Shown: one piece after another, positions 1-64,000 of the stretch
How positions within the stretch are numbered: position 1 is the stretch's first letter
Layout of the letters: each line of letters starts with the position of its first letter
IMG/VR virus record: IMGVR_UViG_3300010334_000023
Location: 124,001-188,000 of that record
DNA length: 64,000 bases
Direction: 5' to 3' (one strand)
Made by a program: the position numbers and the translations under genes
Notes under the pieces: generated by a model
The model's database searches: none
Seen by the model: only the letters and a program-made list of their open reading frames with translations
Told to the model about the DNA's origin: nothing

Positions 1-732
1 GGCAGCTTCCAGAGTGGCCACTTCTTGCAGATGCTTGTTGTCCCAGTTGTTGATCTTGTTCTGCAGATCTTCGATGGCCTTGGCAATCTTCTCATTAGCA
101 GTCTTCACGGTGCGTATGCGAAACTCTTCCTGATCAATCTCAGTCTTGGTGGCCTTGATCAGTTCCTTGAGATTCTCAGCCTTTTGGCTCAGCAGCGTGA
201 TGCCCAGCAGCTCTTCGATGATCTCGCGCTGTTTGGCAGCACCCATGGCCAAGAATGGCTCTGTGTAGGTGTTTAGTGCCACGATGTGCTTGAACAGCGT
301 GTGGCTCATGCCTATGAGCTTGACGATGTCTTTCTGGCTGTCACGCGCATCGCCCTGTGCTTCATCGGTGGCTTCTTCGCCAACCTTGCTCTCATCATCC
401 ACCATCCAGCGGAAGAACTGCGGCTTGCGACCGCGCTCAATGCGATGCGTGTGACCATTGAGCTCGAATTCGATGCTCACGGCCATGTTCTTGCCGTTGA
501 TCTTGTTGACGAGGTTGTCGCGCTTGATGTTGGTCAGTGCTTCACCGTACAGCCCATAGCTGATGGCTTGGAGTATGGTGCTCTTGCCCACGCCGTTGCG
601 CGAACCATTGCCGCCCAGATCCAGATTGTCACCTAATACCAAGGTCAATCCGTTGCGATCCAAGTCCACTGCTTGCGTTACCGCACCAACAGACAAGAAG
701 TTCTTGAGGCTCACGCTTTTCAGTTTCAACAT
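1..732 (-). CDS. gp46: SbcC/Rad50-like recombination ATPase (T4 gp46-like), N-terminal part; runs off the left edge and is absent from the ORF track
   Basis: Manual translation from ATG at 732: MLKLKSVSLKNFLSVG...NGSRNGVGKSTILQAISYGLYG (Walker A), followed by coiled coil; lies directly downstream of the gp47-like gene. Confidence 0.92.
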   Translation of the reverse strand, partial: MLKLKSVSLKNFLSVGAVTQAVDLDRNGLTLVLGDNLDLGGNGSRNGVGKSTILQAISYGLYGEALTNIKRDNLVNKINGKNMAVSIEFELNGHTHRIERGRKPQFFRWMVDDESKVGEEATDEAQGDARDSQKDIVKLIGMSHTLFKHIVALNTYTEPFLAMGAAKQREIIEELLGITLLSQKAENLKELIKATKTEIDQEEFRIRTVKTANEKIAKAIEDLQNKINNWDNKHLQEVATLEAA

Positions 733-734
733 GC

Positions 735-1754
735 TTATATGCTCTGATAGATCTGGATCAACTGCTGCCGATCTATGGTATTGGATTCTATGCTCTGCAG
801 ATGGCTGATCACGATGGTGTCCACGCTCTCAAAGTTGATGTCACCATCTGGTATGGCACCTTGCGCATCTGCTTTGGCCACCTGTAGGTTCACTTCGCGA
901 GCGTTGAGTTCGCGCTCAAACAGCTCCTTAAGGAAGTTGGCTTCTTCATAGGTGATGTCCAGATCCACTGCGATGCGAGCATAGGTCTTGGCATCAATGA
1001 TAGATTCTGGATCTTCCAGCAGCGTGCTCAGAGGCGTTACGCGATATTTTGGAGCACCAGGCCAAGCACGGAACGTGGGATACTTGCCTGGTTCCCAGAG
1101 CATGATGCCTCGGTTGTCATCCCAGGCATCTGAGTAATCATGTGGGAAGCAGTTGCCAGTATACCAAACCTTGCCGCGGTTCTGTCGCTTGTGGAAATGG
1201 CCAGTGAACACCTGCGTTTGGTTAGCAAAATGCGTCTCGTTGAGCAGCCCGTGATCTGGCATCTCCACCATGGCATTCATCTTGAACTTTGGCAGTTCGA
1301 AATGTCCAAACATGTATGGCGCTTTGATCTTTGGCACAGATTTCCAATCATCGCCTACCAACCATGGTATGAAGCTTACGCCATCAAACACCTGTTGTGT
1401 CTCGATCAAGCGGATGTTCGCAAATTCCTTGATGTAAGGGATGCTGTGGATCTCGTACTTGTCCCTGTAGAACAGATCATGGTTTCCTATGAGGAAGAAC
1501 ACATTATCAAAGTAATCGTTCAGCTTTTTGAGCCCGCTCACTGAGTAGTTGAGCGTGCTTACATTGATAGCACTGCGATTGTGATGCCAATCGCCGCCGA
1601 AGATGCAGTTCTTGCTGCCCCATTCTTCGGCCTGCTCGATCATCCATTCTATGAACTGCTCACAGCTGGAGTTGTGCTCGCGGCTGTTGTTTCGCAATCC
1701 ATAGTGGATGTCGGTGAAGTACACTGTCTTTGAGAAGTCTATGTCTTTTGCCAT
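735..1754 (-). CDS. gp47: Mre11/SbcD-like recombination endonuclease (T4 gp47-like)
   Basis: Metallophosphoesterase motifs FTDIHYG, GGDWHH, IGNHD, GHFE, GHFHKR; adjacent to gp46-like gene. Confidence 0.93.
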   Translation of the reverse strand: MAKDIDFSKTVYFTDIHYGLRNNSREHNSSCEQFIEWMIEQAEEWGSKNCIFGGDWHHNRSAINVSTLNYSVSGLKKLNDYFDNVFFLIGNHDLFYRDKYEIHSIPYIKEFANIRLIETQQVFDGVSFIPWLVGDDWKSVPKIKAPYMFGHFELPKFKMNAMVEMPDHGLLNETHFANQTQVFTGHFHKRQNRGKVWYTGNCFPHDYSDAWDDNRGIMLWEPGKYPTFRAWPGAPKYRVTPLSTLLEDPESIIDAKTYARIAVDLDITYEEANFLKELFERELNAREVNLQVAKADAQGAIPDGDINFESVDTIVISHLQSIESNTIDRQQLIQIYQSI

Positions 1755-1787
1755 GCACTTGTATGTTACGGCATCAGCTCATATTGA

Positions 1788-2645
1788 TCAAGTGCTCTCT
1801 TTGGCAGCAGAAGCAGCAGCATCTGCTGCGGCACGAGCCTGTTGGTTCTTCATGTCATGCTCGGTTTGGCGCGTGTAGCTTGGTGTGGCACCATGCATGA
1901 TCAGGATGTCATCTCGGATGTTTTGGTTGCGTTTCTCTATGTTGAGTACGCGAGTGAAGCTGTTGGTGATGGCAGCAGTGTAATAGGCAAATGGATTGGG
2001 AGTCTCGGATCGGCTCTCGTCAAACTGCAGTCCGATCTGGCTGAGCTGTAGCAGAGCTTGGCTCTTCATCTCGTCTATATAAGTGTATCCTCTCCAATTG
2101 CCGCGATGTCCGTAGCGTTCAACCAGCTTCATGAACATCATGGCTAGCTTGTTGGTCATCTTACCATGAGTGATGTTGAAGTGTCCGTTTTCCAATCCAC
2201 CCTGCCAGTGGCTCTTGCCCACGCACATGAATTCACCATCCCTGTATATGAAGTGCTGATATGGTGGAAAGTTGCACTTGATGTGGCGTTCTGCTTCAGT
2301 CTTGGCCTTGTGTAGCTTTTCCTCGTTGATCGGTATGTGATCAAATGTCATCAACCTAACCACGATGTCTTCAACTAACACGCTATTGGGATCCAGTATT
2401 ATCACTGGATTCCTGGTACCGGCTGCTACAGCAGCTTTCTTGGCTACTACAGCCATCTGATCCAGTTTGGTCTTGCGTGCATCTTCCAAGCGTTCTGTGT
2501 TTATTTTAGCAAGGTCGTTGGTGATGATGTCGTAGTTGGCATACTTGGTCTCTATGAATTCGCAATAGCTAGCTTTGCTGCGGTGTATCTCTTCCAACAG
2601 GTCCTTGTTAGTTAGATACTTGATCTTGGTCACTGCTATCGCCAT
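1788..2645 (-). CDS. gp55: T4 gp55-like late-transcription sigma factor
   Basis: N-terminal YLTNKDLLEEI and C-terminal NWRGYTYIDEM...FDESRS..NPFAYYT...NSF.RVLNIEKR match gp55 motifs; gp55-47-46 gene order as in T4. Confidence 0.85.
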   Translation of the reverse strand: MAIAVTKIKYLTNKDLLEEIHRSKASYCEFIETKYANYDIITNDLAKINTERLEDARKTKLDQMAVVAKKAAVAAGTRNPVIILDPNSVLVEDIVVRLMTFDHIPINEEKLHKAKTEAERHIKCNFPPYQHFIYRDGEFMCVGKSHWQGGLENGHFNITHGKMTNKLAMMFMKLVERYGHRGNWRGYTYIDEMKSQALLQLSQIGLQFDESRSETPNPFAYYTAAITNSFTRVLNIEKRNQNIRDDILIMHGATPSYTRQTEHDMKNQQARAAADAAASAAKEST

Positions 2646-2756
2646 CTGCGGCTCACCTCGCTGTATTCTGCGTGACCGTCACGCATAGCTGTAAAGTTGT
2701 CCAAAATCTACCAGTTAAGTCAATTTTGTCCATGAGATATTTGGTGGTTTTATCAC

Positions 2757-2764
2757 CATAAATA
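2757..2764 (+). promoter_or_regulatory. Late promoter (CATAAATA, T4 TATAAATA-like) for the baseplate operon
   Basis: Intergenic, 25 nt upstream of ATG 2790; the same TAAATA core precedes several other genes; gp55-like sigma is encoded next door. Confidence 0.7.
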
Positions 2765-2789
2765 CTAAGCCGGGAAACGTGAGGTATTT

Positions 2790-3599
2790 ATGGCCGAAAA
2801 TGGAAATCCAACAAATGCCACTGCAGCCAGCGCCACTCCTGATTCGGATGCGCAAGGTCGCAGGGTGCGCTTGCGCCCCAAGCCGGCAGCTGTGGATCTG
2901 ATCTATGGTACCTCTGGACTGCTACAGCCCCTGAGGACTACCAACGGTCTCACTTGGCCATATCAACCCACCATCACCTATGACAGCACAGTTGAGTACA
3001 GTTCTATAGACATGGTGCATGTGAACCAAGAAATCCTGGGTTACACCAAGACTCCTGCGATAAAAATGACCGTAGCTGGCGCTTTTAGCGTGCAGAACCA
3101 ACAGGAAGGCATCTATGCTTTGGCTAGCATACACTTCCTTCAGACTGTGACCAAGATGTACTTTGGTACTGGTAGCAATCTAGGCATACCCCCACCTGTG
3201 CTGCTGTTTGACGCATACGGGCAGTACATGTTCAATGCTCTGCCAGTGTTAGTCACCAATTTCACAGTTGAACTGCCTAACGACGTGGATTATGTTCCGG
3301 TCAACCTAGCTAACATACAAACCTATACCCAGCTACAGACACAGACAAACACAGTAGGCTACAGTCAGACGCAGACAACCACCCAGCTGAGTTCATACCA
3401 GAATGCTGCTAGTGCTGCTTATGTGGCCAGCAACATGTTCACAAGCAGCCTACAGAGTCCTGCTGGTTATATATGGTTACCAAGCGTGTTCACGCTCACG
3501 GTAGGTATCACTGTTCAGAACACTGCCAAGCGTTTGCGTGCGTTTAATCTTGAAGACTTCCGCACCGGAGCGCTGATGAAGACAGGTGGTTGGATATGA
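2790..3599 (+). CDS. Putative baseplate / tail-tube initiator-like structural protein
   Basis: First gene of the baseplate cluster; WPYQPTI, PPPVLLFDAYG and LPNDVDYV segments typical of tube-fold baseplate proteins of large phages. Confidence 0.55.
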   Translation: MAENGNPTNATAASATPDSDAQGRRVRLRPKPAAVDLIYGTSGLLQPLRTTNGLTWPYQPTITYDSTVEYSSIDMVHVNQEILGYTKTPAIKMTVAGAFSVQNQQEGIYALASIHFLQTVTKMYFGTGSNLGIPPPVLLFDAYGQYMFNALPVLVTNFTVELPNDVDYVPVNLANIQTYTQLQTQTNTVGYSQTQTTTQLSSYQNAASAAYVASNMFTSSLQSPAGYIWLPSVFTLTVGITVQNTAKRLRAFNLEDFRTGALMKTGGWI

Positions 3600-3904
3600 C
3601 CAAGGTTACCTATGACAAGAATAGCCCTTACTATCAGACTCAACAGATCACCAACTATGTGGGTTATCTTGACTATTGGAACGGACAATACATACTACCT
3701 CAGCCCACAGACAGCATCTACAAGATACCCTTCATCTACAATCACCGTCCTGATCTGCTGAGCTATGAGCTATACGGAACTAGCCAGCTATGGTGGGTGT
3801 TTGCGCTGAGGAATCCAAACCAGTTGATCGATCCAGTTTGGGATTTCGCGAGCGGTCTCACCATATACATACCGGCTCAACAGACACTGCTTAAGGTTAG
3901 CTAA
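3596..3904 (+). CDS. Baseplate wedge subunit, gp53/LysM-like
   Basis: YNHRPDLLSYELYGTSQLWWVFALRN motif; ATGA overlap with the upstream stop places the start at 3596. Confidence 0.8.
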   Translation: MTKVTYDKNSPYYQTQQITNYVGYLDYWNGQYILPQPTDSIYKIPFIYNHRPDLLSYELYGTSQLWWVFALRNPNQLIDPVWDFASGLTIYIPAQQTLLKVS

Positions 3905-6516
3905 TGGCTTCTACATATTTCATAAATGGTCGCGAAGTATCTGCGGAAGAATATCAAGCTTACAAGAAGCAACAGGCAGCTGAAGAGGCTGCGACAAAAA
4001 CAAGATCTGACAGCGTATTCACTATTGGTAGGGCAGCAGACGCACCAGCTGCTAGCAATCCCACTCCCTTGGATCAGAACGCACAAGTTAACAGGCAAGC
4101 TGCAGCTCCGTTGGATACAAAGTTCAATGATCCAAACAAGACCAACAGCAATAGCGTCAATCAGCTGGGACAAAGCCCCAATGCTGCACAGATCACGCCA
4201 GCTAACGGCAGCTTTGAATCAAGGATCGCTACATATGGCCTAACCTTTAATCCCTACCCAAACGCTCTCAATGAGTATGCCAATTACACTTATCACATCA
4301 GATGGTTCATGACTACCGAAGCTGAAGCCTACAACAATGTTGATGGACAGAATCCCAACAGCAGCAGGCTGACCAAGACGGTGATAGCCGAGAGTGGGGT
4401 CACAGCTGGTCTAAACATAGTTGAACTGAGGATCAAGGCCAGTTCTGGTGGCAACAAAGAAAAGCGCAACATGTGGTGCCTGCAGGAGCTGGACATGGTG
4501 CTCAGCGAACCTCTGAATCTCAGCCTCTTTGACAAGATCTACTATTCTGCGCAGGAGATAGGCGTGGTCAATCACGCTAGATGCCCTTATTTCATCGAGA
4601 TCTGGTTCAACGGATACAACGAGGATGGCACTATAGCAGCTCCAAACCTCTTCTATACCTTGTATAGAGTGGGATTCATAGATGTTGAAGCATCTACTAA
4701 CACAGCTGGTACCACCTGGAACATCAAGTTCTATGGTGACAACAGCACAGGTGAGATGAATCAGCTGGCTATACCGCAGGCTGGCCTCAACATACCAGCT
4801 ACCAATCTGGGAGAATTTTTTGATAATCTTACCAGTAAGTTGAACACCCAGGTACCAGAGGTAAACAACGATGGCATCCGACGGGTGATCTACAAGATTG
4901 AATATCCCAACATCTGGAAGACATGGAACATGCGACCTGCCGACACTGACAAGCATGTCAATCGCGCAGGCAGCATGAACAAGGAGGATGGCGCACCCGG
5001 AACTGGTACTGTAGTCAAGATAACCAAGGGTCAAGCTATAGAAAGCATAGTGAACTATGCTGTGTACAGCTGCAAGGAAGCGCAGGATTGGATCACCGGT
5101 AATTCTGGAGCAGCTCAAGGCGGTGCCACCTTCAATGACCACGGTCTCATAGGCTATGTCAGCGTTTATGCCAAGACCAAGATCGTAGGCTTTGATCCTG
5201 TCACACGAGATTACATACGCGAGATTACCTACACTCTGTGGCGCACAGAAAGCACCAAATCTTATACTGACATTCAAGCTGTGAACCAAGCCATGCAGCC
5301 CAGCACACAGCAGGCTAAGCTAGCCTATCTGGTGCAGAACCAGCGATTAGTCAAGAAATATGACTATATCTACACTGGATTGAACACAGAAGTGATCAAC
5401 TTTGACATAAAGATGAACCTAACCTGGATGTTCGTGCAGCCAAGCTGGAGCCAAGGCAACAGCTATGGCCAATACGCTCAACCAGCGTTGGTGAACCAAG
5501 ACAGCCAAGACTTTCGCAAGCAGAAAGGAACCCTGCCGCAGGACAAGACACCTGGTAATGCTCAGCAGCTTAACCAAATCGACAGAGCGCTGGGTGGAGC
5601 TGGCACTCCGCAGGACATTGGCCAGCAATTGATCAATGCTCTACCTCCCGGAGCGCAGGCAGCCAAGGATTATGTAGCCAAGAACCTCGCTGATCCCAAT
5701 ACCAGAGTGATAAAGTTTGATGCCAGCAATGGACAGCTGGCAGTGACGGCTGCTCAAGAGAATGATCCGTTCCTACAGAAATATCTGGCTACGGTGAAGA
5801 ATTATCAAACTCAGCGCCAGTCTCAGCTAGCCACGGCGTTTGTTGAAGATACCAAGCTTGACATAAACTCGGTGGTGTTCCCACCTCTGCCAATGGTAGC
5901 AGTGTTTGACAGCAAGCCAACCACGCAGAACGCACAGCAGAACACGGACCAACGCAAGACCCCTGCTAACACGGACAGCCAGAACTTTCCAAGTGGCACT
6001 GGATTCGTGGGAGCCGTGATGGGCAACATATTCGACGTGCGCACAGAAGCTTTCAACTCCATAGAGATCACCATACGCGGTGATCCTTGGTGGTTGCCTG
6101 GCAGCAACATTGCGCTGAACAACATCGTAACAGGCCTGACCAACAACAACAGTGCGCAGGCATCTCAGCAGAACCAAAACAAGGCCAATTTCCTCGGTGG
6201 AGATAACTGCTTCCTGTTGGAGTTCAGGGTTGGCATGGTACTGGACGAAGCTACTGGTCTGGCAATAAGCACTGCTCAGGGTGGTGCAGATTTCTTCAAC
6301 GGAATATATGTAGTTGATGAAGTTGAAAACATCCTTAGCCATGGCAAGTTCACTCAGATACTCAAGGCACACAAGGATGTGTTGGCACAGAATCCAATCA
6401 GCACACAGAATCTACAGAGCAATAATGGTCCGGGAGGCAGCCAAACCAGCGTTGGGGCTGCAGCCCCTAGCGCTCCTCCCAGTAGCAGCGCTGGAAATCC
6501 CATGGGTCCTAGATAG
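3904..6516 (+). CDS. Baseplate hub protein (gp27/gpD-like), enlarged
   Basis: C-terminal ITIRGDPWW...FNGIYVVDEVENILSHGKFTQIL hub-type motif; sits between gp53-like and gp5-like genes. Confidence 0.65.
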   Translation: MASTYFINGREVSAEEYQAYKKQQAAEEAATKTRSDSVFTIGRAADAPAASNPTPLDQNAQVNRQAAAPLDTKFNDPNKTNSNSVNQLGQSPNAAQITPANGSFESRIATYGLTFNPYPNALNEYANYTYHIRWFMTTEAEAYNNVDGQNPNSSRLTKTVIAESGVTAGLNIVELRIKASSGGNKEKRNMWCLQELDMVLSEPLNLSLFDKIYYSAQEIGVVNHARCPYFIEIWFNGYNEDGTIAAPNLFYTLYRVGFIDVEASTNTAGTTWNIKFYGDNSTGEMNQLAIPQAGLNIPATNLGEFFDNLTSKLNTQVPEVNNDGIRRVIYKIEYPNIWKTWNMRPADTDKHVNRAGSMNKEDGAPGTGTVVKITKGQAIESIVNYAVYSCKEAQDWITGNSGAAQGGATFNDHGLIGYVSVYAKTKIVGFDPVTRDYIREITYTLWRTESTKSYTDIQAVNQAMQPSTQQAKLAYLVQNQRLVKKYDYIYTGLNTEVINFDIKMNLTWMFVQPSWSQGNSYGQYAQPALVNQDSQDFRKQKGTLPQDKTPGNAQQLNQIDRALGGAGTPQDIGQQLINALPPGAQAAKDYVAKNLADPNTRVIKFDASNGQLAVTAAQENDPFLQKYLATVKNYQTQRQSQLATAFVEDTKLDINSVVFPPLPMVAVFDSKPTTQNAQQNTDQRKTPANTDSQNFPSGTGFVGAVMGNIFDVRTEAFNSIEITIRGDPWWLPGSNIALNNIVTGLTNNNSAQASQQNQNKANFLGGDNCFLLEFRVGMVLDEATGLAISTAQGGADFFNGIYVVDEVENILSHGKFTQILKAHKDVLAQNPISTQNLQSNNGPGGSQTSVGAAAPSAPPSSSAGNPMGPR

Positions 6517-6546
6517 ACCATAAATTACTGAGCAGGGGATCAAACC

Positions 6547-9480
6547 ATGGTATTATATCAGAGGACAACAGTAAGCCCAGATGCATATGATCTACAGGCT
6601 GACGGTCGCAGCATTCAGCTAGATGGTATCTATGTTGGATTTGTCAAAGCCGTAGACGACCAGCAGCGCATGGGTCGAGTGCAGGTATGGATCCCTGAGA
6701 TCAGCGGCGATCCTTTGGATACCAGCCAATGGTTTACCTGCAGCTATGCTAGTCCATTTGCTGGCGCTACTAATATCGTCAATGTAACTCCTGGTCCTAG
6801 CTGGCGCAATACCCAGCGTAGCTATGGTTTCTGGTTCGTGCCGCCAGACCTAGAGAACGAAGTGCTGTGCTGCTTTATCAACGGTGACCCTGGACGAGGC
6901 ATTTGGTTTGCCTGCCTCTATCAGCAGAACATGAACCACATGGTACCAGGTATACCTGGTGACAGCGCCAGTGACGGTTTACCTGTGGCTGAATACAACA
7001 AGCTCAAAGCCAACGTGGCAGTCAACACTGCTACTGCGCCTATCTATGCACCATTGGCTGACCAGCTCAAAGTACAGGGTCTTGACAGAGATGCTGCTCG
7101 TGGAGTTAGTGGTAGTGGCGCTAGGCGTGACGAACCAATCAACAGCGTGTTTGGCATACTGACTCCGGGTGGCAGCCAGTTCGTGATGGATGATAATCTC
7201 GATCAGCGCTTCATTAGGCTGCGAACTCAGCAGGGTGCTCAGATACTGATCAATGATACCGAAGGCTTCATCTACATGATCAGCCGCGATGGCAACAGCT
7301 GGATGGAGCTAGGTGTCAACGGAGCCATCAACATCTATGGTCAGCAGGACATCAGCATTCGTTCTCAGGGTACGCTCAATCTGCGAGCCGATCTGGACGT
7401 TAACATAGAAGCAGGGCGCAGCATATTCGTCAAAGCCAGGGGCGAAGTCAGCAGTGTGGTCATCAACGGCGTAGGCCCTGTGAATCCAGACAGCGGCAAG
7501 GTAATCACAGCTACCACTAGTTCAAATGCTCAGGTACCTGCCATACGAGTCCAGGACACACAGGCACAGATAGTTGCCCCTACCAGTGGCATCACAGGCG
7601 AATTCGTGCCAGGCATGGACATCACTGGCATTCCGTGGGCCAACCCAACCACTGATGCGGCACCGCCCATACCAACTCCCACAGGCAACGTGGCAGGCAG
7701 TGGCGCTCCTGTTGTCATAGTAGGTGATCTAGTAGCTGGTGCGATTGGACCAGGAATCGCTTCCAACTATCCTGGTGCTTTAACCAACAGCAGCAACACA
7801 GCTACCACCGGAAACGTGTTAAACACAGTGGTCAGCACATCGTCGGTGCAGAATCCAAACTACGCAGTGGTTAGCGTGGGAGGTTATGACTACAACGACG
7901 GACAGAACAATCCTGGTCAGACCACCGAGAACCTACGTGCCATACGCGAGAATATCAATGCTCTTCACTACATCTGGGTGCTGCCTGATGATCCAAATGC
8001 ACATGCTACAGTATATGGTTTCGCGGTAGGTGCCGGAGATCAGACCCAGGTGATACCCCATGACAGCAGTGGTGCGATAGATACCAATGCGTTGGTCACC
8101 AATATTCTCAACAACATAGGACAGATAGTCACACCAACTCCGCCACCAAACCAAACCAGCACTCAGACCACGCAGCCTCCAAAACAACCAAAGGTCACGC
8201 TGGGCGATGTCAGCAAGAACGAGGATGGTAGCTTGACCTACCTCAACGTGACGTTCTCTCCTGGCAATCAAAGCACGCTGAGCAACGCGGCCGTGATAAC
8301 AGGCACGCTGCAGAACGAAACGACCAACGAGAGCGTGCAGACCACCAACAACAACAGCACGCAAGCTGGCATGATAATGATCAATGCTCACCGTGACATG
8401 CATCTCACTAGCGACAATGACATGTATCTGCAGAGCGCAGGACAGTTTGCTCGCACCAGCCAGAAGAACATGTTTGACTATGCTTATGGCAGCTATGATC
8501 TAGCAGTTGGTGGCTATCTCACCATGCAGAGCAACGGTTTGCTGAGCATAGGCTCCACGAACAACATGGTCCTTGGTGCCAACCGCATAGATCTCAATGG
8601 GCCCGCTCCAGCAGCAGCCAAGACAGCCCCAGCTGCGCTGCAGCCCATAGACACTCAGATCAGGGATGCGTTTACCTTAGCGCCTGCTGATATAACCAAC
8701 AAGCTGATCAATACCATAGTAAGCCAGCTGCCAACGCACGAACCATTCCAGGGCCACGCAGCTACTGCCCAGGGTTACAATGGACATGTGGAGACTGGCA
8801 GCAGCACAGATCCGTTCACTGGTGATCCGTTAGCACCTGGTCAAGTTCTCAGCACCCAGTCTAAACCATTGGATCTCAAGGGTCAGCCCAATCCAACCAG
8901 CCCACCCGGCAACTACCAAGGCAAGGGTTACAGCAGCAACGGCGAACCTCAGTACAGCTTCAACGGTCCGGCCACAGACCAATCTGCTCCGGGCAGCCTG
9001 CGCATAAGCCAAGCAGGTGCTGAGTTCATAGCCAAGTTTGAAGGCAAGAGATCACAGGTTTATAAGGACAGCGCAGGCTTGCCTACCATCGGCATAGGGC
9101 ATCTGCTGCTACCAGACGAGAAGGCTGGAAACTACGTGACCATCAACGGCCAGAAGAGGATGCTCAACAGCCCATTGAGCGACGCTGAGATATTCGCTCT
9201 GTTCAAGCAGGATCTTGCGCCAAGAGAGCAGAAAGTGGCCAAGAGCGTGACAGCCAAGCTGAGCCAGACGCAGTTTGACATGTTGGTCAGCTTTACCTAC
9301 AACATCGGCAACTGCAACAGCATTGCTGCTATACTGAACTCTGGCAGCTATGACGTCACTCAGAAATGGATGAGCTATTGCCACGCTGGCGGTAGGGTCA
9401 TAACCGGACTGCAGAACAGGCGCAGGGCTGAAGTTACCAATTTCTGCGGCGGCAACCCTATCAACAGTGGCGGAGCCTAA
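6547..9480 (+). CDS. Baseplate central spike (gp5/VgrG-like) with N-terminal OB-fold, beta-helix and C-terminal T4-type (GH24) lysozyme
   Basis: DDQQRMGRVQVWIP and SYGFWFVPPDLENEVLCCF (gp5 OB-fold); beta-helix repeats; lysozyme triad E-x8-D-x5-T in FEGKRSQVYKDSAGLPTIGIGH, plus GLQNRRRAE. Confidence 0.88.
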   Translation: MVLYQRTTVSPDAYDLQADGRSIQLDGIYVGFVKAVDDQQRMGRVQVWIPEISGDPLDTSQWFTCSYASPFAGATNIVNVTPGPSWRNTQRSYGFWFVPPDLENEVLCCFINGDPGRGIWFACLYQQNMNHMVPGIPGDSASDGLPVAEYNKLKANVAVNTATAPIYAPLADQLKVQGLDRDAARGVSGSGARRDEPINSVFGILTPGGSQFVMDDNLDQRFIRLRTQQGAQILINDTEGFIYMISRDGNSWMELGVNGAINIYGQQDISIRSQGTLNLRADLDVNIEAGRSIFVKARGEVSSVVINGVGPVNPDSGKVITATTSSNAQVPAIRVQDTQAQIVAPTSGITGEFVPGMDITGIPWANPTTDAAPPIPTPTGNVAGSGAPVVIVGDLVAGAIGPGIASNYPGALTNSSNTATTGNVLNTVVSTSSVQNPNYAVVSVGGYDYNDGQNNPGQTTENLRAIRENINALHYIWVLPDDPNAHATVYGFAVGAGDQTQVIPHDSSGAIDTNALVTNILNNIGQIVTPTPPPNQTSTQTTQPPKQPKVTLGDVSKNEDGSLTYLNVTFSPGNQSTLSNAAVITGTLQNETTNESVQTTNNNSTQAGMIMINAHRDMHLTSDNDMYLQSAGQFARTSQKNMFDYAYGSYDLAVGGYLTMQSNGLLSIGSTNNMVLGANRIDLNGPAPAAAKTAPAALQPIDTQIRDAFTLAPADITNKLINTIVSQLPTHEPFQGHAATAQGYNGHVETGSSTDPFTGDPLAPGQVLSTQSKPLDLKGQPNPTSPPGNYQGKGYSSNGEPQYSFNGPATDQSAPGSLRISQAGAEFIAKFEGKRSQVYKDSAGLPTIGIGHLLLPDEKAGNYVTINGQKRMLNSPLSDAEIFALFKQDLAPREQKVAKSVTAKLSQTQFDMLVSFTYNIGNCNSIAAILNSGSYDVTQKWMSYCHAGGRVITGLQNRRRAEVTNFCGGNPINSGGA

Positions 9481-9552
9481 CAGCTCACACCTCAGATCTT
9501 GGTGGTAAAAAGCTGGCTAAATATCCACATAGACAGAGGTAAAGCTGCCATC

Positions 9553-9951
9553 ATGGCCATAATCGCGCCCAACAGATTGTTCTACGGATTCAGCACGCTG
9601 GATACCACAGCCAAGAACCAAAACTTCGCCGATGTTCCTCTGATCAAGAGAGATCTCTACAACCATTTTAACACCTTGGTTGGTGAGCGCGTGATGATGC
9701 CCAAGTATGGCTGCAGCATCTGGAACCTTTTATTCGAACCATTTGAGGAATCAGTGGTACAACGTATAGTGGCCGAAGCCACGAGGATCGTGGAGACTGA
9801 CAGCAGAGTGCAGCTGCAGAGCATCATAGTCAAACCGTTTAACAACGGAGTGATCGTGCAGATGCAGCTATTCTATCTTCCCTATGGCGTCTCGGACTAT
9901 TTCAACGTGACGTTTGACCAGAATGCAGTAAACCTGGATACAGTGAAATGA
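9553..9951 (+). CDS. Baseplate wedge subunit, gp25-like
   Basis: DLYNHFNTLVGERVMMPKYGCSIWNLLFEP motif; CTAAATA upstream at 9517-9523. Confidence 0.88.
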   Translation: MAIIAPNRLFYGFSTLDTTAKNQNFADVPLIKRDLYNHFNTLVGERVMMPKYGCSIWNLLFEPFEESVVQRIVAEATRIVETDSRVQLQSIIVKPFNNGVIVQMQLFYLPYGVSDYFNVTFDQNAVNLDTVK

Positions 9952-9963
9952 TGAGAGGACCAT

Positions 9964-12900
9964 ATGGCAGTTAGTCAACAACAACGTCAGAAGCAGCTGT
10001 TTGCTGCCGAAGACTGGCAGGTCATCTATCAGGCCTTTACGCAGGTAAACTTCAACGCCTATGATTTTCCAACCATACGCAATGCCATGGTGGAATACAT
10101 TCGCCTCAACTATCCAGAGGATTTCAACGATTGGACTGAAAGCAGCGAGTTTGTTGCCATCATTGACCTGCTGGCCTATCTGGGGCAGAGCTTAGCGTTC
10201 AGGATGGATCTCAACACTCGCGAGAACTTCTTGGACACGGCACAGCGCAGGAGCAGCATATTCCGCCTTGCACGCCAACTTAACTATCAGCCGCAGCGCA
10301 GCATACCCAGTGCTGGACTGCTCAAGATCAACCAGATAGTCAGCAACCAAGACATCTACGATGCCAATGGTATTGATCTCAAGAACACGCCTATTAACTG
10401 GAATGATCCAAATAACCCAGATTGGCAGGAACAGTTCATACTGGTGTTGAACGCTGCGCTCAATAGCACCAACTACTTTGGTAATCCTGCTAAGAGCGGC
10501 ACAGTTGGTACCATACCCACTGAGCTATATGCGCTCAACAACACTGCTATACCCACCAGCGTGATAGGATTCACGTCTGTGGTTGGGGGCAATAGCATGA
10601 ACTTTGAGCTAGCCAATCCAGACTTTAATGCAGCCAGCGGGGGTAATGCCACAGTGCTAGGTACCACTGGCTATTTCTTTGAACGTGATCCTAATCCAGT
10701 AAACAGCTGGTACATCATCTATCAGAACGATGGCAACGGCTATGACAGCAACAACACAGGTTTCTTCTTGTTCTTCAAGCAGGGAACCATGGGCTATTCT
10801 GATTATCTACTAGAGCTTCCCATTGCTAACAGGGTCATAGATGTCAACATTGACGGGGTCAACCAAACAGACGTCTGGGTACAGAACATCAATACCGCAG
10901 GCCTAGTTACCACTCAATGGACAGCTGTTCCTAACGTCAACGGTTTCAACGTTATCTATAACAGCTTAGACAGCAACATACGCAATATCTACAGCGTTAT
11001 CACGCGCGACAACAATGGTGCTGATCAGATCAGCCTGCGATTCGCAGATGGCAACTTTGGTAATGTGCCAGTTGGACTATTGCGAGTTTGGTACCGGGTA
11101 AGCAACGGTCTCCAGTATCAGATCCGTCCCACAGACATGACCAACCTAAAGTTCAACTTTAGCTACAACGACAACCTTTTCAACACCTACAGCGTGGCAT
11201 TCAACACCAACCTGCAGTACACGGTAGCTAACAGCCAGACTACCCAGAGCAACCAGCAGATACAGCTGGCTGCTGAGCAGGTGTATTACACGCAAGATCG
11301 CATGGTCAACGGCGAGGACTACAATCTGTTCCCGCTACAGAGCAGCCAGGCGCTCAAGGTCAAGGCCATCAACAGGGTATACAGTGGACAGAGCCGTTAC
11401 TTAGACATAAATGATCCAACAGGTACCTACCAGAACATCAATGTGTTTGCCACGGATGGGATACTCTACGAAGAGACCGAGCTGAATCAGCAGGAAGTGA
11501 CCATAACCGTTGGCACACCTAACCAAGTCTATGTGGTGGATAACATACAGCCTATGATAAATGGCAGCACGTTGTTCGAAGGCGACTCCATAGAGCTGCA
11601 GAACTTCTACTATGACAAGTTTGCCCGCTACACTGCGCCTGGTTTGTATTGGAATCTAACCACTGCCAACATTGGAAACAGCACCGGATCATTCCAGATA
11701 GGTGGTCAGGCACAGCGCCTAGGCCAAGATGCAGCCGCAGGCAGCGGTGAGCAATACATAGCATCTGGTAGTTTGGTCAAGTTGGTCAATGGTTCAAATG
11801 TTGGATCTTGGACCAGCGTTGTCAGTGTGATAGGTGATGGAACTGGGCTTAACAACTCTGGCGTGTTAGCTAACGGTCTTGGTGCGGTGACCTTGAGCAG
11901 CGTGCCAGATCAGTATAGCACTGTAACCAGCATCTGCGCCCCATGGACTACCACGTTTACTTCAGCTGAGATATCAGCTATCACGGCAGCCATGAACGCT
12001 ACACAGACCTTTGGCATAGGTTACAATCAACAGACAGAAACTTGGTATGTGATAGATAACGACAATTTGGCCACAGGAACTGCCTTTAGCCAGACATACT
12101 CGCAGGATCAAACTGGTACCAATCGAGACAGCAGCTGGCTGATCAGGGTGCTCTATAATACCAACAGCTGGATAATACAGACCAGAGCGCAGCGATACGT
12201 GTTTGAAAGCGTAGATGAAGTGAGGTTCTTCTTCAGCAACAGCGGTAAGACCATTGACAGTGCCACGGGCCAGATTCTCTATGACAGCGTGACCGTGCTG
12301 GGTGTGAATCCAGCACCGCTGCCTCCGTCACCTCCGCCTCCTCTGGGCATAGACTATCGTTGGCAGATATATGGACAAGAGATCTATCCAGACGGGTATG
12401 CGGATCCTGCTAGCGTGCGAGTGACGTTTTGGAGCACTCAGGATCAGCCATTGCCAAACGATCCAGATCAGTTCGTGGCCATAGTAAAACCAACTGAAAC
12501 TCCTCCGCAGAAATTCGTGTTCTGGGTGCGTTATACCAGCGCTGAAGGCTATCAATACTATCAACCGATTGACATACCGCAGACACGCATCTATAGCGTG
12601 CCCAGTGCTGTTCCTGTGCCTCCTGCTGGTAATTGGCACGAAGGTGAGCTTGCTTATATCATAAGCACCAGTGCCTTCCTGCAGTATGTGAACGGTGTTC
12701 TTATCACAGTGACTGGAGACTACAAGGTACGCCTAGGCCGTAACAACATCAGCTATCTGTGGAAGCACTATGCTACCTATCAGCAGCGCATCAATCCCGC
12801 TATAATGAACATCATTGACATATTCATACTCACTACCACATATAACCAAGACCTGCGTAACTGGATAGCCACTGGCGGCAACTCGTACACTAAGCCACAG

Positions 12901-13368
12901 CCGCCTAGTGTTGAAACTCTCAACAGCACATTTGCTTACTTTGAACAGTTCAAGATGATGACTGATCAGATAGTTTGGCATCCTGTGACCTACAAGCTGC
13001 TATTTGGCGCACAGGCTCAGCCAGAATATCAGGTGCTGTTCAAGGTAGTCAAGGTGCCAGGGACCAGCTATAGCGACAACGAAGTAAAGAGCTTGGTCAA
13101 GAGCCAGATAGACACGTATTTCAGCCTCAGCAACTGGGATTTTGGTCAGAGCTTCTTCTTCACCGAGATGGCCACCTTCATACAGATGAATCTGGCTACC
13201 ATCGTGGCAACCATAGTAATGGTACCAACTAGCGGCTCTGCGAGATTTGGTGACTTGTTTGAGATAATTGCTGATCCTGATGAGATCTTCATCAGCTGTG
13301 CTACAGTTCAGAACATCGTTATAGTTGGTAGCCTCACAGAGGCACAGCTGGGGATAACCAATGGTTGA
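9964..13368 (+). CDS. Baseplate wedge subunit, gp6-like
   Basis: DFPTIRNAMVEY...ENFLDTAQRRSSIFRLARQLNY, LRFADGNFGNVP and QDRMVNGEDY motifs of the gp6/baseplate J family. Confidence 0.85.
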   Translation: MAVSQQQRQKQLFAAEDWQVIYQAFTQVNFNAYDFPTIRNAMVEYIRLNYPEDFNDWTESSEFVAIIDLLAYLGQSLAFRMDLNTRENFLDTAQRRSSIFRLARQLNYQPQRSIPSAGLLKINQIVSNQDIYDANGIDLKNTPINWNDPNNPDWQEQFILVLNAALNSTNYFGNPAKSGTVGTIPTELYALNNTAIPTSVIGFTSVVGGNSMNFELANPDFNAASGGNATVLGTTGYFFERDPNPVNSWYIIYQNDGNGYDSNNTGFFLFFKQGTMGYSDYLLELPIANRVIDVNIDGVNQTDVWVQNINTAGLVTTQWTAVPNVNGFNVIYNSLDSNIRNIYSVITRDNNGADQISLRFADGNFGNVPVGLLRVWYRVSNGLQYQIRPTDMTNLKFNFSYNDNLFNTYSVAFNTNLQYTVANSQTTQSNQQIQLAAEQVYYTQDRMVNGEDYNLFPLQSSQALKVKAINRVYSGQSRYLDINDPTGTYQNINVFATDGILYEETELNQQEVTITVGTPNQVYVVDNIQPMINGSTLFEGDSIELQNFYYDKFARYTAPGLYWNLTTANIGNSTGSFQIGGQAQRLGQDAAAGSGEQYIASGSLVKLVNGSNVGSWTSVVSVIGDGTGLNNSGVLANGLGAVTLSSVPDQYSTVTSICAPWTTTFTSAEISAITAAMNATQTFGIGYNQQTETWYVIDNDNLATGTAFSQTYSQDQTGTNRDSSWLIRVLYNTNSWIIQTRAQRYVFESVDEVRFFFSNSGKTIDSATGQILYDSVTVLGVNPAPLPPSPPPPLGIDYRWQIYGQEIYPDGYADPASVRVTFWSTQDQPLPNDPDQFVAIVKPTETPPQKFVFWVRYTSAEGYQYYQPIDIPQTRIYSVPSAVPVPPAGNWHEGELAYIISTSAFLQYVNGVLITVTGDYKVRLGRNNISYLWKHYATYQQRINPAIMNIIDIFILTTTYNQDLRNWIATGGNSYTKPQPPSVETLNSTFAYFEQFKMMTDQIVWHPVTYKLLFGAQAQPEYQVLFKVVKVPGTSYSDNEVKSLVKSQIDTYFSLSNWDFGQSFFFTEMATFIQMNLATIVATIVMVPTSGSARFGDLFEIIADPDEIFISCATVQNIVIVGSLTEAQLGITNG

Positions 13369-16300
13369 GAAACGTCGTGTAATATCGCTGCTGCCAGCTG
13401 TAAACCAGACTGACACGCTGACCAAGTTTTTCTCAGCTACGGTTGATCATCTGTTTCAGCCAGAAAGCGTGGAATTCCTCAGCGGCTACATAGGCAGCAA
13501 GCCTCCATATTACAATGCGAAAACTGATTTCTATGTGGGTGAACCTACCAAGAGCAGGCAGGATTATCAGCTACCTGTATCAGCTATCAGCGCCAACACC
13601 TATAGCGGCAAGGTCACTAACATCATGTTCTATCATGATTTCGTGAATAGCCTGCTGTTTCAAGGAGCTGTGACAGCTAACCAGACCAGATTGTTTGAGC
13701 AGGTATACTACAGTTGGTCGCCACCAATTGATCCTGACAAGCTGATCAATTTCACCAAATATTACTGGGTACCAGTTGGCCCTGCTCCGATCTTGTTGCT
13801 CAATCCAACAAACCTAAGACAGGATGCTGTGGGCAAACCTCACTACACCTATCAGGGTGCTTACCAACTTACGGGAACTAGCGAGATCAAGGTTGGTAGT
13901 TTGGTATTCTCGACTGGTTTGGTAGTCACTCCCACTTCAGACGCCACAGGAAGCATCAATGGCACCGCATACATAATCAACAATGTTGGTCGCAGTATAC
14001 AGCTTCTAACCCTTGATGGATTTGTTGACCCAAACTGGGACACGCGAGGCTGGGATACTCAGGGCTGGGACGGTGATGCTAGCATCTATGTCAAGGACTA
14101 CACCACCATTGGTCGTGGGCCAAATCCCAGCAACCAATGGAGCATCAATAATCGCTGGTTCCATGAAGACGTGTTGTTGGTCAGCGGTACCGGAACATTC
14201 CCACCCTATCAGACCAGAGCTGCGCGACCAATCATCGAATTTGATTACGATCTACAGCTTTACAACAGCGGCAACAGAGGGCGTCCAAGCGTAACGCTGA
14301 TTGCCAGTGACATCGCAGACGTGATGGGAACCATAGTTGGTCAGACCAGCTATACCATAAACGGTCTGGAACTCAGAGACGGATACACATTGCTGGTAAC
14401 CGGTGATGCTGATCCATTGGTGAATAACAGAGTATACCAAGTTGGTGGTTTATCTACGTTGGGCGTGATAACGCTCACGCAGGTTGGCGGAGCACCGGCT
14501 TATGGTGATGCTATATTGGTGAGATATGGAACTGTTGCTGCCACACAGACCATAAGCTACACTGCCCCTGTTCAATATTGGTACGATGGCACCGCATGGA
14601 AGAGGGCACAGCAGCGTGTGCCTTCTGTTGCTCCTTTGTTCAATCTCTATGATCAGTATGGCAATGCTCTAGATGATCCTAGCGTCTATTCCAGCAGCAC
14701 CTTTGCCGGTAACAGCATATTCACTTATGCCTTGGACCAGTATGCTGTGATTGATACAGAGCTAGGAATTCAGATCAAGCTAGATCAATTTGGTGATTAT
14801 GTTTTCAACAACACATTGGTCACTGACACTTACACATATGTCAGCGATGGCAGCGTGGTAGCTATACCTGGTTTCGCCTACTATCGCAACAATGCTAGTG
14901 TTGCCCAATACAACAATGCTTGGTACAGATCTCCAGTGCCTAGCAGGCAGTATATAGTCAATGATTTCACGGTTAATCTACCCACGGCTCAGTTCACCAT
15001 AGACCAGGTTCCAGATCCGCATCCTGGTCCTCTGCCTAGCATTTATGTCTATCTGATCTACGGTGGTAGCAGCCACCTGTTGGTCAACGATGTAGATTAC
15101 ACAGTATCAGCCAACGTGGTTACCCTCACGGTGCCTGCGCTATCAGGACAGCGAGTGCTGGTACGAAGCTGGAATGGCACAGCCGCTCCAATAAACACTG
15201 TTGGTTACTATGAGCTACCTCTGAATCTCACAGCTAACCCTGACAATGAACAGGTAGGCAACGTAGGCTATAGTCAATTTCTGCAGCAGTTTAGCAGCAT
15301 CATAGGTAACCAGCCAGGTTTAATTGGAAATGCACTTGGCAACAACAATTGGCGCGATACCAGCAAGATCCGAGGACTTGGACTGAGCATACTGCAGCAC
15401 AAAGCTCCTATGATCAAACCAATGATACTGAGCAGTGGTAATATCACTGTTGGTATCAATACCGTGATGAACCACACCGAGCCAATGCAGGCCATGCAGT
15501 ACGCTCAGAACCAATATGTGAGATTCTACAATCGCTTCATTCAGAGCCTGTATACGCTGAGCGCCAATGGCTTCACTGCCAATCAACAGCCGAGCGAATG
15601 GGTTAGCGCTGCGCTGAGACAGATCAATCTAGGCAAGACACCTGCTAGCCCATGGGCTAACAGTGGACCAGATGGTCCAAAGGCAGGTTACACCTATCTA
15701 CGCAGCACAGCTCCTACCTGGGTGCCACCAACTGGTACTAGATTAGGAATCACCAAGGCCTATATTCCTACTGTGTACATACAGGGCCTAGACCTATGGA
15801 TACAGTGCCACGATGGTGCACGATTTGTGATGGCCAAGGACGGCCTGCCCCTGGGCAGCATCAGCTATGGTTTAACCAGCACCAGCGACCCACTGCTTCT
15901 CACTGATCCTGTAGCAGGCGCTTGGCTACAGTTTGAGCTTGACCTATTCAACAACATGCCTGATGCCTACAGCGATTCGCAGGCTATCATGGCTTTTGAT
16001 ATCACAGCCTATACACCAGGTAGATGGCGACAGGGCAACTACACCCGCAGCGAATTCCTGCAGGTCACTTATCCTATATTTGATCGCTGGGTGATAACCT
16101 ATCAGGCAGATTATCGAGCTAACACCACTTATGACGTCAACGATCCATTCACTTGGAACTACAGCAATCTGCGCGACAGCGACGGCGGGTTAGTCCCAGG
16201 CTACTGGCAGGGCATCTATCGTTGGTACTATGACACCGATCGGCCTCATCTAGCACCCTGGGAAATGCTGGGATTCAGCCAGCAACCACCTTGGTGGACA

Positions 16301-19300
16301 GAAGAATACGGTCCAGCACCCTATACGCGCGGCAACACCTACATGTGGAGCGACCTAGCTGCTGGTCGTATCAGGCAAGGACCACGTGCTGGCATATATC
16401 TGCCAGGAGTGCGTCCCGGACTGCTATCCTGTATCCCGGTAGACGCACAGGGCAAGCTGCTGCCTCCCACAGAAGCTGGCTGCGTGGTTGGACTTCCCAG
16501 CGTTGCCCAGGCCGCGGCACCATGGGTATATGGTGATGGGTCGCCAGTTGAAAGCGTGTGGATCTACAGCAACGAATACACGTTTGTGACTGCTCAGTAC
16601 AGCTATCTCATGAAGCCAGCTCAATTCATAGAATACAACTGGGACACGCTGCGACAGCAGACTGTTTTTGCTGACCAACCAACTGCCCAGACGATCTACA
16701 TAGACACTGATAATCGCAGGCCCAACAATCAGCTGTATGTGCATCGCGAGAATCCCAGTGCCATAGGCGGCAACCTCAACATTCCAAACGAAAGCACTCT
16801 AAGCTATTATGGTAGCGGAGGCGTCCAGCATTGGATCACTGAGTATATCGTTGGGCAGAATCTCAACGTCACTCAGTATTTTGGTAGCATAGTCAGAGGT
16901 ACGGTAGCGCAACTGGCCCATCAAGCTGGTGGTTTCGTGACCAGCAACCTTTATCTCACAGTAGATAGCTTTGGTCAGATAGGCTATACCAGCCAGATCA
17001 TACCAAGCGAAAATGTTAAGACCTATCTCTACAAGAGCGCTAGCATCAGAGAGAGCTACTATTCTGGCGTGATCCTAACGCAGGTCAAGGATGGATGGCG
17101 TGTGGTTGGGTATGATGCTATAGATCAGTTCTTTACCATCATACCAAGCAACAAGTATGGATCCAAGACAACCATCGTGGTTGGCAATGACAGGGTCTAT
17201 TGGTACAAGGTTGGCGTCACGGCAGCGCAGCAGATATCATATGGAACTGTGTTCAACACCAAACAAGAAGTTTTTGACTTCTTGATAAGCCTTCAGCGCT
17301 ACCAAGAGTTCCAGGGTTTCATGTTTGATCAGTACAACAGCGATGGCAACACCACGCTGGATTGGCTGCAGGCAGGCAGAGAATTCTTGCTATGGAGCCA
17401 AGGCAACTGGGCAAATGGCAACTTCATAGCACTGAGCCCTCTGGCTATACAAGTCAAATACGTGCAGCCTTTTGGCACGGTACAGTTCGTGAATGGTGTG
17501 GTGGGCGGCACGTACCCCGTGATAGACAAGCTTGGTCAGAGGATAGATGGCCAAAATCTCGAGGTTTTGCGCTATGATGATACCATAACCATTACAGCCA
17601 CGGGTATGCAGAACATATATGGCATGCGGCTGTTCGCAAATACATTGGAAAGTGTGCTGGTCTTAGACAATCGCACCAGCTTTGACGACACTGTATATGA
17701 TCCTCTTTACAATCTCTATCAACCAAGGCTTCGGCTCTATGCCTACAGGACCAACGACTGGGACGGCAGGGTTGACGCACCAGGGTTCTTCTTGTACCAA
17801 GCTGGTGCTGATAACCAATGGACTTTGGTGACTAACTTTGAAAAGACTGCCAATGATTTCACCAAGTACTTCAACATTGACCAGCCAAAGAATCACGAGA
17901 CCATAGATCCCGTGACCGGCAATGCTGTGATAGTGAGCACAGAGCTGGCTGCTGTGGATAACCAAGTGATATCGGATCTCAGCAAGCATCAGATAGGCTA
18001 TCAGCACAGGCCATATCTGGCCAATCTGTTGCTGGAAGAAAGCACAGAATTCCAGTTCTATCAAGGTTTCATCAAGCAGAAAGGCACGCTGAAAGCCTTT
18101 GATGCCATCCTCAGAAACCAAGCCATAGTTCCTCCGGGTAGCCACTACGATTACTACGAAGAATATGCCCTACGTACCAGCAGGTTTGGTAGCACAGCTA
18201 TCAACACAGGCATAGATTTCATAGTGCCACAGAACCAGTACATCAATGACCCGCAACAGATACAGGTGTTTGGTCTTCAAAACAATGATCGCGAGTATAA
18301 CGGCATAATCACTCTGATACCTCACGATCCATTGATACTGGTACCGCCGATCAGCTACAGCAGCGAGAATGATCCACTGTTTCCGCTGCGCACTACTACT
18401 GTGCCGAATTACACCACCGACCTACCTACAGCTGGCTATGTGCTAATAGGAGAGACCACGTTTACGGCTGCCAATACTGCCGTGCTTAGCACGTTCTGGG
18501 AGACCCAGAACATCGCAGGTAATCCAATAGTGAATGGCGACACTGTTTGGCAGTTCATAGACAATAAGCAGACTTGGAACGTTTGGAAATTCAGCACTGC
18601 CAATGTAAACATAGTAAACACCACTCCTAGCATAGTAACAGGCCAACCCACAGTTATCAACTGCAGCGGTAACGTTGGGCTCAAGACTGGCGATCTCGTG
18701 GTTCTTGATGGCATCAGCAACGTTACTGCGCTACAGGGATCGTTCTATGTTGGTAATATCGTGGGCGACGGTCGCAGCTTCACGGTACCTGTGAACACCT
18801 TCACCGTCGGCGCAGGCGGTAACATCACTGCTTATAAGAGCACTAGATTTTCAACCACGCAGCAGCGGAACCGATATCCACCGCTGAATGGTTGGCAACC
18901 AGGTGACATCAGCTATGTTGATGTGACCGACTATGGTATCAACGGTTGGACGGTGTATCAGTATCTAAACAACAGTTGGATAGCAATACGTGCTGAAACC
19001 TATGACGTTGATGCTAGCCTCATGCTACAGGCTAAACTGTACAGCGAGAGCCAGGGCACGGTATACACCTATCCAGAATACTATGATCCAGCCAAGGGAT
19101 TCATACCAAGTGAAGCTCGAAAGAATCTGGATCGCATCAGCATGTATGACCCGGCCAGCTATAACACTGGTAACGTGGACATCATTAATCTAGATCCAAT
19201 GCGAGCCTGGGGTCCAGAACACATCGGTGAAACATGGTGGAATCTCAGCAGCGTTCGTTACTTAGATTATGAGATCAGCAGCAATGCCTATCGTTGGCAG

Positions 19301-22300
19301 AACTGGGGCAAGATAGCACCTGGAACCAGCGTGGATGTTTATGAATGGGTACAGAGTCCTGTGTCTCCAGACATGTGGGCATCCTACGTGGCCAACCAGC
19401 AGGATTTCACGCAGTTTGGCATCAACTATACTCCCACAGGCACGGTATACAACAGCAGCGATCCTGCCTATACGCAGGTCACTGCTTATAATGCCAACGG
19501 CGTGTCGCAGTCGCTGTATTATTTCTGGGTAGCTGGTGCTATAACCCTGCCGTTGCCTGCCGGACGTAGCGTGACCACCGTTCAGATCAGCAAGCTGTTG
19601 ACCAATCCTAATGCCTATGGCCTACCTTGGTACGCAGCAATAGACGCACGTACCATCGTAGTCAGCGGCATTGGGCGTTATCTCAGCGGCACGGACACTG
19701 TGCTGAGCTTGCTCTACACGCATAAAACGAACCAACAGATAGATTACAAGCAGTATGATCTAGTACGAGCCAAAGATCCAGACAGCATACCAGAAGACTT
19801 CTTCTGGCTCAAGCTCAAGGACAGCCTCACTGGCAAGGATGGTCAAGACGAGAACGTTCCTGATCCCTATCTCAGCGACATCATGCGTAACGGTACTTTG
19901 ATAAGGCCGCGCCAGAGTTGGTTCAAATACCGTGTCATTGCTGCTGAGACATATGTTGCCGAAGCAAATAAGCTGCTTGGTACCATACTGCTAGTGCCAG
20001 ACATCAATCGCGGTAGTTGGGTCAATTACTTCTATCGGGTACAACCGCCGCCCAGTTCTGACTATAACGTGGGCACCCTAAGCAGCATGTATGCCCTGGG
20101 AGGCACCATACCATCTGGTAGCACCATAACAGTGCTGGCTGGTCCAGATACACAGAACCTATGGAAGCAGTACCAGTATCAGTTCAATGACGGCAAGTAT
20201 CTCTATACCGAGTTGGCTGTTCAGGCCTATAATACGCCAAATTATTGGTATTATGTGGATTGGTATCTGCCAAACAGCGGAGTGACCAGCACAACGGTGG
20301 TCAATTATACCGTGCCAACTGATGCTGATCGCACAGCCTATCAAGGTGTCAACGGGCTATTGATCAAGGTGCTCAATCGAGGCGATGGTTATTGGGCAAT
20401 CTACGAATGGATTGGCACTGCTGCCACAGGCAGCTGGGTCACTGTGGGTTATCAGAATGGCACCATACAGATCAGTACCGGAGTCTATGATGGTAGCATC
20501 AACACCATGCTGTTTGGTACCACACCGTTTGACAGCACAGGATTTGACATATTCCCGCATGTGGAATTTGGCAACATCATAGATGGTCTGCGCTACGCCA
20601 TATTCAATAACCCAAATCCCGCAGTTCCCGGTGAGAGCGTTTATCTAAACCAGCTGTTCTTTGCCATGATCGATTATGTTTTGGTTGAGCAAGGTTTTGT
20701 TGATTGGCTGTTCAAGACCAGCTTCATCTATCTCAGAGGTTTCAACATACCTCTGACAACCAGCCAGTTGTATCAGCCTGATTATGGTGAGGCGCTGCTG
20801 AGCTATCTCAATGAAGTCAAGCCGTACCATGCCAAGATCAGGCAGTTCGTGAACAGTCGCTCATGGACTGACAATGCGCTGATCAGCACCACTGACTTTG
20901 ACAACCCAAGCAATGCTAGCGTGACTACCAACATCGCTTACAGCAGTGCTGCATGGGAACAGAATTATCTTACCAATCCTGAGCTGATCAGGACCCTGAA
21001 GATAAAGATGCTGTTTGATAGAGTGTCGTCTGTGGCCAGAGGCTGGGACCGAACAAGTTGGTCAAGCTATGGCTGGGATGCTACCAGCGTGCCAAGCCAA
21101 GGCGCATTCCACAGGATACAAACATATTACGCTCCAACTGCTGACATGATACGCAAGGATGATCCTGCGCTGATACCAGGAGCTGATTTCCGTGGCATCA
21201 TAATGGATGCTCTTGGCTTTACCTTCGCACCAGGATGGCAGCTTACACCCTGGGACAGCCCAACTGGCTGGGATGCCGGCGAGGATGCGTTCACTGCCTA
21301 TCACGATATATTGGTGCAGGGCGGTATCGCACCAGAATACGACAAGTATTTTGGCACTGGTAACAGGAAGGTTTTCACCCTGAGCCGCATACCTCAGGAT
21401 CCTGCACATGTGGTGGTATGGGCTGACAGCATGCTGGCGCAATACGGGGTTGATTGGGTAATACCAAATAGCGTCAGTGGCCTCCAGCTAGTGTCAGCTG
21501 GACAGGATTACCAGATCGGAGATCAGCTGTATTTGGAATTCTCACCCGTGGTTGCTCCCACGAACATAACCGTGACAGGGATAGATGACCAAGGAGGCAT
21601 AACCGCATGGACCATCAACAGCAGCGGTAGTTACGATATATTCACTGGCCAGGCCATACCGGTTGCCTATCAACCCTACAGCATGGGCGCAGGATCTGGT
21701 GCTAGCTTCTCAGCTGTATGGTCTGGTAATACCTTGGTGTTTTATACTGCGCCTAGCAGCAATGCTTCACCTAATGTATTTGTGCTCTACGTTGGCACTA
21801 CCTTCCTACCAGCACCAACTGGTCCATTGGACATTGTCAATGATGGCAACAACTTCATAGAGCCATATGTGCAGTCTGATCATCCCGAGGAACTATATAC
21901 GACCAAGCTGCCATGGGGTATGAGGATAGACACTTATCAACAGCCAGTTGGCGGATCACCTCTGATATACATGCGAATATATCAGTTGGATGGCAAGAGA
22001 GATCATTTCCCACTGGGCATCGCACCCATGGATCAATCTGCTGTGATAGCGCAGATCGATGGCAAGATGCTGACATACGGTCTTGAAAATGACTATGTGA
22101 TCAACTGGACCACTAACACCATGGTGTTCTTGGAAGCGCCAACTGGTGTTAGCCTACAGATTTTGACCATTGGTGTTGGTGGTTCAGGAACAGGCATCGT
22201 CAGTCCCAAGGTGGTATCATATGGCATCGGTTACCAGCCGGGTGATGTGGTATACCTTGCCGGCGGCGTTACGGTAAACAATGATGCTGCCAGCGTTCAG

Positions 22301-24466
22301 GTAACGGCTGTGCGTGCTGCTCACATAACCATAGTATCTGGCGGTGCAGGTTATGTGCTGGGAGACGTCTTGGTGTTGCAGCCAGACAGCGACACCAGCG
22401 CTATATCATCGCTGGAGCTCACAGTGACCAACGTGATAACTTCTACAGGTACCATAATATCGGCATCCATCACTCAGTCTGGTGCGTACAAGTATCTGCC
22501 AGCAGACACAGTGTTCCTCACCAATGGAAAAGGAACTGGAGCTGAGATCACAGTAGATTGGGGAGTGCGGAGCGTGATCGCTGCTTCTCAGGGTACCTAT
22601 AGCCTCAAGCCAGATCAACCTATCGCACAATCCACCAGCTCTGGTTATGGCCTTGGTGCCACATTTGATGTGCTTTGGAGCGCAGTCAAGTCTACCAACA
22701 CATACACTGCCTCAGGTACACAAAATCAATTTGTCATAGATGTTGCTCCCATCAACAACGATGCCAACCTTCTGTTGGTAACCAGCAATGGTCAGGTACT
22801 CAATGCCAGCAACAGTGACATCACAGTCAATGGCAAGATAGTGACCATCACACCAACACCCACGGCAGGATCTACGGTGAGCATAACCGTGTTCAGCACT
22901 GCAAACTACAGCGTGGTGAACGATCAAGAGATAGTGATACAATATCAAATCTACAGCTATGCGTTGAATGAACCACCAGCCAGCACCCTGCCACCCTATC
23001 TCAGCACCACCGTAGCCTACGATGGTTATTATCTGCGAGGTCCGCAGATGGATGTCTACAGTGCCAGTGGCTATAACAACAGCTTCCCGGTTAGCTTTGT
23101 GCCTCCTGATCCTGCCAATCTGTTGGTATACGTACAGGATTATCTACAGACCTACAATGTTGACTACGTGATCTCTGGCAACAATGTGCTGTTTAATAAC
23201 ATACCTATAGCCAACGAAGTGATAGCTATGGTGGTGGTTGATCCGCTCTACGGATACAATTACCTCATAGGGAACCAAAGGATAGATTTGGTTTATGACC
23301 CACCTGTGAGTTGGAACCAAGGCTATTGGGACAACTATTTTGGATGGGATAGTGAGTATCAGAATCCCACTGCAGGCAGCATCGTCAAGGTAATCACCTA
23401 CAGCGAAGATGTCAGTTATCAGTTCAGGACACAGACTGAGCATGGTCCTTGCTATCCAAATGTTCCGGGTAACACACCTGGTACCTATGTGCTGATAACT
23501 CCGCCATATGACGACAGCACTCTCATGGTATGGCTCTATGATATCATGCAGACTCTGTTGTATGACTATTCCGTGATTACCGTAGATGCCATCCCAGGCT
23601 GGGGCATCACTCCGTGGCAGACCTATGGTTGGCAAACAGAATACCGTGGTGACAAAGCTGTGGTGTTTGCTCCTGGCAAGGCTGTGCTGCCTGGTGATGC
23701 TATCAGCATGCAATACATGACCGCTCTGCCTGAACGTTTGCCAATAGCCTGGCGCACCATAACTACCGGTGATCAGACTACCAGCACAGTGATCAGCGAT
23801 GCCAACAAGACCATATTGCTATCCACTGTATACTCTTACAGCACCAGCATTGAAGTCTTGGATGCCAGCGTGCTTGACCAACCCACTGACACTCAGCCTG
23901 GAACCATCTGGATAGGAGATGAGAGGATCAACTACTGGATGGTAGAACCTGCACCAGTTACGGCCGCATCAAACCGTGCGTTCTTGACACAGCTGATACG
24001 CGGCACCTATAACACTCCTAGTGGCAATGTCTCAGTGGGATATGACACCATATTCTATGATGGCAACGGCACGCAGACTTATTTCCCCACAGCTAGTGGC
24101 ACCCTACCTCCCGGAGGCAACGTGGCAGTGTTCGTGGGCAACCAGATACAGGTCGACTCTGCCATCAACTCCAATGTTGGTACATATATCATAGCAGAGA
24201 ATCCTCAGGGCCAGCGCCCCGGTACCTATGTGGTCTTTGCTAAGCCACCTGCGGTAGGATGGAGGAACGTGCGACTGAGCAGTCCTCGATCAGAGGTACC
24301 TGTGACCAGCCAGATCAGCCATGTGCAGGGCAGCACGGTTTTAGCTGCTGGCGCCGCAGAGACCATACCTGGTGGTTATCAATGGATAGCTGCTCCTAAC
24401 GGGCTGCAGTATGCCTCCTCAAGCCTAGCTAGATTCCTCTTAGAACACAGCGGAACACGCACATAA
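13361..24466 (+). CDS. Giant (3701 aa) baseplate wedge / fibre-platform protein (gp7-like position)
   Basis: Uninterrupted ORF after gp6-like gene; YLNEVKPYHAKIR wedge-type motif; repeated beta-sandwich modules (FGTGNRKVFTL, YDGNGTQTYF and similar); six triple-aromatic motifs. Confidence 0.75.
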   Translation: MVEKRRVISLLPAVNQTDTLTKFFSATVDHLFQPESVEFLSGYIGSKPPYYNAKTDFYVGEPTKSRQDYQLPVSAISANTYSGKVTNIMFYHDFVNSLLFQGAVTANQTRLFEQVYYSWSPPIDPDKLINFTKYYWVPVGPAPILLLNPTNLRQDAVGKPHYTYQGAYQLTGTSEIKVGSLVFSTGLVVTPTSDATGSINGTAYIINNVGRSIQLLTLDGFVDPNWDTRGWDTQGWDGDASIYVKDYTTIGRGPNPSNQWSINNRWFHEDVLLVSGTGTFPPYQTRAARPIIEFDYDLQLYNSGNRGRPSVTLIASDIADVMGTIVGQTSYTINGLELRDGYTLLVTGDADPLVNNRVYQVGGLSTLGVITLTQVGGAPAYGDAILVRYGTVAATQTISYTAPVQYWYDGTAWKRAQQRVPSVAPLFNLYDQYGNALDDPSVYSSSTFAGNSIFTYALDQYAVIDTELGIQIKLDQFGDYVFNNTLVTDTYTYVSDGSVVAIPGFAYYRNNASVAQYNNAWYRSPVPSRQYIVNDFTVNLPTAQFTIDQVPDPHPGPLPSIYVYLIYGGSSHLLVNDVDYTVSANVVTLTVPALSGQRVLVRSWNGTAAPINTVGYYELPLNLTANPDNEQVGNVGYSQFLQQFSSIIGNQPGLIGNALGNNNWRDTSKIRGLGLSILQHKAPMIKPMILSSGNITVGINTVMNHTEPMQAMQYAQNQYVRFYNRFIQSLYTLSANGFTANQQPSEWVSAALRQINLGKTPASPWANSGPDGPKAGYTYLRSTAPTWVPPTGTRLGITKAYIPTVYIQGLDLWIQCHDGARFVMAKDGLPLGSISYGLTSTSDPLLLTDPVAGAWLQFELDLFNNMPDAYSDSQAIMAFDITAYTPGRWRQGNYTRSEFLQVTYPIFDRWVITYQADYRANTTYDVNDPFTWNYSNLRDSDGGLVPGYWQGIYRWYYDTDRPHLAPWEMLGFSQQPPWWTEEYGPAPYTRGNTYMWSDLAAGRIRQGPRAGIYLPGVRPGLLSCIPVDAQGKLLPPTEAGCVVGLPSVAQAAAPWVYGDGSPVESVWIYSNEYTFVTAQYSYLMKPAQFIEYNWDTLRQQTVFADQPTAQTIYIDTDNRRPNNQLYVHRENPSAIGGNLNIPNESTLSYYGSGGVQHWITEYIVGQNLNVTQYFGSIVRGTVAQLAHQAGGFVTSNLYLTVDSFGQIGYTSQIIPSENVKTYLYKSASIRESYYSGVILTQVKDGWRVVGYDAIDQFFTIIPSNKYGSKTTIVVGNDRVYWYKVGVTAAQQISYGTVFNTKQEVFDFLISLQRYQEFQGFMFDQYNSDGNTTLDWLQAGREFLLWSQGNWANGNFIALSPLAIQVKYVQPFGTVQFVNGVVGGTYPVIDKLGQRIDGQNLEVLRYDDTITITATGMQNIYGMRLFANTLESVLVLDNRTSFDDTVYDPLYNLYQPRLRLYAYRTNDWDGRVDAPGFFLYQAGADNQWTLVTNFEKTANDFTKYFNIDQPKNHETIDPVTGNAVIVSTELAAVDNQVISDLSKHQIGYQHRPYLANLLLEESTEFQFYQGFIKQKGTLKAFDAILRNQAIVPPGSHYDYYEEYALRTSRFGSTAINTGIDFIVPQNQYINDPQQIQVFGLQNNDREYNGIITLIPHDPLILVPPISYSSENDPLFPLRTTTVPNYTTDLPTAGYVLIGETTFTAANTAVLSTFWETQNIAGNPIVNGDTVWQFIDNKQTWNVWKFSTANVNIVNTTPSIVTGQPTVINCSGNVGLKTGDLVVLDGISNVTALQGSFYVGNIVGDGRSFTVPVNTFTVGAGGNITAYKSTRFSTTQQRNRYPPLNGWQPGDISYVDVTDYGINGWTVYQYLNNSWIAIRAETYDVDASLMLQAKLYSESQGTVYTYPEYYDPAKGFIPSEARKNLDRISMYDPASYNTGNVDIINLDPMRAWGPEHIGETWWNLSSVRYLDYEISSNAYRWQNWGKIAPGTSVDVYEWVQSPVSPDMWASYVANQQDFTQFGINYTPTGTVYNSSDPAYTQVTAYNANGVSQSLYYFWVAGAITLPLPAGRSVTTVQISKLLTNPNAYGLPWYAAIDARTIVVSGIGRYLSGTDTVLSLLYTHKTNQQIDYKQYDLVRAKDPDSIPEDFFWLKLKDSLTGKDGQDENVPDPYLSDIMRNGTLIRPRQSWFKYRVIAAETYVAEANKLLGTILLVPDINRGSWVNYFYRVQPPPSSDYNVGTLSSMYALGGTIPSGSTITVLAGPDTQNLWKQYQYQFNDGKYLYTELAVQAYNTPNYWYYVDWYLPNSGVTSTTVVNYTVPTDADRTAYQGVNGLLIKVLNRGDGYWAIYEWIGTAATGSWVTVGYQNGTIQISTGVYDGSINTMLFGTTPFDSTGFDIFPHVEFGNIIDGLRYAIFNNPNPAVPGESVYLNQLFFAMIDYVLVEQGFVDWLFKTSFIYLRGFNIPLTTSQLYQPDYGEALLSYLNEVKPYHAKIRQFVNSRSWTDNALISTTDFDNPSNASVTTNIAYSSAAWEQNYLTNPELIRTLKIKMLFDRVSSVARGWDRTSWSSYGWDATSVPSQGAFHRIQTYYAPTADMIRKDDPALIPGADFRGIIMDALGFTFAPGWQLTPWDSPTGWDAGEDAFTAYHDILVQGGIAPEYDKYFGTGNRKVFTLSRIPQDPAHVVVWADSMLAQYGVDWVIPNSVSGLQLVSAGQDYQIGDQLYLEFSPVVAPTNITVTGIDDQGGITAWTINSSGSYDIFTGQAIPVAYQPYSMGAGSGASFSAVWSGNTLVFYTAPSSNASPNVFVLYVGTTFLPAPTGPLDIVNDGNNFIEPYVQSDHPEELYTTKLPWGMRIDTYQQPVGGSPLIYMRIYQLDGKRDHFPLGIAPMDQSAVIAQIDGKMLTYGLENDYVINWTTNTMVFLEAPTGVSLQILTIGVGGSGTGIVSPKVVSYGIGYQPGDVVYLAGGVTVNNDAASVQVTAVRAAHITIVSGGAGYVLGDVLVLQPDSDTSAISSLELTVTNVITSTGTIISASITQSGAYKYLPADTVFLTNGKGTGAEITVDWGVRSVIAASQGTYSLKPDQPIAQSTSSGYGLGATFDVLWSAVKSTNTYTASGTQNQFVIDVAPINNDANLLLVTSNGQVLNASNSDITVNGKIVTITPTPTAGSTVSITVFSTANYSVVNDQEIVIQYQIYSYALNEPPASTLPPYLSTTVAYDGYYLRGPQMDVYSASGYNNSFPVSFVPPDPANLLVYVQDYLQTYNVDYVISGNNVLFNNIPIANEVIAMVVVDPLYGYNYLIGNQRIDLVYDPPVSWNQGYWDNYFGWDSEYQNPTAGSIVKVITYSEDVSYQFRTQTEHGPCYPNVPGNTPGTYVLITPPYDDSTLMVWLYDIMQTLLYDYSVITVDAIPGWGITPWQTYGWQTEYRGDKAVVFAPGKAVLPGDAISMQYMTALPERLPIAWRTITTGDQTTSTVISDANKTILLSTVYSYSTSIEVLDASVLDQPTDTQPGTIWIGDERINYWMVEPAPVTAASNRAFLTQLIRGTYNTPSGNVSVGYDTIFYDGNGTQTYFPTASGTLPPGGNVAVFVGNQIQVDSAINSNVGTYIIAENPQGQRPGTYVVFAKPPAVGWRNVRLSSPRSEVPVTSQISHVQGSTVLAAGAAETIPGGYQWIAAPNGLQYASSSLARFLLEHSGTRT

Positions 24467-24469
24467 ATA
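24462..24469 (+). promoter_or_regulatory. Late promoter CATAAATA overlapping the stop codon of the giant gene
   Basis: TAAATA core ends 5 nt before ATG 24475. Confidence 0.65.
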
Positions 24470-24474
24470 ACACC

Positions 24475-24609
24475 ATGACTGATGAAAACACACGCGATAA
24501 ACAACAAGAAATCACACAGCCAGACGAGGATGGAACCGTGATGGTATATGGTTTCCTTCAGATTAAAGATGCCAAGACTGGTGAAGTCTTGATAAGCACG
24601 AGGTCGTAA
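24475..24609 (+). CDS. Small 44-aa protein missed by the ORF track (MTDENTRDKQQEITQPDEDGTVMVYGFLQIKDAKTGEVLISTRS)
   Basis: Fills the intergenic gap exactly, follows a late promoter, and resembles the N-terminus of the next gene. Confidence 0.75.
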   Translation: MTDENTRDKQQEITQPDEDGTVMVYGFLQIKDAKTGEVLISTRS

Positions 24610-24612
24610 CGC

Positions 24613-25209
24613 ATGCCGATGATTGACCGCAGCGATCAATGGATCCAAGGACACATAGTAATACGCGATTACGTGACCGGGGAAGTTTTAGTCGATAAGT
24701 CTAATGCTATCAACTACGAGAACTTTTCCATCAGTCTAGCACGCACGATCGCTAACAGGCCAGACAGCTGGATACAGGAAATGGTGTTTGGTAATGGCGC
24801 TGCTCAGGTCAGCGAGATAGGAACCATAACCTACCTGCCACCTAACGTGTTGGGGCAGACCGCGGAATTGTATAATCAGACTTATTATCAAGTGGTTGAC
24901 GATCAGAGCCCGTTGGATCTGAATCCCACACAGAACTACATCAGCACTGCGCACATAGACGGAACCTACTACACAGACGTGATAGTTACCTGCCTCTTGG
25001 ATCTGGGTCAACCTGCTGGACAAGAAGCATTTGACACTGCTACAAACATCGGTGGCACCTATGTTTTCAATGAACTTGGCCTAAAAGCTTACAGCGCCAA
25101 CGGTCCAAACACTGGACGATTGCTAACACATGTGGTATTCAGTCCAGTGCAAAAGAGTTTGAATAGGCAGATCCAGATAGTATATACTATAAGGATACAG
25201 ACGGTATGA
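24613..25209 (+). CDS. Baseplate / tail-fibre attachment structural protein
   Basis: VFNELGLK...LLTHVVFSPVQKSLNRQIQIVYTI motif; position in the structural operon. Confidence 0.6.
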   Translation: MPMIDRSDQWIQGHIVIRDYVTGEVLVDKSNAINYENFSISLARTIANRPDSWIQEMVFGNGAAQVSEIGTITYLPPNVLGQTAELYNQTYYQVVDDQSPLDLNPTQNYISTAHIDGTYYTDVIVTCLLDLGQPAGQEAFDTATNIGGTYVFNELGLKAYSANGPNTGRLLTHVVFSPVQKSLNRQIQIVYTIRIQTV

Positions 25210-25252
25210 TCTACGGTGCTAAATATGCTTACAATCATGGCAGGTGAACGAA

Positions 25253-26020
25253 ATGTCAGAGAACATTTATCAATTTAATGGTACGCTGTTGGTCAGCGTG
25301 CCGGATGGTGCGCTGAACACAAGCGCTGCACCAATCGCATTCCCGGGTAGAGGATACACTAGCTATGGTGCGCCAGTGCTGCAGAATACCCTGTGGACCA
25401 TGCAGAACTTTGCTGGCACGGTAGCTCCAACTCCGCTGCTCCAGGGCGTGGAATGGTACAACAGCAACACCAACGAGCTGCAGGTATACACTGGCAGCAC
25501 ATGGTCAGTGCTGTTCAAGGACAATCAAGATAACATGCCAGCTGCCAATAACTCATACGATCTCGGATCAAGCAGCAAGAAGTTTGCTGCTGTATACGCA
25601 ACCACTTTCAACGGCACTGCCACGCAGGCACTGTATGCTGACGTGGCAGAGCGCTACGCAGCTGATGCTGTGTTGGAAGTAGGTGATGTTGTTAGGCTTG
25701 GAGGAGAAGCTGAGATAACCCTGACCACAGTTGACTGTGATACCAACGTGTTTGGTGTCATATCAGACAAGCCAGCCTACAAGATGAACAGCGACGCTGG
25801 TACAGATAAGACACATCCATATGTGGCACTGCTGGGACGTACTCCCTGCAAGGTAGTAGGGCGCACAGCCAAAGGTGATCGCTTGGTAGCCAGCAGCATC
25901 CCAGGTGTGGCACGCGCAGCAGATGGTGGTGAGGATCCTCACAGCATCGTTGGACGTGCGCTAGCAGCCAAAGAAACCGAAGAAGTTGGTTTGGTAGAGA
26001 TAGTAATAGGACGAAGCTGA
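25253..26020 (+). CDS. Short tail-fibre-like protein with C-terminal intramolecular-chaperone-like domain
   Basis: ALYADVAERY...VFGVIS...VALLGRTPCKVVG...KGDRLVAS motif; CTAAATA at 25219-25225. Confidence 0.65.
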   Translation: MSENIYQFNGTLLVSVPDGALNTSAAPIAFPGRGYTSYGAPVLQNTLWTMQNFAGTVAPTPLLQGVEWYNSNTNELQVYTGSTWSVLFKDNQDNMPAANNSYDLGSSSKKFAAVYATTFNGTATQALYADVAERYAADAVLEVGDVVRLGGEAEITLTTVDCDTNVFGVISDKPAYKMNSDAGTDKTHPYVALLGRTPCKVVGRTAKGDRLVASSIPGVARAADGGEDPHSIVGRALAAKETEEVGLVEIVIGRS

Positions 26021-26021
26021 T

Positions 26022-26972
26022 ATGACCTATGTCGCTGGTGGACTGATACAAGCAGCTGATTTTGACGGCTTCTCTGGACCTTTACCGCCCTCACAGGCCT
26101 ATACCAGCCCATCAGCAGCAGCTGATCACATGGCAGCGCTGATTGGCGTAGGCTATGGCGACAGAGGTTATGGTCAGACCAGCACCACTCTGCCAGCTGT
26201 GACAGCGGGACAGATAATCTCGGCTGCGACATGGAATAATCTCTTGAACACCATGGGAACCAGCAACACTCATCAAGGCAGTGGCTTAACCCTGCAGCCA
26301 ACCGTTGCTACAGGCGGTAGGATCATCGCACAGGATGGTAACAATGGCACTGTTAGCATAAGCTCTCTGATCAACACTCTGGACAGCAACAGGCTCAATG
26401 CCAATGTAACCGAAATGACGGTCAGCAGCGTGCTGATCAGCAGCACTAGCACACCATGGGGCGGCGTGATAAATCACGTTTTCACGGTTAATTTTGGCAC
26501 CGAGGATGCGGCTAGGTACTTCTTCAACAGCGGCGGACAGATAAGGTTAAGTGGCGCAAACGTTGGCGGCACCACCCCGGATGCGGCTAGCTGGGCATCA
26601 CTGCTGAGCCAGATGGGAACCATCAAGTTTGGAGCTACTACCACTACCTACACCGGGTCTGGTGGTACTGTGGCCAGCATAGGTTACTATGGAATGACTG
26701 GCAGCAACCAACAGCTGTTCATACACTATGGATCTGGCACGCACTATGCTGGTAATTATTATGCCATACAGGCCTATCGCAGCAGCTACACGGGAGCCAA
26801 TGGCGGCAATGGCAGCCTTTTAACCTTCACTGCTACCTTCAACAACACATCGGGCTATTATTATCATGGTAGCACGGTCAATGGTACTACCACTAGCTAC
26901 GTAGACCAATACAAGGCCACTGGTGTGCTGAGCATCCAGAATCCAAACTTCACGACCACAACACCCCTCTGA
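26022..26972 (+). CDS. Virion structural protein (tail-associated, G/T/S-rich)
   Basis: GYGQT and ARYFFNSGGQIR segments; composition and position at the end of the structural operon. Confidence 0.55.
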   Translation: MTYVAGGLIQAADFDGFSGPLPPSQAYTSPSAAADHMAALIGVGYGDRGYGQTSTTLPAVTAGQIISAATWNNLLNTMGTSNTHQGSGLTLQPTVATGGRIIAQDGNNGTVSISSLINTLDSNRLNANVTEMTVSSVLISSTSTPWGGVINHVFTVNFGTEDAARYFFNSGGQIRLSGANVGGTTPDAASWASLLSQMGTIKFGATTTTYTGSGGTVASIGYYGMTGSNQQLFIHYGSGTHYAGNYYAIQAYRSSYTGANGGNGSLLTFTATFNNTSGYYYHGSTVNGTTTSYVDQYKATGVLSIQNPNFTTTTPL

Positions 26973-26976
26973 TATC

Positions 26977-27005
26977 TTGACACTGTGAGCATTTGCAGCC
27001 ACAAT
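26977..27005 (+). promoter_or_regulatory. Sigma70-type promoter TTGACA-N17-CACAAT for the glycosyltransferase operon
   Basis: Consensus -35, 17-nt spacer, intergenic; GGAG RBS and ATG 27032 downstream. Confidence 0.55.
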
Positions 27006-27031
27006 CGCTAGATAAGCGATTGGAGATCAGC

Positions 27032-27388
27032 ATGGATGAAAGACTAGAGAAAGCCCTGGAATTCAGCAGGTATCGTATCAGCCTTTTCAATCGCAAAGAA
27101 GACCTCAAACTGAGGCTCAAGAACATGCTGCTTCATGCCACAGACGGTGGTATCTTCACCATTGATCAACAGCTCATCACCTTCGTAGAGATGTTGGTCA
27201 GCAAGGGTAGGATGCAGGCTGTGCTGCTTGATGACAACGGTAATCCGATTGAAATCGCTGATCTAGCTCAGTTTGCTGACGACATAATTGGCAAGTATTT
27301 TGAATCGACCAATCTCTATTATGCGGAATATGCCAAGCTTCGCAGTGCCCGCACGGTAAAGAGCATATACGAGTTCGTTGATGACTGA
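27032..27388 (+). CDS. Hypothetical phage protein, first gene of the GT operon
   Basis: GGAG RBS before ATG 27032; overlaps the next gene. Confidence 0.7.
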   Translation: MDERLEKALEFSRYRISLFNRKEDLKLRLKNMLLHATDGGIFTIDQQLITFVEMLVSKGRMQAVLLDDNGNPIEIADLAQFADDIIGKYFESTNLYYAEYAKLRSARTVKSIYEFVDD

Positions 27389-28289
27389 TTATCCCAGAGA
27401 ATTTAGGCTGGATCGCGGTTTCGTGATGTTTGCCTACAACAACTCCAACATAGACTACGCATCGCTGGCATTGGTAAATGCTCTGCTGATCAAGAAAAAC
27501 CTCAAGACCAATGCCGTGGCCCTGATAGCAGATCACAATGCTGTGTATCACCTGGAGTCGCTATACAACACTGAAGTCATCAGCAGGGCTTTTGATCGCA
27601 TCATCATTGACGAGCCCACGGACATCAATGTTGGCAAGCGCAGGTTCCATGATACTAGGTACACAGCGTTTACCGACGGCTATCGCAACACCAATCGCGC
27701 CAGTGTCTATGATTTAAGCCCTTTTGAAGAGACCATGCTGATAGACAGTGACTATCTCATGCTTGACTCTAGCTTTGACATGGTCTGGGGCAGTGTCGAG
27801 GGCATGATGTGCAATAGGCACACCAGAGACTTGGACCACGGTGTAGACAAGTTTGGCTTTGACAATCGCTTCAACGATATGAGCATACCGCTCTATTGGG
27901 CTACAGCAGTCTATTTCCGCAAGACTGACAGGAGCAGGTTGATATTTGAGCTTATGAACTTCATCAAGGAGAACTATGCCTATTATCAGTATCTCTATAG
28001 GTTCAATCACAGCGGCTACTTCCGCAATGACTATGCTCTGAGCATGGCACTGCACATGACCAACAATCTCATTGAGCATGACAACATATCAGCACTGCCA
28101 GTTGACCACATCATGTTCAGCATGGAAAACGATGAGATGCACGGTTTCAAGGATGGATGTTGCTTGATGACCAGTGAGCCCACGCAGGGTGATTTCCGTA
28201 TCCATAACGTTGACTACAACGTGCATGTGATGAACAAACGTGCTATACTGCGACTCAAGGATGACTTCATTGCCTACGCTCTCAGCTGA
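27381..28289 (+). CDS. GT-A fold glycosyltransferase (GT8-like)
   Basis: DxD motif in SPFEETMLIDSDY; YWATAVYFRK and FRNDYA; paralogous to the next gene. Confidence 0.7.
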   Translation: MTDYPREFRLDRGFVMFAYNNSNIDYASLALVNALLIKKNLKTNAVALIADHNAVYHLESLYNTEVISRAFDRIIIDEPTDINVGKRRFHDTRYTAFTDGYRNTNRASVYDLSPFEETMLIDSDYLMLDSSFDMVWGSVEGMMCNRHTRDLDHGVDKFGFDNRFNDMSIPLYWATAVYFRKTDRSRLIFELMNFIKENYAYYQYLYRFNHSGYFRNDYALSMALHMTNNLIEHDNISALPVDHIMFSMENDEMHGFKDGCCLMTSEPTQGDFRIHNVDYNVHVMNKRAILRLKDDFIAYALS

Positions 28290-29151
28290 CATCAACCATA
28301 GACCTCGCGGTTTCTTTACCTTCGCGCAGAACAACGAACGCACGGATTATCTGCGCATGGCCTATGCACTAGCCCTGAGCCTCAAGGTGTCGCAGCAGAG
28401 TGTGCCCTATCTCACTGTTGGCATAACGCCTGGCATGACAGTTCCAGATCAATATGCTTGGGCCTTTGACAATATCATAGAGATTCCTTGGGGAGACCAT
28501 GCGGCAGACAGCAGCTGGAAGCTGGAGAACGAGTGGAAGTCCATATACATGACGCCCTATGAAGAGACTATCAAGCTGGACTGTGACATGCTGTTTTTCA
28601 CAGATCTCGGTAGGATCTGGGATCAGCTGAGCCAAAGAGATTTCGTGATATGTAACCAAGTGTTGAACTACAAGTCAGACGTAATAACCAGCGACGTCTA
28701 TCGCAAGGTATTCACAGACAACCAGCTACCAAATGTCTACACGGCATTCATGTATTTCAAGAAGACCACAGAGACACATGAGATATTTGACTTAGCTAAG
28801 TTCGTTTTCAGGAACTGGGAAACCATGTTCCTGGAGACCATGAAACCAGAAAATCGGCCTAACTATGTCAGCACTGACGTGGTTTTTGCTCTGGTGCTCA
28901 AGCTGTTGGACCTGGACCAACACTGCTATACAGCACGAGCAATACCTACCTTCACGCACATGAAGAGCCAACTGCAGGGATGGGGCACAGGTATCACAGA
29001 AGACTGGACCAAGCACATGCCAGTGTTTTTCAATCCTAGATTGGAATGCAAGATAGGAAATCATCTGCAGTTCCATCCACTGCACTACCATATCAAGGGA
29101 TTCGTAACCGACGAGATATTGGAATATTATGAGCGAGCAGCAGGAAGATAA
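28261..29151 (+). CDS. GT-A fold glycosyltransferase (GT8-like)
   Basis: TPYEETIKLDCDM (DxD), VYTAFMYFKK, STDVVFA, FTHMK; exact start uncertain (28240 or 28261). Confidence 0.7.
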   Translation: MTSLPTLSADINHRPRGFFTFAQNNERTDYLRMAYALALSLKVSQQSVPYLTVGITPGMTVPDQYAWAFDNIIEIPWGDHAADSSWKLENEWKSIYMTPYEETIKLDCDMLFFTDLGRIWDQLSQRDFVICNQVLNYKSDVITSDVYRKVFTDNQLPNVYTAFMYFKKTTETHEIFDLAKFVFRNWETMFLETMKPENRPNYVSTDVVFALVLKLLDLDQHCYTARAIPTFTHMKSQLQGWGTGITEDWTKHMPVFFNPRLECKIGNHLQFHPLHYHIKGFVTDEILEYYERAAGR

Positions 29152-29686
29152 ACAGGCCTGGGTTTGGTATGACAGGGTTACCCTGCAGCTGAAGCATGTG
29201 AGCTTCAATCTGAATGGTCACCAAGGCAATGATCTGGAAAAGATGCCGATGCACTATGACAGCGCATTGGACATCGCCAACGGCAAGAGCAGGCTTTTTG
29301 AATACGAGCTGGTTGATGCGCAGGGAGAGCTAACTGTGCGTTACAAGAGGCACAAGATTCCTTTCAAGAAGTTCTGGCAACTGGTTGATCTCAATATAGA
29401 GAACAAGTTTGATGGATATTTCAACGACGCTGAATCTGCTCGCAGTCCAGTGCAGATATCAGATCTTTCTCCTGCTGGCTTTACCGTTGGTGTGCGTGAT
29501 ATGGTACGCAACATAGTGTTCTATATCACCATGAAGAACGATCCAAACTATCTCATCAAAAAGATCGATCTCTATCCACTTGCCGAGGATGCTGCTAGCA
29601 CCACTGGTATCTTCGTGCCAGTTGATCTTGATGAGCCGTATAGCATATATGTGAAGTATGACGAAGTGAGGTACGATGCTACATGA
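29129..29686 (+). CDS. Hypothetical protein within the GT operon
   Basis: Intact ORF overlapping both neighbours. Confidence 0.6.
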   Translation: MSEQQEDKQAWVWYDRVTLQLKHVSFNLNGHQGNDLEKMPMHYDSALDIANGKSRLFEYELVDAQGELTVRYKRHKIPFKKFWQLVDLNIENKFDGYFNDAESARSPVQISDLSPAGFTVGVRDMVRNIVFYITMKNDPNYLIKKIDLYPLAEDAASTTGIFVPVDLDEPYSIYVKYDEVRYDAT

Positions 29687-30581
29687 GATGAACGAATTCG
29701 ACTTTGTGTTCCTAAGCTATGATGAACCCAATGCCGAGATTCTCTATGCTGAGTTGGTGAACAAGGTACCGTGGGCCAAGCGAGTTCATGGTGTGCGCGG
29801 TTTTGACTCAGCACACAGGGCCTGTGCTGACATAGCTGATACTGATTTCTTCGTGACTGTGGACGGCGATAATCGCGTGCATGACAGCTTCCTCAACACC
29901 AAGATAGAGATAAACAATGGGCAAGAAGACCATGCATGGACATGGGCAGGTCGCAATCACGTTAATGGTTTGGTCTATGGCAATGGTGGACTGAAGCTGT
30001 GGAGCAAACAGTTTGTGCGCAGCATGAACAGCCACGAGAACAGCAACAGTGATGCTGGCAAGGTTGACTTCTGTTGGAACATGAGATACCACGAAGTGTT
30101 TGGCACACACAGCACCAGCATGATCAATGCCAGCCCCTATCAGGCCTGGCGAGCTGGTTATCGCGAAGGCGTGAAGATGAGCCTAGAGACTGGACGCAAG
30201 GTTCCATATCAGGATTTTAGCAGGAAGATCTGGATCTATAATCTCCACAAGCTGCTGATCTGGTGCAGTGTTGGAGCTGACGTGGAGAACGGCATATGGA
30301 GCATGCTGGGTGCTAGGCAGGGCGCACACGACTGCAATCTCACAGATGACGATCACACCAAGATCAGTGACTATGGTTGGTTTGAAGAGAAATGGCACAG
30401 CACCAAGGACTGTGATCCGCAAGCACAGTGCCTCATGCTAGGGCAGCTGCTGAGGCAGAAACTTGGCATAGAGATAGCTGACTTAGATGCTGATCAAAGC
30501 AGATTCCACAAGCGCATATACATAAATCCACCCAGGCCCATGGTCAGCTATGAGCAGATCAAACATCTATCGGCAGTCTGA
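29676..30581 (+). CDS. Glycosyltransferase-like protein (SYDEPN / VDGDN family), paralog 1
   Basis: FLSYDEPNAE...RVHGVRGFDSAHRACA...FVTVDGDN (GT-A-like DxD); YGNGGLKLW; WRAGYREGVKM. Confidence 0.65.
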   Translation: MLHEMNEFDFVFLSYDEPNAEILYAELVNKVPWAKRVHGVRGFDSAHRACADIADTDFFVTVDGDNRVHDSFLNTKIEINNGQEDHAWTWAGRNHVNGLVYGNGGLKLWSKQFVRSMNSHENSNSDAGKVDFCWNMRYHEVFGTHSTSMINASPYQAWRAGYREGVKMSLETGRKVPYQDFSRKIWIYNLHKLLIWCSVGADVENGIWSMLGARQGAHDCNLTDDDHTKISDYGWFEEKWHSTKDCDPQAQCLMLGQLLRQKLGIEIADLDADQSRFHKRIYINPPRPMVSYEQIKHLSAV

Positions 30582-32428
30582 TGTTTGACATCTTTTTCGT
30601 GAGCCGACATCCCAGCGATCGTTCACTTCACTCTGAGTTCTGCAGGCGTTTTCCGGCTGCTATGCTGCTGCGAGGTCAGGACAACGTCTGTGATGTGATC
30701 AACTCTGCGAGGACTCGCAGCCTAACCAGCATGTATTGGTTGGTAACTGATGATGCGATTCTGCCAGATGAAATGGATCTAACTTGGAAACCAGAAACCT
30801 GGGACAGCCACTATCCGCACCATTGGCCAACAGCAGACCAACTTGACGAGTCTGGTAAAGAATTCTCTGGGGCCTATCTCATGCCAAGGTCTTATAGACC
30901 AACCGCTGAAGAGCTATCATCTGGCATACTGCGCGAAGTCAAACATATGACAGGTCATCTGACAGTCAGACCCTATGACATTGTCTTAGCCAGCCGGCAT
31001 AGCAAGAACTATCAGGCATTTGAGGATTTTGCTCTGCGATATCCCAAAGCCAACTATCTGCCAGACCAGACCAGCATTGAATCAGCAGTGGCTGAAAGCA
31101 AGGAGATCTGCCGTACACGCATGTATTGGTTGATCACCGATGATGTGTTCCTACCTGATGAGCTTGATCTCAGCTGGAGACCTCCGGTCTGGGATCGGAT
31201 CTATACACATGTTTGGCCAACGCAGCCTACTTCGGATCCGCAATCATGCGGGTCGTCTGGTGTTTACCTCATTCCATGCAGCGTTGAACGAGATTTCCTC
31301 GATCAGTGCAAGCATGTACCAGCTCCGAGCTGTTCAGTGATACCCTATGATCGCATCATGAGCCTCAGCACCACATCTGATCCCTGTGACAAGGTAGTGC
31401 ATAACAACGATCTTTTTGATGCATGCGTACAAGCCAAGGAGCTAGCTGTCACGGAGATGCATTGGCTGGCGCTGGGAGACATAAACATATTGCCAGATTT
31501 TGATCTCAGCTGGAGACCAGCAGAATGGGACCGTGACTATGTTCACATATGGCCAACCATAGGTCTGGACGGTCAGATAACCTATGAACAGGAAGGTATC
31601 TATCTCATACCAGGTGATCACACGCCTCGAGCTTCTAGGTCTGGAAGCTATCTAGGTCGCAGCAAGACCATGGATCAGCCTGCTGCTATACAGCTGCCAT
31701 TTGACATATTCTTCATCAGCTACGACGAAAGCTATGCTGAAGAAAACTGGCAGGATCTGGTTGAGCGATATCCTAGGGCCAAGAGGGTCCATGGAATCAA
31801 GGGTATACACAACGCACATCGATGCTGCGCCGGTCAGTCGCGTACCAGCATGTTCTATACCGTTGATGCAGACACGGTGTGCAGTTCCGGCTGGGATTTC
31901 AGCTATCGTCCTCCAAGGCACGACAGGGATTATCTACATGTTTGGTACAGTGAGAATCCCGTGAATGGTCTCTGCTATGGCTGGGGCAGCATCAAGCTGT
32001 GGCCCAAGATGGCAGTGCTGGAGTTTGATCAAAACTGGTTGGATTTCACTACTACAGTGGGCAACATCAAGGTAATACCAGAGACCGTAGCCGAGACCAG
32101 ATATAACAGGGATCAGCTCACTACTTGGCGCAGCGCCTTCCGTGAGAGCGTGAAGCTATGCCAGAACGTGGCCATGGGTGAAACTGGAGAAAGCCTGGAT
32201 AGGCTGCTGGTATGGCTGAACGCTGACAGTGCCGCAGACTGGTCTGATGACAGCAGGCAGGGTGCTGCCGATGGCCTGAGATTCTATCAGGAGTCGCAGG
32301 ACTCGTCTGACACACCTCTGACACTGATCAATGATTTTGATTGGCTCGCAGATAGATTCAATAATCGCATTAGAGACCTGGACGACTTTGATCGAGATGA
32401 TCTGCTGGACCTGCTGGGAACGGATTGA
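30581..32428 (+). CDS. Multidomain glycosyltransferase-like protein: three degenerate repeats plus one complete SYDE/VDAD domain
   Basis: Three copies of T.M[YH]WL...D...LP...DL.W.P..WD..Y.H.WPT, then FISYDESYAE...RVHGIKGIHNAH...TVDAD...WRSAFRE. Confidence 0.65.
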   Translation: MFDIFFVSRHPSDRSLHSEFCRRFPAAMLLRGQDNVCDVINSARTRSLTSMYWLVTDDAILPDEMDLTWKPETWDSHYPHHWPTADQLDESGKEFSGAYLMPRSYRPTAEELSSGILREVKHMTGHLTVRPYDIVLASRHSKNYQAFEDFALRYPKANYLPDQTSIESAVAESKEICRTRMYWLITDDVFLPDELDLSWRPPVWDRIYTHVWPTQPTSDPQSCGSSGVYLIPCSVERDFLDQCKHVPAPSCSVIPYDRIMSLSTTSDPCDKVVHNNDLFDACVQAKELAVTEMHWLALGDINILPDFDLSWRPAEWDRDYVHIWPTIGLDGQITYEQEGIYLIPGDHTPRASRSGSYLGRSKTMDQPAAIQLPFDIFFISYDESYAEENWQDLVERYPRAKRVHGIKGIHNAHRCCAGQSRTSMFYTVDADTVCSSGWDFSYRPPRHDRDYLHVWYSENPVNGLCYGWGSIKLWPKMAVLEFDQNWLDFTTTVGNIKVIPETVAETRYNRDQLTTWRSAFRESVKLCQNVAMGETGESLDRLLVWLNADSAADWSDDSRQGAADGLRFYQESQDSSDTPLTLINDFDWLADRFNNRIRDLDDFDRDDLLDLLGTD

Positions 32429-32429
32429 G

Positions 32430-33119
32430 ATGTATGACATAGTTTTTATCAGCTACGAAGAATCAAATGCTGCTGCTAATTGGCAGCTGCTCAAGGACAG
32501 ATTTCCTGCTGCCAAGAGGTTGCATGGCATCACAGGGCTTCATCAAGCACACATCACGGCTGCTAACATGGCCCAGACTGACATGTTTTATGTGGTAGAT
32601 GGTGATGCTGTGATTGAACCCGACTTTGTTTTTGACCACGTGGTTCCGGAACATCAACTGGATCATGTGCATGTGTTCCGTGCTAGGAATCCAATCAATG
32701 ACCTAGTCTACGGCTACGGTGCTGTAAAGCTACTGCCAGTGGCCGAGGTCAAGCGATTGGTGGAGAGAGACTTCAAACCGGACATGACCAGCAGCATCAA
32801 TCGCAAGTACAAGATCATACATCAGCTATCAAATGTCACAGCGTTTAACACTGATCCCTACAACACTTGGCGCAGCGCTTTCAGAGAATGTGCCAAGCTG
32901 GCCAGCGGCGTCATAGATGGGCAGGTTAACATCGAGACAGAGCAGAGACTAGAGATTTGGTGCACCAAAGGCAGTGGCAGGGACTATGGCTATTGGTGTC
33001 TGCTTGGTGCGCAGGCCGGCAGGCAGTTTGGCCTGGACAGCCGAGGCACTGATCAGCTGATGAAGATCAACGATTGGACATGGCTTCGCCAGAGATACGA
33101 GGAGAGCGGACTGAAATGA
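32430..33119 (+). CDS. Glycosyltransferase-like protein (SYEE / VDGD family), paralog 3
   Basis: MYDIVFISYEESNA...RLHGITGLHQAH...VVDGDA...YGYGAVKL...WRSAFRECAKL. Confidence 0.65.
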   Translation: MYDIVFISYEESNAAANWQLLKDRFPAAKRLHGITGLHQAHITAANMAQTDMFYVVDGDAVIEPDFVFDHVVPEHQLDHVHVFRARNPINDLVYGYGAVKLLPVAEVKRLVERDFKPDMTSSINRKYKIIHQLSNVTAFNTDPYNTWRSAFRECAKLASGVIDGQVNIETEQRLEIWCTKGSGRDYGYWCLLGAQAGRQFGLDSRGTDQLMKINDWTWLRQRYEESGLK

Positions 33120-33985
33120 GCGAGTATTGGCCCAGAGATATAGATGCTTTCTACATCAGCTATGACGAACCAAACTGCGAAGACAACTGGGCCAGGGTGC
33201 TGGACATGCTACCTCAAGCCAAGCGCACGCACGGAGTCAAGGGATTTGATGCTGCACACAAGGCCTGTGCCGAGGCCAGCCAGACAGAGAGATTCCTCAC
33301 CATTGATGGTGATAACTGGCTGTTGGCTGACGGATTAGACACAAAGCTAGACGACACTGGAATGGAAGACGTGGTCTTCAGCTTCAAGAGCAGGAATGCG
33401 GTCAATGGTCTTGAATATGGTAACGGAGGTCTAAAATGCTGGCGCAGAGATGTGTTGCTGGCTAGCAACACACATGAGAGCAGCGACAACACAGACTTCT
33501 GCTGGGATCTGCGCTACTATCAAGTTGATGTGTTGAGCAGCATTGGCGTTAACAACGCCACGCCTTACCAGGCTTGGCGAGCCGGTTATCGCGAAGGCGT
33601 GAAGATGAGCTATGTGAATGGCAAACCCATGTCTGATCCAATCGCCGATCGCAAGCTGATAGCTCACAGTAACCATAGCAAGCTGCAGATATGGATGACC
33701 TTGGGCAGGGACGTGACCAACGGAGCATGGGCCATGCTGGGAGCAAGGCAAGGCTTCTGCGATCTCTATAGCGGTACCATAGGCAACACTGTGATCAATG
33801 ACTATGATTGGTTCGCAGAGAAATGGAAGAAGATCCAACACCTCAACACAGATGCTGCGCTATCTCAGCATGCTCGCAGACTTCGAGACGAGTTTGATTT
33901 TTTCGTTCCGGAACTTGATCAACTGACCAGCCAGTGGTTCAAGAAAACCTATGTGCATCCGCAGCGACGAGGTCTGATGCTATGA
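33116..33985 (+). CDS. Glycosyltransferase-like protein (SYDEPN / IDGDN family), paralog 4
   Basis: YISYDEPNCE...HGVKGFDAAHKACA...TIDGDN...YGNGGLKCW...WRAGYREGVKM; ATGA overlap with upstream stop. Confidence 0.65.
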   Translation: MSEYWPRDIDAFYISYDEPNCEDNWARVLDMLPQAKRTHGVKGFDAAHKACAEASQTERFLTIDGDNWLLADGLDTKLDDTGMEDVVFSFKSRNAVNGLEYGNGGLKCWRRDVLLASNTHESSDNTDFCWDLRYYQVDVLSSIGVNNATPYQAWRAGYREGVKMSYVNGKPMSDPIADRKLIAHSNHSKLQIWMTLGRDVTNGAWAMLGARQGFCDLYSGTIGNTVINDYDWFAEKWKKIQHLNTDAALSQHARRLRDEFDFFVPELDQLTSQWFKKTYVHPQRRGLML

Positions 33986-34743
33986 TCAAGTCTCCTCCTA
34001 GGAGATTGATACGATCGCTGCTGGGACACCTAGACCAGGAGGGTCTGTCTCTGCCTCTGTTGCGGTTCATGCTAGGCAACTTTGACAGCTATGATGATCA
34101 CTTGGTCATGCTCAAGCAGGTCATGGCAGTGTCGCAGCTGGATACTGAGCTGGTTGGCAAAGATGCATGGAGCGAAGGTCAGCTGCTGAGCAAGCATTGG
34201 CTGTGCGAACAGCTATCAAACCTGGACAAGAACCTCGGAGAGATATGGATAGCCTGTGGATGGATAGGATCTCTGGCTTTGATGATCGACTGTTATAGAC
34301 CACATCTGCGTTTCAAGAGCCTGCGCAGCTTTGATATTGACAGTCGCTGCGCTGATCTAGCTGACGCGCTTAACAAGCGCATGCTGCTGGATGATTGGCG
34401 TTTCAAGGCCAGCACTGCTGACGTGAACGATCTCACCTACGATGACCACCTGTGGCTCACCAGCAGGTCACAGAATAGGACTGAGCGCATGGTTGGAACC
34501 GCAGACACCGTGATCAATACCAGCTGTGAACATCTAGCTGATTTTGACTTTTGGTTTGGTCGCATACCAACCGGAAAGCTCGTGGTGCTTCAATGTAGCA
34601 ATCACGACAGCTATGCCGGACATGTCAATCACATGGACAGCATGACTGAGCTGGCCATGAGAGCTCGATGCCGCCGCATCATGTACAAGGGCACGCTGGA
34701 CTGCGGGCCCTACCAGCGCCACATGTTGATAGGAGTGAAATGA
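33982..34743 (+). CDS. Class I SAM-dependent methyltransferase-like protein
   Basis: IACGWIG (motif I-like), RSFDID, DTVINTSCEH, GKLVVLQ; ATGA overlap. Confidence 0.65.
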   Translation: MIKSPPRRLIRSLLGHLDQEGLSLPLLRFMLGNFDSYDDHLVMLKQVMAVSQLDTELVGKDAWSEGQLLSKHWLCEQLSNLDKNLGEIWIACGWIGSLALMIDCYRPHLRFKSLRSFDIDSRCADLADALNKRMLLDDWRFKASTADVNDLTYDDHLWLTSRSQNRTERMVGTADTVINTSCEHLADFDFWFGRIPTGKLVVLQCSNHDSYAGHVNHMDSMTELAMRARCRRIMYKGTLDCGPYQRHMLIGVK

Positions 34744-36020
34744 ACATGCGATTGAACGACAAGGAACTGCTGGTCAAGATCAAGAACGATAACCGTTTGC
34801 TTGAATTTAGGCATCTACTGACAGCTGAGGACCGAGCAACATTTGCAGACGTGTACAAGTGGTCGCCTGCTCTCATCGGCATATTAGCCAGTGACCATAG
34901 CTTCTTCGCACTGCTCAACAGGTTAAATCCAAACGATCGCAAAGCGATTGGGTTAGTCTGCGTTTGGTCTCCAGAGTTGATAGGAATATTGGCCAGCGAC
35001 CAGAGCGGAATCTTTGCGCTGCTGAAAAGGTTAGATCAGACCGATCGCAAAGCGGTTGGGTCAGTCTGTGCTTGGTCTCCGGAGTTGATAGGAATATTAG
35101 CCAGCGATTACAGCATCTTTGTGCTGCTTAACAAGCTAGATCAGACCGATCGCAGAGCTCTAGCGTCAGTCTGTGATTGGTCTTCCGCACTAATTGGTAT
35201 CATGACCAAGAACGAACATGCACCGCTATCTTGGTTGAATAAGCTCAGCCGAAGCGAACTTGATGGTTGCCGAGATGTCTGGAACTGGCCCATTTATATT
35301 CTAGACAGGCTCTATGTTGAACCTCAGCACATCTTGCCCTTCTATTACATGTGGGACCTAGTTGCTGATCATGCCGAGTTCATCAAGAACTATTTCCAAA
35401 TAAACGATAACCAACTATATGACAAAAACCACATGATAGATGCTTGGTCGCGAGGACAGGTCAACAGCAAGGCTTGGCTATGCGCCACGGCTGCTATACT
35501 TGGCATCAAACTTGGCAAAACCTGGGTACTCTGCGGATGGCTAGGAACGTTGAGCTATTTTATGTTGGTACGTAGGCAACAGCTGGGAATCACACACATA
35601 CGTAGCTTTGACATAAACCCCGATTGCTGCCAACTAGCTGATATACTAAACAAGAATTTTGTCAAGGATGGGTGGAAGTTCAAAGCCACAACACTTGATG
35701 TCAACAGTCTGTCATATGACAATTTTTGTTATCAGACAGTGAAGCACGACGGTACCTTGATAAATGCTCTCGGATCAGCTGATACCATCATTAACACCAG
35801 CTGCGATCACATGGGAGAAGATAAGACCTGGTGGGATCGCATACCAAATGGTAAGTTGGTAATACTACAGAACAATGATTGGCATGAGAATGACCAACAC
35901 AACAATAGCGTGAAGGATTTAAGTGAGTTCAAGAGACATTATCCAATGAGCGAATTGCTTTATGAAGGGGAACTAGACTGTATATTGTATACGAGATTCA
36001 TGCTCATAGGACGCAAATGA
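34740..36020 (+). CDS. Class I methyltransferase-like paralog with N-terminal tandem helical repeats
   Basis: VLCGWLG, RSFDIN, DTIINTSCDH, GKLVILQ; AGGAG RBS and ATGA overlap at 34740. Confidence 0.65.
   Translation: MNMRLNDKELLVKIKNDNRLLEFRHLLTAEDRATFADVYKWSPALIGILASDHSFFALLNRLNPNDRKAIGLVCVWSPELIGILASDQSGIFALLKRLDQTDRKAVGSVCAWSPELIGILASDYSIFVLLNKLDQTDRRALASVCDWSSALIGIMTKNEHAPLSWLNKLSRSELDGCRDVWNWPIYILDRLYVEPQHILPFYYMWDLVADHAEFIKNYFQINDNQLYDKNHMIDAWSRGQVNSKAWLCATAAILGIKLGKTWVLCGWLGTLSYFMLVRRQQLGITHIRSFDINPDCCQLADILNKNFVKDGWKFKATTLDVNSLSYDNFCYQTVKHDGTLINALGSADTIINTSCDHMGEDKTWWDRIPNGKLVILQNNDWHENDQHNNSVKDLSEFKRHYPMSELLYEGELDCILYTRFMLIGRK
34860..35205 (+). repeat. Intragenic tandem repeat of 105-108 bp (35-36 aa), about three copies
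   Basis: Units start at 34905, 35013 and 35118: F.LL.[RK]L...DR[KR]A...VC.WS..LIGI. Confidence 0.85.
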
Positions 36021-36262
36021 TCACAGACCTAACTCTGCTATCAACAAGACAGCTGCAGACCGAAGCAGCTCGTGCCCTGTCAGCTGGTGATGGTTTTGGG
36101 AATCATGACTTGGTGAGATTCAACAAGGCAGCACATCATGACAGCCATGCTTGGTATCGCGCGGTGATAGAATGGTACGTGAGCGTTCACGGTGATCTGC
36201 CCAGCAGGGTTGGTCCAGGCATGACAGTGAAGCTGCTGGTGGAGGATGAACATGATCTATGA
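36017..36262 (+). CDS. Small hypothetical protein
   Basis: ATGA overlap upstream; overlaps the radical-SAM gene downstream. Confidence 0.6.
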   Translation: MITDLTLLSTRQLQTEAARALSAGDGFGNHDLVRFNKAAHHDSHAWYRAVIEWYVSVHGDLPSRVGPGMTVKLLVEDEHDL

Positions 36263-37352
36263 TTACTCTGAGATTACTAGCGTGCACCTCGAACTTACCA
36301 GCAAGTGCAATGCCAGCTGTCCCATGTGCGCACGCAACAAGTTTGGCGGGCCAGAGAATGAGTTCCTGCCTCAAGCAGAACTGAGCCTGACTGATATACA
36401 GCGCATCATGCCCGAGGCATTCGTGAGGCAGCTGAGCAGGCTCTACATGTGCGGCAACTATGGAGATCCCATCGTGGCCAATGACATGCTGGAAGTCTAT
36501 CAGTGGCTGCGCAAGGTCAATCCCAGCATCAAGCTGGGACTGCACACCAATGGTGGTGCCAGGACTCCCACATGGTGGAGCAATCTGGGCATTGTGCTCA
36601 GTGCCAAGGGCGATTACGTGAAGTTTGGCATAGATGGCTTGGAGGATACCAACCACATCTATAGGCGCGGTACCAACTGGTCCAAGATCATGGACAATGC
36701 CAAGGCCTTCATAGCTGCAGGCGGTATTGCCCAGTGGGAATACATCGTGTTCAAGCACAACGAACATCAGGTGGATGAAGCCCGTGCGCTGAGCGAGCAG
36801 CTGGGCTTCGCACAGTTCCGCACCAAGAAGACAGGTCGCTTCTTCAGCAACACTAGGTTACAAGGCAAGGACAGCCAAGAGGTATGGAACCGCAATGGCA
36901 TGGTGGAGTATCTCTTGGAGAAACCAACCAACGAGCTCTATCACAATGACAGCTTGATCAAGGAACAGAGCCTGGTGGACCGCTTTGGCAGCATGCAGGC
37001 CTACGTGGATCAAACCTGCGTGAAGTGCAAGGTTGGCGAGGAAAAGAGCCTGTACATCTCAGCAGAAGGTCTGGCATTTCCTTGCTGTTGGACGGCTAAC
37101 CAGCTGTATGTTTGGTATTGGCCCCACAAGCAGAGCGAGATGTGGACGCTGCTGGATCATGACACTCACAACGTGAACGCCCTGGAAAACACACTAGAAT
37201 CTATAATAAATGGTCCATATTTCAATAAGATAGCTGATAGCTGGTCAAAACCCAGCATCAGTGATGGCAAGCTGAGAGTATGTGCCAAAACCTGCGGAAC
37301 TGGGTTCGATCAGTTCGCTAGCCAATTCACGGAAGCTGTAAATAGATCATGA
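36246..37352 (+). CDS. Radical SAM protein with C-terminal SPASM/twitch-like Cys domain
   Basis: CNASCPMC (CX3CX2C), GNYGDP, HTNGG, GIDGL; C-terminal CKV...YISAEG.AFPCC...CAKTC. Confidence 0.9.
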   Translation: MNMIYDYSEITSVHLELTSKCNASCPMCARNKFGGPENEFLPQAELSLTDIQRIMPEAFVRQLSRLYMCGNYGDPIVANDMLEVYQWLRKVNPSIKLGLHTNGGARTPTWWSNLGIVLSAKGDYVKFGIDGLEDTNHIYRRGTNWSKIMDNAKAFIAAGGIAQWEYIVFKHNEHQVDEARALSEQLGFAQFRTKKTGRFFSNTRLQGKDSQEVWNRNGMVEYLLEKPTNELYHNDSLIKEQSLVDRFGSMQAYVDQTCVKCKVGEEKSLYISAEGLAFPCCWTANQLYVWYWPHKQSEMWTLLDHDTHNVNALENTLESIINGPYFNKIADSWSKPSISDGKLRVCAKTCGTGFDQFASQFTEAVNRS

Positions 37353-38743
37353 CCAACCAATTACCAAGTGACACTTTCTGCGCTCTACCCTGGGTGCATC
37401 TCAGCAGCCGACCAGATGGAACCATGCGCGTCTGCTGCACAGCCAACGCCAGCAGCGTGCAGGATCCAGACAGCACCAAGAAGCTGAGCGGTGGACAGAT
37501 AGGCGTGCTGCGCACTGCTGATGGCACTCCTGCTAACCTCAACAACACCACGCTGATGGACGCATGGAACAATGATTACATGCGCAACGTGCGCAAGATG
37601 ATGCTCAGGGGCGAACAGCCTCCCAGCTGTGTGAAATGCTACAAGGAAGAATCTTCTGGTGTGCAGAGCAAGCGCAACTGGGAGACTCGCTACTGGGTTG
37701 AGCAGCTGGGATTGGATGACATCATAGGTGATACCACCGAGGATGGCGAAGTCAGCCCGAGAATACGCTATCTTGATCTGCGCCTGGGCAGCAAGTGCCA
37801 GCTGGCCTGCGTGATGTGTAGCCCGCATGACAGCAGCGGTTGGATCAAGGAATGGACAGAAATCTATCCACAGATAACCAATGACCGACTCAAGCAGAGC
37901 TGGGGCTGGGCTGACAAAGGCAAGCAGCACGGCGCTAGCTACAACTGGCATCTCAACAATCCTGTTTTCTGGGATCAGCTCTACGATCAGATACCTCACA
38001 TGAAGCAGCTGTATTTCGCAGGCGGTGAGAGCACCATCATCGAAGAACACTACACGCTGCTGGAGGAGGTCATACGCCGCGGCTATGCCCCGCAGATAGA
38101 GCTTAGGTACAACAGCAATGCAGTTGAGCTGCCACAGCGTCTGTTCGACTGCTGGAGCCAGTTCCGAGAAGTCAAGTTCCACTTCAGCGTGGACTGCATA
38201 GGTGCCAAGAATGAATATATTCGCTATCCCAGCAACTGGGATAACATGGTCACTCACATGCATCTGTTGGATCAGACTCCCAACATCATAGTGACCACTG
38301 CTGTCACGGTAATGGCACTCAACATCTATTACCTGCCAGACGTGATCAAGTGGAAGCTCACGCAAGGGTTCGTGAAGTTCAACGAATGGCCCAGCGGCGG
38401 TGGCATGATCAACTGGCATCTAGCCTATTGGCCTCCTCAGCTCAACGTCAAGGTGCTGCCCAAGTGGGCCAAACAGATGGTGCGAGCCAAGTTTGAAGAG
38501 CTGTTCGTTTGGTTGGAAGATAATTGGCAGCTGTGCACCGGACTGCCAGAAGGCATGGACAAACACACCGTGCTGAACACTGGATACGGTATAAAGAGAT
38601 TACGCAGCCTATTGGATTTCATGGACAAGGAAGATTGGAGCGAGCGCATGCCTGAGCTCAGGGAATGGATACGAGTCCTTGACAAGACACGCGGATTGGA
38701 TTTCAAAGCCACTTTCCCTGAGATGAGTGGGCTCTTAGATTGA
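37349..38743 (+). CDS. Radical SAM protein with N-terminal twitch/SPASM-like domain
   Basis: N-terminal FCALPW...DG.MRVCC...CVKC; core CQLACVMC, FAGGE, YNSN, FSVD. Confidence 0.9.
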   Translation: MTNQLPSDTFCALPWVHLSSRPDGTMRVCCTANASSVQDPDSTKKLSGGQIGVLRTADGTPANLNNTTLMDAWNNDYMRNVRKMMLRGEQPPSCVKCYKEESSGVQSKRNWETRYWVEQLGLDDIIGDTTEDGEVSPRIRYLDLRLGSKCQLACVMCSPHDSSGWIKEWTEIYPQITNDRLKQSWGWADKGKQHGASYNWHLNNPVFWDQLYDQIPHMKQLYFAGGESTIIEEHYTLLEEVIRRGYAPQIELRYNSNAVELPQRLFDCWSQFREVKFHFSVDCIGAKNEYIRYPSNWDNMVTHMHLLDQTPNIIVTTAVTVMALNIYYLPDVIKWKLTQGFVKFNEWPSGGGMINWHLAYWPPQLNVKVLPKWAKQMVRAKFEELFVWLEDNWQLCTGLPEGMDKHTVLNTGYGIKRLRSLLDFMDKEDWSERMPELREWIRVLDKTRGLDFKATFPEMSGLLD

Positions 38744-38777
38744 GGTAAACGATCATGCAATTTGGACTGCCTGGAAC

Positions 38778-38785
38778 CATAAATA
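38778..38785 (+). promoter_or_regulatory. Late promoter CATAAATA
   Basis: Intergenic, upstream of ATG 38815. Confidence 0.6.
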
Positions 38786-38814
38786 GTAGCGTAAGTTCAC
38801 ATGGGATCACTGTA

Positions 38815-39183
38815 ATGGCAAGTTCCCCCAAGAAGCCAGTTGATAAAGCCGCTGATGCGGTCTGGGAAGACATATTCAACAATCTTACCATTGAGAACGA
38901 ACCTCCCACTAGATACATCAAGAGCGTGATCATACAGACCAAAGACGGGTCAGTGCTCAAGGTAAGTGGTCGAAGCTTTGCTGAGATCATAGAGCAAGAA
39001 CGCCATCTCTCTCCTGGACAGAGCGAGATATACAGCTGCAGGATGACCATCAATTTTCCCAAGCTGCGTGCGGATGTGGAAACATGGTGCGGTGATCTGT
39101 TTACCGAGTTAAACACATCTGACAGCTACAAGGTGACGGTTAAATCCAAGCGCAAAGCTGCCAAGAAGACAAAGCATGATTGA
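38815..39183 (+). CDS. Hypothetical protein
   Basis: ATG after late promoter; basic C-terminus. Confidence 0.6.
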   Translation: MASSPKKPVDKAADAVWEDIFNNLTIENEPPTRYIKSVIIQTKDGSVLKVSGRSFAEIIEQERHLSPGQSEIYSCRMTINFPKLRADVETWCGDLFTELNTSDSYKVTVKSKRKAAKKTKHD

Positions 39184-39208
39184 CTAGTTTCTACGGATTA
39201 GTCATACT
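39180..39208 (+). promoter_or_regulatory. Sigma70-type promoter TTGACT-N17-CATACT, 5 nt before the thyX ATG (leaderless geometry)
   Basis: Direct sequence; no Shine-Dalgarno between -10 and ATG. Confidence 0.6.
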
Positions 39209-39213
39209 ATATC

Positions 39214-39864
39214 ATGACAGTCAAGCTCATAGCCATATCACAACCGACCATTGACGAATGCACCACAGCTGAAGAGCTGGTGGCATACTGTGCCAGGGTC
39301 TCAAACCCAGCCAACCAAGACAACCATGGTACCAGCGCCAAGCTGATACGATACCTCATAAAAAACGCACATTGGTCTCCCTTGGAGATGGTACACATGA
39401 CCATGGAGATCAACACCACACGTGACATAGCAAGGCAGATACTGCGACATCGCAGCTTCAGCTTCCAGGAGTTCAGCCAGCGCTATGCCGACCCTACCAA
39501 GAGCCTGGGTTTCGTAACCAGAGAAGCACGCCTGCAGGATGCCAAGAACCGGCAAAACAGCATCGAAGTTGACGATGCTGAACTGGCTGATCTGTGGACT
39601 GGCATGCAGGAGTTAGCCATAGAAAATGCGCAGAGGCAGTATACCAAAGCAATCAACATGGGTATTGCCAAGGAACAGGCCCGTGCGCTGCTGCCAGAAG
39701 GTCTAACAGAGAGCCGTATCTATATGGCAGGCAGCCTCCGCAGCTGGGTACACTACTGTGATCTGCGCCGTGCTAACGGTACCCAGAAAGAACATCGCGA
39801 GATAGCAGAAGCCTGCTGGAGCATCGTGGTTGATCAATTCCCCATGCTAGGACAAGGAGATTGA
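39214..39864 (+). CDS. thyX: Flavin-dependent thymidylate synthase
   Basis: HWSPLE, RQILRHRSFSFQEFSQRY (RHRxxxxxxxS signature), EQARALLP, TQKEHR. Confidence 0.96.
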   Translation: MTVKLIAISQPTIDECTTAEELVAYCARVSNPANQDNHGTSAKLIRYLIKNAHWSPLEMVHMTMEINTTRDIARQILRHRSFSFQEFSQRYADPTKSLGFVTREARLQDAKNRQNSIEVDDAELADLWTGMQELAIENAQRQYTKAINMGIAKEQARALLPEGLTESRIYMAGSLRSWVHYCDLRRANGTQKEHREIAEACWSIVVDQFPMLGQGD

Positions 39865-39865
39865 C

Positions 39866-40339
39866 ATGAAGATATTGATAATGGGTTTGCCTGGTAGCGG
39901 TAAGACAACCTTGGCCAGGGCTCTGGCACCGAGGCTAAAGGCCGTGCATTGGAACGCAGATGCCGTGCGAGGCAACCTCAATGCTCATCTGGGTTTCAGT
40001 GAGGATGATCGCATCGAACAAGCACGCAGGATGGGATGGTTATGCGATCAGGTAACCGCAGCTGGACAGGTAGCTGTGGCAGACTTCGTGTGTCCTACAC
40101 CAGCTACTCGAGCAGCTTTTGGCAGAGCCGACTGCACCATCTGGCTTGACACCATCAAAGAAGGCCGCTTTGCTGACACAAACAAGTTATTCGTAGCACC
40201 CGAGGTGACCGGGGGCGACTATCGCGTGGACACTCAGGACTGCGAGTTCTGGAGCAAGATGATATTTGAAGATCTGGATTATCGACTGCGCCCAAGCTGG
40301 GGCAAGGCTTTCATGCTGGGACTGAGAAACACGCTATGA
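39866..40339 (+). CDS. Adenylylsulfate-kinase (CysC)-like P-loop kinase
   Basis: GLPGSGKTTLA, NADAVR, LGFSEDDRIEQARR, ADFVCP match the APS kinase pattern. Confidence 0.75.
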   Translation: MKILIMGLPGSGKTTLARALAPRLKAVHWNADAVRGNLNAHLGFSEDDRIEQARRMGWLCDQVTAAGQVAVADFVCPTPATRAAFGRADCTIWLDTIKEGRFADTNKLFVAPEVTGGDYRVDTQDCEFWSKMIFEDLDYRLRPSWGKAFMLGLRNTL

Positions 40340-40755
40340 AGATTGGACTTAGCTTCAGCCGTTGCCTGCGAGATATAGTGGATGGTAAGGTCAACATGGA
40401 TGATGTGCTGGTAATAATCGCGCGCACAGATTTTGATCCAACCAACGACGAAGAGTGGAACAACATCTGGAACGGATACTATCATGGAACCGGACTGTCA
40501 CATCCAGAATGGCAGGATTATCCGCATGATGCTGAGGCACTGTTTAGGAACGTAGCCACGCAGCTTTGGCAGGATGGCAAGCTGCACCAACCTCGACGGT
40601 TCGGAGCTCGAGTGCTGCGCAGACCTGAGATATGGCTTGAAACTGTGCTGCTGGATGATGATCTGGATAACAAGCCCTTGGCCAAAGAGGCCTGGGAGGG
40701 ATTCAAGATGGCAGCAGCTCTCACAGGCTGCAAAATTGACAGGGAATATCACTGA
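40336..40755 (+). CDS. Hypothetical phage protein
   Basis: Intact ORF coupled to both neighbours. Confidence 0.65.
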   Translation: MKIGLSFSRCLRDIVDGKVNMDDVLVIIARTDFDPTNDEEWNNIWNGYYHGTGLSHPEWQDYPHDAEALFRNVATQLWQDGKLHQPRRFGARVLRRPEIWLETVLLDDDLDNKPLAKEAWEGFKMAAALTGCKIDREYH

Positions 40756-41144
40756 TGACCAAGAAATGGGAAAACAACAAGCCAACTGTGCAGATGTTGG
40801 GCCGCTGGCAGCCATGGCACGATGGACACTTCGCTCTGTTCGAACGAGCAGTGGCCAAGACCGGACAGGTTGCTATCATGGTCAGAGACACAGGTGGTAC
40901 AGACGAGAAGAATCCATTCTACTACGATGTTGTGCGCGATCGCATCATATCTGAGCTGGGCAAGAAGGGCTACATGCATGGCAGTGACTATGTTGTCATG
41001 CTGATGCCAAACATCGTAAATATCACATACGGGCGCGATGTGGGTTACAAGATTGAGCAGGAAGTGTTTGACGAAGAAATACATGCCATATCTGCCACAA
41101 AGATTCGTGAAGAGATGAAACTCAAAGGAACAGACAATGAATAA
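40755..41144 (+). CDS. Minimal HxGH nucleotidyltransferase (cytidylyl/adenylyltransferase superfamily)
   Basis: MLGRWQPWHDGH and ISATKIR motifs. Confidence 0.8.
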   Translation: MTKKWENNKPTVQMLGRWQPWHDGHFALFERAVAKTGQVAIMVRDTGGTDEKNPFYYDVVRDRIISELGKKGYMHGSDYVVMLMPNIVNITYGRDVGYKIEQEVFDEEIHAISATKIREEMKLKGTDNE

Positions 41145-42153
41145 GATTGGAACCATAGCAGCACTGCTGGCAGTGATGTTTGTAGGCTCAGCTCATGCTG
41201 AGGAAGTGACTACATTGAAGAACAGTGCTGCGGATTTGAATCCCTACGTGGCACAGCGAGACGGCATCTTTCTTGGACTGCTGTTTGAAGCTGTGATGGG
41301 TGGTCCTCAGACCAAGCTCAAGACCAGCACAGAATCCTGGATGGATTCCAGCAACAACACCATAGTGCTCAGCAAAGTACCCTATGTCAGCGGCACGGTA
41401 TATGCCAAGGACATTGATGCTGCTGGCAGCGTGTTCTCAGTCACCAAAGATGCGCACTATCGCTATTTCAAAGGCAACGGTCTCCCCAGCACTCCCATGG
41501 GCAAGTTCCCAGTTGAACAGGGCACAGCTGCCTATAGCTATTATTCTGCTGCACCCGCTGGACACGATCCTAGGACTGGCATACCAGGATCGGATTACAG
41601 CAGCGCTGCTGCTATCGGTGTGAGCCCATACAATCTTGACGTGATGGTACCACTGCATCCGCGATACAGCAAGATTCCAAATCCCATTGATTCACTGGTT
41701 ACCGGAGTGGCGCTAACTGGCACTGTATGGCATGTTGAGGTAGCCAATGCCAGCAGCACAGATTGGTACAACCCACTGTCAATCCTGCCATTGGATGACT
41801 GCTTTGGACATCCCTACAGCCAGCAGTATCATCTGCACAGCTATTCATGGAAGTGTTTCCCTAATCAGGGTACCACAGGCCCCAGCCCGCTGGTTGGTTA
41901 CGCTCTGGATGGATTTGGCATCTATGGCCCACGCGGCGAAGATGGCAAGATGATAACCAATGCACAGCTTGATGAATGCCATGGCATGATCAGCAAGGTA
42001 ATGTGGGAAGGCAAGCTTACCAAGATCTATCATTACGTGCTGAACAACGAATATCCCTACAGCATTGGCTGCTTCAGGGGCGTGGTCAATACCAGCTTGG
42101 CTCTGCTGAAGACTACCAAGCATTCGCATGGTATGTTAAAGAGCATGCACTGA
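41137..42153 (+). CDS. Secreted YHYH-domain protein
   Basis: Signal peptide ending SAHA; DDCFGHP, YHLH, GYALDGFGIYG, LDECHG, YHYV, YPYSIGC. Confidence 0.75.
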   Translation: MNKIGTIAALLAVMFVGSAHAEEVTTLKNSAADLNPYVAQRDGIFLGLLFEAVMGGPQTKLKTSTESWMDSSNNTIVLSKVPYVSGTVYAKDIDAAGSVFSVTKDAHYRYFKGNGLPSTPMGKFPVEQGTAAYSYYSAAPAGHDPRTGIPGSDYSSAAAIGVSPYNLDVMVPLHPRYSKIPNPIDSLVTGVALTGTVWHVEVANASSTDWYNPLSILPLDDCFGHPYSQQYHLHSYSWKCFPNQGTTGPSPLVGYALDGFGIYGPRGEDGKMITNAQLDECHGMISKVMWEGKLTKIYHYVLNNEYPYSIGCFRGVVNTSLALLKTTKHSHGMLKSMH

Positions 42154-42176
42154 CGGTTACGAGAATACCGATAATG

Positions 42177-42206
42177 AAAAAGGACGGATTGCTCCGTCCT
42201 TTTTTT
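42177..42206. terminator. Bidirectional rho-independent terminator
   Basis: AAAAAGGACGGA-TTGC-TCCGTCCTTTTTTT between convergent genes at the strand switch. Confidence 0.9.
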
Positions 42207-42227
42207 GTATCTAATTATCAGTTTAAT

Positions 42228-42944
42228 TCACTTCTTGGCAGCAGTCTTCTTGGCTGCTGGTTTCTTGGCAGCGGCCTTGGGTGCTGCTATCTTGGCAGTC
42301 GGAGCTGCTGCTTCTTCCAACCACGAACCACCATTGGCCTTGGCTTTGTGGCCAGGGTTTAGCGTGGGATCGATAGCATAGGCCTGTGCGCGGCGTGCTG
42401 TAGCATCAGCTTCAAGCATCTCTGCCATGCGGATCAAGTCTCGTGCTTCCTGTGCTCGGCCATCAGCAGTGGTGCCTTCCAAGTTGCTCTGATGCACGTT
42501 GAATTTGCCCATCTCTGCTAGCACTGCTGCGCGAGTGGCTGGATCCAGATCATTGAGGTCTGGCGGAGTAGCGTCGTCAACAGTTTTCATGGCAGCCAGG
42601 ATCTGGCGCAGAGGAAACTTCATGCCGCGAGCCGGTGTCATGTGTACGAGATCAACAGGAACCTTGTCCAAGCGCTGGGCAGCATGCAGCTTCTGGAGCA
42701 TGGTAGCGCCAGTGCCATCCGGAGCAGGGCGGCGGCCCAGTAGTTCGCCTAGGTCCTTGCTCTGTTGACCTTCCACGCTTTCTACTATCTTGCGGAGTGC
42801 TTCGTTGTACTGATCAGGCAGCGCATCTGTGTCTATGACCAGTGCATGTTCATCATCGCCTGGCAGGCTCATGAATACCACTACTACCTGCTTGCCAGTG
42901 TTCTCCAACTGGCCTATGTGCTTCATCATATCAGCCATTGGCAT
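42228..42944 (-). CDS. Hypothetical protein with K/A/P-rich histone-H1-like C-terminal tail
   Basis: Ends AAPKAAAKKPAAKKTAAKK. Confidence 0.7.
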   Translation of the reverse strand: MPMADMMKHIGQLENTGKQVVVVFMSLPGDDEHALVIDTDALPDQYNEALRKIVESVEGQQSKDLGELLGRRPAPDGTGATMLQKLHAAQRLDKVPVDLVHMTPARGMKFPLRQILAAMKTVDDATPPDLNDLDPATRAAVLAEMGKFNVHQSNLEGTTADGRAQEARDLIRMAEMLEADATARRAQAYAIDPTLNPGHKAKANGGSWLEEAAAPTAKIAAPKAAAKKPAAKKTAAKK

Positions 42945-43152
42945 TACCTGCTGGTTGATCGCCGCTGGTCTGTTGTGCTGCGGCTGCGTCTACGAATTTC
43001 TTGAACTTGTTGTATAGCTGGCCAACTGGCTCAAGCTCTGCACCACGGAACGCACCGCGGCTGCTAGCGAGATCCAGCACAGTCAGGATGTTCTGTAGAT
43101 CTGCAAGATTGATTGTACTATCTTGCTGTGGTTGTGTAACTTGATCGTTCAC
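42931..43152 (-). CDS. Small hypothetical phage protein
   Basis: GAGGAGG RBS before GTG; DLASSRGAFRGAELEPVG. Confidence 0.7.
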   Translation of the reverse strand: MNDQVTQPQQDSTINLADLQNILTVLDLASSRGAFRGAELEPVGQLYNKFKKFVDAAAAQQTSGDQPAGNANG

Positions 43153-43221
43153 GGTTTTGCCTCCTCATGGACATGGTAACATATATTAACCATGGCGACT
43201 GGGAGATCAAATATCTTTTTG

Positions 43222-43398
43222 CTAGGTTATGGCATTCCAGATGCGCAGCACGGTGATGCTCATGGTACCAAAGCTGGTTATGAAGGCTCCCGTGCTGAAC
43301 GCAAGATCGTTGTGCAGAGTCTCGCATGACAGTCCTACCAACCCTGCTGCTACGAAAGCGGCAAACAGCAATACTGCGATGCAGATAGTCTTGATCAT
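43222..43398 (-). CDS. 58-aa two-helix membrane protein missed by the ORF track (holin-like candidate)
   Basis: MIKTICIAVLLFAAFVAAGLVGLSCETLHNDLAFSTGAFITSFGTMSITVLRIWNAIT; GGAG RBS; perfect TATAAATA upstream. Confidence 0.6.
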   Translation of the reverse strand: MIKTICIAVLLFAAFVAAGLVGLSCETLHNDLAFSTGAFITSFGTMSITVLRIWNAIT

Positions 43399-43428
43399 GC
43401 TGCTACGACTCCGGTTAGATACCAGAAC

Positions 43429-43436
43429 TATTTATA
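43429..43436 (-). promoter_or_regulatory. Late promoter, perfect T4 consensus TATAAATA
   Basis: Intergenic, upstream of ATG 43398. Confidence 0.7.
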
Positions 43437-43449
43437 GTAGCATGCCTGA

Positions 43450-43650
43450 TCAGCGTTTCTGCAGGGCCTTGATAGCATCTAGAACCACCATGCGATCCTT
43501 GGCCTGCATATCAAAGAAGGTCTTGGGCATCTTGGGTGTACCAAGCTGTGTAAGCATCTGCCCTATGCGAGCCCATTCGCAGCACTGTTTGTCATCCTTG
43601 AGATCGCCGCTGCGTGACATCATCTCACGTCCAAGTTCCATGGCATCCAT
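43450..43650 (-). CDS. Hypothetical protein
   Basis: Fits minus-strand gene packing; AGGA upstream. Confidence 0.6.
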   Translation of the reverse strand: MDAMELGREMMSRSGDLKDDKQCCEWARIGQMLTQLGTPKMPKTFFDMQAKDRMVVLDAIKALQKR

Positions 43651-43659
43651 CTGTGTGTC

Positions 43660-43911
43660 CTATTGTTCGTGTCTCAGGTGAAAGTCTATAGCATCTTCTC
43701 TGTTGTTGAATTTTATCTCTACCATGTTAGTGCGGTATTCATCCAACAGTATCTTGCGATCTATCTTGGCAGTGGGCCAATCTATCATCAGCTGCTGTTC
43801 CAGCAAGCTGACGTTGAAGTCAAAGCTGGCAGGATTCAGTTCAGCTACTATGAGATTTCCCAACAGCTGAGTGCGACGTATCAGTCTTTGCCTATGAACT
43901 TCTTGGCCCAT
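43660..43911 (-). CDS. Hypothetical protein
   Basis: Fits gene packing; GGAGG upstream. Confidence 0.55.
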   Translation of the reverse strand: MGQEVHRQRLIRRTQLLGNLIVAELNPASFDFNVSLLEQQLMIDWPTAKIDRKILLDEYRTNMVEIKFNNREDAIDFHLRHEQ

Positions 43912-44159
43912 GTGTCAGCCCATTCCTCCAAGTGCTCTTCTAGATAGGCCACACCCTGCGCACTGTGCAGGCTAGCTGTCTTTTCTATGCTGTTGGTCAC
44001 CACCACAGGCAGCTTGTCTTCGATCATGTCGATGATCTTCTGTCGCTCCTGCGGGGGCATGTCCCTGGTCCACATAGCCAATCGTTCGGCTACCATGGCA
44101 CACAGCTGGGCACTAAGCTGAGCCAGCTGTGGTCGAAATTCTCCTGGTGTACCTTCCAT
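43881..44159 (-). CDS. Hypothetical protein
   Basis: TAATG coupling to the upstream gene. Confidence 0.6.
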   Translation of the reverse strand: MEGTPGEFRPQLAQLSAQLCAMVAERLAMWTRDMPPQERQKIIDMIEDKLPVVVTNSIEKTASLHSAQGVAYLEEHLEEWADTWAKKFIGKD

Positions 44160-44350
44160 TACTCGCTTGCCTTCTTGTGCTGATTATCTGCACTAAGTTT
44201 AGCGATCTCATCCTTGAGAGCCAACTTCTTCTTTTTGAGTTGGTGTATAGCATCGTCGTCGTATCGACCTGTGCGTTCCCTGCGATCAATCTCATGGTCC
44301 AAGGCTTGATGTTCTGTTACCAAACGATTGATGTGATTCTCTAGGCTCAT
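44159..44350 (-). CDS. DUF465/YdcH-like small coiled-coil protein
   Basis: MSLENHINRLVTEHQALDHEI...DDDAIHQLKKKKLALKDEI pattern. Confidence 0.75.
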   Translation of the reverse strand: MSLENHINRLVTEHQALDHEIDRRERTGRYDDDAIHQLKKKKLALKDEIAKLSADNQHKKASE

Positions 44351-44377
44351 GCTGTGCTCCTGTTGGTGACAGGCTGC

Positions 44378-45652
44378 TCAAGCAGCCTGTCCGATCTCTT
44401 CCACACCCGTGTCGTGATCATAGTAGGCATACTGACCAAACGGTGGCTTCACGCGAGTCTTGTGACCCTCTGTGATGATCCACAGCGTGTCGCAGTAGCT
44501 CTCTGGGCCCCAAGTACCAAACGGATAACCGTCTGTGAACACCACTGCTTTCTTGGGCTCGATCTGCTCACTCATCCAATAGTTCCAGAACGCCATGAAA
44601 TCTGTACCGCCGCCACCCTTGCATTCATAGTTCAGCAGGTCGTCTGCGCTGTCCTTGGTGAACTTCTGGAAGTTATAGACCTGTGTGTCAAAGCAAAGGA
44701 TGCTGATGGTGAAGTCATTGTACATGCTCATGATGCCATAGACTTCACTGAGAAAGTCCTTGGCCATGCTGTCGCTGATGGAACCACTCATGTCGATAGC
44801 AATGGCAATGTCAATGGTATCGTCCTTGTCCAGTGTTGGCAGGAAGATGCCACCATACATGTGCTTGCGATTGGGGCGCATCCAGGTAAAGTCATCAGTG
44901 ATGCAGCTCTGGATGTTCTGCTGCAGGAGATCGCGCCAGTTGATCTTTGGCTCTACCAGATCATCAATGATGCGCTGTAGGCTAGCTGGCATCTTGCCAG
45001 CACTAGCCTGCGCTGCCTGCAGCACCTTGTTCTTCATCTCTTCGCGGATCTTCTTGAGATCTTCTTCGCTGACCTTGATTGGATTGCCATCCTTGTCCAC
45101 GGCCTGTCGACCCTTGCCATCCTTGCCGTTGCTGTCACCGCCAAGCTCCAGATGCACGTCCATGGTCAGCTGCTTCTTGACCTTGCGCTTTTCGAGATCA
45201 TCATAGACTGCCTCAGAAGTCCAACCCAGATACTTCTCATCATACAAGCCCACACGCTGGTTGGTCTCGCCCTTGTCGTCAACCTCGGTGACCTTCTTGG
45301 TAGGCATCTTGCCGATCTTATCTGAGGTAAGCATGCCGTTGATCACATAGTCGTTGGCCATGTTCCACCAGCTGGGGTCGCGGTGCGTGCGGCGACCAAA
45401 ATGGTCCAGAGCCACGTGCAGCACCTCGTGGCACAGCACGAACTTGATCTCGTCGATGTCAAGGTCCTTGAAGAAGTCTCGATTGTAATAGATGTTGCGG
45501 CCGTCCACGGCTGCAGTGCTGCACCAACCTGCGTCAGTGGCATCTACCAAAGGCAGCTGCATGGTCAGCGTGCCAAAGAACGGCGTCTTGAACAGCAGTT
45601 CCAGTCGCGCTTGGCTGATCTTCTTGGTGATTGGATCTCGTTGAATTGACAT
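44378..45652 (-). CDS. HExxH metallopeptidase-like plus vWA domain protein (DUF2201-type)
   Basis: TAAVDG, LCHEVLH, WNMANDYVIN; MIDAS IDMSGSI, GGGGTDF, VFTDGY; GGAGG RBS before ATG 45652. Confidence 0.85.
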   Translation of the reverse strand: MSIQRDPITKKISQARLELLFKTPFFGTLTMQLPLVDATDAGWCSTAAVDGRNIYYNRDFFKDLDIDEIKFVLCHEVLHVALDHFGRRTHRDPSWWNMANDYVINGMLTSDKIGKMPTKKVTEVDDKGETNQRVGLYDEKYLGWTSEAVYDDLEKRKVKKQLTMDVHLELGGDSNGKDGKGRQAVDKDGNPIKVSEEDLKKIREEMKNKVLQAAQASAGKMPASLQRIIDDLVEPKINWRDLLQQNIQSCITDDFTWMRPNRKHMYGGIFLPTLDKDDTIDIAIAIDMSGSISDSMAKDFLSEVYGIMSMYNDFTISILCFDTQVYNFQKFTKDSADDLLNYECKGGGGTDFMAFWNYWMSEQIEPKKAVVFTDGYPFGTWGPESYCDTLWIITEGHKTRVKPPFGQYAYYDHDTGVEEIGQAA

Positions 45653-45671
45653 TGTGTACCTCCAATGAACC

Positions 45672-45699
45672 ATGATAGCACATATTACCAGGGCGTCAA
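45672..45699 (-). promoter_or_regulatory. Sigma70-type early promoter TTGACG-N16-TATCAT
   Basis: Intergenic; TGC immediately before the -10, shared with sister promoters. Confidence 0.65.
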
Positions 45700-45726
45700 C
45701 CACTAAGCTGACGCCCTGTGAGTTAT

Positions 45727-46920
45727 TTAGATGCTAGGGATGAGATCGCTGTAACGCTTGCAGAACTCTACCCAGTTCTTCAGCTTTGGCGCCTGCAGAG
45801 GCAGCTTGTAGGTACCCATGATGGTCTTGGCACCCATCACAGCCAGCTCGTCTTCAAAGTTGTCCATGATGAAGCGGAAGAACGTGTCTACCTTGGCTTG
45901 GAAGGCGTCATTCTTCTTGTTGTCTTCCTTGACACCTTTGCTGGCATCAGTGAGCTCGTAGCACAGCGCAGTGGTCAACGCATACATCACGTCGATCTGC
46001 TTGGTGTTGAGCTTGGTGACCTTGCCTTCCAAGATGTCCTTGGCATTGGGCAAGTTAGCAGCCTGCTTGCGATAGGTCATGAACTTGATTCCGGGACCTT
46101 CGCCCACTGTGCCCTTGATGAGATCACCCAGAGACTCGTCTGTCAAGCGCACGTCTACCATGTCGCCGTCCTTGTTAGGCTCCTGCAGCAGCTCGCTAGC
46201 AAAGAACCATGAACGAGGCGTGGCGAACGCATAGCTGTCCGCGCTGGGTTGGAAGTTCATCAAGTCGTTGGGCTGGAAGCTGAGATAACCAACCACGTCC
46301 TTGTGCACGCGGTTCAGCAGAGCCCATTCTTTCCAGTCGTCAATGCTGACATCCAAAGTTACGTGCGTGAAGCGGTTAGCCAGAGGCATGGGCATGTTGT
46401 AGGCCACGCCCTTGTCCTTGACACGGTTGCCTGCGGCAACGATCACCACATCCTTGGGCAGCTCGTAGGTACCAATCTTGCGATTGAGGATCACCTGATA
46501 GGTAGCTGCCTGCACGCTGGGAGGCGCTGCGCTCATCTCGTCAAAGAACACCAATGCGCGGCTGTTGGGGTCTGTGGGCAAATCGCTGGGATTGCTCCAC
46601 TTAAAGACCTTCTCTGTCAGCGGCACGTTGGCTTCGTCGCGCACCAAGTTTCCTTGTGCGTCGTATACCTTGACCTCAGCGAGATAAGGGATACCGCGCA
46701 CGTCTGTGGGCTCCATCAGAGGCAGTCGGATGTCGATAAGTGGGCGATTCTGTTCGCGTGCTACCTCAGCAACGATATCAGATTTGCCAATGCCCGGTGG
46801 ACCCCAAACGAAGATAGGACGCTTGCGGTTGATGCTGTGGGTCAGCGCAGTCTTGAGGCGTGATGGGGAAATGCCAGTGTTTTCCAGCATGCGAGTCTTG
46901 GTAGCAGAAGCGTTAGCCAT
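45727..46920 (-). CDS. MoxR-like AAA+ ATPase
   Basis: Walker A GPPGIGKS, Walker B FFDEM, AAGN, LANRF, TPRSW; adjacent to the vWA gene. Confidence 0.88.
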   Translation of the reverse strand: MANASATKTRMLENTGISPSRLKTALTHSINRKRPIFVWGPPGIGKSDIVAEVAREQNRPLIDIRLPLMEPTDVRGIPYLAEVKVYDAQGNLVRDEANVPLTEKVFKWSNPSDLPTDPNSRALVFFDEMSAAPPSVQAATYQVILNRKIGTYELPKDVVIVAAGNRVKDKGVAYNMPMPLANRFTHVTLDVSIDDWKEWALLNRVHKDVVGYLSFQPNDLMNFQPSADSYAFATPRSWFFASELLQEPNKDGDMVDVRLTDESLGDLIKGTVGEGPGIKFMTYRKQAANLPNAKDILEGKVTKLNTKQIDVMYALTTALCYELTDASKGVKEDNKKNDAFQAKVDTFFRFIMDNFEDELAVMGAKTIMGTYKLPLQAPKLKNWVEFCKRYSDLIPSI

Positions 46921-46948
46921 TGTATGTGGTCTCCGTTGTTGTGATCTT

Positions 46949-46976
46949 ACACTAGCATGTTTTGTATACCTGTCAA
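46949..46976 (-). promoter_or_regulatory. Sigma70-type early promoter TTGACA-N16-TAGTGT
   Basis: Intergenic; same architecture as neighbouring promoters. Confidence 0.6.
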
Positions 46977-46985
46977 CCAGAAAAA

Positions 46986-47261
46986 TCAAGAGCTCCAGTA
47001 GCTCTCGCTTCTGGGACTGGCATGATAGGGAGTGTCGTAACGTTCGTGGAATTCCCTGCCAGTGATGATGTTCTTGCGCATCACCATGGTCTCATGTATC
47101 TCAAAGCTGAAGCCCTGGGCCGAGGGATAGAGATGCAGCAGCTCGCGCACTTCGCGCGTCATTGCCGCGAGATCGGGCCTATCGTAGTCATACTTGCCGC
47201 AGAGCCGCTTTCCGCTCTTTTGGCGCTTGTCGACCTTCCAGATTTCCATGGTGTAAAGCAT
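46986..47261 (-). CDS. Hypothetical early protein
   Basis: GGGAG RBS, own promoter; C-terminal DTPYHASPRSESYWS. Confidence 0.7.
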   Translation of the reverse strand: MLYTMEIWKVDKRQKSGKRLCGKYDYDRPDLAAMTREVRELLHLYPSAQGFSFEIHETMVMRKNIITGREFHERYDTPYHASPRSESYWSS

Positions 47262-47286
47262 ATGCCTGCTCCCTGTTATCTATGCT

Positions 47287-47314
47287 ACATTAGCATGTAT
47301 CTAGGGACTGTCAA
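47287..47314 (-). promoter_or_regulatory. Sigma70-type early promoter TTGACA-N16-TAATGT
   Basis: Same architecture, TGC before the -10. Confidence 0.65.
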
Positions 47315-47711
47315 CCGGTATTTTTGCCTTTGATTTCAAGTAGCTAAGCGTCATGCTGACAGCAAAAATAGCTTGAAAATAACGTTTTCCTGTGGCCATT
47401 GCCCAGCATTCTCTGGTGTATCTGTCCGCAGTTTCTGCTAGTATCTCGTCCAATTTAGCAGCCCAATATTCGCGGACTGCACAGCCTGTGGCAATGTCAT
47501 CTGCTGTGATCTTGCTGAGATCGCGCTGTTCTATCACGCGCCCAAGCACGTCGCCGTAGAGCTCATCAGAGTGAGGAACATCTATGGTAGTCCTATACAG
47601 ATGAGCTGCCCAACCCCAGTCACGATCACTGCTCAACTGGAACCTCGTGATCCATCCACTGTGCGCAGAAGGCTTCGGTATAGATTGGCTTCTCAGCTGG
47701 GCCAAATCCAA
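47301..47711 (-). CDS. Hypothetical protein; true start probably near 47634
   Basis: ORF track; overlaps 47626..47817; possible TTG start with GAGG upstream. Confidence 0.45.
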   Translation of the reverse strand: MDLAQLRSQSIPKPSAHSGWITRFQLSSDRDWGWAAHLYRTTIDVPHSDELYGDVLGRVIEQRDLSKITADDIATGCAVREYWAAKLDEILAETADRYTRECWAMATGKRYFQAIFAVSMTLSYLKSKAKIPVDSP

Positions 47712-47817
47712 ACCTTGACCTAAAGCTGTCTCGGAATGCTGACCAGAGATCTGGATTGACCACGTAGCAGGGATTGTCGCTTGGTAACGCAGGGCTCTGT
47801 GTGTGTTTCCATTTCAT
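47626..47817 (-). CDS. Small hypothetical protein
   Basis: ATG 6 nt after a TATTGT -10 element. Confidence 0.5.
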   Translation of the reverse strand: MKWKHTQSPALPSDNPCYVVNPDLWSAFRDSFRSRFGFGPAEKPIYTEAFCAQWMDHEVPVEQ

Positions 47818-47823
47818 AGTCAC

Positions 47824-47851
47824 ACAATAACAGATTATCTGAGACTGTCAA
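47824..47851 (-). promoter_or_regulatory. Sigma70-type early promoter TTGACA-N16-TATTGT
   Basis: Same architecture as neighbouring promoters. Confidence 0.6.
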
Positions 47852-48267
47852 GCGTGTTTTTTGAAGTTCACGAACTGTTGTGCGCTGCCATCCACCATCT
47901 GTAGCTCAAAGTGTAACATTGGCTCAAACACTATCAGGCTCTTGCCTCGCACCGCCCATGGTCCTCGCAGAGCATCTTCTAAGCCCAGCAGCACTCGTCC
48001 TGTCATGATGTTGTTGTCGTCGCTGTTGGCCACGTAGCTGTTGTATCTCTCTCCAAGCAGCTTGAGACCAGCTGACGTGAGCCGCCATCCTTGATTAACA
48101 AACAGTGCTTTTCGCAGCCTGGCTATAGCATGGTCAGTCAAGGGATCTTCCGGATCGATGAGCCTGGCTTGATAGCAGATATCGATGCCGTGTTTGGTCA
48201 ACCAAACATAGGGACCCTGAGGTCCGAGATCGCGGAGATCACCATGGGGCCAATCTGTCTTTTCCAC
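47848..48267 (-). CDS. Hypothetical protein
   Basis: Intact ORF; TAAATA 4 nt upstream of GTG. Confidence 0.6.
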   Translation of the reverse strand: MEKTDWPHGDLRDLGPQGPYVWLTKHGIDICYQARLIDPEDPLTDHAIARLRKALFVNQGWRLTSAGLKLLGERYNSYVANSDDNNIMTGRVLLGLEDALRGPWAVRGKSLIVFEPMLHFELQMVDGSAQQFVNFKKHA

Positions 48268-48283
48268 CCATTATTTAATGGGA

Positions 48284-48505
48284 TTAGAACCTGCCGCCGT
48301 CCTGTTTTACCTCAGCAGTGAGGATCTGCTGCTGTAGATCGATGATCTTTTGGTTCATCTCGTTCTCACGCGACAGCATCACAGCAATGCTTGCGCTGAG
48401 GAGATCAGCTTCGTGCATGGTCAACCGGATCTCTCTGCTGTTGCTGATCTTGGCTACTCTGTGCTTTTCAAGGAAAGATCTAACTTGGTTCTTTTCGTCC
48501 GTCAT
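48284..48505 (-). CDS. Hypothetical protein
   Basis: ATGA coupling; ends DGGRF. Confidence 0.65.
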   Translation of the reverse strand: MTDEKNQVRSFLEKHRVAKISNSREIRLTMHEADLLSASIAVMLSRENEMNQKIIDLQQQILTAEVKQDGGRF

Positions 48506-48981
48506 GCTTTGCTGATCCTTTTCTTTTGGCTCATGGCATTCTGCATCTCCAGCTTGGTGCGGAACGGGCCTATGAACTCATTCTCTTCCAAGGTCTGTGT
48601 GCGCGGGCAGTAGCTGCCAGTCCAGCCATGTTCAAAATCCAACGCATAGTATCCCGCAGCGAATCTGGCCTTGCCCTTGGCGGTCTTAGCATAGGTAACT
48701 ATAGCACCTTCTTCCACATCAAACACTGCCTTGTGCTTGATTGGATAGCCGTTGATCTGGCCAATCTCATCGTCCTTGTCGTCATCAGTTTCACGTGCTT
48801 CTATCTGCAGGTTACCACCTAGAAAAGCAGTTAGCTCGTCGGCGTCTGCGAACAGCTTGCGATCAAACGGACCAATGACCTTGAAGCCTTCCACAGTTAC
48901 AGTGACCAACCCAGCATTGCTGCCATCCTTTTCAAGGATGTAGCTGGCTTCCGTGATTTCCTTTAGCTTGTAGCTGCTCAT
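48502..48981 (-). CDS. Hypothetical phage protein
   Basis: ATGA coupling to the nuclease gene; FAAGYY...CP...FIGPFRTK. Confidence 0.7.
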   Translation of the reverse strand: MSSYKLKEITEASYILEKDGSNAGLVTVTVEGFKVIGPFDRKLFADADELTAFLGGNLQIEARETDDDKDDEIGQINGYPIKHKAVFDVEEGAIVTYAKTAKGKARFAAGYYALDFEHGWTGSYCPRTQTLEENEFIGPFRTKLEMQNAMSQKKRISKA

Positions 48982-49967
48982 GCTGTTTCCATCCTCAGTT
49001 GCCCATCGTATTGTGCACTGAAACAGGGTGCGAAGTCATTCACGTTCTTTTCGATCCTGACCAAGCCGTTGATGTTGCAGTAGCGCATGAGGGCCAGTCC
49101 GATCTGCTTCTTGACTGATTGGTTGACTTCGTCGATGATCAGCCTGTCAAACTTGTCTATGAGATCCAACGGCTGTTGAGTTAGGTCGATCAACATGCGA
49201 TTTCTCTCGTAGTCGTCCCGCACTCTGTGTTCTACATTCTCGTGATCTAACCACTTGCTAAGCATGAGGTTATTCCACGCATATCCGCGATTATGTCGGT
49301 CTTCGTAGGCAGCTTCTAGCTTGGTCTTGCGCACACCTGGGAACGCACTCATCACGTTGTCGCTGTCATCCCCGCGCATGCACTTTTCAAACAGTATCCA
49401 TTCTGGATTTGGCACAGGCATTGGCTTGCCTTGCTTGTTGATTGCCAGCTTGCCATCTTGATCATAGATGCCTGTGTGAGTGTATAGCAGGCTAGCTATG
49501 CCATTGTATAGTATGACATTTTCTGCGATCAGCTGCTGGAAATCACTGTCGCTGCTGATGATCACGTGCTTGTCATCTGGATGCAGCTGTATCCAGCGTG
49601 CGATCATGTCGTCTGCTTCAGCGTTTGGATGGCGCAGCACCGTGCAGTTGGTCTTGTTCTTGATGAATTCCACGAATCCATCCATGCTTTCGAAAAACAG
49701 CTGGTCTTCTTCGATTTCTCGTTCTGTGCGTTTGGCAGCTGCTACCTTGCGGTTTGCCTTGTATGGCGTATACACATCCTTGCGCCAGCTTCGTCCTTCC
49801 AAGCAGAAAACGGTATGGCTGCCACTGAATTCTGTCCATACCTTCTTGATGCTGTTGAATATTATGTGCTGCGCCATGCCCAACTGAAGTTCAGTGCTAG
49901 GAGCTCTCACACCATGGCGCACTCTCATGAATAGGTTCTGAGTATCAATTATTAGATAAGTTGCCAT
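48978..49967 (-). CDS. rnh: T4 RNase H-like 5'-3' exonuclease / flap endonuclease
   Basis: LIIDTQN, SWRK..Y..YKANR, EADDMIA, ISSDSDF.QL, GDDSDNV; GGAGG RBS. Confidence 0.9.
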   Translation of the reverse strand: MATYLIIDTQNLFMRVRHGVRAPSTELQLGMAQHIIFNSIKKVWTEFSGSHTVFCLEGRSWRKDVYTPYKANRKVAAAKRTEREIEEDQLFFESMDGFVEFIKNKTNCTVLRHPNAEADDMIARWIQLHPDDKHVIISSDSDFQQLIAENVILYNGIASLLYTHTGIYDQDGKLAINKQGKPMPVPNPEWILFEKCMRGDDSDNVMSAFPGVRKTKLEAAYEDRHNRGYAWNNLMLSKWLDHENVEHRVRDDYERNRMLIDLTQQPLDLIDKFDRLIIDEVNQSVKKQIGLALMRYCNINGLVRIEKNVNDFAPCFSAQYDGQLRMETA

Positions 49968-49983
49968 GCTCGCCTCCATCCTG

Positions 49984-50011
49984 AGTATAGCACAGCTGCG
50001 ATCTATGTCAA
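49984..50011 (-). promoter_or_regulatory. Sigma70-type promoter TTGACA-N16-TATACT
   Basis: Near-consensus with TGC before the -10. Confidence 0.7.
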
Positions 50012-50014
50012 CTG

Positions 50015-50596
50015 TTAGTTCTTGCGCCAGTACCAACCATCGTTGGCAACCATGCGCACCTGCTTGCTGGGTATACCCTGGGCTTTGGCCCAGCTGGTAA
50101 CTGCGAAATTAACTGAAAACAGGTTAGCATCATGTCCAGCGACCAATCCGCCTGGGCGCACTTTTGGTACCCAGCTGTCCAAATCGGTTAGAACCTGCTT
50201 CATGCTGTGACCACCATCTATGAACACGAAATCATATGCTTGGTCTTCCAGCAGTGCTGCGGCTTTTTGGCTGTCTTCGCGTATGAAGTTGAACCTGTCG
50301 CCCATCAGAGGTAGGTTGGCCTGCAGTATGGCATAGTTGGCTTCTGCTTCCATCCTGCTCACTGGTTTGTCCCAGTCGTGATAGGGTGCGTAATGATCAA
50401 TGCCTGTCAGCATGGCTATGTTTGGACATTCGTTGAGCATGAACCAGCTGTTGATACCAAGACCCACACCTATCTCGATGCCTATAGCAGGATAGGGCAT
50501 GCTCTTTAGCTCGTCCAGGATGCCTCTGCTGGCCTGCTGCCTATAGATGCGAGGCCAATCCGGGCTGTCAAACAGTGTTGTAAGTGTCTGGTTCAC
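50015..50596 (-). CDS. Class I SAM methyltransferase (Methyltransf_24-like)
   Basis: EIGVGLG, GIDHY, DFVFIDGGH, PGGLVAGHD; CATAAATA 4 nt upstream. Confidence 0.8.
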   Translation of the reverse strand: MNQTLTTLFDSPDWPRIYRQQASRGILDELKSMPYPAIGIEIGVGLGINSWFMLNECPNIAMLTGIDHYAPYHDWDKPVSRMEAEANYAILQANLPLMGDRFNFIREDSQKAAALLEDQAYDFVFIDGGHSMKQVLTDLDSWVPKVRPGGLVAGHDANLFSVNFAVTSWAKAQGIPSKQVRMVANDGWYWRKN

Positions 50597-50611
50597 CCTG
50601 TATTTATGGTA

Positions 50612-51205
50612 TTAGCTATGCTCGGTCTTACCATCCTCTCGCCGAATGCGACGAACATTGCTGACAAACTCTGGATCAGTGGGGGCCATCTCTGCTAGTA
50701 TGCTGTTACAGACATCGTTTAGCCAGCGGTTGATCACGTCCTCGTCGCTGCCCTGATAGTTATTAGCTCGCAGAGACTGCACGAATGCATCGTTGTAATC
50801 TAGCTCAAAGAAGGTCTTGCTGGGATCAACCGGGTCCCAGCTGATCTTGGGCATGGCCATGTAGGGTTCGTTCTTGATGTCTGCGGCCTTGCGTTCGTGT
50901 TCTGGTGCGCTTATGCGATTGTGCTTGAGTTCCACATCCAGCTTGGCCAGTGCCAACGCAGTCTCGTCAGAGTTGTCTAGTTCTGCCAATCTGCTATCGC
51001 GATCATAGGCGCTGATCTTGCCGTAAGCCAGATCGATGTCCAACACGCTCTTGGTAAAGGCCGGGCTATCTAGCCCGTGGCCGATCCGGGCCTTGGCAAT
51101 GTCTAGATCATAGCCTGTGAGATAGTATTCAGCTTCTGCCAGTTCTCGGCTCTTGCCTTTTAGTCCCCAGGCAGCTGGTAACCAACCAAACGGTATCTTG
51201 CTCAT
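50612..51205 (-). CDS. Hypothetical phage protein
   Basis: Start at MSKIPFGWLP; FFELDYND...INRW. Confidence 0.65.
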   Translation of the reverse strand: MSKIPFGWLPAAWGLKGKSRELAEAEYYLTGYDLDIAKARIGHGLDSPAFTKSVLDIDLAYGKISAYDRDSRLAELDNSDETALALAKLDVELKHNRISAPEHERKAADIKNEPYMAMPKISWDPVDPSKTFFELDYNDAFVQSLRANNYQGSDEDVINRWLNDVCNSILAEMAPTDPEFVSNVRRIRREDGKTEHS

Positions 51206-51207
51206 GC

Positions 51208-52119
51208 TTATCTTCCTATCACGTTGCTGAAGATCCAGCAGTGTATGCGAGCTGCTACGTTGTAGCCGCGCTTGAGCGCTTCTTCCGTGACCCACATCTG
51301 CACGTCTTCCTGTTCTTCTCGAGTAGCCCCCACAGGCATGACCCACACTGGCCAGTTCACGTCTGCTGCGCGGAAAGCATCAACTGCTCGCTCTAGTTCA
51401 TCCCAGGTCAGTGGATTCTTGTCAAGCACGAACTTCAGCTGTCCGTGATTGCTGATCAGCCTGTATTCGCGCACGATCTCTGGCTTGATAGCATCTGTCC
51501 AGCTCTCGCCTGAAGTGCCCAGCTTGGGGCTCACGCTCCAGAACAGCTCGCCATTGTACATGCCGCGATTGTTAAAGAACTCATCAAAGTTCTTGCGCAC
51601 AGCCTGCGTGCCGTTGGTCTCTATGGTGATGTGGCGAGGCATGTCCATCTGCATGCGAAGCGTCTGCATGATGTCCACGATGCCTGTCTGGCTCATCATG
51701 GGTTCGCCGCCGGTGAATGCTAGATGCACGTCCTGTCCGCTGCGAGGATGCACAAATGATCCTCCCTGCAGCCTGCTGCGAAAATCTGCGCAGATCTCTT
51801 CTGCTGTGCTCTGATGTGCCAGATGGCCATACTTGGTGCTCCAGCTGTAGCTGCTATCGCAGCCAGTTGTCCACACCGGCAGATCATCCATCTTGGTGAT
51901 GCCGTTGGCCTGAGGGTCGTATTCCTGATAATCTAGCTTGTAGGTGCTGCGATCTCTGGGATTAGCCTGTCCAAATCCGTCACAGTTGAAGTTGCAGCCC
52001 CAGAAGCGTATCCAAACTGTGGGATGACCAGCATACCTGCCTTCGCCCTGTATGGTAGGAGTAGGACCAGCGTTGCCTCCAAAGGTCTCGCTGTAACGGT
52101 ACTTCTTGGCAGTGCTCAT
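51208..52119 (-). CDS. queE: 7-carboxy-7-deazaguanine synthase (radical SAM)
   Basis: TIQGEG..AGHPTVWIRFWGCNFNC...CDS, FTGGEP, IETNGT, SVSPKL, RIH; clustered with queD and folE. Confidence 0.9.
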   Translation of the reverse strand: MSTAKKYRYSETFGGNAGPTPTIQGEGRYAGHPTVWIRFWGCNFNCDGFGQANPRDRSTYKLDYQEYDPQANGITKMDDLPVWTTGCDSSYSWSTKYGHLAHQSTAEEICADFRSRLQGGSFVHPRSGQDVHLAFTGGEPMMSQTGIVDIMQTLRMQMDMPRHITIETNGTQAVRKNFDEFFNNRGMYNGELFWSVSPKLGTSGESWTDAIKPEIVREYRLISNHGQLKFVLDKNPLTWDELERAVDAFRAADVNWPVWVMPVGATREEQEDVQMWVTEEALKRGYNVAARIHCWIFSNVIGR

Positions 52120-52337
52120 GGTTGCTCCTTGCTCAGCTTATAGATCATTATAGCTTGATCCAGCACTTCGCGCAAGGCTGGATTATCTTTGGCTGCGTGC
52201 TTCATGTCATGCCATAGATATAGGTTTTGATAGTAGGGATCTGAAGGATCGCGCTTGACTAGCCAGCGATCCATGTGTCCAAGCTCCCTGGCATACACAG
52301 TCTTACCATCATCTGGGCTTTCAAAGATCAGCGGCAT
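52116..52337 (-). CDS. Hypothetical protein
   Basis: IFESPDDGKTVYARE; coupled to neighbours. Confidence 0.65.
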   Translation of the reverse strand: MPLIFESPDDGKTVYARELGHMDRWLVKRDPSDPYYQNLYLWHDMKHAAKDNPALREVLDQAIMIYKLSKEQP

Positions 52338-52531
52338 CAGGGGCCCGCGGGAGCTTCTGGTTCAACTTTGCGCACTATCACATGGCCAGTGGTCTCGTCT
52401 GTTTCCCAGTTGATGGTATCGCCTTCCTTCCAACCAAGCTCTGCCATGAGGTCTTCTGGAAACTGCAGGAACAGCTCACCGTTTTCGTCCTGCTGCACGT
52501 CAACGACCATGCTGCGTTTGGTATCAGTCAT
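52337..52531 (-). CDS. AbrB/MazE-like swapped-hairpin small DNA-binding protein
   Basis: GELFLQFPEDLMAELGWKEGDTINW pattern; GGAG RBS before ATG 52531. Confidence 0.65.
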   Translation of the reverse strand: MTDTKRSMVVDVQQDENGELFLQFPEDLMAELGWKEGDTINWETDETTGHVIVRKVEPEAPAGP

Positions 52532-52757
52532 TCTTTTCTCCAATGCCCAGTGTTGCAGGCGAATGATCCAGGTATGGTTCGCCATTCTTGCTAGTGTAGA
52601 AATACGCATCCTCATCGTTGATGGTAACCATGAGATCGCTGTGATAGATGTCGTAGTCTGTGAACATGCCGTCTGGCTCATAGACTCTGAACACCATTGA
52701 TCCACCTATGGGCAGCAGCACACCTGACATACCGTTGGCATTCTGTGGTTTGGTCAT
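52524..52757 (-). CDS. Hypothetical protein
   Basis: TGATG coupling; FRVY...FTDYDI.H.DL. Confidence 0.6.
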   Translation of the reverse strand: MTKPQNANGMSGVLLPIGGSMVFRVYEPDGMFTDYDIYHSDLMVTINDEDAYFYTSKNGEPYLDHSPATLGIGEKND

Positions 52758-53347
52758 CAGTCATCCTTGCTCAGCGCACGCCATACCTTGGCCTGTTCGC
52801 GCATGCTTTCGTACTCTTGTTCCATGTGTTGGAGCTTGTGCAGCGTGACATCCATGATGGTCTGGATAGCAGCATCCACAGCATCGTCGTAGTCATCACC
52901 CAGCTTGCGCATTGGTTCGTAATCACGTTCCAAGTTGCGATCCCGCTTCATGATGCCCATGAGACGTTCCAAGCGTTCCAAGCGTGCGAACAGTCCGTCG
53001 TCGCTATTCGTGGCACCACCTTGGAAGATGTCACCGTTGGCACTGATGCTTATGGTCTCGCGACCACCAATGGTGGTCCAAGTGTTAGTGCCTCCCGTGT
53101 TAGTCGTTAGCACTTGGTTAGGGTAGCCTGTTCCAACGCCACCGCCTCCACCTGTCACGGTTATGTAGGGTGTTGTCGCACTGGTATAACCGGTACCTGC
53201 GGACGCCATGGTTATGGAACTGATACCACCATGCGCACCGAGGTGTGCGATAGTAGATTTTGTACCAGTGCCGGTGTAGGTAATAGATGTAAATCCACCA
53301 TTGTTAACCACGGTACCGTTAGCGAGAGTGGCAGTTGTTGTGGTCAT
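52757..53347 (-). CDS. Hypothetical protein with T/G-rich N-terminus and coiled-coil C-terminus
   Basis: ORF track and composition. Confidence 0.6.
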   Translation of the reverse strand: MTTTTATLANGTVVNNGGFTSITYTGTGTKSTIAHLGAHGGISSITMASAGTGYTSATTPYITVTGGGGGVGTGYPNQVLTTNTGGTNTWTTIGGRETISISANGDIFQGGATNSDDGLFARLERLERLMGIMKRDRNLERDYEPMRKLGDDYDDAVDAAIQTIMDVTLHKLQHMEQEYESMREQAKVWRALSKDD

Positions 53348-53349
53348 GA

Positions 53350-53643
53350 TCAGCGCCTCAGACTATGCTGCATGATGATGCTGGTCAGCTCTGGACCGAG
53401 CTCGGTATCATCATGTACTATATATAGATCGCGTTCATGTTCACCCCTGCGTTCGTCCCAGTGGCTGATCTCTATGACCCTACCGCCGTGCGCAGCATGT
53501 ATGCGTATGGTAGCTGCTCCTCGCGTGTCCAGTTCATGAGGGGATCGCATTGGCTTAGCAGTTGTAGATATGACATTGTATTCATGGACCGACTCCCAGG
53601 CTTTCTTGGCTTGCCGTTGGAACCATCTGTCAAACCATTTCAT
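53350..53643 (-). CDS. Hypothetical protein
   Basis: ORF track; AGGTG upstream. Confidence 0.6.
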   Translation of the reverse strand: MKWFDRWFQRQAKKAWESVHEYNVISTTAKPMRSPHELDTRGAATIRIHAAHGGRVIEISHWDERRGEHERDLYIVHDDTELGPELTSIIMQHSLRR

Positions 53644-53744
53644 TTGGTCACCTTTTTTTTGATATCGTGTATCCGGGGTGGATCATTGCTGCTGCGTCGC
53701 ATGATCAAACATAGCTATCATGTTTTGAAAATCTGTTTCAGTGT

Positions 53745-54239
53745 TCATATCAGTTCCTCGTTCCACTCCCTGTGTCCTTCTCTAAAGGCCATGTTAGCTT
53801 GCGTTTCGCGCACTTCTACGCGATAGCACCATAGGCGTTCTGACTCGCCTTGGCCCCAGAGATCTGGGATGTATACACTGTTAATATAATTGTATAACAT
53901 GTCAGCTAGGCCTTCGCAACCAAGCCGGGGTAGGATAGTGAGCTTGGCTAGACGCTTGCTTTGTAGCAACTTAAACGTTTCCAGTTCCGGATCATCTTCT
54001 GCTACCAGCAGCGTGTGATCAAACTGGTCTTCCAGGGTCTTCTTGAGTTCCTTGAGACCGCCATAGTCAGCTGCCCAGTTGCGCACATCCAGATCGTTGG
54101 TGCCAAAGTAGAACTTCATGCTGAACGCATAGCCGTGGATCATGTTGCAGTGGCTGTCAGCACGCCACTGGCGATATGCGCAGGGAAATGCATCCACGTA
54201 TTCCTTGGTGCTGGTGTACTTGTAGGTGATTGGTGTCAT
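53745..54239 (-). CDS. queD: 6-carboxy-5,6,7,8-tetrahydropterin synthase
   Basis: SHCNMIHGY (CxxxHG), DYGGLK, FDHTLL, VEVRET; AGGAG RBS. Confidence 0.9.
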   Translation of the reverse strand: MTPITYKYTSTKEYVDAFPCAYRQWRADSHCNMIHGYAFSMKFYFGTNDLDVRNWAADYGGLKELKKTLEDQFDHTLLVAEDDPELETFKLLQSKRLAKLTILPRLGCEGLADMLYNYINSVYIPDLWGQGESERLWCYRVEVRETQANMAFREGHREWNEELI

Positions 54240-54246
54240 GTTTGTG

Positions 54247-54310
54247 CTCCTATGTTGTTATACCATAGGCTGCAGAATTTGTATAGCGGGAATGAAGCCA
54301 AGCGCCGCTT
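54247..54310 (-). promoter_or_regulatory. Structured queD leader: candidate pseudoknot/riboswitch with RBS-sequestering hairpin, overlapping a possible internal promoter
   Basis: AGCGG/CCGCU stem, A-rich linker, loop GGCU complementary to downstream AGCC, CCUAUG/CAUAGG hairpin covering AGGAG. Confidence 0.45.
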
Positions 54311-54317
54311 GTCATAC

Positions 54318-55004
54318 TTATCTTGGTGCGAAATCTTGCTGAAGCTTGACATTGTCGAAGAACTCTTTTTTAGTGCTCTGATCGTTAAAGAACGCGCCTC
54401 GCAACACCGTGGTCTGTGTTAAGCTGCTGTGTGCCATGATGCCGCGATTCTCGCAGCAGCCATGAGAAGCTTGTATGTACACAGCCACGTTCTCGCTGTC
54501 TGTGGCTCTTTGTATCTCTCTGGCTATGTCGTTGCAGAGCTCTTCCTGCAGAGTCCCACGCCTAGCGCACCACTGAGCAATGCGAGTATACTTAGACAGT
54601 CCGATAAGCTTACCAGCGGCAATGATCCCAATATAAGCAACACCGTGAACGGGTTGGTGATGATGGCTACAAACACTACGCAGCTCGCTGCGAACCACAA
54701 GCATACCTTGGTAACGATCTTCGCTGTCATTGGGAAAAGCTGTAGCAGCTGGGATTGGGTCATATCTACCTCGCATCAGTTCCTTGACATACATCTTGGC
54801 CAGGCGTCGGCCCGTGTCATGGCTGTTTGGATCATTCTCGCGATCGATGATCAAGCTGTCTAACACCGCGTCGAACCGTGCATTGAGCTCGTCGATTAGC
54901 TGATCTTGTTCTCCTGGTTCTATGTATGCGCTGATGTTGTCGTTGGCATTGAATCTAGCACCGGCGGCTTTGATACGCTGGCGAATGGTTTCACTTACTG
55001 TCAA
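54318..55004 (-). CDS. folE: GTP cyclohydrolase I
   Basis: DTGRRLAKMY, SVCSHHHQP, IGLSKYTR, LQEEL, HGCCENRG; TTG start with GGGAG RBS. Confidence 0.95.
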   Translation of the reverse strand: MTVSETIRQRIKAAGARFNANDNISAYIEPGEQDQLIDELNARFDAVLDSLIIDRENDPNSHDTGRRLAKMYVKELMRGRYDPIPAATAFPNDSEDRYQGMLVVRSELRSVCSHHHQPVHGVAYIGIIAAGKLIGLSKYTRIAQWCARRGTLQEELCNDIAREIQRATDSENVAVYIQASHGCCENRGIMAHSSLTQTTVLRGAFFNDQSTKKEFFDNVKLQQDFAPR

Positions 55005-55044
55005 CTGTTGTCTCCCGATGTTGTCGCAGTGGGTTGCGTGCGTT

Positions 55045-55073
55045 ATTGTAGTCTATTTAGGCGGTGTGCGCAA
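55045..55073 (-). promoter_or_regulatory. Composite folE promoter: TTGCGC-N17-TACAAT with late motif CTAAATA (55054-55060) inside the spacer
   Basis: Direct sequence. Confidence 0.5.
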
Positions 55074-55646
55074 CTAGAGTTCTGCGCTAGCCGTCCATGA
55101 TCCGGTAGTCATGTCATCGGCTGTGACCCCTGGATGATTGTACATAGGCGGAACCGCTCCGTAGCCTTGCTGATAACCACCGTTGGGACCCATGCTAGTC
55201 GATCCTTGGGCTCCTGTAGCGACAGCAGCACCATGCGGAATTTGAATGGCTGGATTGAGCTGCAGAGTGGAAGTGATCTGATTGATATTTGGCAAGGTAA
55301 TAGTGCCGATGCGCTTTGTGATGTCATCTTGGCTCATGCCAAATCTATCATTTATCCTTTCATTGTCACGCTGCTCCCAGATGCTGGACTGGTGATCATC
55401 TTCGTTCATCACCAGTCCAGCCATGACTGGATCACAGCCTTCGTCTATCATCTTGGTGATGACCTGTCGCATGTTGCTTAACTCGCGGGTTATGCGTGTG
55501 CGTTCGTTTGACAGGTCCAACCTTGACTGTTCGTACTTTTCGCGCAGGTCCTGGCTGTCCTGCTCGTTTTGTTTGAGCTTGTTTAGTGTCTTGCGATAGC
55601 GATAGAAATAGCTATCCATGGCTTCTAGGCGCTGAGTGTCGTTCAT
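55074..55646 (-). CDS. Hypothetical protein with coiled-coil N-terminus and low-complexity C-terminus
   Basis: ATGA coupling to the upstream gene. Confidence 0.6.
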   Translation of the reverse strand: MNDTQRLEAMDSYFYRYRKTLNKLKQNEQDSQDLREKYEQSRLDLSNERTRITRELSNMRQVITKMIDEGCDPVMAGLVMNEDDHQSSIWEQRDNERINDRFGMSQDDITKRIGTITLPNINQITSTLQLNPAIQIPHGAAVATGAQGSTSMGPNGGYQQGYGAVPPMYNHPGVTADDMTTGSWTASAEL

Positions 55647-56170
55647 GCTACGGTATCCTGACCATATGCCGTCCACGGTGTGAAAGTCTTTCGATCCATG
55701 AGATCATGCAGGCTATGCACCCAGACTCCTGGATTGGATGCTTTGAAGCCCGTGTCATCGATCTTCACGCAGGTGTTGTAGTTGGCCAAGCCTGCGTATG
55801 GTAATTTCACAGAGATCTGCGGTATGAACTGGCTGTGGCTGATAGCACTCATCTCAGCAACACCCAGCCAATGTTCGAGATCAAAGTCCAATGTGACCCA
55901 GTAACCTCGATCCAGCAGTGCTACACAGAGGTCATCCCAGCTCTTCCAGGCATCGTAATCTTCGTAACCACTCACTTTGAAGCTTTGGTTAGCACCCAGA
56001 TAGATGTGCTTGCAGACCCTGTATCGAGCCGTGTCAGCAACGTCGTCCACATCCTGCCGACCAACCACGAACAGCGTGTGTGCGCCCTTCATCGGAGTGT
56101 TTTCTACTTCGTAGCCCGTGAAGTACTTCACGTCTGTCTTTACGCCATCAATGTAATCTCGTTCCATCAC
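55643..56170 (-). CDS. Hypothetical enzyme-like protein in the deazaguanine cluster
   Basis: Coupled to the dpdA-like stop; FTGYEVE..TLFVV, HIYLGANQSF, WVTLD, KIDD..F.ASNPGVW. Confidence 0.7.
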   Translation of the reverse strand: MMERDYIDGVKTDVKYFTGYEVENTPMKGAHTLFVVGRQDVDDVADTARYRVCKHIYLGANQSFKVSGYEDYDAWKSWDDLCVALLDRGYWVTLDFDLEHWLGVAEMSAISHSQFIPQISVKLPYAGLANYNTCVKIDDTGFKASNPGVWVHSLHDLMDRKTFTPWTAYGQDTVA

Positions 56171-57825
56171 ATGTCCTCCACGCTCATTGACACATCGTTG
56201 TTGGCATCCATGCCTGTGATGCTCTGCAGCATCTTCTCATGCTTCATTATCAGATCCATGGGGCGTTCACTGGTAAAGATGTCCTCTACTAGATCCTTGA
56301 ACTCCAGCAGATCTGGTGTCAGCAGTTCCTTGGCTTCGCTGATTGGTCTGTCCTGTGCCATGTTGGCTGCCTGTATGGCATTGACATGCAGTTCAGTGTT
56401 GTGGTTCATGGCCAATAGGTAGCTGAAACCATCCATGCTGCTAGGCCACTTCTCTTGATACTTGCTGTGGCTGTCAGCAAAGCGTGCTGTGCCGAGATCA
56501 AACACGCCGCCGTTCTCGTGGCTGTGTATGGCGTACTCCTTGTAGGCTTTGGTCCACTTGAACGGATCATTGGCCTTGCCTTCGGGAGTTGAAGCCCAGT
56601 AGCCGCTTTCGATTTCTTTCTTGGTAAAAGCTACCTTCTTGCTTTCAAGGTCATCATAGCCCCTGCAGCAGATGTCTCCCACGCTGACCTGATCGCCTAT
56701 CCTGCTGCGCACTGGCGTTAGCTTCTTGGGCAGGTTGTTGGCAATCCAATCGTTGAGCAGCTGTGGGTTGTTCTTCAGCTCTTTCTTGTCCACGATTGGA
56801 CCGCCCTTGAAGCCAACATTGTCCGCGCTGAGCTCATGTCCGTAGTACATCTGTCCCTTAGCAGTCATCACAAACGGGCTGGCTGCGTCGAAGCTGATGG
56901 TCAGCTGTGGATCCACATGCTTCCGCAGCGCACGCTGCAGGGATGTGAGAGCACAGCCAGCCTTGATCTTACCGTTACCCAGATAGTGCAGCCACTCACG
57001 TCCTGAGAGATAGTTTTCATCTCTCATGATGATCAGTCTGCGCAGATTAATGGTGAAGTTACTTGCCTGCACGTTGGAGAACGCCCAGCTCTCAAAGGGC
57101 AGGTCCTTGGTGTGCTCCCACCACACGTCACCTTCTTCCATGTTGCGTCCCTGTAGGACGTTGAGGAACTTGGTGGCACCCTCCCTGCGATTCTTGATGA
57201 AGAAGTTGTGGTTGTCCAGGCTGCCAGTCAAGCAATCGCTGAAGCTCTTGAGGCTGGGATGCAGACTCTCGCCTGTGACTGGATCAAGACCATATTTGAC
57301 CAATGCGTAGGTAGGCCAGTCCAATACCATGCTATAGTCTGCCGTGGCTTCTAGCCAACGCAGCAGCTTCATTCGCACATCGTCCTTGTCGTTCTGATGT
57401 TCTTCCGGTGTCTGCTTGGGCTTGGCATGCCATGGATACTTGAGCACACCGGTAGCAGCTTGGAACCCACCTGAATCGCCTAGCAGCACAGTGTTAGCGC
57501 GATCGCGCTGCTGCACCATGCTCTCCTGCACCCAGCTATCCTGCGGATCCAGTATGGCATGTCCAGCTGAATACAGTGCTACTGGATAGTAGAAAAGGCT
57601 GTTAGCGGGATCGAGGAAGTTGAGATCCTTGAGTCCCTGTGGCAAGCCCTCGGGCATGGTGTCGCGCATGTTGTACTGAACCATGCTGACGATCTTGGCA
57701 TAGATCATGCTGATGCTGGGCAAGAACAGGGCATAGTCATTCTGCGTAGCGGCCATGTTCCTGCACTTTGCGTTGAAAGTGAGGTGGTCAGTGTCAAAGC
57801 TGAATCTCTGGAAATCTTTTTTCAT
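56167..57825 (-). CDS. dpdA: TGT-fold guanine transglycosylase, probably DNA-acting (DpdA family)
   Basis: LGDSGGFQ, MVLDWP, NVLQG, HYLG, SFDAASP and late HN match TGT catalytic motifs; no canonical CxCxxC zinc site; clustered with folE/queD/queE in a phage. Confidence 0.8.
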   Translation of the reverse strand: MKKDFQRFSFDTDHLTFNAKCRNMAATQNDYALFLPSISMIYAKIVSMVQYNMRDTMPEGLPQGLKDLNFLDPANSLFYYPVALYSAGHAILDPQDSWVQESMVQQRDRANTVLLGDSGGFQAATGVLKYPWHAKPKQTPEEHQNDKDDVRMKLLRWLEATADYSMVLDWPTYALVKYGLDPVTGESLHPSLKSFSDCLTGSLDNHNFFIKNRREGATKFLNVLQGRNMEEGDVWWEHTKDLPFESWAFSNVQASNFTINLRRLIIMRDENYLSGREWLHYLGNGKIKAGCALTSLQRALRKHVDPQLTISFDAASPFVMTAKGQMYYGHELSADNVGFKGGPIVDKKELKNNPQLLNDWIANNLPKKLTPVRSRIGDQVSVGDICCRGYDDLESKKVAFTKKEIESGYWASTPEGKANDPFKWTKAYKEYAIHSHENGGVFDLGTARFADSHSKYQEKWPSSMDGFSYLLAMNHNTELHVNAIQAANMAQDRPISEAKELLTPDLLEFKDLVEDIFTSERPMDLIMKHEKMLQSITGMDANNDVSMSVEDM

Positions 57826-57830
57826 GTTTC

Positions 57831-57859
57831 AGTATGGCCTATGGCGGTGATCTTGTCAA
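57831..57859 (-). promoter_or_regulatory. Sigma70-type promoter TTGACA-N17-CATACT, 5 nt before the dpdA ATG (leaderless geometry)
   Basis: Direct sequence; identical geometry to the thyX promoter. Confidence 0.6.
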
Positions 57860-58953
57860 GCACGAACCAGCTCTTGGATCAAGGGAGTTGCGGTGAAGAA
57901 CTTGGTACTAACCTGCTCAGCTTCTGAGCTAGCATGGCTTGACAAGCTGTTGCGGTTCATGAGGTAGCGTATGTGAGTGATCAGCTTGTCCTTGTTGGCT
58001 TGATAGCTGTCCCAGTTCTTGGTCCATTCGCTGGGATAGCATTCGCTCCACATCTCTGAGTAGCTGAGTCGGTCTGGCACCATGGGATAGGTTCCAACCA
58101 ACGCTGCTTCATACATTGAGATGCCCAGAGTTTCTTGCAGGTTAGCGCTGAAAGCGATCTTGCTCTCTGCGAGATGCTGATGGTATTCGTCCTTGGAGAG
58201 CTTCTGTTCCTGTGCCACAAACCATTCATATTCTGGCATGGCTTCGGCCAAGTCCTTGAAGATCTCCAGCTGCTTCTCTGGTGCCAGACGATGCGGGAAT
58301 ATGATCTTGTCTCGCTTGGCTGTGGTAGCATAAGGAGCTAGCAGTGGCTGCATGTATTCCATGGGCCAGCCGGTGAGCTTGAGCCGGTTGATCTCAGAGT
58401 CTGGGAAACCAACGATGAACTCTTCGGTCTCATCCTCGGCAAATAATGTCTCTACGCCCAGCAGCTGTCTCAGGAACAGGTTGCTGTGGAATCGCGTGGC
58501 AAACCAGTTGGTGTCATAGGTGTAGAACATGCTGCATTCAGCATTGCGTACCCAGGGTTTATCGCCAACCAGACGTCCCAGGAAGTCCTGTGGATCATAG
58601 CTGCCAGCGTGCCAAAGACCGTGTATCTCAATCTTTTTGCCAAGCAATTCAGCCATGTAGCGCAGCTGGATCACTGTGGGATTCCACGCATCTGTGTAAA
58701 GGAACTTGTCGCCGTCTTGTATCTTGCCATCCCTGAACAGCTGTGCTATCACGCTCAGCTGTGATGATTTGTAGATGTTGGTAGCACCAAAATCCAAGAA
58801 CGCACCTGGCGTTGGTGTGGCAGGTACCTCGTCTCCCTCGATGATGGCCACGGTGTCCACGCCTGCCCCATCCAGCAGGATAGGGATGTGATCATACCAT
58901 TGGCGAGTGTAGCGCGTGTCAATTGGTTCGATGGGGACAACGTACACTGTCAT
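57856..58953 (-). CDS. GT-B glycosyltransferase with QTMAN/GTDC1-like motifs
   Basis: IIFPHRLAPEK and FSANLQETLGISMYEAALVGTYPMVPDRLSYSE (GT4-like E-x7-E signature); TAATG coupling to the upstream T-fold gene. Confidence 0.8.
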   Translation of the reverse strand: MTVYVVPIEPIDTRYTRQWYDHIPILLDGAGVDTVAIIEGDEVPATPTPGAFLDFGATNIYKSSQLSVIAQLFRDGKIQDGDKFLYTDAWNPTVIQLRYMAELLGKKIEIHGLWHAGSYDPQDFLGRLVGDKPWVRNAECSMFYTYDTNWFATRFHSNLFLRQLLGVETLFAEDETEEFIVGFPDSEINRLKLTGWPMEYMQPLLAPYATTAKRDKIIFPHRLAPEKQLEIFKDLAEAMPEYEWFVAQEQKLSKDEYHQHLAESKIAFSANLQETLGISMYEAALVGTYPMVPDRLSYSEMWSECYPSEWTKNWDSYQANKDKLITHIRYLMNRNSLSSHASSEAEQVSTKFFTATPLIQELVRA

Positions 58954-59339
58954 TATTCTGCATCCCACTTCAAGATGGCACCGTTCTCTCCATCTTCTGA
59001 GACTTCAATCCACACTTCGCGTCCTGGCCACTTATCTATTATCTTCTCATATAGTTCTTCACTAATCATCTCACAGCTGCGATAGTTTAGCTGTAAGGTT
59101 TTTTGATCATATAGCTTCTCAAGCCATCTTTTTGCCTGTAAAAATTCCACATCACGGTCATTATGCGTGACAGAGATCCAAACTTGGAAGTGGAAGATGT
59201 GGCGATGCGGATAGCCCAAGAAGCTGACATCGTACTCGTCGCCTGTGGCCAGAGCTGGATCTGTGAGTGCTGCGGGATACTTGTGGATGCCTTCTTTCTG
59301 GAACTTTACCCAGATCATTCTCTTGCGTGGATCTGCCAT
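58953..59339 (-). CDS. dpdL: QueD-like T-fold protein, candidate CDG decarboxylase (DpdL-like)
   Basis: LGYPHRHIF (LxxxHRHxF), RDVEF, SCEMI, VSEDGENG; second T-fold gene in a cluster lacking queC. Confidence 0.65.
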   Translation of the reverse strand: MADPRKRMIWVKFQKEGIHKYPAALTDPALATGDEYDVSFLGYPHRHIFHFQVWISVTHNDRDVEFLQAKRWLEKLYDQKTLQLNYRSCEMISEELYEKIIDKWPGREVWIEVSEDGENGAILKWDAE

Positions 59340-59364
59340 GTGATATCTCCTATGATGATATAAG

Positions 59365-59393
59365 ATGATAACACAGGTCAGAGATTTTCACAA
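59365..59393 (-). promoter_or_regulatory. Sigma70-type promoter TTGTGA-N17-TATCAT for the dpdL-GT operon
   Basis: Intergenic; AGGAG RBS downstream. Confidence 0.5.
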
Positions 59394-59396
59394 GTG

Positions 59397-62300
59397 CTAG
59401 AGATCCAAAGCAGTCCTAACCACCTTTATCACCATGTTTTGGCTGGTATTCGGGGTGAACAGCAGCTCAACTATGCCTCCCACGATGTCAGCAGACCAGA
59501 TGCCGAGGCTGGTGCTGGTATAGATGTCAGCATATTCAGTGAAAAACACATCTGTACCATCTTGGATCAGCATCAGTTGGCTGCTCTGATAGCTGCTGGT
59601 AGCAGTGTTGGTTATCTGCAGCAGATAGTGCGCTGTGCGGAACTGAGTGGTTGGCCACGAATCAACCACAGATTGGAAGGTGCTGTTGCTGGTATAAGCA
59701 TTACCGTCTAAGACCCAGGTGTTGCCGCTAACATAGCCGTTGCTCTGCAGCACCTGTACGTTGGCAAAGCCAATGCTGTTGATCTGGTTGAAGCTGCCTA
59801 TGTTGGCATAGCTAGCAGCAACATCGTTGGTGACCGTGAGATTGCCCAATACTGACAGGTTGTTGTTGAAAATAGTGCTGTTGCTGACTGTGAGATTGCC
59901 TAGCACAGCAAGGTTAGACGCAAAGGTGCTGTCCTTGCTCACTGTGATGTTGCCCAGCACTGATAGATTGCTGTTGAAGAGGCTGTCCTTGCTCACTGTG
60001 ATGTTGCCCAGCACTGATAGATTACTGCTGAAACTGCTGTCAGTGAGAACAGTGATGTTGCCTAGCACAGCAAGGTTAGACGCAAAGGTGCTGTCCTTGC
60101 TCACTGTGATGTTGCCCAGCACTGATAGATTGCTGTTGAAGAGGCTGTCCTTGCTCACTGTGATGTTGTTCTGGAACACAGCAGCATTGGACACGCTTAG
60201 TGCACCGCCCACTGAGAGATCGCTGCTTATGTTGGCAGCATAAGCATATAGTGCTCCGTACACAGCTAGATTGCTGCTGACATTCACGTTGCTGGCTATG
60301 AGGCTTAGATTACCTAAGCCATTGCTGGTGCTGCCGCCGCTGGCCAAAATCCTCGCATCATAGTCGTTGCCAAATATGCTGCTATGGAAATCCACGTATG
60401 GTGTGCCAGCTGTGATCCTATTCTGCTGTCCCAGCTCTATGCTGCCATTGGTATCACCACCGATGATCACAGTGCCTGTGGTACCTGAGCTGGCAGTTAG
60501 GCTGCCACCAACCAGCGCATCCAATCCTATGGCAGCCCCGCCCTTGGTCACAAAGCTAGCTGAGCTTAGACTGCTGCTGTTAACTGTGCTGTTGATCAGC
60601 AGCCCTTGTCCATAGATGAACCTTGCCACTTGATTAGCAGCCGCATTGCCACCTTGGGCAAACACGATGTCGTTGTTGAGCATGGTGCCGAGCACGAGAT
60701 TACCACCGCCCGTGACAGCGTTACCGTACATCAATAGGTAACCATCGTTTGCATGGTCAATGGTAGCTTGGTTCCATCCGCTGCTGTTGATGCCCAGATC
60801 TATGTAGGTGTTGACAGCAGTGCCATTATCCGCTGTGACCACTATGTCTGCGCTGGCGCTGTCACCTGAGCTGTCATTGTGCACGTTTATCTGTGAGCTG
60901 GCATTTACGTTGCCTGCGAACAGTGCTACGGTATTTGGTTGGTAATTGGTATAGTCCTGCACACCAGCGTAGAGCGCAGCAAAGCCGCCGGCTCCGCCTG
61001 TAAACGTGCCGGTCTTGCCACTGATTATGCTGGTATTGCTACCGTTTAAGTTTCCACCTAGCCTGATGTTTAGTCCAACATCCAGGCTGGACACGTTGGC
61101 AGTATTAAGAACAGCGAGATTAGCAGTGTTCAGGCTGACGTTGCCGGCATCCCAGAACAGGCTAGCACTGTTGCCACTGAAGGTATTGCTGTTGCCGGCA
61201 AACTGTATGGTATATTGTGGACCAAAGCTTGGTGTATAGGATGCTGCTGTAACCTGGAAGCTGCCATCTGGGAACAGTATGCCACTGGTAGTTGATGCTG
61301 TGTTACCTATGTGTAGGTTACCATAGACATCCAGTGGATATCTAGCAGTGCTGGTGCCGATACCTATGTTCGAGTTGCTGATCAGCGTGTTAGCAACAAA
61401 GTTTGGCGCAGATATCAGTCCTGTAGCTAGTACATTCTGAGTGAACAGCGTGTTCACGCCTATGATGTTGCCTCCTGATCCAGTAGTAGTGATAGTACCG
61501 CTGGTAACAAGATTACCAACCGTGGCGTTGCCCGTGGACTGTATGGTAGTGTTGCTGATCAGACCATTGACGGTGGCTGTACCGGCGCTCTGTATGCTGC
61601 TGTTGCTGACCAAGCTGCTTCCGATAATAGCACCGTTGGCCTGTATGGTTGTGTTGCTTAGCAAGCTGTTAGCAGTGATGGTATCTGCTGCCTGTATGCT
61701 GGTGTTGCTGATCACTGTGTTGAACAGACCGGTACCAGGTGCCTGGACGTTGCTGCCGCTCACTATGTCATAGAGCTGTGCCAGTCCCAACGACTGTATG
61801 GTAGTGTTGCTGAACAGGCTGTTGCCTGTGATCGATCCGTTGGCCTGTATGTATGTGTCGCTGGCAATGCTGCCTGCGATCACCGCACCGTTGCTGATCA
61901 TGCTCTGACCAGTTATGGTACCATTGGCCTGTATGAAGCTGTTGCTGATAAGATGTGCAGCTCTGACAAAGCCCACAGATTGTACATAGATATTGGTTTC
62001 CAGCAGCTGTCCGTACATGCCAAAGGTTGAGTAGATCTGGGTATTGCTGGTGATTATCTCAGCAACCAAACGCCTGCCGGCTGTGATATTGTCTGCTGAA
62101 ACGTTACCGCTGACATCCAGCCTGCCACCGATGAGCACGTTGCCATATACTTCCAGATTGGCCTCTAACAGCGCACCATTGCCCACCACCAGATTATCTG
62201 TGAACACGGTGTTATCGGCAGTGATGTTGCCGTTGCTGTTGAAGCTGTTGGCTCTGATCTTTCTGCTAGCAGTGAGAAATTCTGTGGTGATGTTGCCGCT

Positions 62301-64000
62301 GTTTACTATGATGTTTGAATAAACTGTATCGATGGTAGCAGCGTCGCTGACTGTGAGATCTGTGGTAGTGATGCTGGTGTTGCTGACTATGCTGTTGGCA
62401 GTTAGCAATGACGACGCGGTGATATCTGGGCTGGTAATGCTGAGATTACCCACGATCACATCTGCCACTAGATTATTGCTCACCGTGACATTGGTCACGT
62501 CCAAAGAAACGTTGGCAGCGATAACATTGGCAGATATCTTGTTGACTGCGCTGATATCAGTGGCACTGATATTGGTATTGCTGTTTAGCGAGTTGACCTG
62601 TGCCAAACCGCCAGTGATCAGCGTGGTAGTTACTATTGTGCTGTTGGCCACCACGTTCTGTGCAGAAACCAACACAGTAGCTTGGACATTTGGCGTGATA
62701 ACAGCTAGATTACCAACCAGCAGGTTACCAGTTATGTTGTTGAGAGCAGTGATACCTGCTGAGGTCACGCTGGTGTTAGCAGCGATTAGATCCCCGCTGA
62801 CTCTGTTGGTCACGCTGATGTTGGTGCCGCTTATCTCGTTGTTGGCATGTATGTTGGAACCAATCACCAATCCCACAGCTGAGATAGCAGTGTTGGAATT
62901 CAGTTGATTAGCTAATAGATCTTGACCAAAACGTCCCTGTCCTGTGGTAGCTATCTGGCCTAGGGCATTGACAGCACCGCCTATGCCCACACCGCCATTT
63001 ACTACCAGCGCGCCGCTGGTGCTGTTGATGCTGATGGTAGCATTGCTAAGCAGCAGGTCACCAAACTGAGCAGCACCATAAACGTATCCTGGTACGCTGG
63101 TAAAAGGATTTACCACATTGCTGATACCTGGCTGCACGTTGGTTAGGTAAACGAACCTACCAGTGCTGTTCTGGAAGCCCATGAATGCGTTGTTGTCGTT
63201 GAGGATGAAATAGTTCATCACAACGCCGCGATCATAACCGTCGTTGTACGTGAGAATATTGCCTTCGCCGTTATCAGATCCGACTTTTATGGTAGGACCT
63301 GTCACGCTGATGCTATTGCTGTTGACGATGGTGCTGTTGCCGCGAACGATGAAGTTACCGCTGACTACCAGATTGCCGGTGAACAGGCTCTGCTGCCCCC
63401 CTACATTGAGATTGCCACCTATGCCCACACCACCTGTGACTATCAGCGCGCCGGATCCGGTGCTACCGCTGGCTGTGTTGTTGGTAATTGTTACAACGCC
63501 GCTGGCAGCGATGTTAGCCGCTGTGATACCCACATTGCTGACTATGGTGTTGCTGCTTAATTGGTTAAGAGCATTGATAGCAGGTGACGTAATACTGAGA
63601 TTGCTGTTGATGGTGTTGGCTAGGATACCTTGTGCTGCTTGTATGCTAGTGTTGCTGGTTATGGTCTGCACCACAGCATTGGTGATGATGTTCAGCGTGC
63701 TAGCAGTGGCTTCTGTGTTGCTGATCAACTGATTGACCACAGCGATGCCAGTGGTCTTTAGTGTCTGGCCTTCTATGAAGCTGTTGCTGCGGACCTGCTG
63801 GCCTGATACAAGCCCGTTGGCACTTACCGCAGCATTGCTGCTGAGAGTGCCTACCTGTGCACCGTTCTCGACTACCAGCGTGCTGGTGGTGCTGTTGTTG
63901 TTGACGATCAGACTGTTTACGTTAGCTAGACCACTGCTCTGCAGGGAAGCACCGAAAACATTGTTGTTGCCTATCAAGCTACTGATCTGTGCCACGCCTG
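59397..64000 (-). CDS. Large tail-fibre / adhesin-like virion protein, N-terminus beyond the window
   Basis: Frame open to the edge; N/S/G/I/V-rich beta-helix repeats; fibre motif YVDFHSS..NDYDARI; C-terminal domain FRTAHYLLQI...TEYA. Confidence 0.75.
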   Translation of the reverse strand, partial: GVAQISSLIGNNNVFGASLQSSGLANVNSLIVNNNSTTSTLVVENGAQVGTLSSNAAVSANGLVSGQQVRSNSFIEGQTLKTTGIAVVNQLISNTEATASTLNIITNAVVQTITSNTSIQAAQGILANTINSNLSITSPAINALNQLSSNTIVSNVGITAANIAASGVVTITNNTASGSTGSGALIVTGGVGIGGNLNVGGQQSLFTGNLVVSGNFIVRGNSTIVNSNSISVTGPTIKVGSDNGEGNILTYNDGYDRGVVMNYFILNDNNAFMGFQNSTGRFVYLTNVQPGISNVVNPFTSVPGYVYGAAQFGDLLLSNATISINSTSGALVVNGGVGIGGAVNALGQIATTGQGRFGQDLLANQLNSNTAISAVGLVIGSNIHANNEISGTNISVTNRVSGDLIAANTSVTSAGITALNNITGNLLVGNLAVITPNVQATVLVSAQNVVANSTIVTTTLITGGLAQVNSLNSNTNISATDISAVNKISANVIAANVSLDVTNVTVSNNLVADVIVGNLSITSPDITASSLLTANSIVSNTSITTTDLTVSDAATIDTVYSNIIVNSGNITTEFLTASRKIRANSFNSNGNITADNTVFTDNLVVGNGALLEANLEVYGNVLIGGRLDVSGNVSADNITAGRRLVAEIITSNTQIYSTFGMYGQLLETNIYVQSVGFVRAAHLISNSFIQANGTITGQSMISNGAVIAGSIASDTYIQANGSITGNSLFSNTTIQSLGLAQLYDIVSGSNVQAPGTGLFNTVISNTSIQAADTITANSLLSNTTIQANGAIIGSSLVSNSSIQSAGTATVNGLISNTTIQSTGNATVGNLVTSGTITTTGSGGNIIGVNTLFTQNVLATGLISAPNFVANTLISNSNIGIGTSTARYPLDVYGNLHIGNTASTTSGILFPDGSFQVTAASYTPSFGPQYTIQFAGNSNTFSGNSASLFWDAGNVSLNTANLAVLNTANVSSLDVGLNIRLGGNLNGSNTSIISGKTGTFTGGAGGFAALYAGVQDYTNYQPNTVALFAGNVNASSQINVHNDSSGDSASADIVVTADNGTAVNTYIDLGINSSGWNQATIDHANDGYLLMYGNAVTGGGNLVLGTMLNNDIVFAQGGNAAANQVARFIYGQGLLINSTVNSSSLSSASFVTKGGAAIGLDALVGGSLTASSGTTGTVIIGGDTNGSIELGQQNRITAGTPYVDFHSSIFGNDYDARILASGGSTSNGLGNLSLIASNVNVSSNLAVYGALYAYAANISSDLSVGGALSVSNAAVFQNNITVSKDSLFNSNLSVLGNITVSKDSTFASNLAVLGNITVLTDSSFSSNLSVLGNITVSKDSLFNSNLSVLGNITVSKDSTFASNLAVLGNLTVSNSTIFNNNLSVLGNLTVTNDVAASYANIGSFNQINSIGFANVQVLQSNGYVSGNTWVLDGNAYTSNSTFQSVVDSWPTTQFRTAHYLLQITNTATSSYQSSQLMLIQDGTDVFFTEYADIYTSTSLGIWSADIVGGIVELLFTPNTSQNMVIKVVRTALDL
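59830..60170 (-). repeat. 54-bp (18-aa) tandem repeat array inside the fibre gene, with an exact 111-bp duplication
   Basis: NL[SA]VLGN[IL]TVS.DS.F.S units; 59896-60006 identical to 60058-60168 (offset 162 = 3 x 54). Confidence 0.9.

What the first reader, a model, noticed from the sequence alone, without database searches (positions are those of the whole stretch)
24462..57859. Repeated leaderless-mRNA geometry for both promoter classes
Seen: late TAAATA followed by only 4-5 nt and a start codon at 24475, 37349, 48267 and 50596; sigma70-type -10 followed by 5-6 nt and ATG at thyX (39214), dpdA (57825) and 47817, with no Shine-Dalgarno in between. thyX and dpdA share the same CATACT-N5-ATG layout. 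Inference: transcription starts at or next to the start codon, so the phage uses leaderless translation for key nucleotide genes, possibly to stay translated under stress or host shut-off.
Basis: partly seen in the sequence, partly recalled or inferred. Interest (0 to 1): 0.6.

Follow-up and report, generated by a model that had tools for sequence, protein, structure and literature searches.

The report
Promoters abutting start codons: leaderless genes
In this roughly half-megabase freshwater phage and its closest relatives, about a quarter of the late promoters and a tenth of the early ones sit so close to a start codon that the mRNA should begin at that codon, with no ribosome-binding site; no RNA 5' ends were available to confirm it.

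Summary
It extends across the whole 216-kb record and two complete relatives (518 kb and 453 kb).

**Late class.** TAAATA is a real intergenic promoter box: 58 of 68 copies lie in the 8% of the genome that is non-coding. A gp55-like late sigma factor is encoded in the window (1788-2645, minus strand). The distance from box to start codon is bimodal: 4-5 nt with no Shine-Dalgarno (SD), or 15-35 nt with one.

**Early class.** Sigma70-type promoters (TTGACA-N16/17-TAnnnT) show the same split: 5-6 nt versus 16-39 nt.

**Support.**
- The three genomes hold 65 such genes.
- The geometry is conserved in orthologues whose flanking sequence has diverged.
- Family models and orthologue N-termini support the start codons checked.

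**Limits.** T4, Syn9, RaK2, CBB, PA5oct, Atu_ph07 and Phosso show no enrichment, so this is specific to the clade. Transcription starts were not mapped; the only RNA data are contigs from lake metatranscriptomes.

It is not supported. The set includes the tail tube, virion proteins, a methyltransferase and small ORFs, not only nucleotide genes. The 'dpdA' label fails the HMM tests.

**Verdict.** Probable leaderless mRNAs from both promoter classes; a new variant of known kinds.

The parts
1788..2645 (-). gp55-like sigma factor for late transcription (285 aa), the presumed reader of the TAAATA box
   Evidence: phrog_12791 at 3.3e-84 and phrog_234 (T4-type late sigma) at 1.3e-20. 41% identity over the full length to phage CBB gp244, 'sigma factor for late transcription'. 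Same synteny as in CBB, next to the baseplate genes and gp47/46-like genes.
24464..24477 (+). Late box TAAATA (24464-24469; its TAA is the stop codon of the 3701-aa gene), 5 nt, then ATG 24475 of a 44-aa ORF (24475-24609)
   Evidence: No SD. The ORF is conserved (57-59% identity), with TAAATA + 4 nt + ATG in G006 and G001.
37339..37351 (+). Late box TAAATA inside the 3' end of the upstream radical SAM gene, 4 nt, then ATG 37349 (overlapping that gene's TGA) of a twitch-domain radical SAM gene (37349-38743)
   Evidence: NF033640 at 5e-123, with model position 1 at residue 7. The geometry is kept in G006 (about 90% relative) but absent in G001, so this is the weakest of the late sites.
39180..39216 (+). 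Sigma70-type promoter: TTGACT (contains the TGA stop of the upstream gene), N17, CATACT, 5 nt, then ATG 39214 of thyX (39214-39864)
   Evidence: 9 of 12 consensus matches. Thy1 at 1.9e-45 and phrog_85 from residue 1. No SD. G006 orthologue: TTGATT-N17-AACAAT-5 nt-ATG, with a diverged spacer.
47815..47851 (-). Sigma70-type promoter: TTGACA (47851-47846), N16, TATTGT (47829-47824) with TG in the extended -10 position, 6 nt, then ATG 47817 of a 63-aa ORF (47626-47817)
   Evidence: 10 of 12, TG present. G006 and G007 keep TTGACA-N16-TAnnAT-6 nt-ATG and the peptide MKWKH, with diverged spacers.
48265..48277 (-). Late box TAAATA (48277-48272), 4 nt, then GTG 48267 of a 139-aa ORF (47848-48267)
   Evidence: TAAATA + 4 nt + GTG is conserved in G006 and G007, although the first 60 residues are only 47-48% identical.
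50594..50606 (-). Late box TAAATA (50606-50601), 4 nt, then GTG 50596 of a methyltransferase gene (50015-50596)
   Evidence: Methyltransf_24 at 1.5e-18. TAAATA + 4 nt + GTG is conserved in G006, G007 and G001.
57823..57859 (-).
   Evidence: 10 of 12. Seven distinct orthologous promoters at 75-92% protein identity keep TTGACA-N17-CATA(C/A)T-5 nt-ATG while the spacer and the 5 nt diverge. Orthologues at 64-66% identity (L025/L026, L029) instead carry a 19-20-nt leader with weak SD-like purine runs (identities).
2759..2792 (+). Contrast case: a leadered late promoter. TAAATA 2759-2764, then a 25-nt leader with SD, then ATG 2790 (virion structural protein)
49965..50011 (-). Contrast case: a leadered sigma70-type promoter. 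TTGACA-N16-TATACT, then a 16-nt leader with GGAGG, then ATG 49967 (exonuclease)
   Evidence: 11 of 12.

Best explanation
The phage belongs to the T4 superfamily of jumbo myoviruses and runs two promoter classes. Early genes use host sigma70-type promoters (TTGACA, 16-17 nt, often TGn, then TAnnnT). Late genes use a T4-type box, TAAATA, read by the gp55-like sigma factor encoded at window 1788-2645.

In each class a minority of promoters is placed so that the predicted +1 nucleotide is the first base of the start codon: 4-5 nt after TAAATA, or 5-6 nt after the -10 hexamer. The resulting mRNAs would have no 5' leader and no SD. Ribosomes would have to start on the 5'-terminal AUG (in two window genes, GUG).

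Shown here: the motif geometry, its statistics, the lack of SD, the gp55 homologue, conservation in relatives, and authentic N-termini. Inferred: the transcription start positions and the mode of translation.

The arrangement also makes the whole promoter fit into gaps as short as 8-30 nt. In several cases the upstream gene's stop codon lies inside the -35 hexamer or inside the TAAATA box.
For: 1. **TAAATA is a promoter-type element.**
- This record: 68 copies, 58 of them intergenic, although only 8% of the sequence is intergenic (binomial p about 3e-53).
- G001: 204 copies against 708 expected from base composition, 116 of them intergenic.
- G002: 149 of 198 intergenic.
- The box precedes tail sheath, portal, baseplate and other virion genes.
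- Related phages CBB and GAP32 have a predicted late motif ATAAATA and a gp55-like sigma (PMC5259590).

2. **The gp55 homologue lies in the window**.

3. **Spacing to the called start is bimodal.**
- G000: 11 genes at 4-5 nt, one each at 7 and 12 nt, nothing at 0-3, 6, 8-11 or 13-16 nt, then about 30 genes at 17-35 nt.
- G001: 21 genes at 4-5 nt and nothing at 0-3, 6 or 8-14 nt.
- G002: 18 genes at 4-5 nt.

4. **SD presence follows the spacing.**
- An SD core is present in 0 of 12, 1 of 23 and 0 of 18 close-spaced genes.
- It is present in 27 of 32, 42 of 60 and 39 of 55 leadered ones (Fisher p = 3e-7 in G000).

5. **The T4 late box spans -13 to -6** (PMC2988020). A 5-nt gap therefore puts +1 on the A of ATG.

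6. **Sigma70 class, summed over the three genomes:** 15 genes at 5-6 nt, 1 at 7-15 nt, about 116 at 16-39 nt.

7. **Conservation.**
- All seven window sites keep their geometry in at least one relative with about 90% protein identity, with changed flanks.
- The 552-aa gene keeps it down to 75% identity.
- 5 of 9 late close-spaced genes stay so between G000 and G001 (median protein identity 64%); promoter class never swaps between orthologues.

8. **The start codons are authentic.**
- ThyX and the radical SAM models align from residues 1-7.
- Tail-tube homologues align from residue 6.
- Only 3 of 65 genes have a downstream in-frame start with a good SD.

9. **17 of 65 genes have a divergent upstream neighbour.** The tail-tube gene in G000 and G001 follows a terminator hairpin, so no leadered read-through transcript is expected there.

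10. **The first 45 nt of these genes are less structured** (mean MFE -4.1 against -5.8 kcal/mol, p = 4e-4) and richer in A.
Against: - No 5' ends were mapped. The only RNA data are low-depth assembled contigs from two lake metatranscriptomes, which cannot show starts.
- 48 of 65 genes have an upstream gene on the same strand, and 19 have gaps of 20 nt or less. Read-through transcripts with translational coupling could also serve those genes.
- Two window genes start with GTG. In E. coli a GUG start is poor for leaderless translation (my own knowledge, not tested here).
- With a 4-nt gap, strict T4 numbering puts +1 on the second base of the codon, so start-site flexibility has to be assumed.
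- The thyX promoter alone (9 of 12 matches) is no better than many chance matches in the generic scan, which found 25 sites against 18 +/- 4.5 in shuffles.
- Gene calls come from my own simple caller, not a validated program.
Confidence: 0.7

Rival explanations
1. The promoters are real, but the genes are mainly translated from longer polycistronic transcripts. Initiation there would be by termination-reinitiation (coupling) or by SD-independent initiation on an A/U-rich, unstructured junction. The promoter abutting the start codon would then mostly serve downstream genes.
For: 48 of 65 close-spaced genes have a same-strand upstream gene, and 19 have gaps of 20 nt or less. In the window the gaps are 8, -4 (overlap), 16 and 15 nt at the four late sites. 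At 24464 the TAA of the box is itself the upstream stop codon.
Against: 17 of 65 genes have a divergent upstream neighbour, and 31 have gaps over 40 nt. The tail-tube gene follows a terminator. Coupling does not explain why the exact hexamer sits at exactly 4-5 nt, nor why offsets 8-11 nt (G000) and 8-14 nt (G001) are empty. The TAA of the box is the upstream stop in only 2 of 11 cases in G000.
Confidence: 0.17
2. Start codons are mis-assigned. The true starts lie downstream behind ordinary ribosome-binding sites, so the transcripts have short leaders inside what is now called coding sequence.
For: Starts were chosen by my own caller. Three of 65 genes do have a downstream in-frame start with an SD of 5 nt or more within 40 codons. 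One of these is the 44-aa ORF at 24475, and that alternative lies at codon 38.
Against: - Family models and homologues align from residues 1-7 for thyX, the radical SAM protein and the tail tube.
- The N-terminal peptides are conserved as protein across relatives (MKKDFQRF / MTNTFKRF; MKWKH; VNQTLT / VTQTLA).
- In G033 an extra codon is accommodated so that the 5-nt gap is kept.
Confidence: 0.05
3. TAAATA next to the start codon is not a promoter there. Instead it is an SD-independent translation signal (an A/U-rich ribosome or S1 landing site) or an RNA-processing site.
For: The motif is A/U-rich and sits where a ribosome-binding site would be. Nothing here directly excludes a dual role.
Against: The same hexamer sits 15-35 nt upstream of SD-led late and structural genes, too far away to act as a ribosome-binding site. 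A gp55 homologue is present. The independent sigma70 class shows the same two-mode spacing.
Confidence: 0.05
4. The juxtapositions arise by chance in a compact genome.
For: The generic sigma70 consensus scan is not significantly enriched over shuffles (25 against 18 +/- 4.5).
Against: 11 observed against 0.11 expected in G000, and 21 against 0.94 in G001. Pattern against reversed-pattern control: 41 against 5 in G002 and 11 against 3 in G000, while T4, Syn9, RaK2, CBB, PA5oct and Atu_ph07 show none. The geometry is conserved in orthologues.
Confidence: 0.01

Closest known systems
T4-type late promoters (TATAAATA box read by gp55; the predicted ATAAATA late motif of Rak2-like jumbo phages CBB and GAP32)
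   Same: A/T-rich box at the -10 position with no -35 element needed. A gp55-like sigma is encoded. The box precedes virion genes. The core TAAATA is identical (PMC2988020; PMC5259590).
   Different: Only the last six of the eight T4 positions are conserved here. About a quarter of the boxes abut a start codon (4-5 nt). No such enrichment is seen in T4, Syn9, RaK2, CBB, PA5oct, Atu_ph07 or Phosso. Every late box in a 50-kb stretch of CBB has a 25-38-nt leader with SD.
Classical leaderless phage and bacterial mRNAs (lambda cI from PRM; leaderless genes of Actinobacteria, Deinococcus and archaea)
   Same: A -10 element 5-7 nt upstream of the start codon, no SD, and a 5'-terminal start codon. By my recollection lambda PRM has TAGATT + 6 nt + ATG (not checked here). 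In mycobacteria leaderless transcripts are common (PMC4633059, listed; I did not read the paper).
   Different: - Here the feature occurs in a lytic jumbo phage whose other genes use strong GGAGG-type SDs.
- It occurs in two promoter classes, one of them a phage-sigma class.
- It covers abundant structural proteins.
- It is frequent: 65 genes in three genomes.
- The two jumbo phages with mapped starts show no leaderless transcripts: phiKZ had none detected (PMC8244752) and AR9 has UTRs of 26-491 nt (PMC5312081).
PA5oct / Atu_ph07 / Phosso / Rak2-like jumbo myoviruses (nearest cultured relatives)
   Same: Portal 44-51% identical. Shared features include the tail sheath, tail tube, baseplate module with a giant structural protein, and gp55-like sigma.
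   Different: No nucleotide-level similarity. Their tail-tube genes have ordinary leaders, and TAAATA-N4-5-ATG is not enriched. PA5oct promoters are described as TTGAC / TATAATA (PMC7318152).

Membership tests
Leaderless mRNA | The primary 5' end of the transcript coincides with the start codon (or lies within a few nt of it) | not testable with these tools
   Only assembled contigs from two lake-water metatranscriptomes hold the region. Contigs cannot show starts.
Leaderless mRNA | The promoter's -10-position element ends 4-7 nt upstream of the start codon | tested here: met
   All seven window sites. 65 genes in three genomes, with bimodal spacing.
Leaderless mRNA | No Shine-Dalgarno sequence upstream of the start | tested here: met
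   An SD core is present in 1 of 53 close-spaced late genes, against 108 of 147 leadered late genes, across three genomes.
Leaderless mRNA | Start codon is AUG (required in E. coli; GUG tolerated in some other bacteria, from my own knowledge) | tested here: inconclusive
   Five window sites are ATG. 48267 and 50596 are GTG, and the GTG is conserved in relatives. Overall 47 of 50 late close-spaced genes use ATG.
Leaderless mRNA | The annotated start codon is the real one | tested here: met
   Model and homologue alignments start at residues 1-7. N-terminal peptides are conserved. Only 3 of 65 genes have an alternative SD-led start. No proteomic data.
T4-type (gp55-dependent) late promoter | The phage encodes a gp55-family sigma factor | tested here: met
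   Window 1788-2645 (minus strand): phrog_12791 at 3.3e-84 and phrog_234 at 1.3e-20; 41% identity to CBB gp244.
T4-type (gp55-dependent) late promoter | TATAAATA box at -13 to -6 | tested here: inconclusive
   The six-base core TAAATA is invariant by construction of the search and strongly intergenic. The two 5' positions are not TA in most copies, as in the ATAAATA motif of CBB. Position relative to +1 is not measurable without mapped transcription starts.
T4-type (gp55-dependent) late promoter | Lies upstream of late (virion) genes | tested here: met
   Precedes the tail sheath, portal, tail tube, sheath stabiliser, baseplate and virion proteins.
T4-type (gp55-dependent) late promoter | Co-activator gp33 and sliding clamp gp45 are present | not tested
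   Not searched. The record is only about 42% of the genome.
Sigma70-type promoter | -35 TTGACA, 16-18 nt spacer, -10 TAnnnT, in intergenic DNA on the coding strand | tested here: met
   The hexamers are conserved while spacers diverge in orthologues. The generic consensus scan alone is not enriched over shuffles.
   - No Pfam, PHROG or NCBIfam hit.
- Neither model hits the genome even at E <= 10.
- No PDB sequence or profile hit.
- The AlphaFold model is unusable, pLDDT 37.
- Two leads remain. Atlas feature neighbours include a TGT-like cluster (0.93) and a DpdA cluster (0.89). An invariant GDSGGFQ motif resembles the TGT catalytic motif, which I recall from memory.
ThyX (flavin-dependent thymidylate synthase) | Match to Pfam Thy1 | tested here: met
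   PF02511 at 1.9e-45; phrog_85 at 6.5e-74.

The most novel reading that the evidence does not exclude
A clade of roughly 0.45-0.52-Mb freshwater phages routinely expresses dozens of genes from truly leaderless mRNAs, made both by host sigma70 RNAP and by a gp55-type late holoenzyme. The set includes abundant virion proteins such as the tail tube, and GUG-initiated genes. This would imply that the host's ribosomes, or ribosomes and initiation factors retuned by the phage, translate 5'-terminal start codons efficiently. One relative, G002, encodes adjacent IF3 and S21 homologues. Leaderless design would then be a way to privilege phage messages late in infection, not merely to save space.
Probability: 0.15. 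Interest if true: 0.8.

Novelty: new variant of a known kind. Interest (0 to 1): 0.6.

Why it matters
- **A new pairing of known parts.** Leaderless mRNAs are seen as rare exceptions in Proteobacteria-type systems, and they have not been reported for T4-type late promoters in the literature I could search. Here a simple, countable sequence rule predicts 65 of them in three huge phage genomes, including a major tail protein.
- **If transcription-start mapping confirms it.** It would give a natural system for studying efficient leaderless initiation, including GUG starts. It would also show how promoter, stop codon and start codon can be packed into 8-30 nt.
- **Practical annotation rule.** In this clade, accept start codons without SD when TAAATA ends 4-5 nt upstream, or a -10 hexamer ends 5-6 nt upstream.

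Tried and rejected
- Megablast of 8 kb of the window against GenBank phages: no match.
- IMG/VR search with the tail-tube protein: only identical copies, so no comparative value.
- Tail-tube upstream regions of PA5oct, Phosso and Atu_ph07: ordinary leaders. They are too distant to test conservation.
- ThyX search in IMG/VR: 80 hits at 61-69% identity from unrelated A/T-rich phages, none with the same promoter layout. The complete relative G001 has no thyX.
- RNA evidence: two lake-water metatranscriptomes hold 37% and 17% of the sampled words of window 45500-51400. They are kept as contigs at depth 2-7 and gave no information on starts or strand.
- Identity of the 552-aa protein: the Pfam, PHROG, NCBIfam, PDB sequence and PDB profile searches, and the PF23859 and PF01702 genome searches, were all blank. 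The AlphaFold2 model built on a 10-sequence alignment had pLDDT 37, so I ran no fold search.
- Host: the phage GroEL is 66-70% identical to GroEL of Beta- and Gammaproteobacteria and some Rhizobiales. This is only a weak hint of a Pseudomonadota host.
- tRNA and Rfam scans of the window: nothing.
- Artefact check: I considered whether the in-box TAA acts as the ORF-opening stop and so creates the offset peak. Rejected, because at offsets 4 and 5 the TAA is out of frame with the start; an artefact would peak at offsets 3, 6 and 9 (reasoned).
- The large protein searches, complex prediction and alternative genetic codes were not used.

Full report
**What the window is.** The window is bases 124001-188000 of a 216,498-bp IMG/VR virus record, estimated to be 42% complete. 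GC content is 50%, and no GenBank phage matches it at the nucleotide level.

The proteins place it in the T4 superfamily of jumbo myoviruses. The portal is 44-51% identical to those of Pseudomonas phage PA5oct, Agrobacterium phage Atu_ph07 (490 kb), Sinorhizobium phage Phosso (469 kb) and Rak2-like phages. The record also encodes a 1362-aa tail sheath, a sheath stabiliser, a tail tube, ribonucleotide reductase and GroEL. The baseplate module with its 3701-aa structural protein is syntenic with phage CBB.

IMG/VR holds four useful relatives:
- G001: 518,643 bp, terminal repeats, complete; median protein identity 64% to this record.
- G002: 452,799 bp, 100% complete.
- G006 and G007: 62-68-kb contigs with about 90% protein identity.

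Two lake-water metatranscriptomes contain parts of the window.

No gene finder was available, so I wrote a simple one. It uses a codon log-odds model trained on long ORFs, greedy non-overlapping selection, and start choice by coding score plus SD and start-codon bonuses. It knows nothing about promoters.

With it the pattern turned out to be genome-wide:
- TAAATA occurs 68 times on both strands of the record. 58 of these lie in the 8% that is intergenic (binomial p about 3e-53).
- The distance from the end of the box to the next called start is bimodal. Six genes are at 4 nt, five at 5 nt, one each at 7 and 12 nt, none at 0-3, 6, 8-11 or 13-16 nt, and about thirty at 17-35 nt.
- In an unbiased tally of every hexamer at every offset before starts, TAAATA at offset 4 ties for first place with SD hexamers.
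- Expected by chance at offsets 4-5: 0.11 genes. Observed: 11.
- None of the 12 close-spaced genes has an SD core, against 27 of 32 leadered TAAATA genes (Fisher p = 3e-7).

The offset peak is not a by-product of the TAA in the box opening the reading frame. At offsets 4 and 5 that TAA is out of frame with the start.

**The sigma70-type class.** Anchoring on TTGAC, a 16-18-nt spacer and a TAnnnT-like hexamer gives a clear intergenic family, often with TGn before the -10 hexamer. Most members are followed by 16-30 nt containing GGAGG or AAGGAG.

Summed over G000, G001 and G002, the distance from the -10 hexamer to the start is 5 nt in 7 genes and 6 nt in 8 genes. Only one gene falls at 7-15 nt, and about 116 fall at 16-39 nt.

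The generic consensus scan of the window is not by itself enriched over shuffles (25 sites against 18 +/- 4.5). The case therefore rests on position, strand and conservation, not on consensus score. The thyX promoter (9 of 12 matches) is the weakest of the three window members; the 57859 and 47851 promoters score 10 of 12.

At thyX, at the 552-aa gene and at a third gene elsewhere in the record (start 15237), the intergenic gap is exactly 30 nt and the upstream gene's TGA stop lies inside the -35 hexamer. At 24464 the TAA of the late box is the stop codon of the 3701-aa gene.

**Relatives.**
- *G001:* 204 TAAATA copies against 708 expected from composition, 116 of them intergenic. 21 called starts lie at 4-5 nt and none at 0-3, 6 or 8-14 nt. 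An SD is present in 1 of 23 close-spaced genes against 42 of 60 leadered ones.
- *G002:* 149 of 198 copies are intergenic, 18 starts lie at 4-5 nt, and an SD is present in 0 of 18 against 39 of 55.

Counts of the pattern TAAATA-N4-5-ATG, against the same pattern read backwards as a control:

| Genome | Pattern | Control |
|---|---|---|
| G002 | 41 | 5 |
| G001 | 31 | 15 |
| G000 | 11 | 3 |
| PA5oct | 20 | 30 |
| Atu_ph07 | 17 | 26 |
| Phosso | 4 | 2 |
| CBB | 7 | 22 |
| RaK2 | 5 | 37 |
| T4 | 10 | 12 |
| Syn9 | 3 | 7 |

In a 50-kb annotated stretch of CBB, every late box has a 25-38-nt leader with an SD. The close-spaced class is therefore specific to this environmental clade.

**Conservation at the seven window sites .**
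- *24475:* the 44-aa ORF is conserved, and both G006 and G001 have TAAATA + 4 nt + ATG.
- *37349:* kept in G006 but absent in G001.
- *thyX:* G006 has TTGATT-N17-AACAAT-5 nt-ATG with a diverged spacer.
- *47817:* G006 and G007 keep TTGACA-N16-TAnnAT-6 nt-ATG and the peptide MKWKH.
- *48267 and 50596:* TAAATA + 4 nt + GTG is kept in G006 and G007, and for 50596 also in G001. The GTG starts are therefore conserved.
- *57825:* seven distinct orthologous promoters at 75-92% protein identity keep TTGACA-N17-CATA(C/A)T-5 nt-ATG while the spacer and the 5 nt change. In one of them an extra N-terminal codon is accommodated without changing the 5-nt gap. Orthologues at 64-66% identity (L025/L026, L029) carry the same kind of promoter followed by a 19-20-nt leader with weak SD-like purine runs. 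This shows a switch between leadered and leaderless layouts.

Across reciprocal best hits, promoter class never swaps. Five of nine late close-spaced genes stay so between G000 and G001, where about 0.3 would be expected by chance. A few switches between close-spaced and leadered occur.

**Are the start codons right?**
- The ThyX models align from residue 1 (PHROG) or residue 15 (Pfam position 5).
- The twitch radical SAM model aligns from residue 7.
- Tail-tube homologues align from residue 6.
- N-terminal peptides are conserved as protein.
- Only 3 of 65 close-spaced genes have a downstream in-frame start with an SD of 5 nt or more within 40 codons.

**How it most likely works.** The window encodes a gp55-family late sigma factor at 1788-2645 on the minus strand. 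CBB and GAP32 have a predicted late motif ATAAATA and a gp55-like sigma (PMC5259590).

In T4 the late box TATAAATA begins at -13 (PMC2988020). The core TAAATA therefore ends at -6, and a 5-nt gap puts +1 on the A of ATG; a 4-nt gap needs a one-base shift of the start. For sigma70 promoters, 5-6 nt after the -10 hexamer is the usual start window. By my recollection lambda PRM, which makes the leaderless cI mRNA, has 6 nt.

The empty zone (mainly 8-14 nt for the late box, 7-15 nt for the sigma70 class) is what one expects if a leader must be long enough to hold an SD and its spacer, or else be absent.

The first 45 nt of the close-spaced genes are less structured (mean -4.1 against -5.8 kcal/mol, p = 4e-4) and richer in A (42% against 36% in codons 2-6). 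This fits initiation on a free 5' end.

Seventeen of the 65 genes have a divergent upstream neighbour. The tail-tube gene in both G000 and G001 sits right after a strong terminator hairpin. For these genes no leadered read-through transcript is expected.

What is shown is geometry, statistics, conservation and the presence of the sigma factor. The transcription starts and the translation mode are inferred.

**Rivals.**
- *Translation from polycistronic read-through transcripts by coupling.* This remains possible for genes with short same-strand gaps: 48 of 65 have a same-strand upstream gene and 19 have gaps of 20 nt or less. It explains neither the exact hexamer at the exact offset nor the divergent and post-terminator cases.
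- *Mis-called starts, a translational role for TAAATA, and chance.* Each is disfavoured by the data above.

- *Supported:* the leaderless inference.
- *Not supported:* the idea that the layout serves key nucleotide genes. The 16 such genes in this record include the tail tube (573 aa), two virion structural proteins, a nudix hydrolase, a nucleotidyltransferase, a methyltransferase, a radical SAM protein, thyX and several small or unknown ORFs.
- *'dpdA':* the 552-aa protein fails every family test. Only feature-space neighbours (a TGT-like cluster at 0.93 and a DpdA cluster at 0.89) and an invariant GDSGGFQ motif hint at a remote TGT-like fold. The structure model was too poor to use.
- *Stress or shut-off rationale:* untested. 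Close-spaced genes have shorter intergenic gaps (median 38-41 nt against 65-68 nt), so compaction is an equally good reason.

**Comparison with what is known.** T4-type late promoters and leaderless mRNAs are each well known. I found no paper joining them. The jumbo phages with mapped starts show no leaderless transcripts: phiKZ had none (PMC8244752) and AR9 has UTRs of 26-491 nt (PMC5312081). PA5oct promoters were described as TTGAC / TATAATA without any mention of leaderless transcripts (PMC7318152).

I therefore rate this a new variant of known kinds, with moderate to high interest. The claim about RNA ends still needs an experiment.

Noticed in passing
G002:C1:86555-87077 (minus strand; relative IMGVR_UViG_3300032315_001715): The 453-kb relative encodes adjacent homologues of initiation factor IF3 (PF00707, 4.4e-28) and ribosomal protein S21 (PF01165, 1.6e-14). 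Neither was found in the complete relative G001 or in this 216-kb fragment, and no IF1 was found in any of the three. This may bear on how start codons are selected.
   Followed up: partly
window 39180-39185, 57854-57859, 24464-24466; genome position 15237 region (L002): Stop codons of upstream genes are embedded in promoter elements: TGA inside the -35 TTGAC(A/T), and TAA inside TAAATA. This gives intergenic gaps of exactly 30 nt (three times in G000, and again in G001 and G002) or 8 nt.
   Followed up: yes
whole record G000, plus G001 and G002: TAAATA is strongly avoided inside genes. G001 has 204 copies against 708 expected from base composition; G000 has only 10 of 68 copies inside coding sequence. 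This suggests selection against stray late promoters.
   Followed up: partly
window 56167-57825 (minus strand): A 552-aa protein conserved in more than 20 IMG/VR contigs (39-92% identity) has no family assignment. It carries an invariant GDSGGFQ motif and has TGT/DpdA-like neighbours in protein feature space. It is flanked by a 365-aa protein with a faint glycosyltransferase-like hit.
   Followed up: partly
window 36246-40339 (plus strand): A cluster of a radical SAM/SPASM protein, a twitch-domain radical SAM protein (NF033640, 5e-123), a 142-aa unknown, thyX, and a P-loop kinase resembling adenylyl-sulfate kinase below its cut-off. It may be a nucleotide or DNA modification module.
   Followed up: no
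window 13361-24466 (plus strand) and 59397 to beyond the window end (minus strand): Two giant genes: a 3701-aa protein that follows the baseplate wedge gene (syntenic with the 3340-aa virion protein of CBB) and a 2343-aa protein.
   Followed up: no
L005:10688-12313 (minus strand; genome 67688-69313): The phage encodes a GroEL (phrog_5725, 3e-174) that is 66-70% identical to GroEL of Beta- and Gammaproteobacteria and some Rhizobiales. This is a weak hint at a Pseudomonadota host.
   Followed up: partly
genome 58478/58479, 99904/99908, 54209/54229 (L004, L005, L007); window 2759 (+) and 2790 (-): Divergent gene pairs share back-to-back or overlapping late boxes, for example the palindrome TATTTATAAATA.
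   Followed up: no
window 45500-51400: Identical sequence (0 differences) occurs in contigs from two lake-water metatranscriptome runs from two studies. The phage, or a near-identical strain, was therefore present in those RNA libraries; DNA carry-over cannot be excluded.
   Followed up: partly

What the first reader, a model, noticed from the sequence alone, without database searches (positions are those of the whole stretch)
27032..38743. Thirteen-gene tailoring operon: six GT-like, two methyltransferase and two radical-SAM genes
Seen: 11.7 kb of overlapping or abutting genes, with two GT8-like paralogs, four SYDE/DxD paralogs, two methyltransferase paralogs, two Fe-S-rich radical-SAM enzymes and three unknowns, placed right after the fibre genes. 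It has its own sigma70-type promoter (26977) and an internal late motif (37339). Inference: a biosynthetic cluster that builds and chemically edits a glycan. The target could be virion proteins, a sugar chain extended on the modified DNA base, or the host surface. None of the proteins has an obvious membrane anchor, which favours a cytoplasmic target.
Basis: partly seen in the sequence, partly recalled or inferred. Interest (0 to 1): 0.78.

Follow-up and report, generated by a model that had tools for sequence, protein, structure and literature searches.

The report
Phage glycan-building operon beside tail fibres
A giant freshwater phage carries a tightly packed operon of previously unannotated sugar-transferring, methylating and radical-chemistry enzymes just after its tail-fibre genes; the same module recurs in hundreds of uncultured huge phages and probably decorates the virion with a variable sugar coat.

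Summary
Thirteen abutting or overlapping + strand genes fill 27032-38743. The paralogue sets are real. Predicted folds and profiles confirm two GT8-like genes, four GT-A ("SYDE"/DGD) genes, two class I SAM methyltransferases and two radical-SAM enzymes. Ten of the 13 proteins have no significant Pfam, NCBIfam or PHROG match.

The module sits in a 216-kb fragment (about 42% complete) of an uncultured freshwater huge phage. In 80 related viral loci the order fibre-like gene, g01, g02, g03, (g04), g05 is conserved. The part behind it varies: 1-5 SYDE transferases, 0-3 methyltransferases and 0-5 twitch-domain radical-SAM genes, in 18 combinations across 49 loci. Ralstonia phage RsoM2USA is the only cultured carrier.

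A conserved -35 TTGAC supports a promoter in front of g01. The "late motif" at 37339 could not be verified.

The best reading is a soluble module that builds and tailors a glycan, most likely on tail-fibre-type virion proteins. That acceptor is inferred, not shown. A DNA-base acceptor is disfavoured, because complete carrier genomes lack FolE, ThyA-family or TET genes. Remodelling of a host envelope glycan stays open. No glycan has been demonstrated.

The parts
24613..26972 (+). Context: three fibre-like genes, u2 (24613-25209), u3 (25244-26020) and u4 (26022-26972; 25% Ser+Thr), directly upstream of the operon. They are the candidate acceptors.
   Evidence: u3 matches the PHROG 'tail fiber protein' family at 1.5e-11. 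Tara relatives carry a PF07484 Collar protein upstream. A u4/u3-like gene precedes g01 in relatives.
26977..27005 (+). Sigma-70-type promoter-like site, TTGACA-17-CACAAT, in the only intergenic gap.
   Evidence: 10 of 12 matches. TTGAC is invariant in 17 of 17 relatives, with a variable spacer.
27002..27022 (+). Inverted repeat CAATCGC-N7-GCGATTG. It overlaps the -10 element and ends at the ribosome-binding site. It could be a 5' UTR hairpin or an operator.
   Evidence: 78.6% of cells are paired, against 22-40% in slid controls; 4 pairs show changes on both sides. RNAalifold found no consensus structure.
27032..27388 (+). g01, 118 aa. First gene of the unit; possibly a tail-fibre-assembly-like adaptor.
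   Evidence: No Pfam or NCBIfam hit. Atlas search: virus-only family, with a proxy model resembling DUF4376/Caudo_TAP at TM 0.58-0.64. Present in 52 of 53 loci.
27381..28289 (+). g02, GT8-like glycosyltransferase (DSD motif).
   Evidence: Paralogue of g03. The joint family profile hits glycogenin. Present in 53 of 53 loci.
28261..29151 (+). g03, GT8-like glycosyltransferase (DCD motif). It is the most conserved gene of the module.
   Evidence: 906 homologues, none with a Pfam domain. Glycogenin alignment through strand 1 and DxD. Atlas GT8 clusters at TM about 0.7.
29129..29686 (+). g04, 185 aa, unknown function. Fast-evolving and virus-only; a size-matched gene occupies this slot in relatives.
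   Evidence: No family hit. Atlas search shows a viral family, with a low-confidence model. 25% identical to the L002 gene in the same slot.
29676..30581 (+). g05, SYDE-family GT-A glycosyltransferase (DGD). It is the core copy.
   Evidence: 43% identical to g08. Present in every locus that extends far enough.
30581..32428 (+). g06, 615 aa: three degenerate half-modules followed by one intact SYDE GT-A module.
32430..33119 (+). g07, short SYDE-family GT-A glycosyltransferase.
33116..33985 (+). g08, SYDE-family GT-A glycosyltransferase. This is the protein that was modelled.
   Evidence: AF2 pLDDT 93. Foldseek hits RmlT, SunS, TarS and BcsA. VIA Z 10.7-10.3 to B4GALNT1, ThuS and STIV A197. AFDB hits GT2-like domains. 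S15, E18 and D64-G65-D66 are invariant.
33982..34743 (+). g09, class I SAM-dependent methyltransferase.
   Evidence: AF2 pLDDT 92. 470 PDB matches at E<=1e-3, NodS at the top. Swiss-Prot neighbours include the RebM sugar O-methyltransferase and NodS.
34740..36020 (+). g10: four to five repeats of about 36 aa (WSPELIGILASD) followed by a methyltransferase domain paralogous to g09.
36017..36262 (+). g11, 81 aa, accessory domain or subunit of g12.
   Evidence: Conserved along its full length, has no Cys, and is fused in frame to g12 in L028. The family is small, 31 representatives.
36246..37352 (+). g12, radical SAM enzyme with a C-terminal SPASM-like Cys cluster.
   Evidence: PF04055 at 35.5 bits, PF13186 at 18.5 bits. 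CNASCPMC at residue 21.
37349..38743 (+). g13, radical SAM enzyme with an N-terminal twitch domain.
   Evidence: NF033640 at 411 bits (cut-off 170). PF13186 at 25.8 bits. CQLACVMC at residue 150. Three paralogues lie elsewhere in the genome.
38755..39183 (+). d1, 142 aa, unknown function. A conserved gene that marks the downstream border of the variable cassette; thyX follows it.

Best explanation
The region is a soluble, phage-encoded module that assembles and tailors a glycan.

Proposed mechanism:
- The two GT8-like enzymes (g02, g03) and the core SYDE GT-A enzyme (g05) start and extend a sugar chain from host nucleotide-sugars.
- The extra SYDE copies (g06 module 4, g07, g08) add further residues.
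- The two methyltransferases (g09, g10) methylate the sugars.
- The two radical-SAM enzymes (g12 with its g11 domain, and g13) carry out radical editing such as oxidation, epimerisation, dehydration or C-C/C-S bond formation.

The most likely acceptor is the tail-fibre-type virion protein encoded immediately upstream, with g01 as a fibre-assembly-like adaptor. The gene content behind g05 differs between related phages in the way O-antigen or capsule loci differ, so the product is probably a lineage-specific sugar coat on the adsorption apparatus.

Shown here: the enzyme folds and motifs, the operon structure, the conservation and the variability. Inferred: the order of reactions, the donor sugars, the chemistry of the radical-SAM steps, and the acceptor.
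For: Enzyme identities.

Linkage. The order g01-g02-g03-(g04)-g05, followed by SYDE, methyltransferase and radical-SAM genes, is kept in RsoM2USA, in a 493-kb contig, in Tara marine contigs and in 80 IMG/VR loci. g02 is present in 53 of 53 loci, g01 in 52 of 53 and u4 in 43 of 53. Across 49 loci there are 18 different accessory gene contents.

A fibre-like gene precedes g01 even where the wider context differs: after the tail sheath in L053 and L057, and after PhoH in L063, L065, L067 and L072.

The radical-SAM genes of a second cluster beside this phage's own tail sheath have their nearest relatives (50-66% identity) inside SYDE-linked clusters elsewhere.

An NDP-sugar 4,6-dehydratase/epimerase lies next to the module in RsoM2USA and in G004.

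Cellular homologues sit in glycan loci alongside GT2, GT4 and GT-C genes.

The homologues of the giant protein and of neighbouring structural proteins are abundant virion proteins in RsoM2USA, whereas the enzymes are not among its major virion bands (PMC8504454). XacN1, which groups with RsoM2USA in three marker-gene trees, has at least two virion glycoproteins (PMC5852040).

No membrane segments are predicted.
Against: - No glycan, donor or acceptor has been demonstrated for any member of these families.
- Adjacency to fibre genes may be inherited gene order only. In close relatives the module is equally constantly followed by d1 and thyX.
- A conserved sigma-70-type promoter, and terminators in distant relatives, separate the module from the fibre genes.
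- The bacterial homologues lie in envelope-glycan-like loci, which fits a host-surface target equally well.
- XacN1 has virion glycoproteins but lacks this module.
- The 216-kb fragment encodes no nucleotide-sugar enzymes.
- The g01 assignment rests on a proxy model at TM about 0.6.
Confidence: 0.45

Rival explanations
1. The module remodels a host envelope glycan (LPS core, O-antigen, capsule or a glycoprotein precursor) from the cytoplasmic face during infection. This could block superinfection or stop progeny phage from sticking to debris.
For: Cellular homologues of the SYDE, methyltransferase and radical-SAM families sit in Bdellovibrionota loci with three GT2 genes, an FAD amine oxidase and a PMT_2/GT-C-like membrane protein. 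In Tateyamaria the SYDE gene sits beside a GT4/GT1 gene. Peripheral glycosyltransferases of O-antigen pathways need no membrane helix (general knowledge). The conserved sigma-70-type promoter is compatible with host-polymerase transcription, separate from the fibre genes.
Against: There is no flippase, polymerase, initiating phosphoglycosyltransferase or any membrane protein in the module. The module is present in every locus of a large, presumably lytic huge-phage clade, and always behind a fibre-like gene. Hosts of this clade are probably diverse, whereas the core enzymes are 45-75% identical.
Confidence: 0.2
2. The transferases extend a sugar chain on a modified DNA base of the phage (for example a 7-deazaguanine or a hydroxymethylpyrimidine) as an anti-restriction measure.
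For: Phage GT-A enzymes do glycosylate DNA (bioRxiv 10.1101/2023.12.21.572611). The window carries GTP cyclohydrolase I (54318-55004) and a QueE-like Fe-S protein (51208-52119). thyX and a P-loop kinase follow the module.
Against: The complete carrier genome G002 (607 kb) has no FolE and no ThyA-family gene, and only sub-threshold TET-like hits. RsoM2USA has no FolE or TET. No single base-precursor pathway is shared by the carrier genomes searched. The structural neighbours of the SYDE model are GT2-type enzymes, and JGT does not appear. Six transferases plus up to five radical-SAM genes is far beyond known DNA-sugar pathways. The cellular homologues lie in glycan loci.
Confidence: 0.1
3. The radical-SAM enzymes do not edit sugars. 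They act directly on virion proteins (cross-links, epimerisation, Cys/Ser oxidation), and the transferases glycosylate the same proteins independently. The module would then be a combined protein-maturation unit.
For: SPASM/twitch radical-SAM enzymes are mostly protein or peptide maturases; the NCBIfam neighbours of g12 are maturases. Four further radical-SAM genes lie directly downstream of the 1362-aa tail sheath gene. g11 behaves as a small substrate-recognition-like domain fused to g12 in L028. Complete relatives carry up to 22 radical-SAM genes.
Against: No recognition-element or precursor family was detected for g11. Twitch enzymes such as BtrN act on sugars (general knowledge). Radical-SAM genes co-vary with the transferases, not with a particular structural gene.
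Confidence: 0.15
4. The module makes a free glycosylated small molecule or a RiPP-like peptide, not a conjugate on the virion, the DNA or the envelope.
For: Radical-SAM/SPASM enzymes combined with methyltransferases and glycosyltransferases are a common natural-product gene set. A small ORF (g11) precedes g12.
Against: g11 is conserved end to end with no leader/core pattern, has no Cys, and is fused to g12 in one genome. There is no transporter, protease or scaffold gene. The core of the module in most relatives is transferases only.
Confidence: 0.05

Closest known systems
Mycobacteriophage virion glycosylation (Freeman et al. 2023, Cell Host Microbe; cited from PMC12619734; details from my own knowledge)
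   Same: Phage-encoded soluble glycosyltransferases lie next to structural genes and decorate virion proteins. A Che8 glycosyltransferase appears among the GT-A structural neighbours of the SYDE model (E 1.9e-3).
   Different: The enzyme families are different. There are no radical-SAM genes. The known acceptors are the capsid and tail tube, not fibres. Here no glycan has yet been shown.
Giant-virus glycan clusters (chlorovirus capsid glycans, mimivirus fibril glycosylation; review PMC9614988 listed, not read)
   Same: Virus-encoded, host-independent sets of GT-A transferases plus methyltransferases build lineage-specific, methylated glycans on surface fibrils or capsids. Many giant-virus glycosyltransferases are weak structural neighbours.
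   Different: Those are eukaryotic viruses that also encode nucleotide-sugar synthesis. Radical-SAM tailoring is not part of those clusters as far as I know.
Glycogenin / GT8 retaining glycosyltransferases
   Same: g02 and g03 share strand 1 (FVTLATN-like) and the DxD segment with glycogenin-1 and -2. GT8 clusters are the nearest named fold neighbours.
   Different: The Pfam GT8 model does not detect them. Only the first 110 or so residues align. Self-glucosylation and the retaining mechanism were not tested.
GT2-type GT-A transferases acting on proteins, peptides or teichoic acids (SunS/ThuS, RmlT, TarS/TarP, ppGalNAc-T)
   Same: They are the best structural matches of the SYDE N-domain and share a DxD motif at the same strand end.
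   Different: Sequence scores stay below the Pfam thresholds (13 bits). SYDE has its own invariant motifs (S-Y-D-E, HG..G...AH, NGLxYGNGG) and a helical C-domain (residues 150-289) with no named match.
NF033640 N-terminal-twitch radical SAM family and SPASM maturases
   Same: g13 is a full-length member (411 bits). g12 is a SPASM-type relative.
   Different: I found no characterised member of NF033640. Tandem arrays of up to five copies beside glycosyltransferases, in phages, have not been described in the papers I searched.
JGT-like DNA-hypermodifying phage GT-A enzymes (Pyle et al.)
   Same: GT-A fold, phage-encoded, sometimes several transferases act in series.
   Different: Those are linked to a 5mC dioxygenase or to ThyA-like hydroxymethylases. 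This module is not, and JGT is not among its structural neighbours.

Membership tests
GT8 (Pfam PF01501 / CAZy GT8) for g02, g03 | Match to the family model above its gathering score | tested here: not met
   No PF01501 hit at E<=0.1 in hmmscan and none at E<=1 in the whole record.
GT8 (Pfam PF01501 / CAZy GT8) for g02, g03 | N-terminal nucleotide-binding strand and DxD motif aligned with a solved GT8 | tested here: met
   The family profile aligns residues 10-116 to glycogenin-2 residues 3-116. LDaDmLff lies over LDADTLVL. E 3.4e-4, and 19 glycogenin sequences are hit.
GT8 (Pfam PF01501 / CAZy GT8) for g02, g03 | GT-A fold over the whole domain, with a C-terminal His metal ligand | tested here: inconclusive
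   Only a proxy Atlas model was compared (TM 0.69-0.71 to GT8 clusters). H233 in THMK is nearly invariant, but it was not aligned to a solved structure.
GT-A fold glycosyltransferase (GT2-like) for g05, g06 module 4, g07, g08 | GT-A (nucleotide-diphospho-sugar transferase) fold | tested here: met
   AF2 pLDDT 93. Foldseek probability 0.99 to RmlT and SunS. VIA Z 10.7 over 141 residues. AFDB hits GT2-like domains. The same fold is shared with IspD/MobA nucleotidyltransferases at Z 9-10.
GT-A fold glycosyltransferase (GT2-like) for g05, g06 module 4, g07, g08 | Conserved DxD metal/nucleotide-sugar motif | tested here: met
   D64-G65-D66 are invariant in 37 sequences. The motif is kept in g05, g07, g08 and g06 module 4, and is reduced to TDD or GD in g06 modules 1-3.
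GT-A fold glycosyltransferase (GT2-like) for g05, g06 module 4, g07, g08 | Match to the Pfam GT2 models above threshold | tested here: not met
   g07 scores 13.2-13.7 bits, against cut-offs of 23.3 and 27. The other copies have no hit.
Class I SAM-dependent methyltransferase for g09, g10 | Rossmann-like seven-strand methyltransferase fold | tested here: met
   AF2 pLDDT 92. 470 PDB chains at E<=1e-3, with NodS, TleD and PsoF at the top. Swiss-Prot neighbours are all methyltransferases.
Class I SAM-dependent methyltransferase for g09, g10 | Gly-rich motif I and an acidic residue after strand 2 | tested here: met
   G93-W94 (CGWxGxL) and S116-F117-D118 (FDID) are invariant in 33 sequences. Their assignment to motifs I and II is by position in the model.
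Radical SAM superfamily for g12, g13 | CxxxCxxC cluster motif and a model match above the cut-off | tested here: met
   CNASCPMC in g12 and CQLACVMC in g13. PF04055 at 35.5 bits against a cut-off of 29.5 for g12. NF033640 at 411 bits against 170 for g13.
SPASM/twitch accessory Fe-S domain | PF13186 match above the cut-off | tested here: met
   g13: 25.8 bits against 21.5, N-terminal residues 11-98. g12: 18.5 bits, below the cut-off, with six C-terminal Cys, so g12 is inconclusive.
Phage virion-glycosylation system | A glycan covalently attached to virion proteins and dependent on the phage transferases | not testable with these tools
   Only context is available: adjacency to fibre-like genes and glycoproteins in XacN1, the phage that groups with RsoM2USA.
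DNA-hypermodifying glycosyltransferase pathway | Co-occurrence with an enzyme that makes the acceptor base (5mC dioxygenase, ThyA-like hydroxymethylase, 7-deazaguanine genes) | tested here: not met
   G002 (100% complete) lacks FolE and ThyA, and its TET-like hits are below threshold. RsoM2USA lacks FolE and TET.
RiPP maturation cassette | A precursor peptide with a conserved leader and a variable core next to the radical-SAM maturase | tested here: not met
   g11 is conserved over its whole length in 13 distinct homologues, has no Cys, and is fused to g12 in L028.
Seroconversion (Gtr-type) or O-antigen assembly locus | Membrane components (flippase, GT-C, polymerase, initiating transferase) | tested here: not met
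   No hydrophobic segment reaches 1.5 on a 19-residue Kyte-Doolittle scan in any of the 13 proteins.

The most novel reading that the evidence does not exclude
Huge phages of this clade carry a previously undescribed virion-maturation system. Two unannotated glycosyltransferase families build a glycan on the tail fibres (and perhaps on the sheath and the giant baseplate protein). Arrays of N-terminal-twitch radical-SAM enzymes, up to 22 radical-SAM genes per genome, then edit that glycan or cross-link it to the protein by radical chemistry. The result would be a hypervariable, serotype-like surface that governs adsorption or protects the adsorption apparatus.
Probability: 0.25. Interest if true: 0.85.

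Novelty: new variant of a known kind. Interest (0 to 1): 0.62.

Why it matters
Glycosylation of virion proteins is documented in very few phages.

- This is a compact, highly conserved yet combinatorially variable enzyme module, found in at least 266 viral loci from fresh water, sea water and soil.
- It is made almost entirely of families with no Pfam, NCBIfam or PHROG name.
- It is coupled to an unusual expansion of radical-SAM enzymes.

If the acceptor is the adsorption apparatus, the module would add a glycan layer to phage host recognition and would explain part of the 'dark' gene content of huge phages. It would also give functions to two large orphan glycosyltransferase families (4380 and 906 database clusters) and to the uncharacterised NF033640 radical-SAM family. 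One cultured phage, RsoM2USA, makes the question testable at the bench.

Tried and rejected
- Family scans. Pfam, NCBIfam and PHROG gave nothing significant for 10 of the 13 proteins.
- DNA search. Megablast of the whole region against 50,697 phage records found nothing.
- Solved structures by sequence. PDB searches were empty or spurious for the SYDE family, the methyltransferase family and g13.
- Late motif. The 'late motif' could not be substantiated: TATAAATA and GTAAATAG each occur once in the window, at chance level.
- Hairpin upstream of g01. RNAalifold gave no consensus. A hand-specified helix has only moderate support.
- RiPP reading. g11 as a precursor peptide was rejected.
- DNA-base reading. 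It was tested through co-occurrence of FolE, ThyA and TET and was not supported.
- Nucleotide-sugar genes. They were sought in the phage's own fragment and not found, but the fragment is only about 42% complete.
- Literature. Searches for this module, or for radical-SAM genes in jumbo phages, found no description. The 'moraphage' paper reports four core putative glycosyltransferase orthogroups in another aquatic lineage, but I could not link them to this module.
- Metatranscriptomes. Contigs cover the fibre genes and g01-g05 alike, so they neither confirm the promoter nor exclude DNA carry-over.

Full report
**What is there.** The window is bases 124001-188000 of a single 216,498-bp viral record. 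The record is linear, and CheckV estimates it to be about 42% complete. Between 27032 and 38743 the + strand carries 13 genes with no gap larger than a few bases. After refining the starts, several junctions are ATGA overlaps (g07/g08, g08/g09, g09/g10). Others overlap by 8-29 bases. The only true intergenic gap is 26973-27031, in front of g01.

Upstream lie:
- a gp25-like baseplate protein (9499-9951);
- a gp5-like hub protein with a lysozyme domain (6547-9480);
- an 1134-aa baseplate wedge protein;
- a 3701-aa protein (13361-24466);
- three fibre-like genes, u2, u3 and u4.

Downstream lie a conserved 142-aa gene (d1), thyX, a P-loop kinase, a nucleotidyltransferase-like gene and a YHYH protein.

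**Paralogues and enzyme identities.** g02~g03 match at 22% identity and E 2e-10. g05, the C-terminal part of g06, g07 and g08 match at 30-43%. g09 matches the C-terminal part of g10 at 40%.

Pfam, NCBIfam and PHROG recognise only the two radical-SAM genes, so I used profiles and structure prediction for the rest.

- *g02 and g03.* A profile of the family hits 19 glycogenin sequences in the PDB, best E 3.4e-4. The alignment runs through the first strand and the DxD motif. The Atlas search places GT8 clusters as the nearest named neighbours. They are therefore GT8-like by remote homology, but the Pfam GT8 model does not detect them.
- *The "SYDE" family (g05, g06, g07, g08).* A 37-sequence alignment of the family gave an AlphaFold model of g08 with pLDDT 93. 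Residues 1-146 form a GT-A domain. Foldseek gives probability 0.99 to RmlT, SunS/ThuS, TarS and BcsA. VIA-align gives Z 10.7-10.3 to B4GALNT1, ThuS and STIV A197. AlphaFold DB gives GT2-like domains. Nucleotidyltransferases of the same fold score only slightly lower. The invariant D-G-D at the strand end favours a glycosyltransferase. Residues 150-289 form a helical domain without a named match.
- *g06.* It consists of three degenerate half-modules that have lost the SYDE, HG..AH and NGLxYGxGG motifs, followed by one intact module.
- *g09 and g10.* The g09 model (pLDDT 92) is a class I SAM methyltransferase. Its closest reviewed neighbours include two sugar methyltransferases, RebM and NodS, but many others score alike.
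- *g12.* It passes the Pfam radical-SAM threshold and has a C-terminal SPASM-like cysteine set.
- *g13.* It is a full-length member of NF033640, the N-terminal-twitch radical-SAM family, at 411 bits.
- *Membrane segments.* None of the 13 proteins has a candidate membrane helix.

**The three 'unknowns'.**
- g01 belongs to a virus-only family. Its proxy model resembles DUF4376/Caudo_TAP tail-fibre-assembly domains at TM 0.58-0.64. This is a lead only.
- g04 is a fast-evolving virus-only protein.
- g11 is conserved over its whole length, has no cysteine, and is fused in frame to g12 in one complete 518-kb relative. It is therefore an accessory domain of that enzyme, not a precursor peptide. Its family is small, 31 representatives.

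**Relatives.** tblastn against 50,697 phage records finds the SYDE and g03 families in a single cultured phage, Ralstonia phage RsoM2USA. There, gp354 to gp347 are g01, g02, g03, a g04-sized gene, g05/g08, a g13-like radical-SAM gene, g07 and g09. This series follows the giant structural protein gp361 and a u3/u4-like gene, with an NDP-sugar 4,6-dehydratase/epimerase (gp358) between them.

The protein database holds 4380 SYDE, 906 g03-like and 743 g09-like clusters. All are 'hypothetical' and none has a Pfam domain.

A scan of IMG/VR with the g03 profile found 266 loci; I analysed 80.
- Among 53 loci with enough upstream sequence, g02 is present in 53, g01 in 52 and u4 in 43.
- All 49 loci with at least 8 kb downstream have 1-5 SYDE genes.
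- 40 of the 49 have 1-5 g13-type genes, 20 have 1-3 methyltransferases and 19 have a g12-type gene.
- This amounts to 18 different combinations.

The minimal form is g01-g05 plus one short SYDE gene, followed by d1 and thyX. Tara Ocean contigs carry the same core behind a tail-collar protein, followed by up to five radical-SAM genes.

The module therefore has a conserved core and a hypervariable tailoring cassette inserted between g05 and d1. The window holds one of the fullest versions.

**Position relative to structural genes.** In other sub-lineages the wider context differs. In L053 and L057 the module follows the tail sheath gene. In L063, L065, L067 and L072 it follows PhoH. In each case a gene with the u3-like fibre N-domain lies directly in front of g01.

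This phage also has a second cluster of four radical-SAM genes directly downstream of its 1362-aa tail sheath gene. Their nearest relatives (50-66% identity) sit inside SYDE-linked clusters in other genomes. In L053 and L057 the sheath, a gene of that second cluster and the transferase module are contiguous. The two clusters therefore probably belong to one system.

**Cellular homologues.** A scan of 185,579 species genomes found phage contigs binned into MAGs, but also genuine chromosomal loci.
- In Bdellovibrionota, SYDE genes lie with g13-, g12- and g10-like genes among three GT2 genes, an FAD amine oxidase, a QueC-like protein and a PMT_2/GT-C-like membrane protein.
- In Rhodobacterales isolates a single SYDE gene follows a GT4/GT1 gene.

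This independently ties the orphan families to glycan synthesis.

**Which acceptor?** A modified DNA base was tested by co-occurrence. The window does carry GTP cyclohydrolase I and a QueE-like gene. However, the complete carrier G002 (607 kb) has no FolE, no ThyA-family gene and no TET above threshold. RsoM2USA has no FolE or TET. The structural neighbours of the SYDE model also do not include the base-J glucosyltransferase that typifies DNA-modifying phage GT-A enzymes.

A host-envelope acceptor cannot be excluded. Peripheral transferases need no membrane helix, and the bacterial homologues lie in envelope-type loci.

The virion-fibre reading is favoured by three observations:
- a fibre-like gene is constantly present in front of g01;
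- nucleotide-sugar enzymes lie near the module in RsoM2USA and G004;
- XacN1, which groups with RsoM2USA in three marker-gene trees, has virion glycoproteins.

XacN1 itself lacks the module, so that last point is weak. In RsoM2USA the giant protein and its neighbours are abundant virion proteins, while the enzymes are not among the major virion bands.

I put the virion reading at 0.45, host envelope at 0.2, direct protein modification by the radical-SAM enzymes at 0.15, DNA at 0.1 and a free metabolite at 0.05.

**Regulatory claims.** TTGACA-17-CACAAT at 26977-27005 is the best consensus match in the region, although such matches are not enriched overall. In 17 relatives whose g01 is 55-75% identical, TTGAC is invariant at the same distance from the start codon while the spacer varies. 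A CACAAT-like -10 element follows. More distant relatives have a terminator hairpin and/or a TATAAT at this position.

This supports a transcription-unit boundary and a promoter in front of g01.

An inverted repeat (27002-27022) overlaps the -10 element. Its arms pair in 78.6% of cells, against 22-40% in slid controls. The 'late motif' at 37339 could not be substantiated.

Two lake metatranscriptomes contain short 99-100% identical contigs across both the fibre genes and g01-g05. DNA carry-over is not excluded.

**Novelty.** I found no paper describing this module or its families. It is a new variant of a known kind: virus-encoded glycosylation machinery. What sets it apart is two orphan transferase families, a combinatorial tailoring cassette and arrays of twitch-domain radical-SAM enzymes. 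All functional statements beyond fold and family are inference.

Noticed in passing
G000:C1:80255-89582 (locus L003 4255-13582, - strand), outside the window: A second cluster with four radical-SAM genes (389, 375, 438 and 454 aa; three are g13 paralogues) lies directly downstream of a 1362-aa tail sheath gene. Their nearest relatives sit in SYDE-linked clusters of other genomes.
   Followed up: partly
Relatives G001 (518 kb), G002 (607 kb), G003 (453 kb), G004 (425 kb): There is a very large expansion of radical-SAM genes in complete relatives: 22, 13, 6 and 3 PF04055 matches, arranged in arrays (for example about ten between 87 and 101 kb of G001). The phage's own 216-kb fragment has five, plus g13, which PF04055 misses.
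   Followed up: partly
window 51208-52119 (-) and 54318-55004 (-): A Fer4_12/QueE-like Fe-S protein and GTP cyclohydrolase I suggest 7-deazaguanine synthesis. It is not linked to the module in complete relatives.
   Followed up: partly
window 13361-24466 (+): The 3701-aa protein has no Pfam domain. It shares a segment of about 160 aa (32% identity) with the enlarged tail sheath, which suggests a common decoration domain. Its RsoM2USA homologue gp361 is an abundant virion protein.
   Followed up: no
L028 (G001), the g11/g12 homologue: g11 and g12 form one open reading frame in this relative. This gene fusion links the 81-aa protein to the radical-SAM enzyme. The g11 motif is also repeated six times in a 2990-aa database protein (P0365).
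   Followed up: partly
window 27002-27022 (+): A conserved inverted repeat overlaps the -10 element and ends at the ribosome-binding site of g01. Its arms differ between relatives but stay complementary.
   Followed up: partly
window 34932-35400 (+), N-terminal part of g10: Four to five tandem repeats of about 36 aa (WSPELIGILASD...) precede the methyltransferase domain. Their function is unknown.
   Followed up: no
window 44378-46989 (-): A DUF2201 metallopeptidase/VWA protein sits next to a MoxR-like AAA ATPase. This pairing is known from cellular genomes; here it lies in the phage.
   Followed up: no
L116/L172, L151 (Bdellovibrionota chromosomes): Predatory bacteria carry a chromosomal glycan locus that combines SYDE transferases, N-twitch radical-SAM genes, the g09-type methyltransferase, GT2 genes, an FAD amine oxidase and a GT-C-like protein. 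It may be the cellular counterpart or the source of the phage module.
   Followed up: partly
window 24500-30400; runs X11, X19: The phage recurs in freshwater and lake metagenomes from 2017 to 2023. Two lake metatranscriptome libraries contain 99-100% identical short contigs over the fibre genes and g01-g05.
   Followed up: partly
window 40755-41144 (+) and 39866-40339 (+): A short nucleotidyltransferase-like protein (NMNAT-type, weak match) and an APS-kinase-like P-loop kinase follow thyX. Their roles are unknown.
   Followed up: no

What the first reader, a model, noticed from the sequence alone, without database searches (positions are those of the whole stretch)
29676..33985. Four-member paralog family with SYDE...HG..G...AH...DxD...WR..[FY]RE motifs
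Seen: four consecutive genes share an N-terminal GT-A-like half and a C-terminal WR[AS][GA][YF]RE..K helical region. They fall into two subtypes (YGNGGLK/WRAGYREG and YG[WY]G.[IV]KL/WRSAFRE) arranged A-B-B-A. Inference: an unclassified phage glycosyltransferase family that may act as hetero-oligomers or add successive sugars.
Basis: partly seen in the sequence, partly recalled or inferred. Interest (0 to 1): 0.6.

Follow-up and report, generated by a model that had tools for sequence, protein, structure and literature searches.

The report
Paired uncharacterised glycosyltransferase-like genes, jumbo phage
Four neighbouring genes of an uncultured giant phage are two pairs of an abundant, unnamed enzyme family that looks like a distant cousin of family-2 sugar transferases and sits in a conserved sugar-building gene module next to the tail genes; what it puts sugars on is still unknown.

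Summary
Four consecutive + strand genes (29676-33985) are paralogs in the order A-B-B-A, and each keeps all 26 family-conserved positions.

They have no Pfam, NCBIfam, PHROGs or PDB sequence match, yet more than 7,900 relatives exist in metagenomes. A confident model shows a GT-A (nucleotide-sugar transferase) N-domain plus a helical C-domain of its own. A profile comparison ties the family weakly to GT2, with DGD aligned on the GT2 DxD.

New points:
- **Second gene:** it carries three dead copies of the N-half before its catalytic module. Relatives carry 0 to about 8 such copies.
- **Ancestral unit:** one A plus one B, seen in almost all of 80 viral loci and fused into one protein in two loci.
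- **Two pairs of different ancestry:** the outer-left A with the inner-right B are phage-type. The last A groups with Bdellovibrionota chromosomes, where it follows or is fused to GT2 genes.
- **Module:** two glycogenin-like GT8 genes, A, B, a methyltransferase-like gene and several N_Twi radical SAM genes. Relatives often add nucleotide-sugar dehydrogenases or epimerases.

Best reading: soluble Leloir glycosyltransferases building a tailored glycan. The acceptor, possibly a virion protein, is only inferred. The heteromer prediction gave no answer.

The parts
27378..28289 (+). GT8-like (glycogenin-like) putative glycosyltransferase, copy a; conserved first member of the module
   Evidence: Profile of this family (A7, 29 sequences) hits glycogenin-1/2 in the PDB at E 5e-6 over about the first 105 positions, including the DxD strand. 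No Pfam hit by single sequences. Found upstream of A in most viral loci and as RsoM2USA ORF353.
28240..29151 (+). GT8-like putative glycosyltransferase, copy b
   Evidence: Same family as copy a (A7). 51% identical to RsoM2USA ORF352. Weak phrog_1903 and NF045582 hits.
29129..29686 (+). 185-aa protein of unknown function between the GT8-like genes and A
   Evidence: ORF with no family hit. A gene of like size holds this position in RsoM2USA (ORF351).
29676..30581 (+). A1 (P0001, 301 aa): phage-type A subfamily; GT-A N-domain (res 2-167) plus helical C-domain
   Evidence: AF2 model pLDDT 91.4, pTM 0.89. GT-A fold matches. More than 7,900 homologs, none named. Falls in the main phage A clade. 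GAGG lies 6 nt before the ATG.
30581..31696 (+). B1 N-terminal array: three degenerate copies (res 1-125, 126-255, 256-372) of the N-terminal half-domain, predicted catalytically dead
   Evidence: Repeats aligned. HMM domain hits. Of the 26 conserved positions they keep only D65, plus S14 and P32 in repeats 1 and 2 and a few chance identities in repeat 3. Each is modelled as a beta-alpha-beta half-domain.
31697..32428 (+). B1 catalytic module (P0002 res 373-615): complete B-type module
   Evidence: All 26 conserved positions kept. B HMM 313 bits. Lies outside the main phage B clade, with Bdellovibrionota-type B sequences, on weak support.
32430..33119 (+). B2 (P0003 res 34-262, 229 aa): phage-type B subfamily
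   Evidence: 51-53% identical to the single B of many phage loci. Falls in the main B clade. Sub-threshold Pfam GT2 hits over the DxD region (E 0.07-0.09).
33116..33985 (+). A2 (P0004 res 15-303, 289 aa): A subfamily of the Bdellovibrionota type
   Evidence: 44% identical to A1. Sits in a 23-tip clade (support 97) that, apart from the window's three closest kin, holds only MAG sequences, 17 of 19 labelled Bdellovibrionota. Three of these lie on 0.8-3 Mb chromosome contigs.
33934..34743 (+). Class I SAM-methyltransferase-like protein, copy 1 (conserved module member 'mt')
   Evidence: Family alignment A6 with invariant GW.G.L, SFDID and NTSCEH motifs. No Pfam or PDB sequence hit. Nearest named Atlas clusters carry Methyltransf_31, PCMT or MTS. 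RsoM2USA ORF347 is a homolog.
34668..36020 (+). Methyltransferase-like protein, copy 2, with an N-terminal array of 36-aa repeats
   Evidence: C-terminal 200 aa are homologous to copy 1. DNA tandem repeat 34881-35183, period 108, 2.9 copies.
36017..36262 (+). 81-aa conserved small protein between mt and the radical SAM genes
   Evidence: 51% identical homolog at the same position in L011. No family hit.
36246..37352 (+). Radical SAM / SPASM protein
   Evidence: PF04055 E 1.4e-8 and SPASM. 52-54% identical to neighbours of A in Bdellovibrionota-labelled MAG contigs.
37349..38743 (+). N_Twi_rSAM (NF033640) radical SAM protein with an N-terminal Cys-rich twitch domain
   Evidence: 411 bits against a cut-off of 170. 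CxxxCxxC at C150/C154/C157. Present in 1 to about 6 paralogs in nearly every related locus.

Best explanation
The four genes encode soluble, metal-dependent (DxD) Leloir-type glycosyltransferases of an unnamed family that is a remote offshoot of GT2.

Each catalytic module has two parts. The first is a trimmed GT-A nucleotide-sugar domain carrying SYDE, HG..G..AH, DGD and N..N..YG.GG.K. The second is a family-specific helical domain carrying WR..[FY]RE..K. Together they presumably form the acceptor side of the active site.

The family split long ago into subfamilies A and B. These almost always occur together, one of each, and are sometimes fused. I therefore take A and B to do two different, coupled steps, either as successive transfers or as a heteromer.

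In this phage lineage they belong to a conserved cytoplasmic assembly line placed just after the baseplate and tail-fibre genes. It comprises two glycogenin-like GT8 enzymes, A, B, a SAM methyltransferase-like protein and several viperin/MoaA-like N_Twi radical SAM enzymes. Relatives often add a UDP-glucose/GDP-mannose dehydrogenase, an epimerase/dehydratase or a carbamoyltransferase. The product would be a short, heavily tailored glycan made from nucleotide sugars.

The window carries two A/B pairs, one phage-type and one Bdellovibrionota-type, so it probably adds more or different sugars than its relatives. The dead half-domain array on B1 most likely acts as a scaffold or acceptor-binding extension.

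Shown: paralogy, fold, conserved motifs, remote GT2 link, pairing, fusions and gene context. Inferred: enzymatic activity, donor, and above all the acceptor. My preferred acceptor is a virion (tail or fibre) protein, by analogy with chlorovirus, mimivirus and mycobacteriophage virion glycosylation.
For: Fold:
- P0001 model pLDDT 91.4.
- Residues 2-167 match GT-A and nucleotide-sugar folds: PBCV-1 A64R Z 9.2, B4GALNT1 8.9, POMGNT1 8.6, and chlorella hyaluronan synthase 8.5 over residues 1-274.
- Foldseek matches HAS, A64R, BcsA, RmlT, SunS and WrtF at E 2e-4 to 1e-3.

Homology:
- hhalign of the A+B profile against 11 Pfam-GT2 proteins gives Prob 77%, E 2e-5, with DGD aligned on DxD.
- P0003 has sub-threshold PF00535/PF13641 hits on the same region.

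Catalytic integrity:
- All 26 conserved positions are kept in all four modules.
- No membrane segment.

Coupling of A and B:
- A and B are sister clades, each with support 99.
- One A plus one B occur in nearly all of 80 viral loci and in RsoM2USA (ORF350/348).
- A-B fusion proteins occur in L009 (516 aa) and L027 (528 aa).

Sugar context:
- A GT2-A fusion (581 aa) and a GT2-GT2-GT2-A operon occur in Bdellovibrionota chromosomes.
- The L041 cluster holds three GT2 genes.
- The GT8-like neighbours hit glycogenin.
- UDPG/GDP-Man dehydrogenase occurs in 23 of 80 viral loci and an epimerase/GDP-Man dehydratase in 10 of 80.
- Dehydrogenase plus carbamoyltransferase lie beside the 8-repeat B.
- RsoM2USA ORF358 is a GDP-mannose 4,6-dehydratase near the module.

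Position:
- The module follows the baseplate wedge gene, a 3701-aa ORF and a tail-fibre-like gene.

Precedent for dead GT-A-like domains: the best Foldseek matches of the P0002 model are the multi-GT-A proteins K4CP and LH3.
Against: - No enzymatic or structural experiment exists for any member.
- The structural scores are middling. Z about 9 ties with MobA/IspD nucleotidyltransferases, and TM is about 0.3 against whole GT chains.
- The hhalign probability is only 77%.
- No member passes a curated GT HMM threshold.
- The held 216 kb of this phage (42% complete) has none of the four nucleotide-sugar enzyme families searched, so the donor must come from the host or from the missing part.
- Nothing identifies the acceptor. 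Adjacency to tail genes may be mere conserved synteny of this lineage, and the bacterial homologs are not near any structural protein.
- XacN1, in which virion glycoproteins were reported, has no detectable A homolog.
- The pocket geometry was not examined.
Confidence: 0.55

Rival explanations
1. Host-surface remodelling. The module makes or alters an outer polysaccharide (O-antigen or capsule-like) of the infected cell, for example to block superinfection, rather than decorating the virion.
For: Iyer et al. 2021 propose exactly this for sugar-enzyme and paralogous-GTase clusters of jumbo cyanophages (PMC7824862). The bacterial homologs sit in multi-GT2 operons typical of cell-glycan synthesis.
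Against: No flippase, polymerase, ABC exporter, initiating phosphoglycosyl transferase or membrane protein was seen in the module in the window or in the examined loci. All four proteins are soluble. The module is a conserved core next to tail genes in about 80 diverse phage contigs, not sporadic as expected for exclusion cassettes.
Confidence: 0.15
2. DNA hypermodification. A and B glycosylate a modified base (such as 5hmC or 5hmU) in phage DNA to evade restriction, like the T-even glucosyltransferases or the JGT-like GT-A enzymes of Pyle et al.
For: GT-A-fold DNA glycosyltransferases are known in phages (bioRxiv 10.1101/2023.12.21.572611). Nucleotide-metabolism genes (ThyX, a P-loop kinase, a cytidylyltransferase-like gene) lie 5-7 kb downstream. 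N_Twi rSAM proteins resemble the nucleotide-acting viperin, MoaA and QueE.
Against: No ThyA-type hydroxymethylase or C5-methyltransferase, and no Tet/JBP hit (the control for that search was silent), in the 216 kb held. The genome is only 42% complete. The motif set differs from the R...DDD...EDY/F of the DNA GT-A group. Homologs occur in bacterial chromosomes inside GT2 operons. The module is adjacent to tail genes, not replication genes.
Confidence: 0.1
3. Glycosylated peptide or small-molecule pathway. The radical SAM/SPASM enzymes and the GT-like proteins mature a ribosomal peptide (glycocin-like) or a metabolite, with a small conserved ORF (36017-36262 or 26993-27388) as the substrate.
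For: SPASM/twitch rSAM enzymes are typical RiPP maturases (NCBIfam side hits). SunS and ThuS glycocin S-glycosyltransferases are among the fold matches. An 81-aa conserved ORF sits between the mt and rSAM genes.
Against: The 81-aa protein has no Cys and no leader/core look. N_Twi rSAM proteins score best against viperin and MoaA rather than peptide maturases. Nucleotide-sugar enzymes are frequent neighbours. No protease or exporter was seen.
Confidence: 0.1
4. Not glycosyltransferases. The proteins are nucleotidyltransferases or another kind of NDP/NMP-utilising enzyme on the same Rossmann-like fold (MobA/IspD-like).
For: The top VIA-align match is MobA (Z 9.3), and many IspD and cytidylyltransferase chains score 7.5-9.
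Against: The glycine-rich N-terminal loop of that group, as I recall it, is absent: strand 1 is followed by SYDEPNAE. An invariant DxD follows the third strand, as in GT-A enzymes. Profile and Pfam leads point to GT2. Fusion and adjacency are to GT2 domains.
Confidence: 0.08

Closest known systems
GT2 glycosyltransferases (Pfam PF00535 clan; e.g. SpsA, TarS/TarP, RmlT, GtrB, hyaluronan and cellulose synthases)
   Same: GT-A fold. The DxD lies at the end of the same strand. The G..A(H/R)..G helix before it aligns in the profile comparison. The longest structural alignments, to hyaluronan synthase and BcsA, run on into the C-terminal helices. Members are fused or adjacent to GT2 genes in bacteria.
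   Different: Fails every curated GT2 HMM (13 bits against 23-27). One beta-alpha unit shorter at the N-terminus. Its own invariant motifs (SYDE, N..N..YG.GG.K, WR..[FY]RE..K) and its own helical C-domain of about 130 aa. Soluble.
PBCV-1 A64R domain 1 and other giant-virus virion-glycan GT-A enzymes (Mimivirus R655, R699)
   Same: A virus-encoded, soluble, DxD GT-A enzyme. A64R is the joint-best structural match (Z 9.2, Foldseek prob 1.00). A64R, as I recall, is likewise combined with a methyltransferase domain in a virus-encoded glycan pathway.
   Different: 13-14% identity and no sequence-level relation. A64R has no helical C-domain of this type. The acceptor (capsid glycan) is known there and unknown here.
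Mycobacteriophage virion glycosylation glycosyltransferases (Freeman et al. 2023, cited in PMC12619734; Che8 GT among BFVD matches)
   Same: Phage GT genes placed beside structural genes. A GT-A fold match to the Che8 GT (rank 45).
   Different: Only a weak fold match (E 3e-3). Different phage lineage. No radical SAM or methyltransferase partners there, to my knowledge.
Multi-GT-A proteins with inactive domains: human LH3 (accessory domain), E. coli K4 chondroitin polymerase
   Same: Tandem GT-A-type domains in one chain. These are the best Foldseek matches for the whole P0002 model. LH3 has a non-catalytic GT-A-like domain (my knowledge).
   Different: Here only the N-terminal half of the domain is repeated, 0 to about 8 times, always N-terminal to one live module. 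TM-scores are low (0.15-0.18).
JGT-like GT-A DNA glycosyltransferases of phages (Pyle et al., bioRxiv 10.1101/2023.12.21.572611)
   Same: A phage-encoded GT-A fold.
   Different: Different motif set (R...DDD...EDY/F). Those genes sit next to 5mYOX, C5-MT or ThyS genes, none of which was found here.

Membership tests
GT-A fold superfamily (nucleotide-diphospho-sugar transferases) | Single Rossmann-like alpha/beta/alpha domain with a central mixed sheet | tested here: met
   AF2 model pLDDT 91. VIA-align Z 8-9.3 to many GT-A and NDP-sugar transferase chains over residues 2-167. Foldseek prob 0.96-1.00.
GT-A fold superfamily (nucleotide-diphospho-sugar transferases) | DxD (metal/diphosphate-binding) motif at the C-terminal end of a core strand | tested here: met
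   D63 and D65 are invariant in 26 A+B sequences. They directly follow strand 58-63 and align on the GT2 DxD.
GT-A fold superfamily (nucleotide-diphospho-sugar transferases) | Binds a nucleotide sugar and transfers the sugar | not testable with these tools
   No coordinates, docking or assay available.
GT2 (Pfam PF00535 / PF13641 and relatives) | Scores above the curated gathering threshold of a GT2 HMM | tested here: not met
   Best is P0003 at 13.2-13.7 bits against 23.3-27. The other three have no hit. So this is filed as GT2-related, not as a GT2 member.
GT2 (Pfam PF00535 / PF13641 and relatives) | Profile-level homology to bona fide GT2 domains | tested here: inconclusive
   hhalign Prob 77%, E 2e-5, 135 columns. 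Suggestive but below the usual 90-95% level.
CAZy classification (any GT family) | Match to a CAZy/dbCAN family model | not testable with these tools
   No CAZy or dbCAN library on hand.
GT8 / glycogenin-like | Profile similarity to GT8 enzymes | tested here: not met
   The A+B profile against the neighbouring GT8-like family A7 gives Prob 0.5%. A7 itself hits glycogenin at E 5e-6, whereas the A profile found no glycosyltransferase chain in the PDB.
JGT-like DNA glycosyltransferases (GT-A class of Pyle et al.) | R...DDD...EDY/F active-site motifs, and a neighbourhood with 5mYOX/C5-MT or a ThyA-like hydroxymethylase | tested here: not met
   The motifs here are SYDE/DGD/YG.GG.K/WR..FRE. No PF00303, PF00145 or PF12851 hit in the 216 kb held. 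Caveats: the genome is 42% complete and the PF12851 control was silent.
MobA/IspD-type nucleotidyltransferases | Glycine-rich NTP-binding loop after strand 1 | tested here: not met
   Strand 1 is followed by the invariant S-Y-D/E-E-x-N, with no G-x-G-x-R loop. The fold score alone ties with that of GT-A enzymes. The loop signature itself is from my knowledge.
NF033640 N_Twi_rSAM (neighbour gene 37349-38743, not the four paralogs) | Score above the curated cut-off; CxxxCxxC radical SAM motif | tested here: met
   411 bits against 170. C150/C154/C157 are invariant.

The most novel reading that the evidence does not exclude
The module is a self-contained, phage-encoded protein-glycosylation machine. 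Glycogenin-like GT8 enzymes prime a virion (fibre or tail) protein. An obligate A/B heteromer of a new GT2-derived family extends the glycan with sugars remodelled by a battery of viperin-like radical SAM enzymes. The variable array of dead half-domains on B (0 to about 8 copies) acts as a ruler or docking scaffold that sets where, or how far, the glycan is built. The second A/B pair was exchanged with predatory Bdellovibrionota.
Probability: 0.12. Interest if true: 0.75.

Novelty: new variant of a known kind. Interest (0 to 1): 0.5.

Why it matters
If the enzymes are active, this is a large family with no entry in Pfam, NCBIfam or PHROGs. It has more than 7,900 sequence clusters at 90% identity and occurs in at least 591 viral contigs. 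It forms a near-universal core module of a widespread lineage of aquatic jumbo phages.

It would add a new branch to the GT-A glycosyltransferases, with a conserved two-subunit logic (A plus B) and an unusual pseudo-domain array. It would also point to an unexplored glycan chemistry in phages, with radical SAM-tailored, methylated and possibly carbamoylated sugars.

That chemistry could bear on virion stability, receptor binding or immune and defence evasion.

A cultured handle exists: Ralstonia phage RsoM2USA, ORF347-354.

Tried and rejected
- **Family libraries.** Pfam, PHROGs and NCBIfam scans of the four proteins gave nothing above threshold.
- **PDB by sequence.** The A profile gave only noise (ankyrin, cofilin).
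- **Phage records.** Megablast of the region found no match. tblastn found only RsoM2USA.
- **A+B complex prediction.** P0001 with P0003:34-262, each with its own alignment, returned 'no answer' (ipSAE 0.01 and 0.00). I use it neither for nor against binding.
- **Neighbour families.** The methyltransferase-like family has no Pfam hit and no PDB sequence hit. Only the Atlas feature search gives a class I methyltransferase lead. Single-sequence PDB searches of the N_Twi rSAM and GT8-like proteins were blank.
- **Literature.** Nothing found for NF033640/N_Twi_rSAM, and nothing characterising this family. The 'moraphage' paper reports four core putative GT orthogroups, but I could not link them to these genes.
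- **Bdellovibrionota core gene?** Rejected. Only about 4 of 121 sampled genomes have strong hits.
- **Recent tandem duplication as the origin of A-B-B-A?** Rejected. A1 and A2 are 44% identical and fall in different subclades.
- **Not run.** The search of protein representatives was skipped because it is costly and carries no names, and relatives were already plentiful. The reads tools were not needed for the question.


Full report
**Setting.**
- The window is bases 124001-188000 of a 216,498-bp IMG/VR virus contig, estimated 42% complete. It is therefore part of a very large phage genome.
- The nearest isolate is the 344-kb Ralstonia jumbo phage RsoM2USA, a relative of XacN1.
- Upstream of the finding lie a baseplate wedge gene (9964-13368, phrog_10646), a 3701-aa ORF (13361-24466), a conserved phage protein of unknown function (24613-25209, phrog_11259) and a protein with a tail-fibre-like C-terminus (25244-26020).
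- Downstream lie radical SAM genes, ThyX, a P-loop kinase and a cytidylyltransferase-like gene.

**Observation.**
- Four tightly packed + strand genes occupy 29676-33985.
- A search of the whole record with the first protein finds exactly these four places, at E 2.5e-75, 4.2e-32 and 2.4e-25 for the three others.
- Likely true starts are 32430 for gene 3 and 33116 for gene 4. That gives a 1-nt gap and a 4-nt overlap with the preceding genes. A GAGG precedes the first ATG.
- Gene 2 is composite. Residues 1-125, 126-255 and 256-372 are three copies of the N-terminal half only.
- The three repeats have lost nearly all of the 26 positions conserved in the family. They keep D65, and repeats 1 and 2 also keep S14 and P32. 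All four full modules keep all 26.
- None of the four proteins has a membrane-like segment.

**What the proteins are.**
- No Pfam, PHROGs or NCBIfam family reaches threshold. The only lead is two sub-threshold GT2 hits on P0003 over the DxD region.
- The word-based protein search scored 7,987 relatives among 8,000 candidates (its cap). None has a Pfam domain or an informative name.
- An AlphaFold2 model of P0001, built on 33 sequences, is confident (pLDDT 91.4, pTM 0.89).
- Residues 2-167 form a GT-A / nucleotide-diphospho-sugar transferase fold. VIA-align gives Z 9.3 to MobA, 9.2 to PBCV-1 A64R, 8.9 to B4GALNT1, 8.6 to POMGNT1, and 8.5 to chlorella hyaluronan synthase over residues 1-274.
- Foldseek lists hyaluronan synthase, A64R, BcsA, RmlT, SunS and WrtF at E 2e-4 to 1e-3. 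These scores are middling. They show a fold, not a function.
- Residues 168-301 are a helical domain without a clear counterpart.
- In BFVD the only strong matches are two uncharacterised multi-domain proteins of uncultured phages. In the ESM Atlas the nearest models are viral clusters, two named only 'hypothetical protein' and one auto-named 'Glycosyltransferase 2-like'.
- A profile-profile comparison of 26 A+B sequences with 11 proteins that do pass Pfam GT2 gives Prob 77%, E 2e-5 over 135 columns. It places DGD on the GT2 DxD and HGVKG..AH on the GT2 G..AR..G helix.
- I therefore file the family as a remote GT2 relative, not as a GT2 member.

**A and B are an old, coupled pair.**
- In a FastTree of 189 catalytic modules from 128 loci, A (98 tips) and B (91 tips) are separate clades, each with support 99.
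- In 80 viral contigs found with the B profile (591 or more exist), the order is almost always GT8-like, GT8-like, A, 0-5 radical SAM genes, B, then methyltransferase-like and further radical SAM genes. Nearly all have one A and one B.
- RsoM2USA has the same set: ORF354-347, with A = ORF350 and B = ORF348.
- In two loci, A and B are fused into one protein: L009, 516 aa, and L027, 528 aa.
- This is good evidence for functional coupling. It does not say whether they bind each other or act in turn. The complex prediction returned no answer, and I do not use it.

**The window has two pairs.**
- Only the window and its three closest kin (L054-L056) show A-B(repeats)-B-A.
- A1 and B2 fall in the main phage clades.
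- A2 falls in a 23-tip clade (support 97). Apart from the window's three closest kin, that clade holds only MAG sequences, 17 of 19 labelled Bdellovibrionota.
- B1 lies outside the main B clade together with Bdellovibrionota-type B sequences. Support for this placement is weak, at 41.
- The window's radical SAM genes (36246-38743) are 52-59% identical to neighbours of A in MAG contigs labelled Bdellovibrionota (Bacteriovoracaceae, Halobacteriovoraceae, Bdellovibrionales/Bdellovibrionia).
- The arrangement is therefore a canonical phage pair plus a second pair of different ancestry, not a recent tandem quadruplication.

**Not phage-only.**
- The genome scan found 48 loci. Many are MAG contigs that carry the whole phage module with tail-fibre-like genes. 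They are probably misbinned phage DNA.
- Others are true chromosomes. On a 3.04-Mb Bdellovibrionales contig, beside ftsK, dnaB and ppk, the A module is the C-terminal half of a 581-aa protein whose N-half is a Pfam GT2 domain. Two more GT2 genes precede it.
- On 0.4-0.9-Mb contigs the order dnaB-GT2-GT2-GT2-A is conserved.
- The gene is patchy in that phylum: about 4 of 121 sampled genomes have strong hits.

**Sugar context.**
- The two upstream 303-aa proteins belong to a family whose profile hits glycogenin (GT8) at E 5e-6.
- The 269- and 450-aa downstream proteins share a domain with class I methyltransferase-like motifs. Their nearest named Atlas clusters are methyltransferases.
- The 464-aa protein is a clear NF033640 N_Twi radical SAM enzyme (411 bits). 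Side hits of its paralogs are to viperin and MoaA.
- Among the commonest other neighbours in the 80 viral loci are a UDP-glucose/GDP-mannose dehydrogenase (23 loci), an epimerase/GDP-mannose dehydratase (10 loci), further radical SAM genes (29 and 14 loci) and a QueC/Asn-synthase-like ATPase (12 loci).
- A relative whose B protein has about 8 repeats sits after a dehydrogenase, five radical SAM genes and a carbamoyltransferase.
- RsoM2USA has a GDP-mannose 4,6-dehydratase a few genes away.
- The held part of this phage itself has none of the four nucleotide-sugar enzyme families searched.

**The repeat array.**
- B proteins come with 0, 1, 2, 3 or about 8 N-terminal half-domain copies: 389 aa, about 480 aa, about 610 aa and about 1010-1018 aa for 1, 2, 3 and about 8 copies.
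- The P0002 model (pLDDT 84, pTM 0.68) shows each copy as a beta-alpha-beta half-domain before a complete GT-A plus helical module.
- Its best Foldseek matches are multi-GT-A proteins, K4 chondroitin polymerase and LH3, at low TM.
- A scaffold or acceptor-docking role is my inference only.

**Mechanism and rivals.**
- Most likely the four proteins are soluble DxD-dependent glycosyltransferases acting in coupled A/B steps within a nucleotide-sugar-based, radical SAM- and methyl-tailored glycan pathway.
- The acceptor is unknown. I favour a virion protein for three reasons: the module's constant place after the tail and fibre genes, the glycogenin-like (protein-priming) partners, and the precedents in chloroviruses, mimivirus and mycobacteriophages.
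- Rivals are host-surface glycan remodelling, DNA base glycosylation (no hydroxymethylase, C5-methyltransferase or Tet/JBP hit, but the genome is incomplete and the Tet/JBP control was silent), a glycosylated peptide pathway, and a non-GT nucleotidyltransferase.

**Verdict.** The thing is a new, abundant and uncharacterised variant within the GT-A glycosyltransferase kind, and is of moderate interest.

Noticed in passing
window 13361-24466 (+): A single 3701-aa ORF directly after the baseplate wedge gene (9964-13368). It is presumably a giant fibre or structural protein. RsoM2USA has a 2541-aa 'structural protein' at the matching place (ORF361).
   Followed up: no
window 34881-35183 (inside 34668-36020): The second methyltransferase-like gene carries an N-terminal tandem array: a 108-bp period, 2.9 copies, 81% matches. 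This gives 36-aa repeats (WSPELIGILASD...LL.RL.Q.DRKA). The first copy of the gene lacks them.
   Followed up: partly
window 36246-38743; loci L054-L133, L006-L053: N_Twi_rSAM (NF033640) radical SAM genes are greatly expanded in this phage lineage, with up to 5-6 paralogs in one locus, always around the A/B genes. No paper found in the library searched describes a function for this family.
   Followed up: partly
L006-L053 (genome contigs): Contigs binned as Rickettsiales, Verrucomicrobia, Pacearchaeota, Neomarinimicrobiota, Legionellales, Bifidobacterium and others carry the complete phage module plus tail-fibre-like genes. Some are 330-490 kb long. They look like jumbo-phage contigs misbinned into MAGs.
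   Followed up: partly
L009:1584-3134 (-), L027:3051-4637 (+): Natural A-B fusion proteins of 516 and 528 aa.
   Followed up: yes
L047:7170-8915 (+) and L046, L030, L039: Bdellovibrionota chromosomes have a conserved dnaB-GT2-GT2-GT2-A operon, fused as GT2-A in L047. A second, B-like copy lies elsewhere in the same genome (G001:C2:603619-604320).
   Followed up: partly
window 39214-42153 (+): ThyX (PF02511), an APS-kinase-like P-loop kinase, a cytidylyltransferase-like protein and a YHYH-domain protein follow the module. Whether they belong to it is unknown.
   Followed up: no
G000:C1:32698-33078 (-), 202528-202785 (+), 203562-203855 (+): Three canonical Pfam GT2 genes elsewhere in the same phage record, outside the window.
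   Followed up: no
L134:8454-9968 (+): A NodU/CmcH-type carbamoyltransferase directly precedes the 8-repeat B protein in a related 97-kb contig. This hints at carbamoylated sugars.
   Followed up: no
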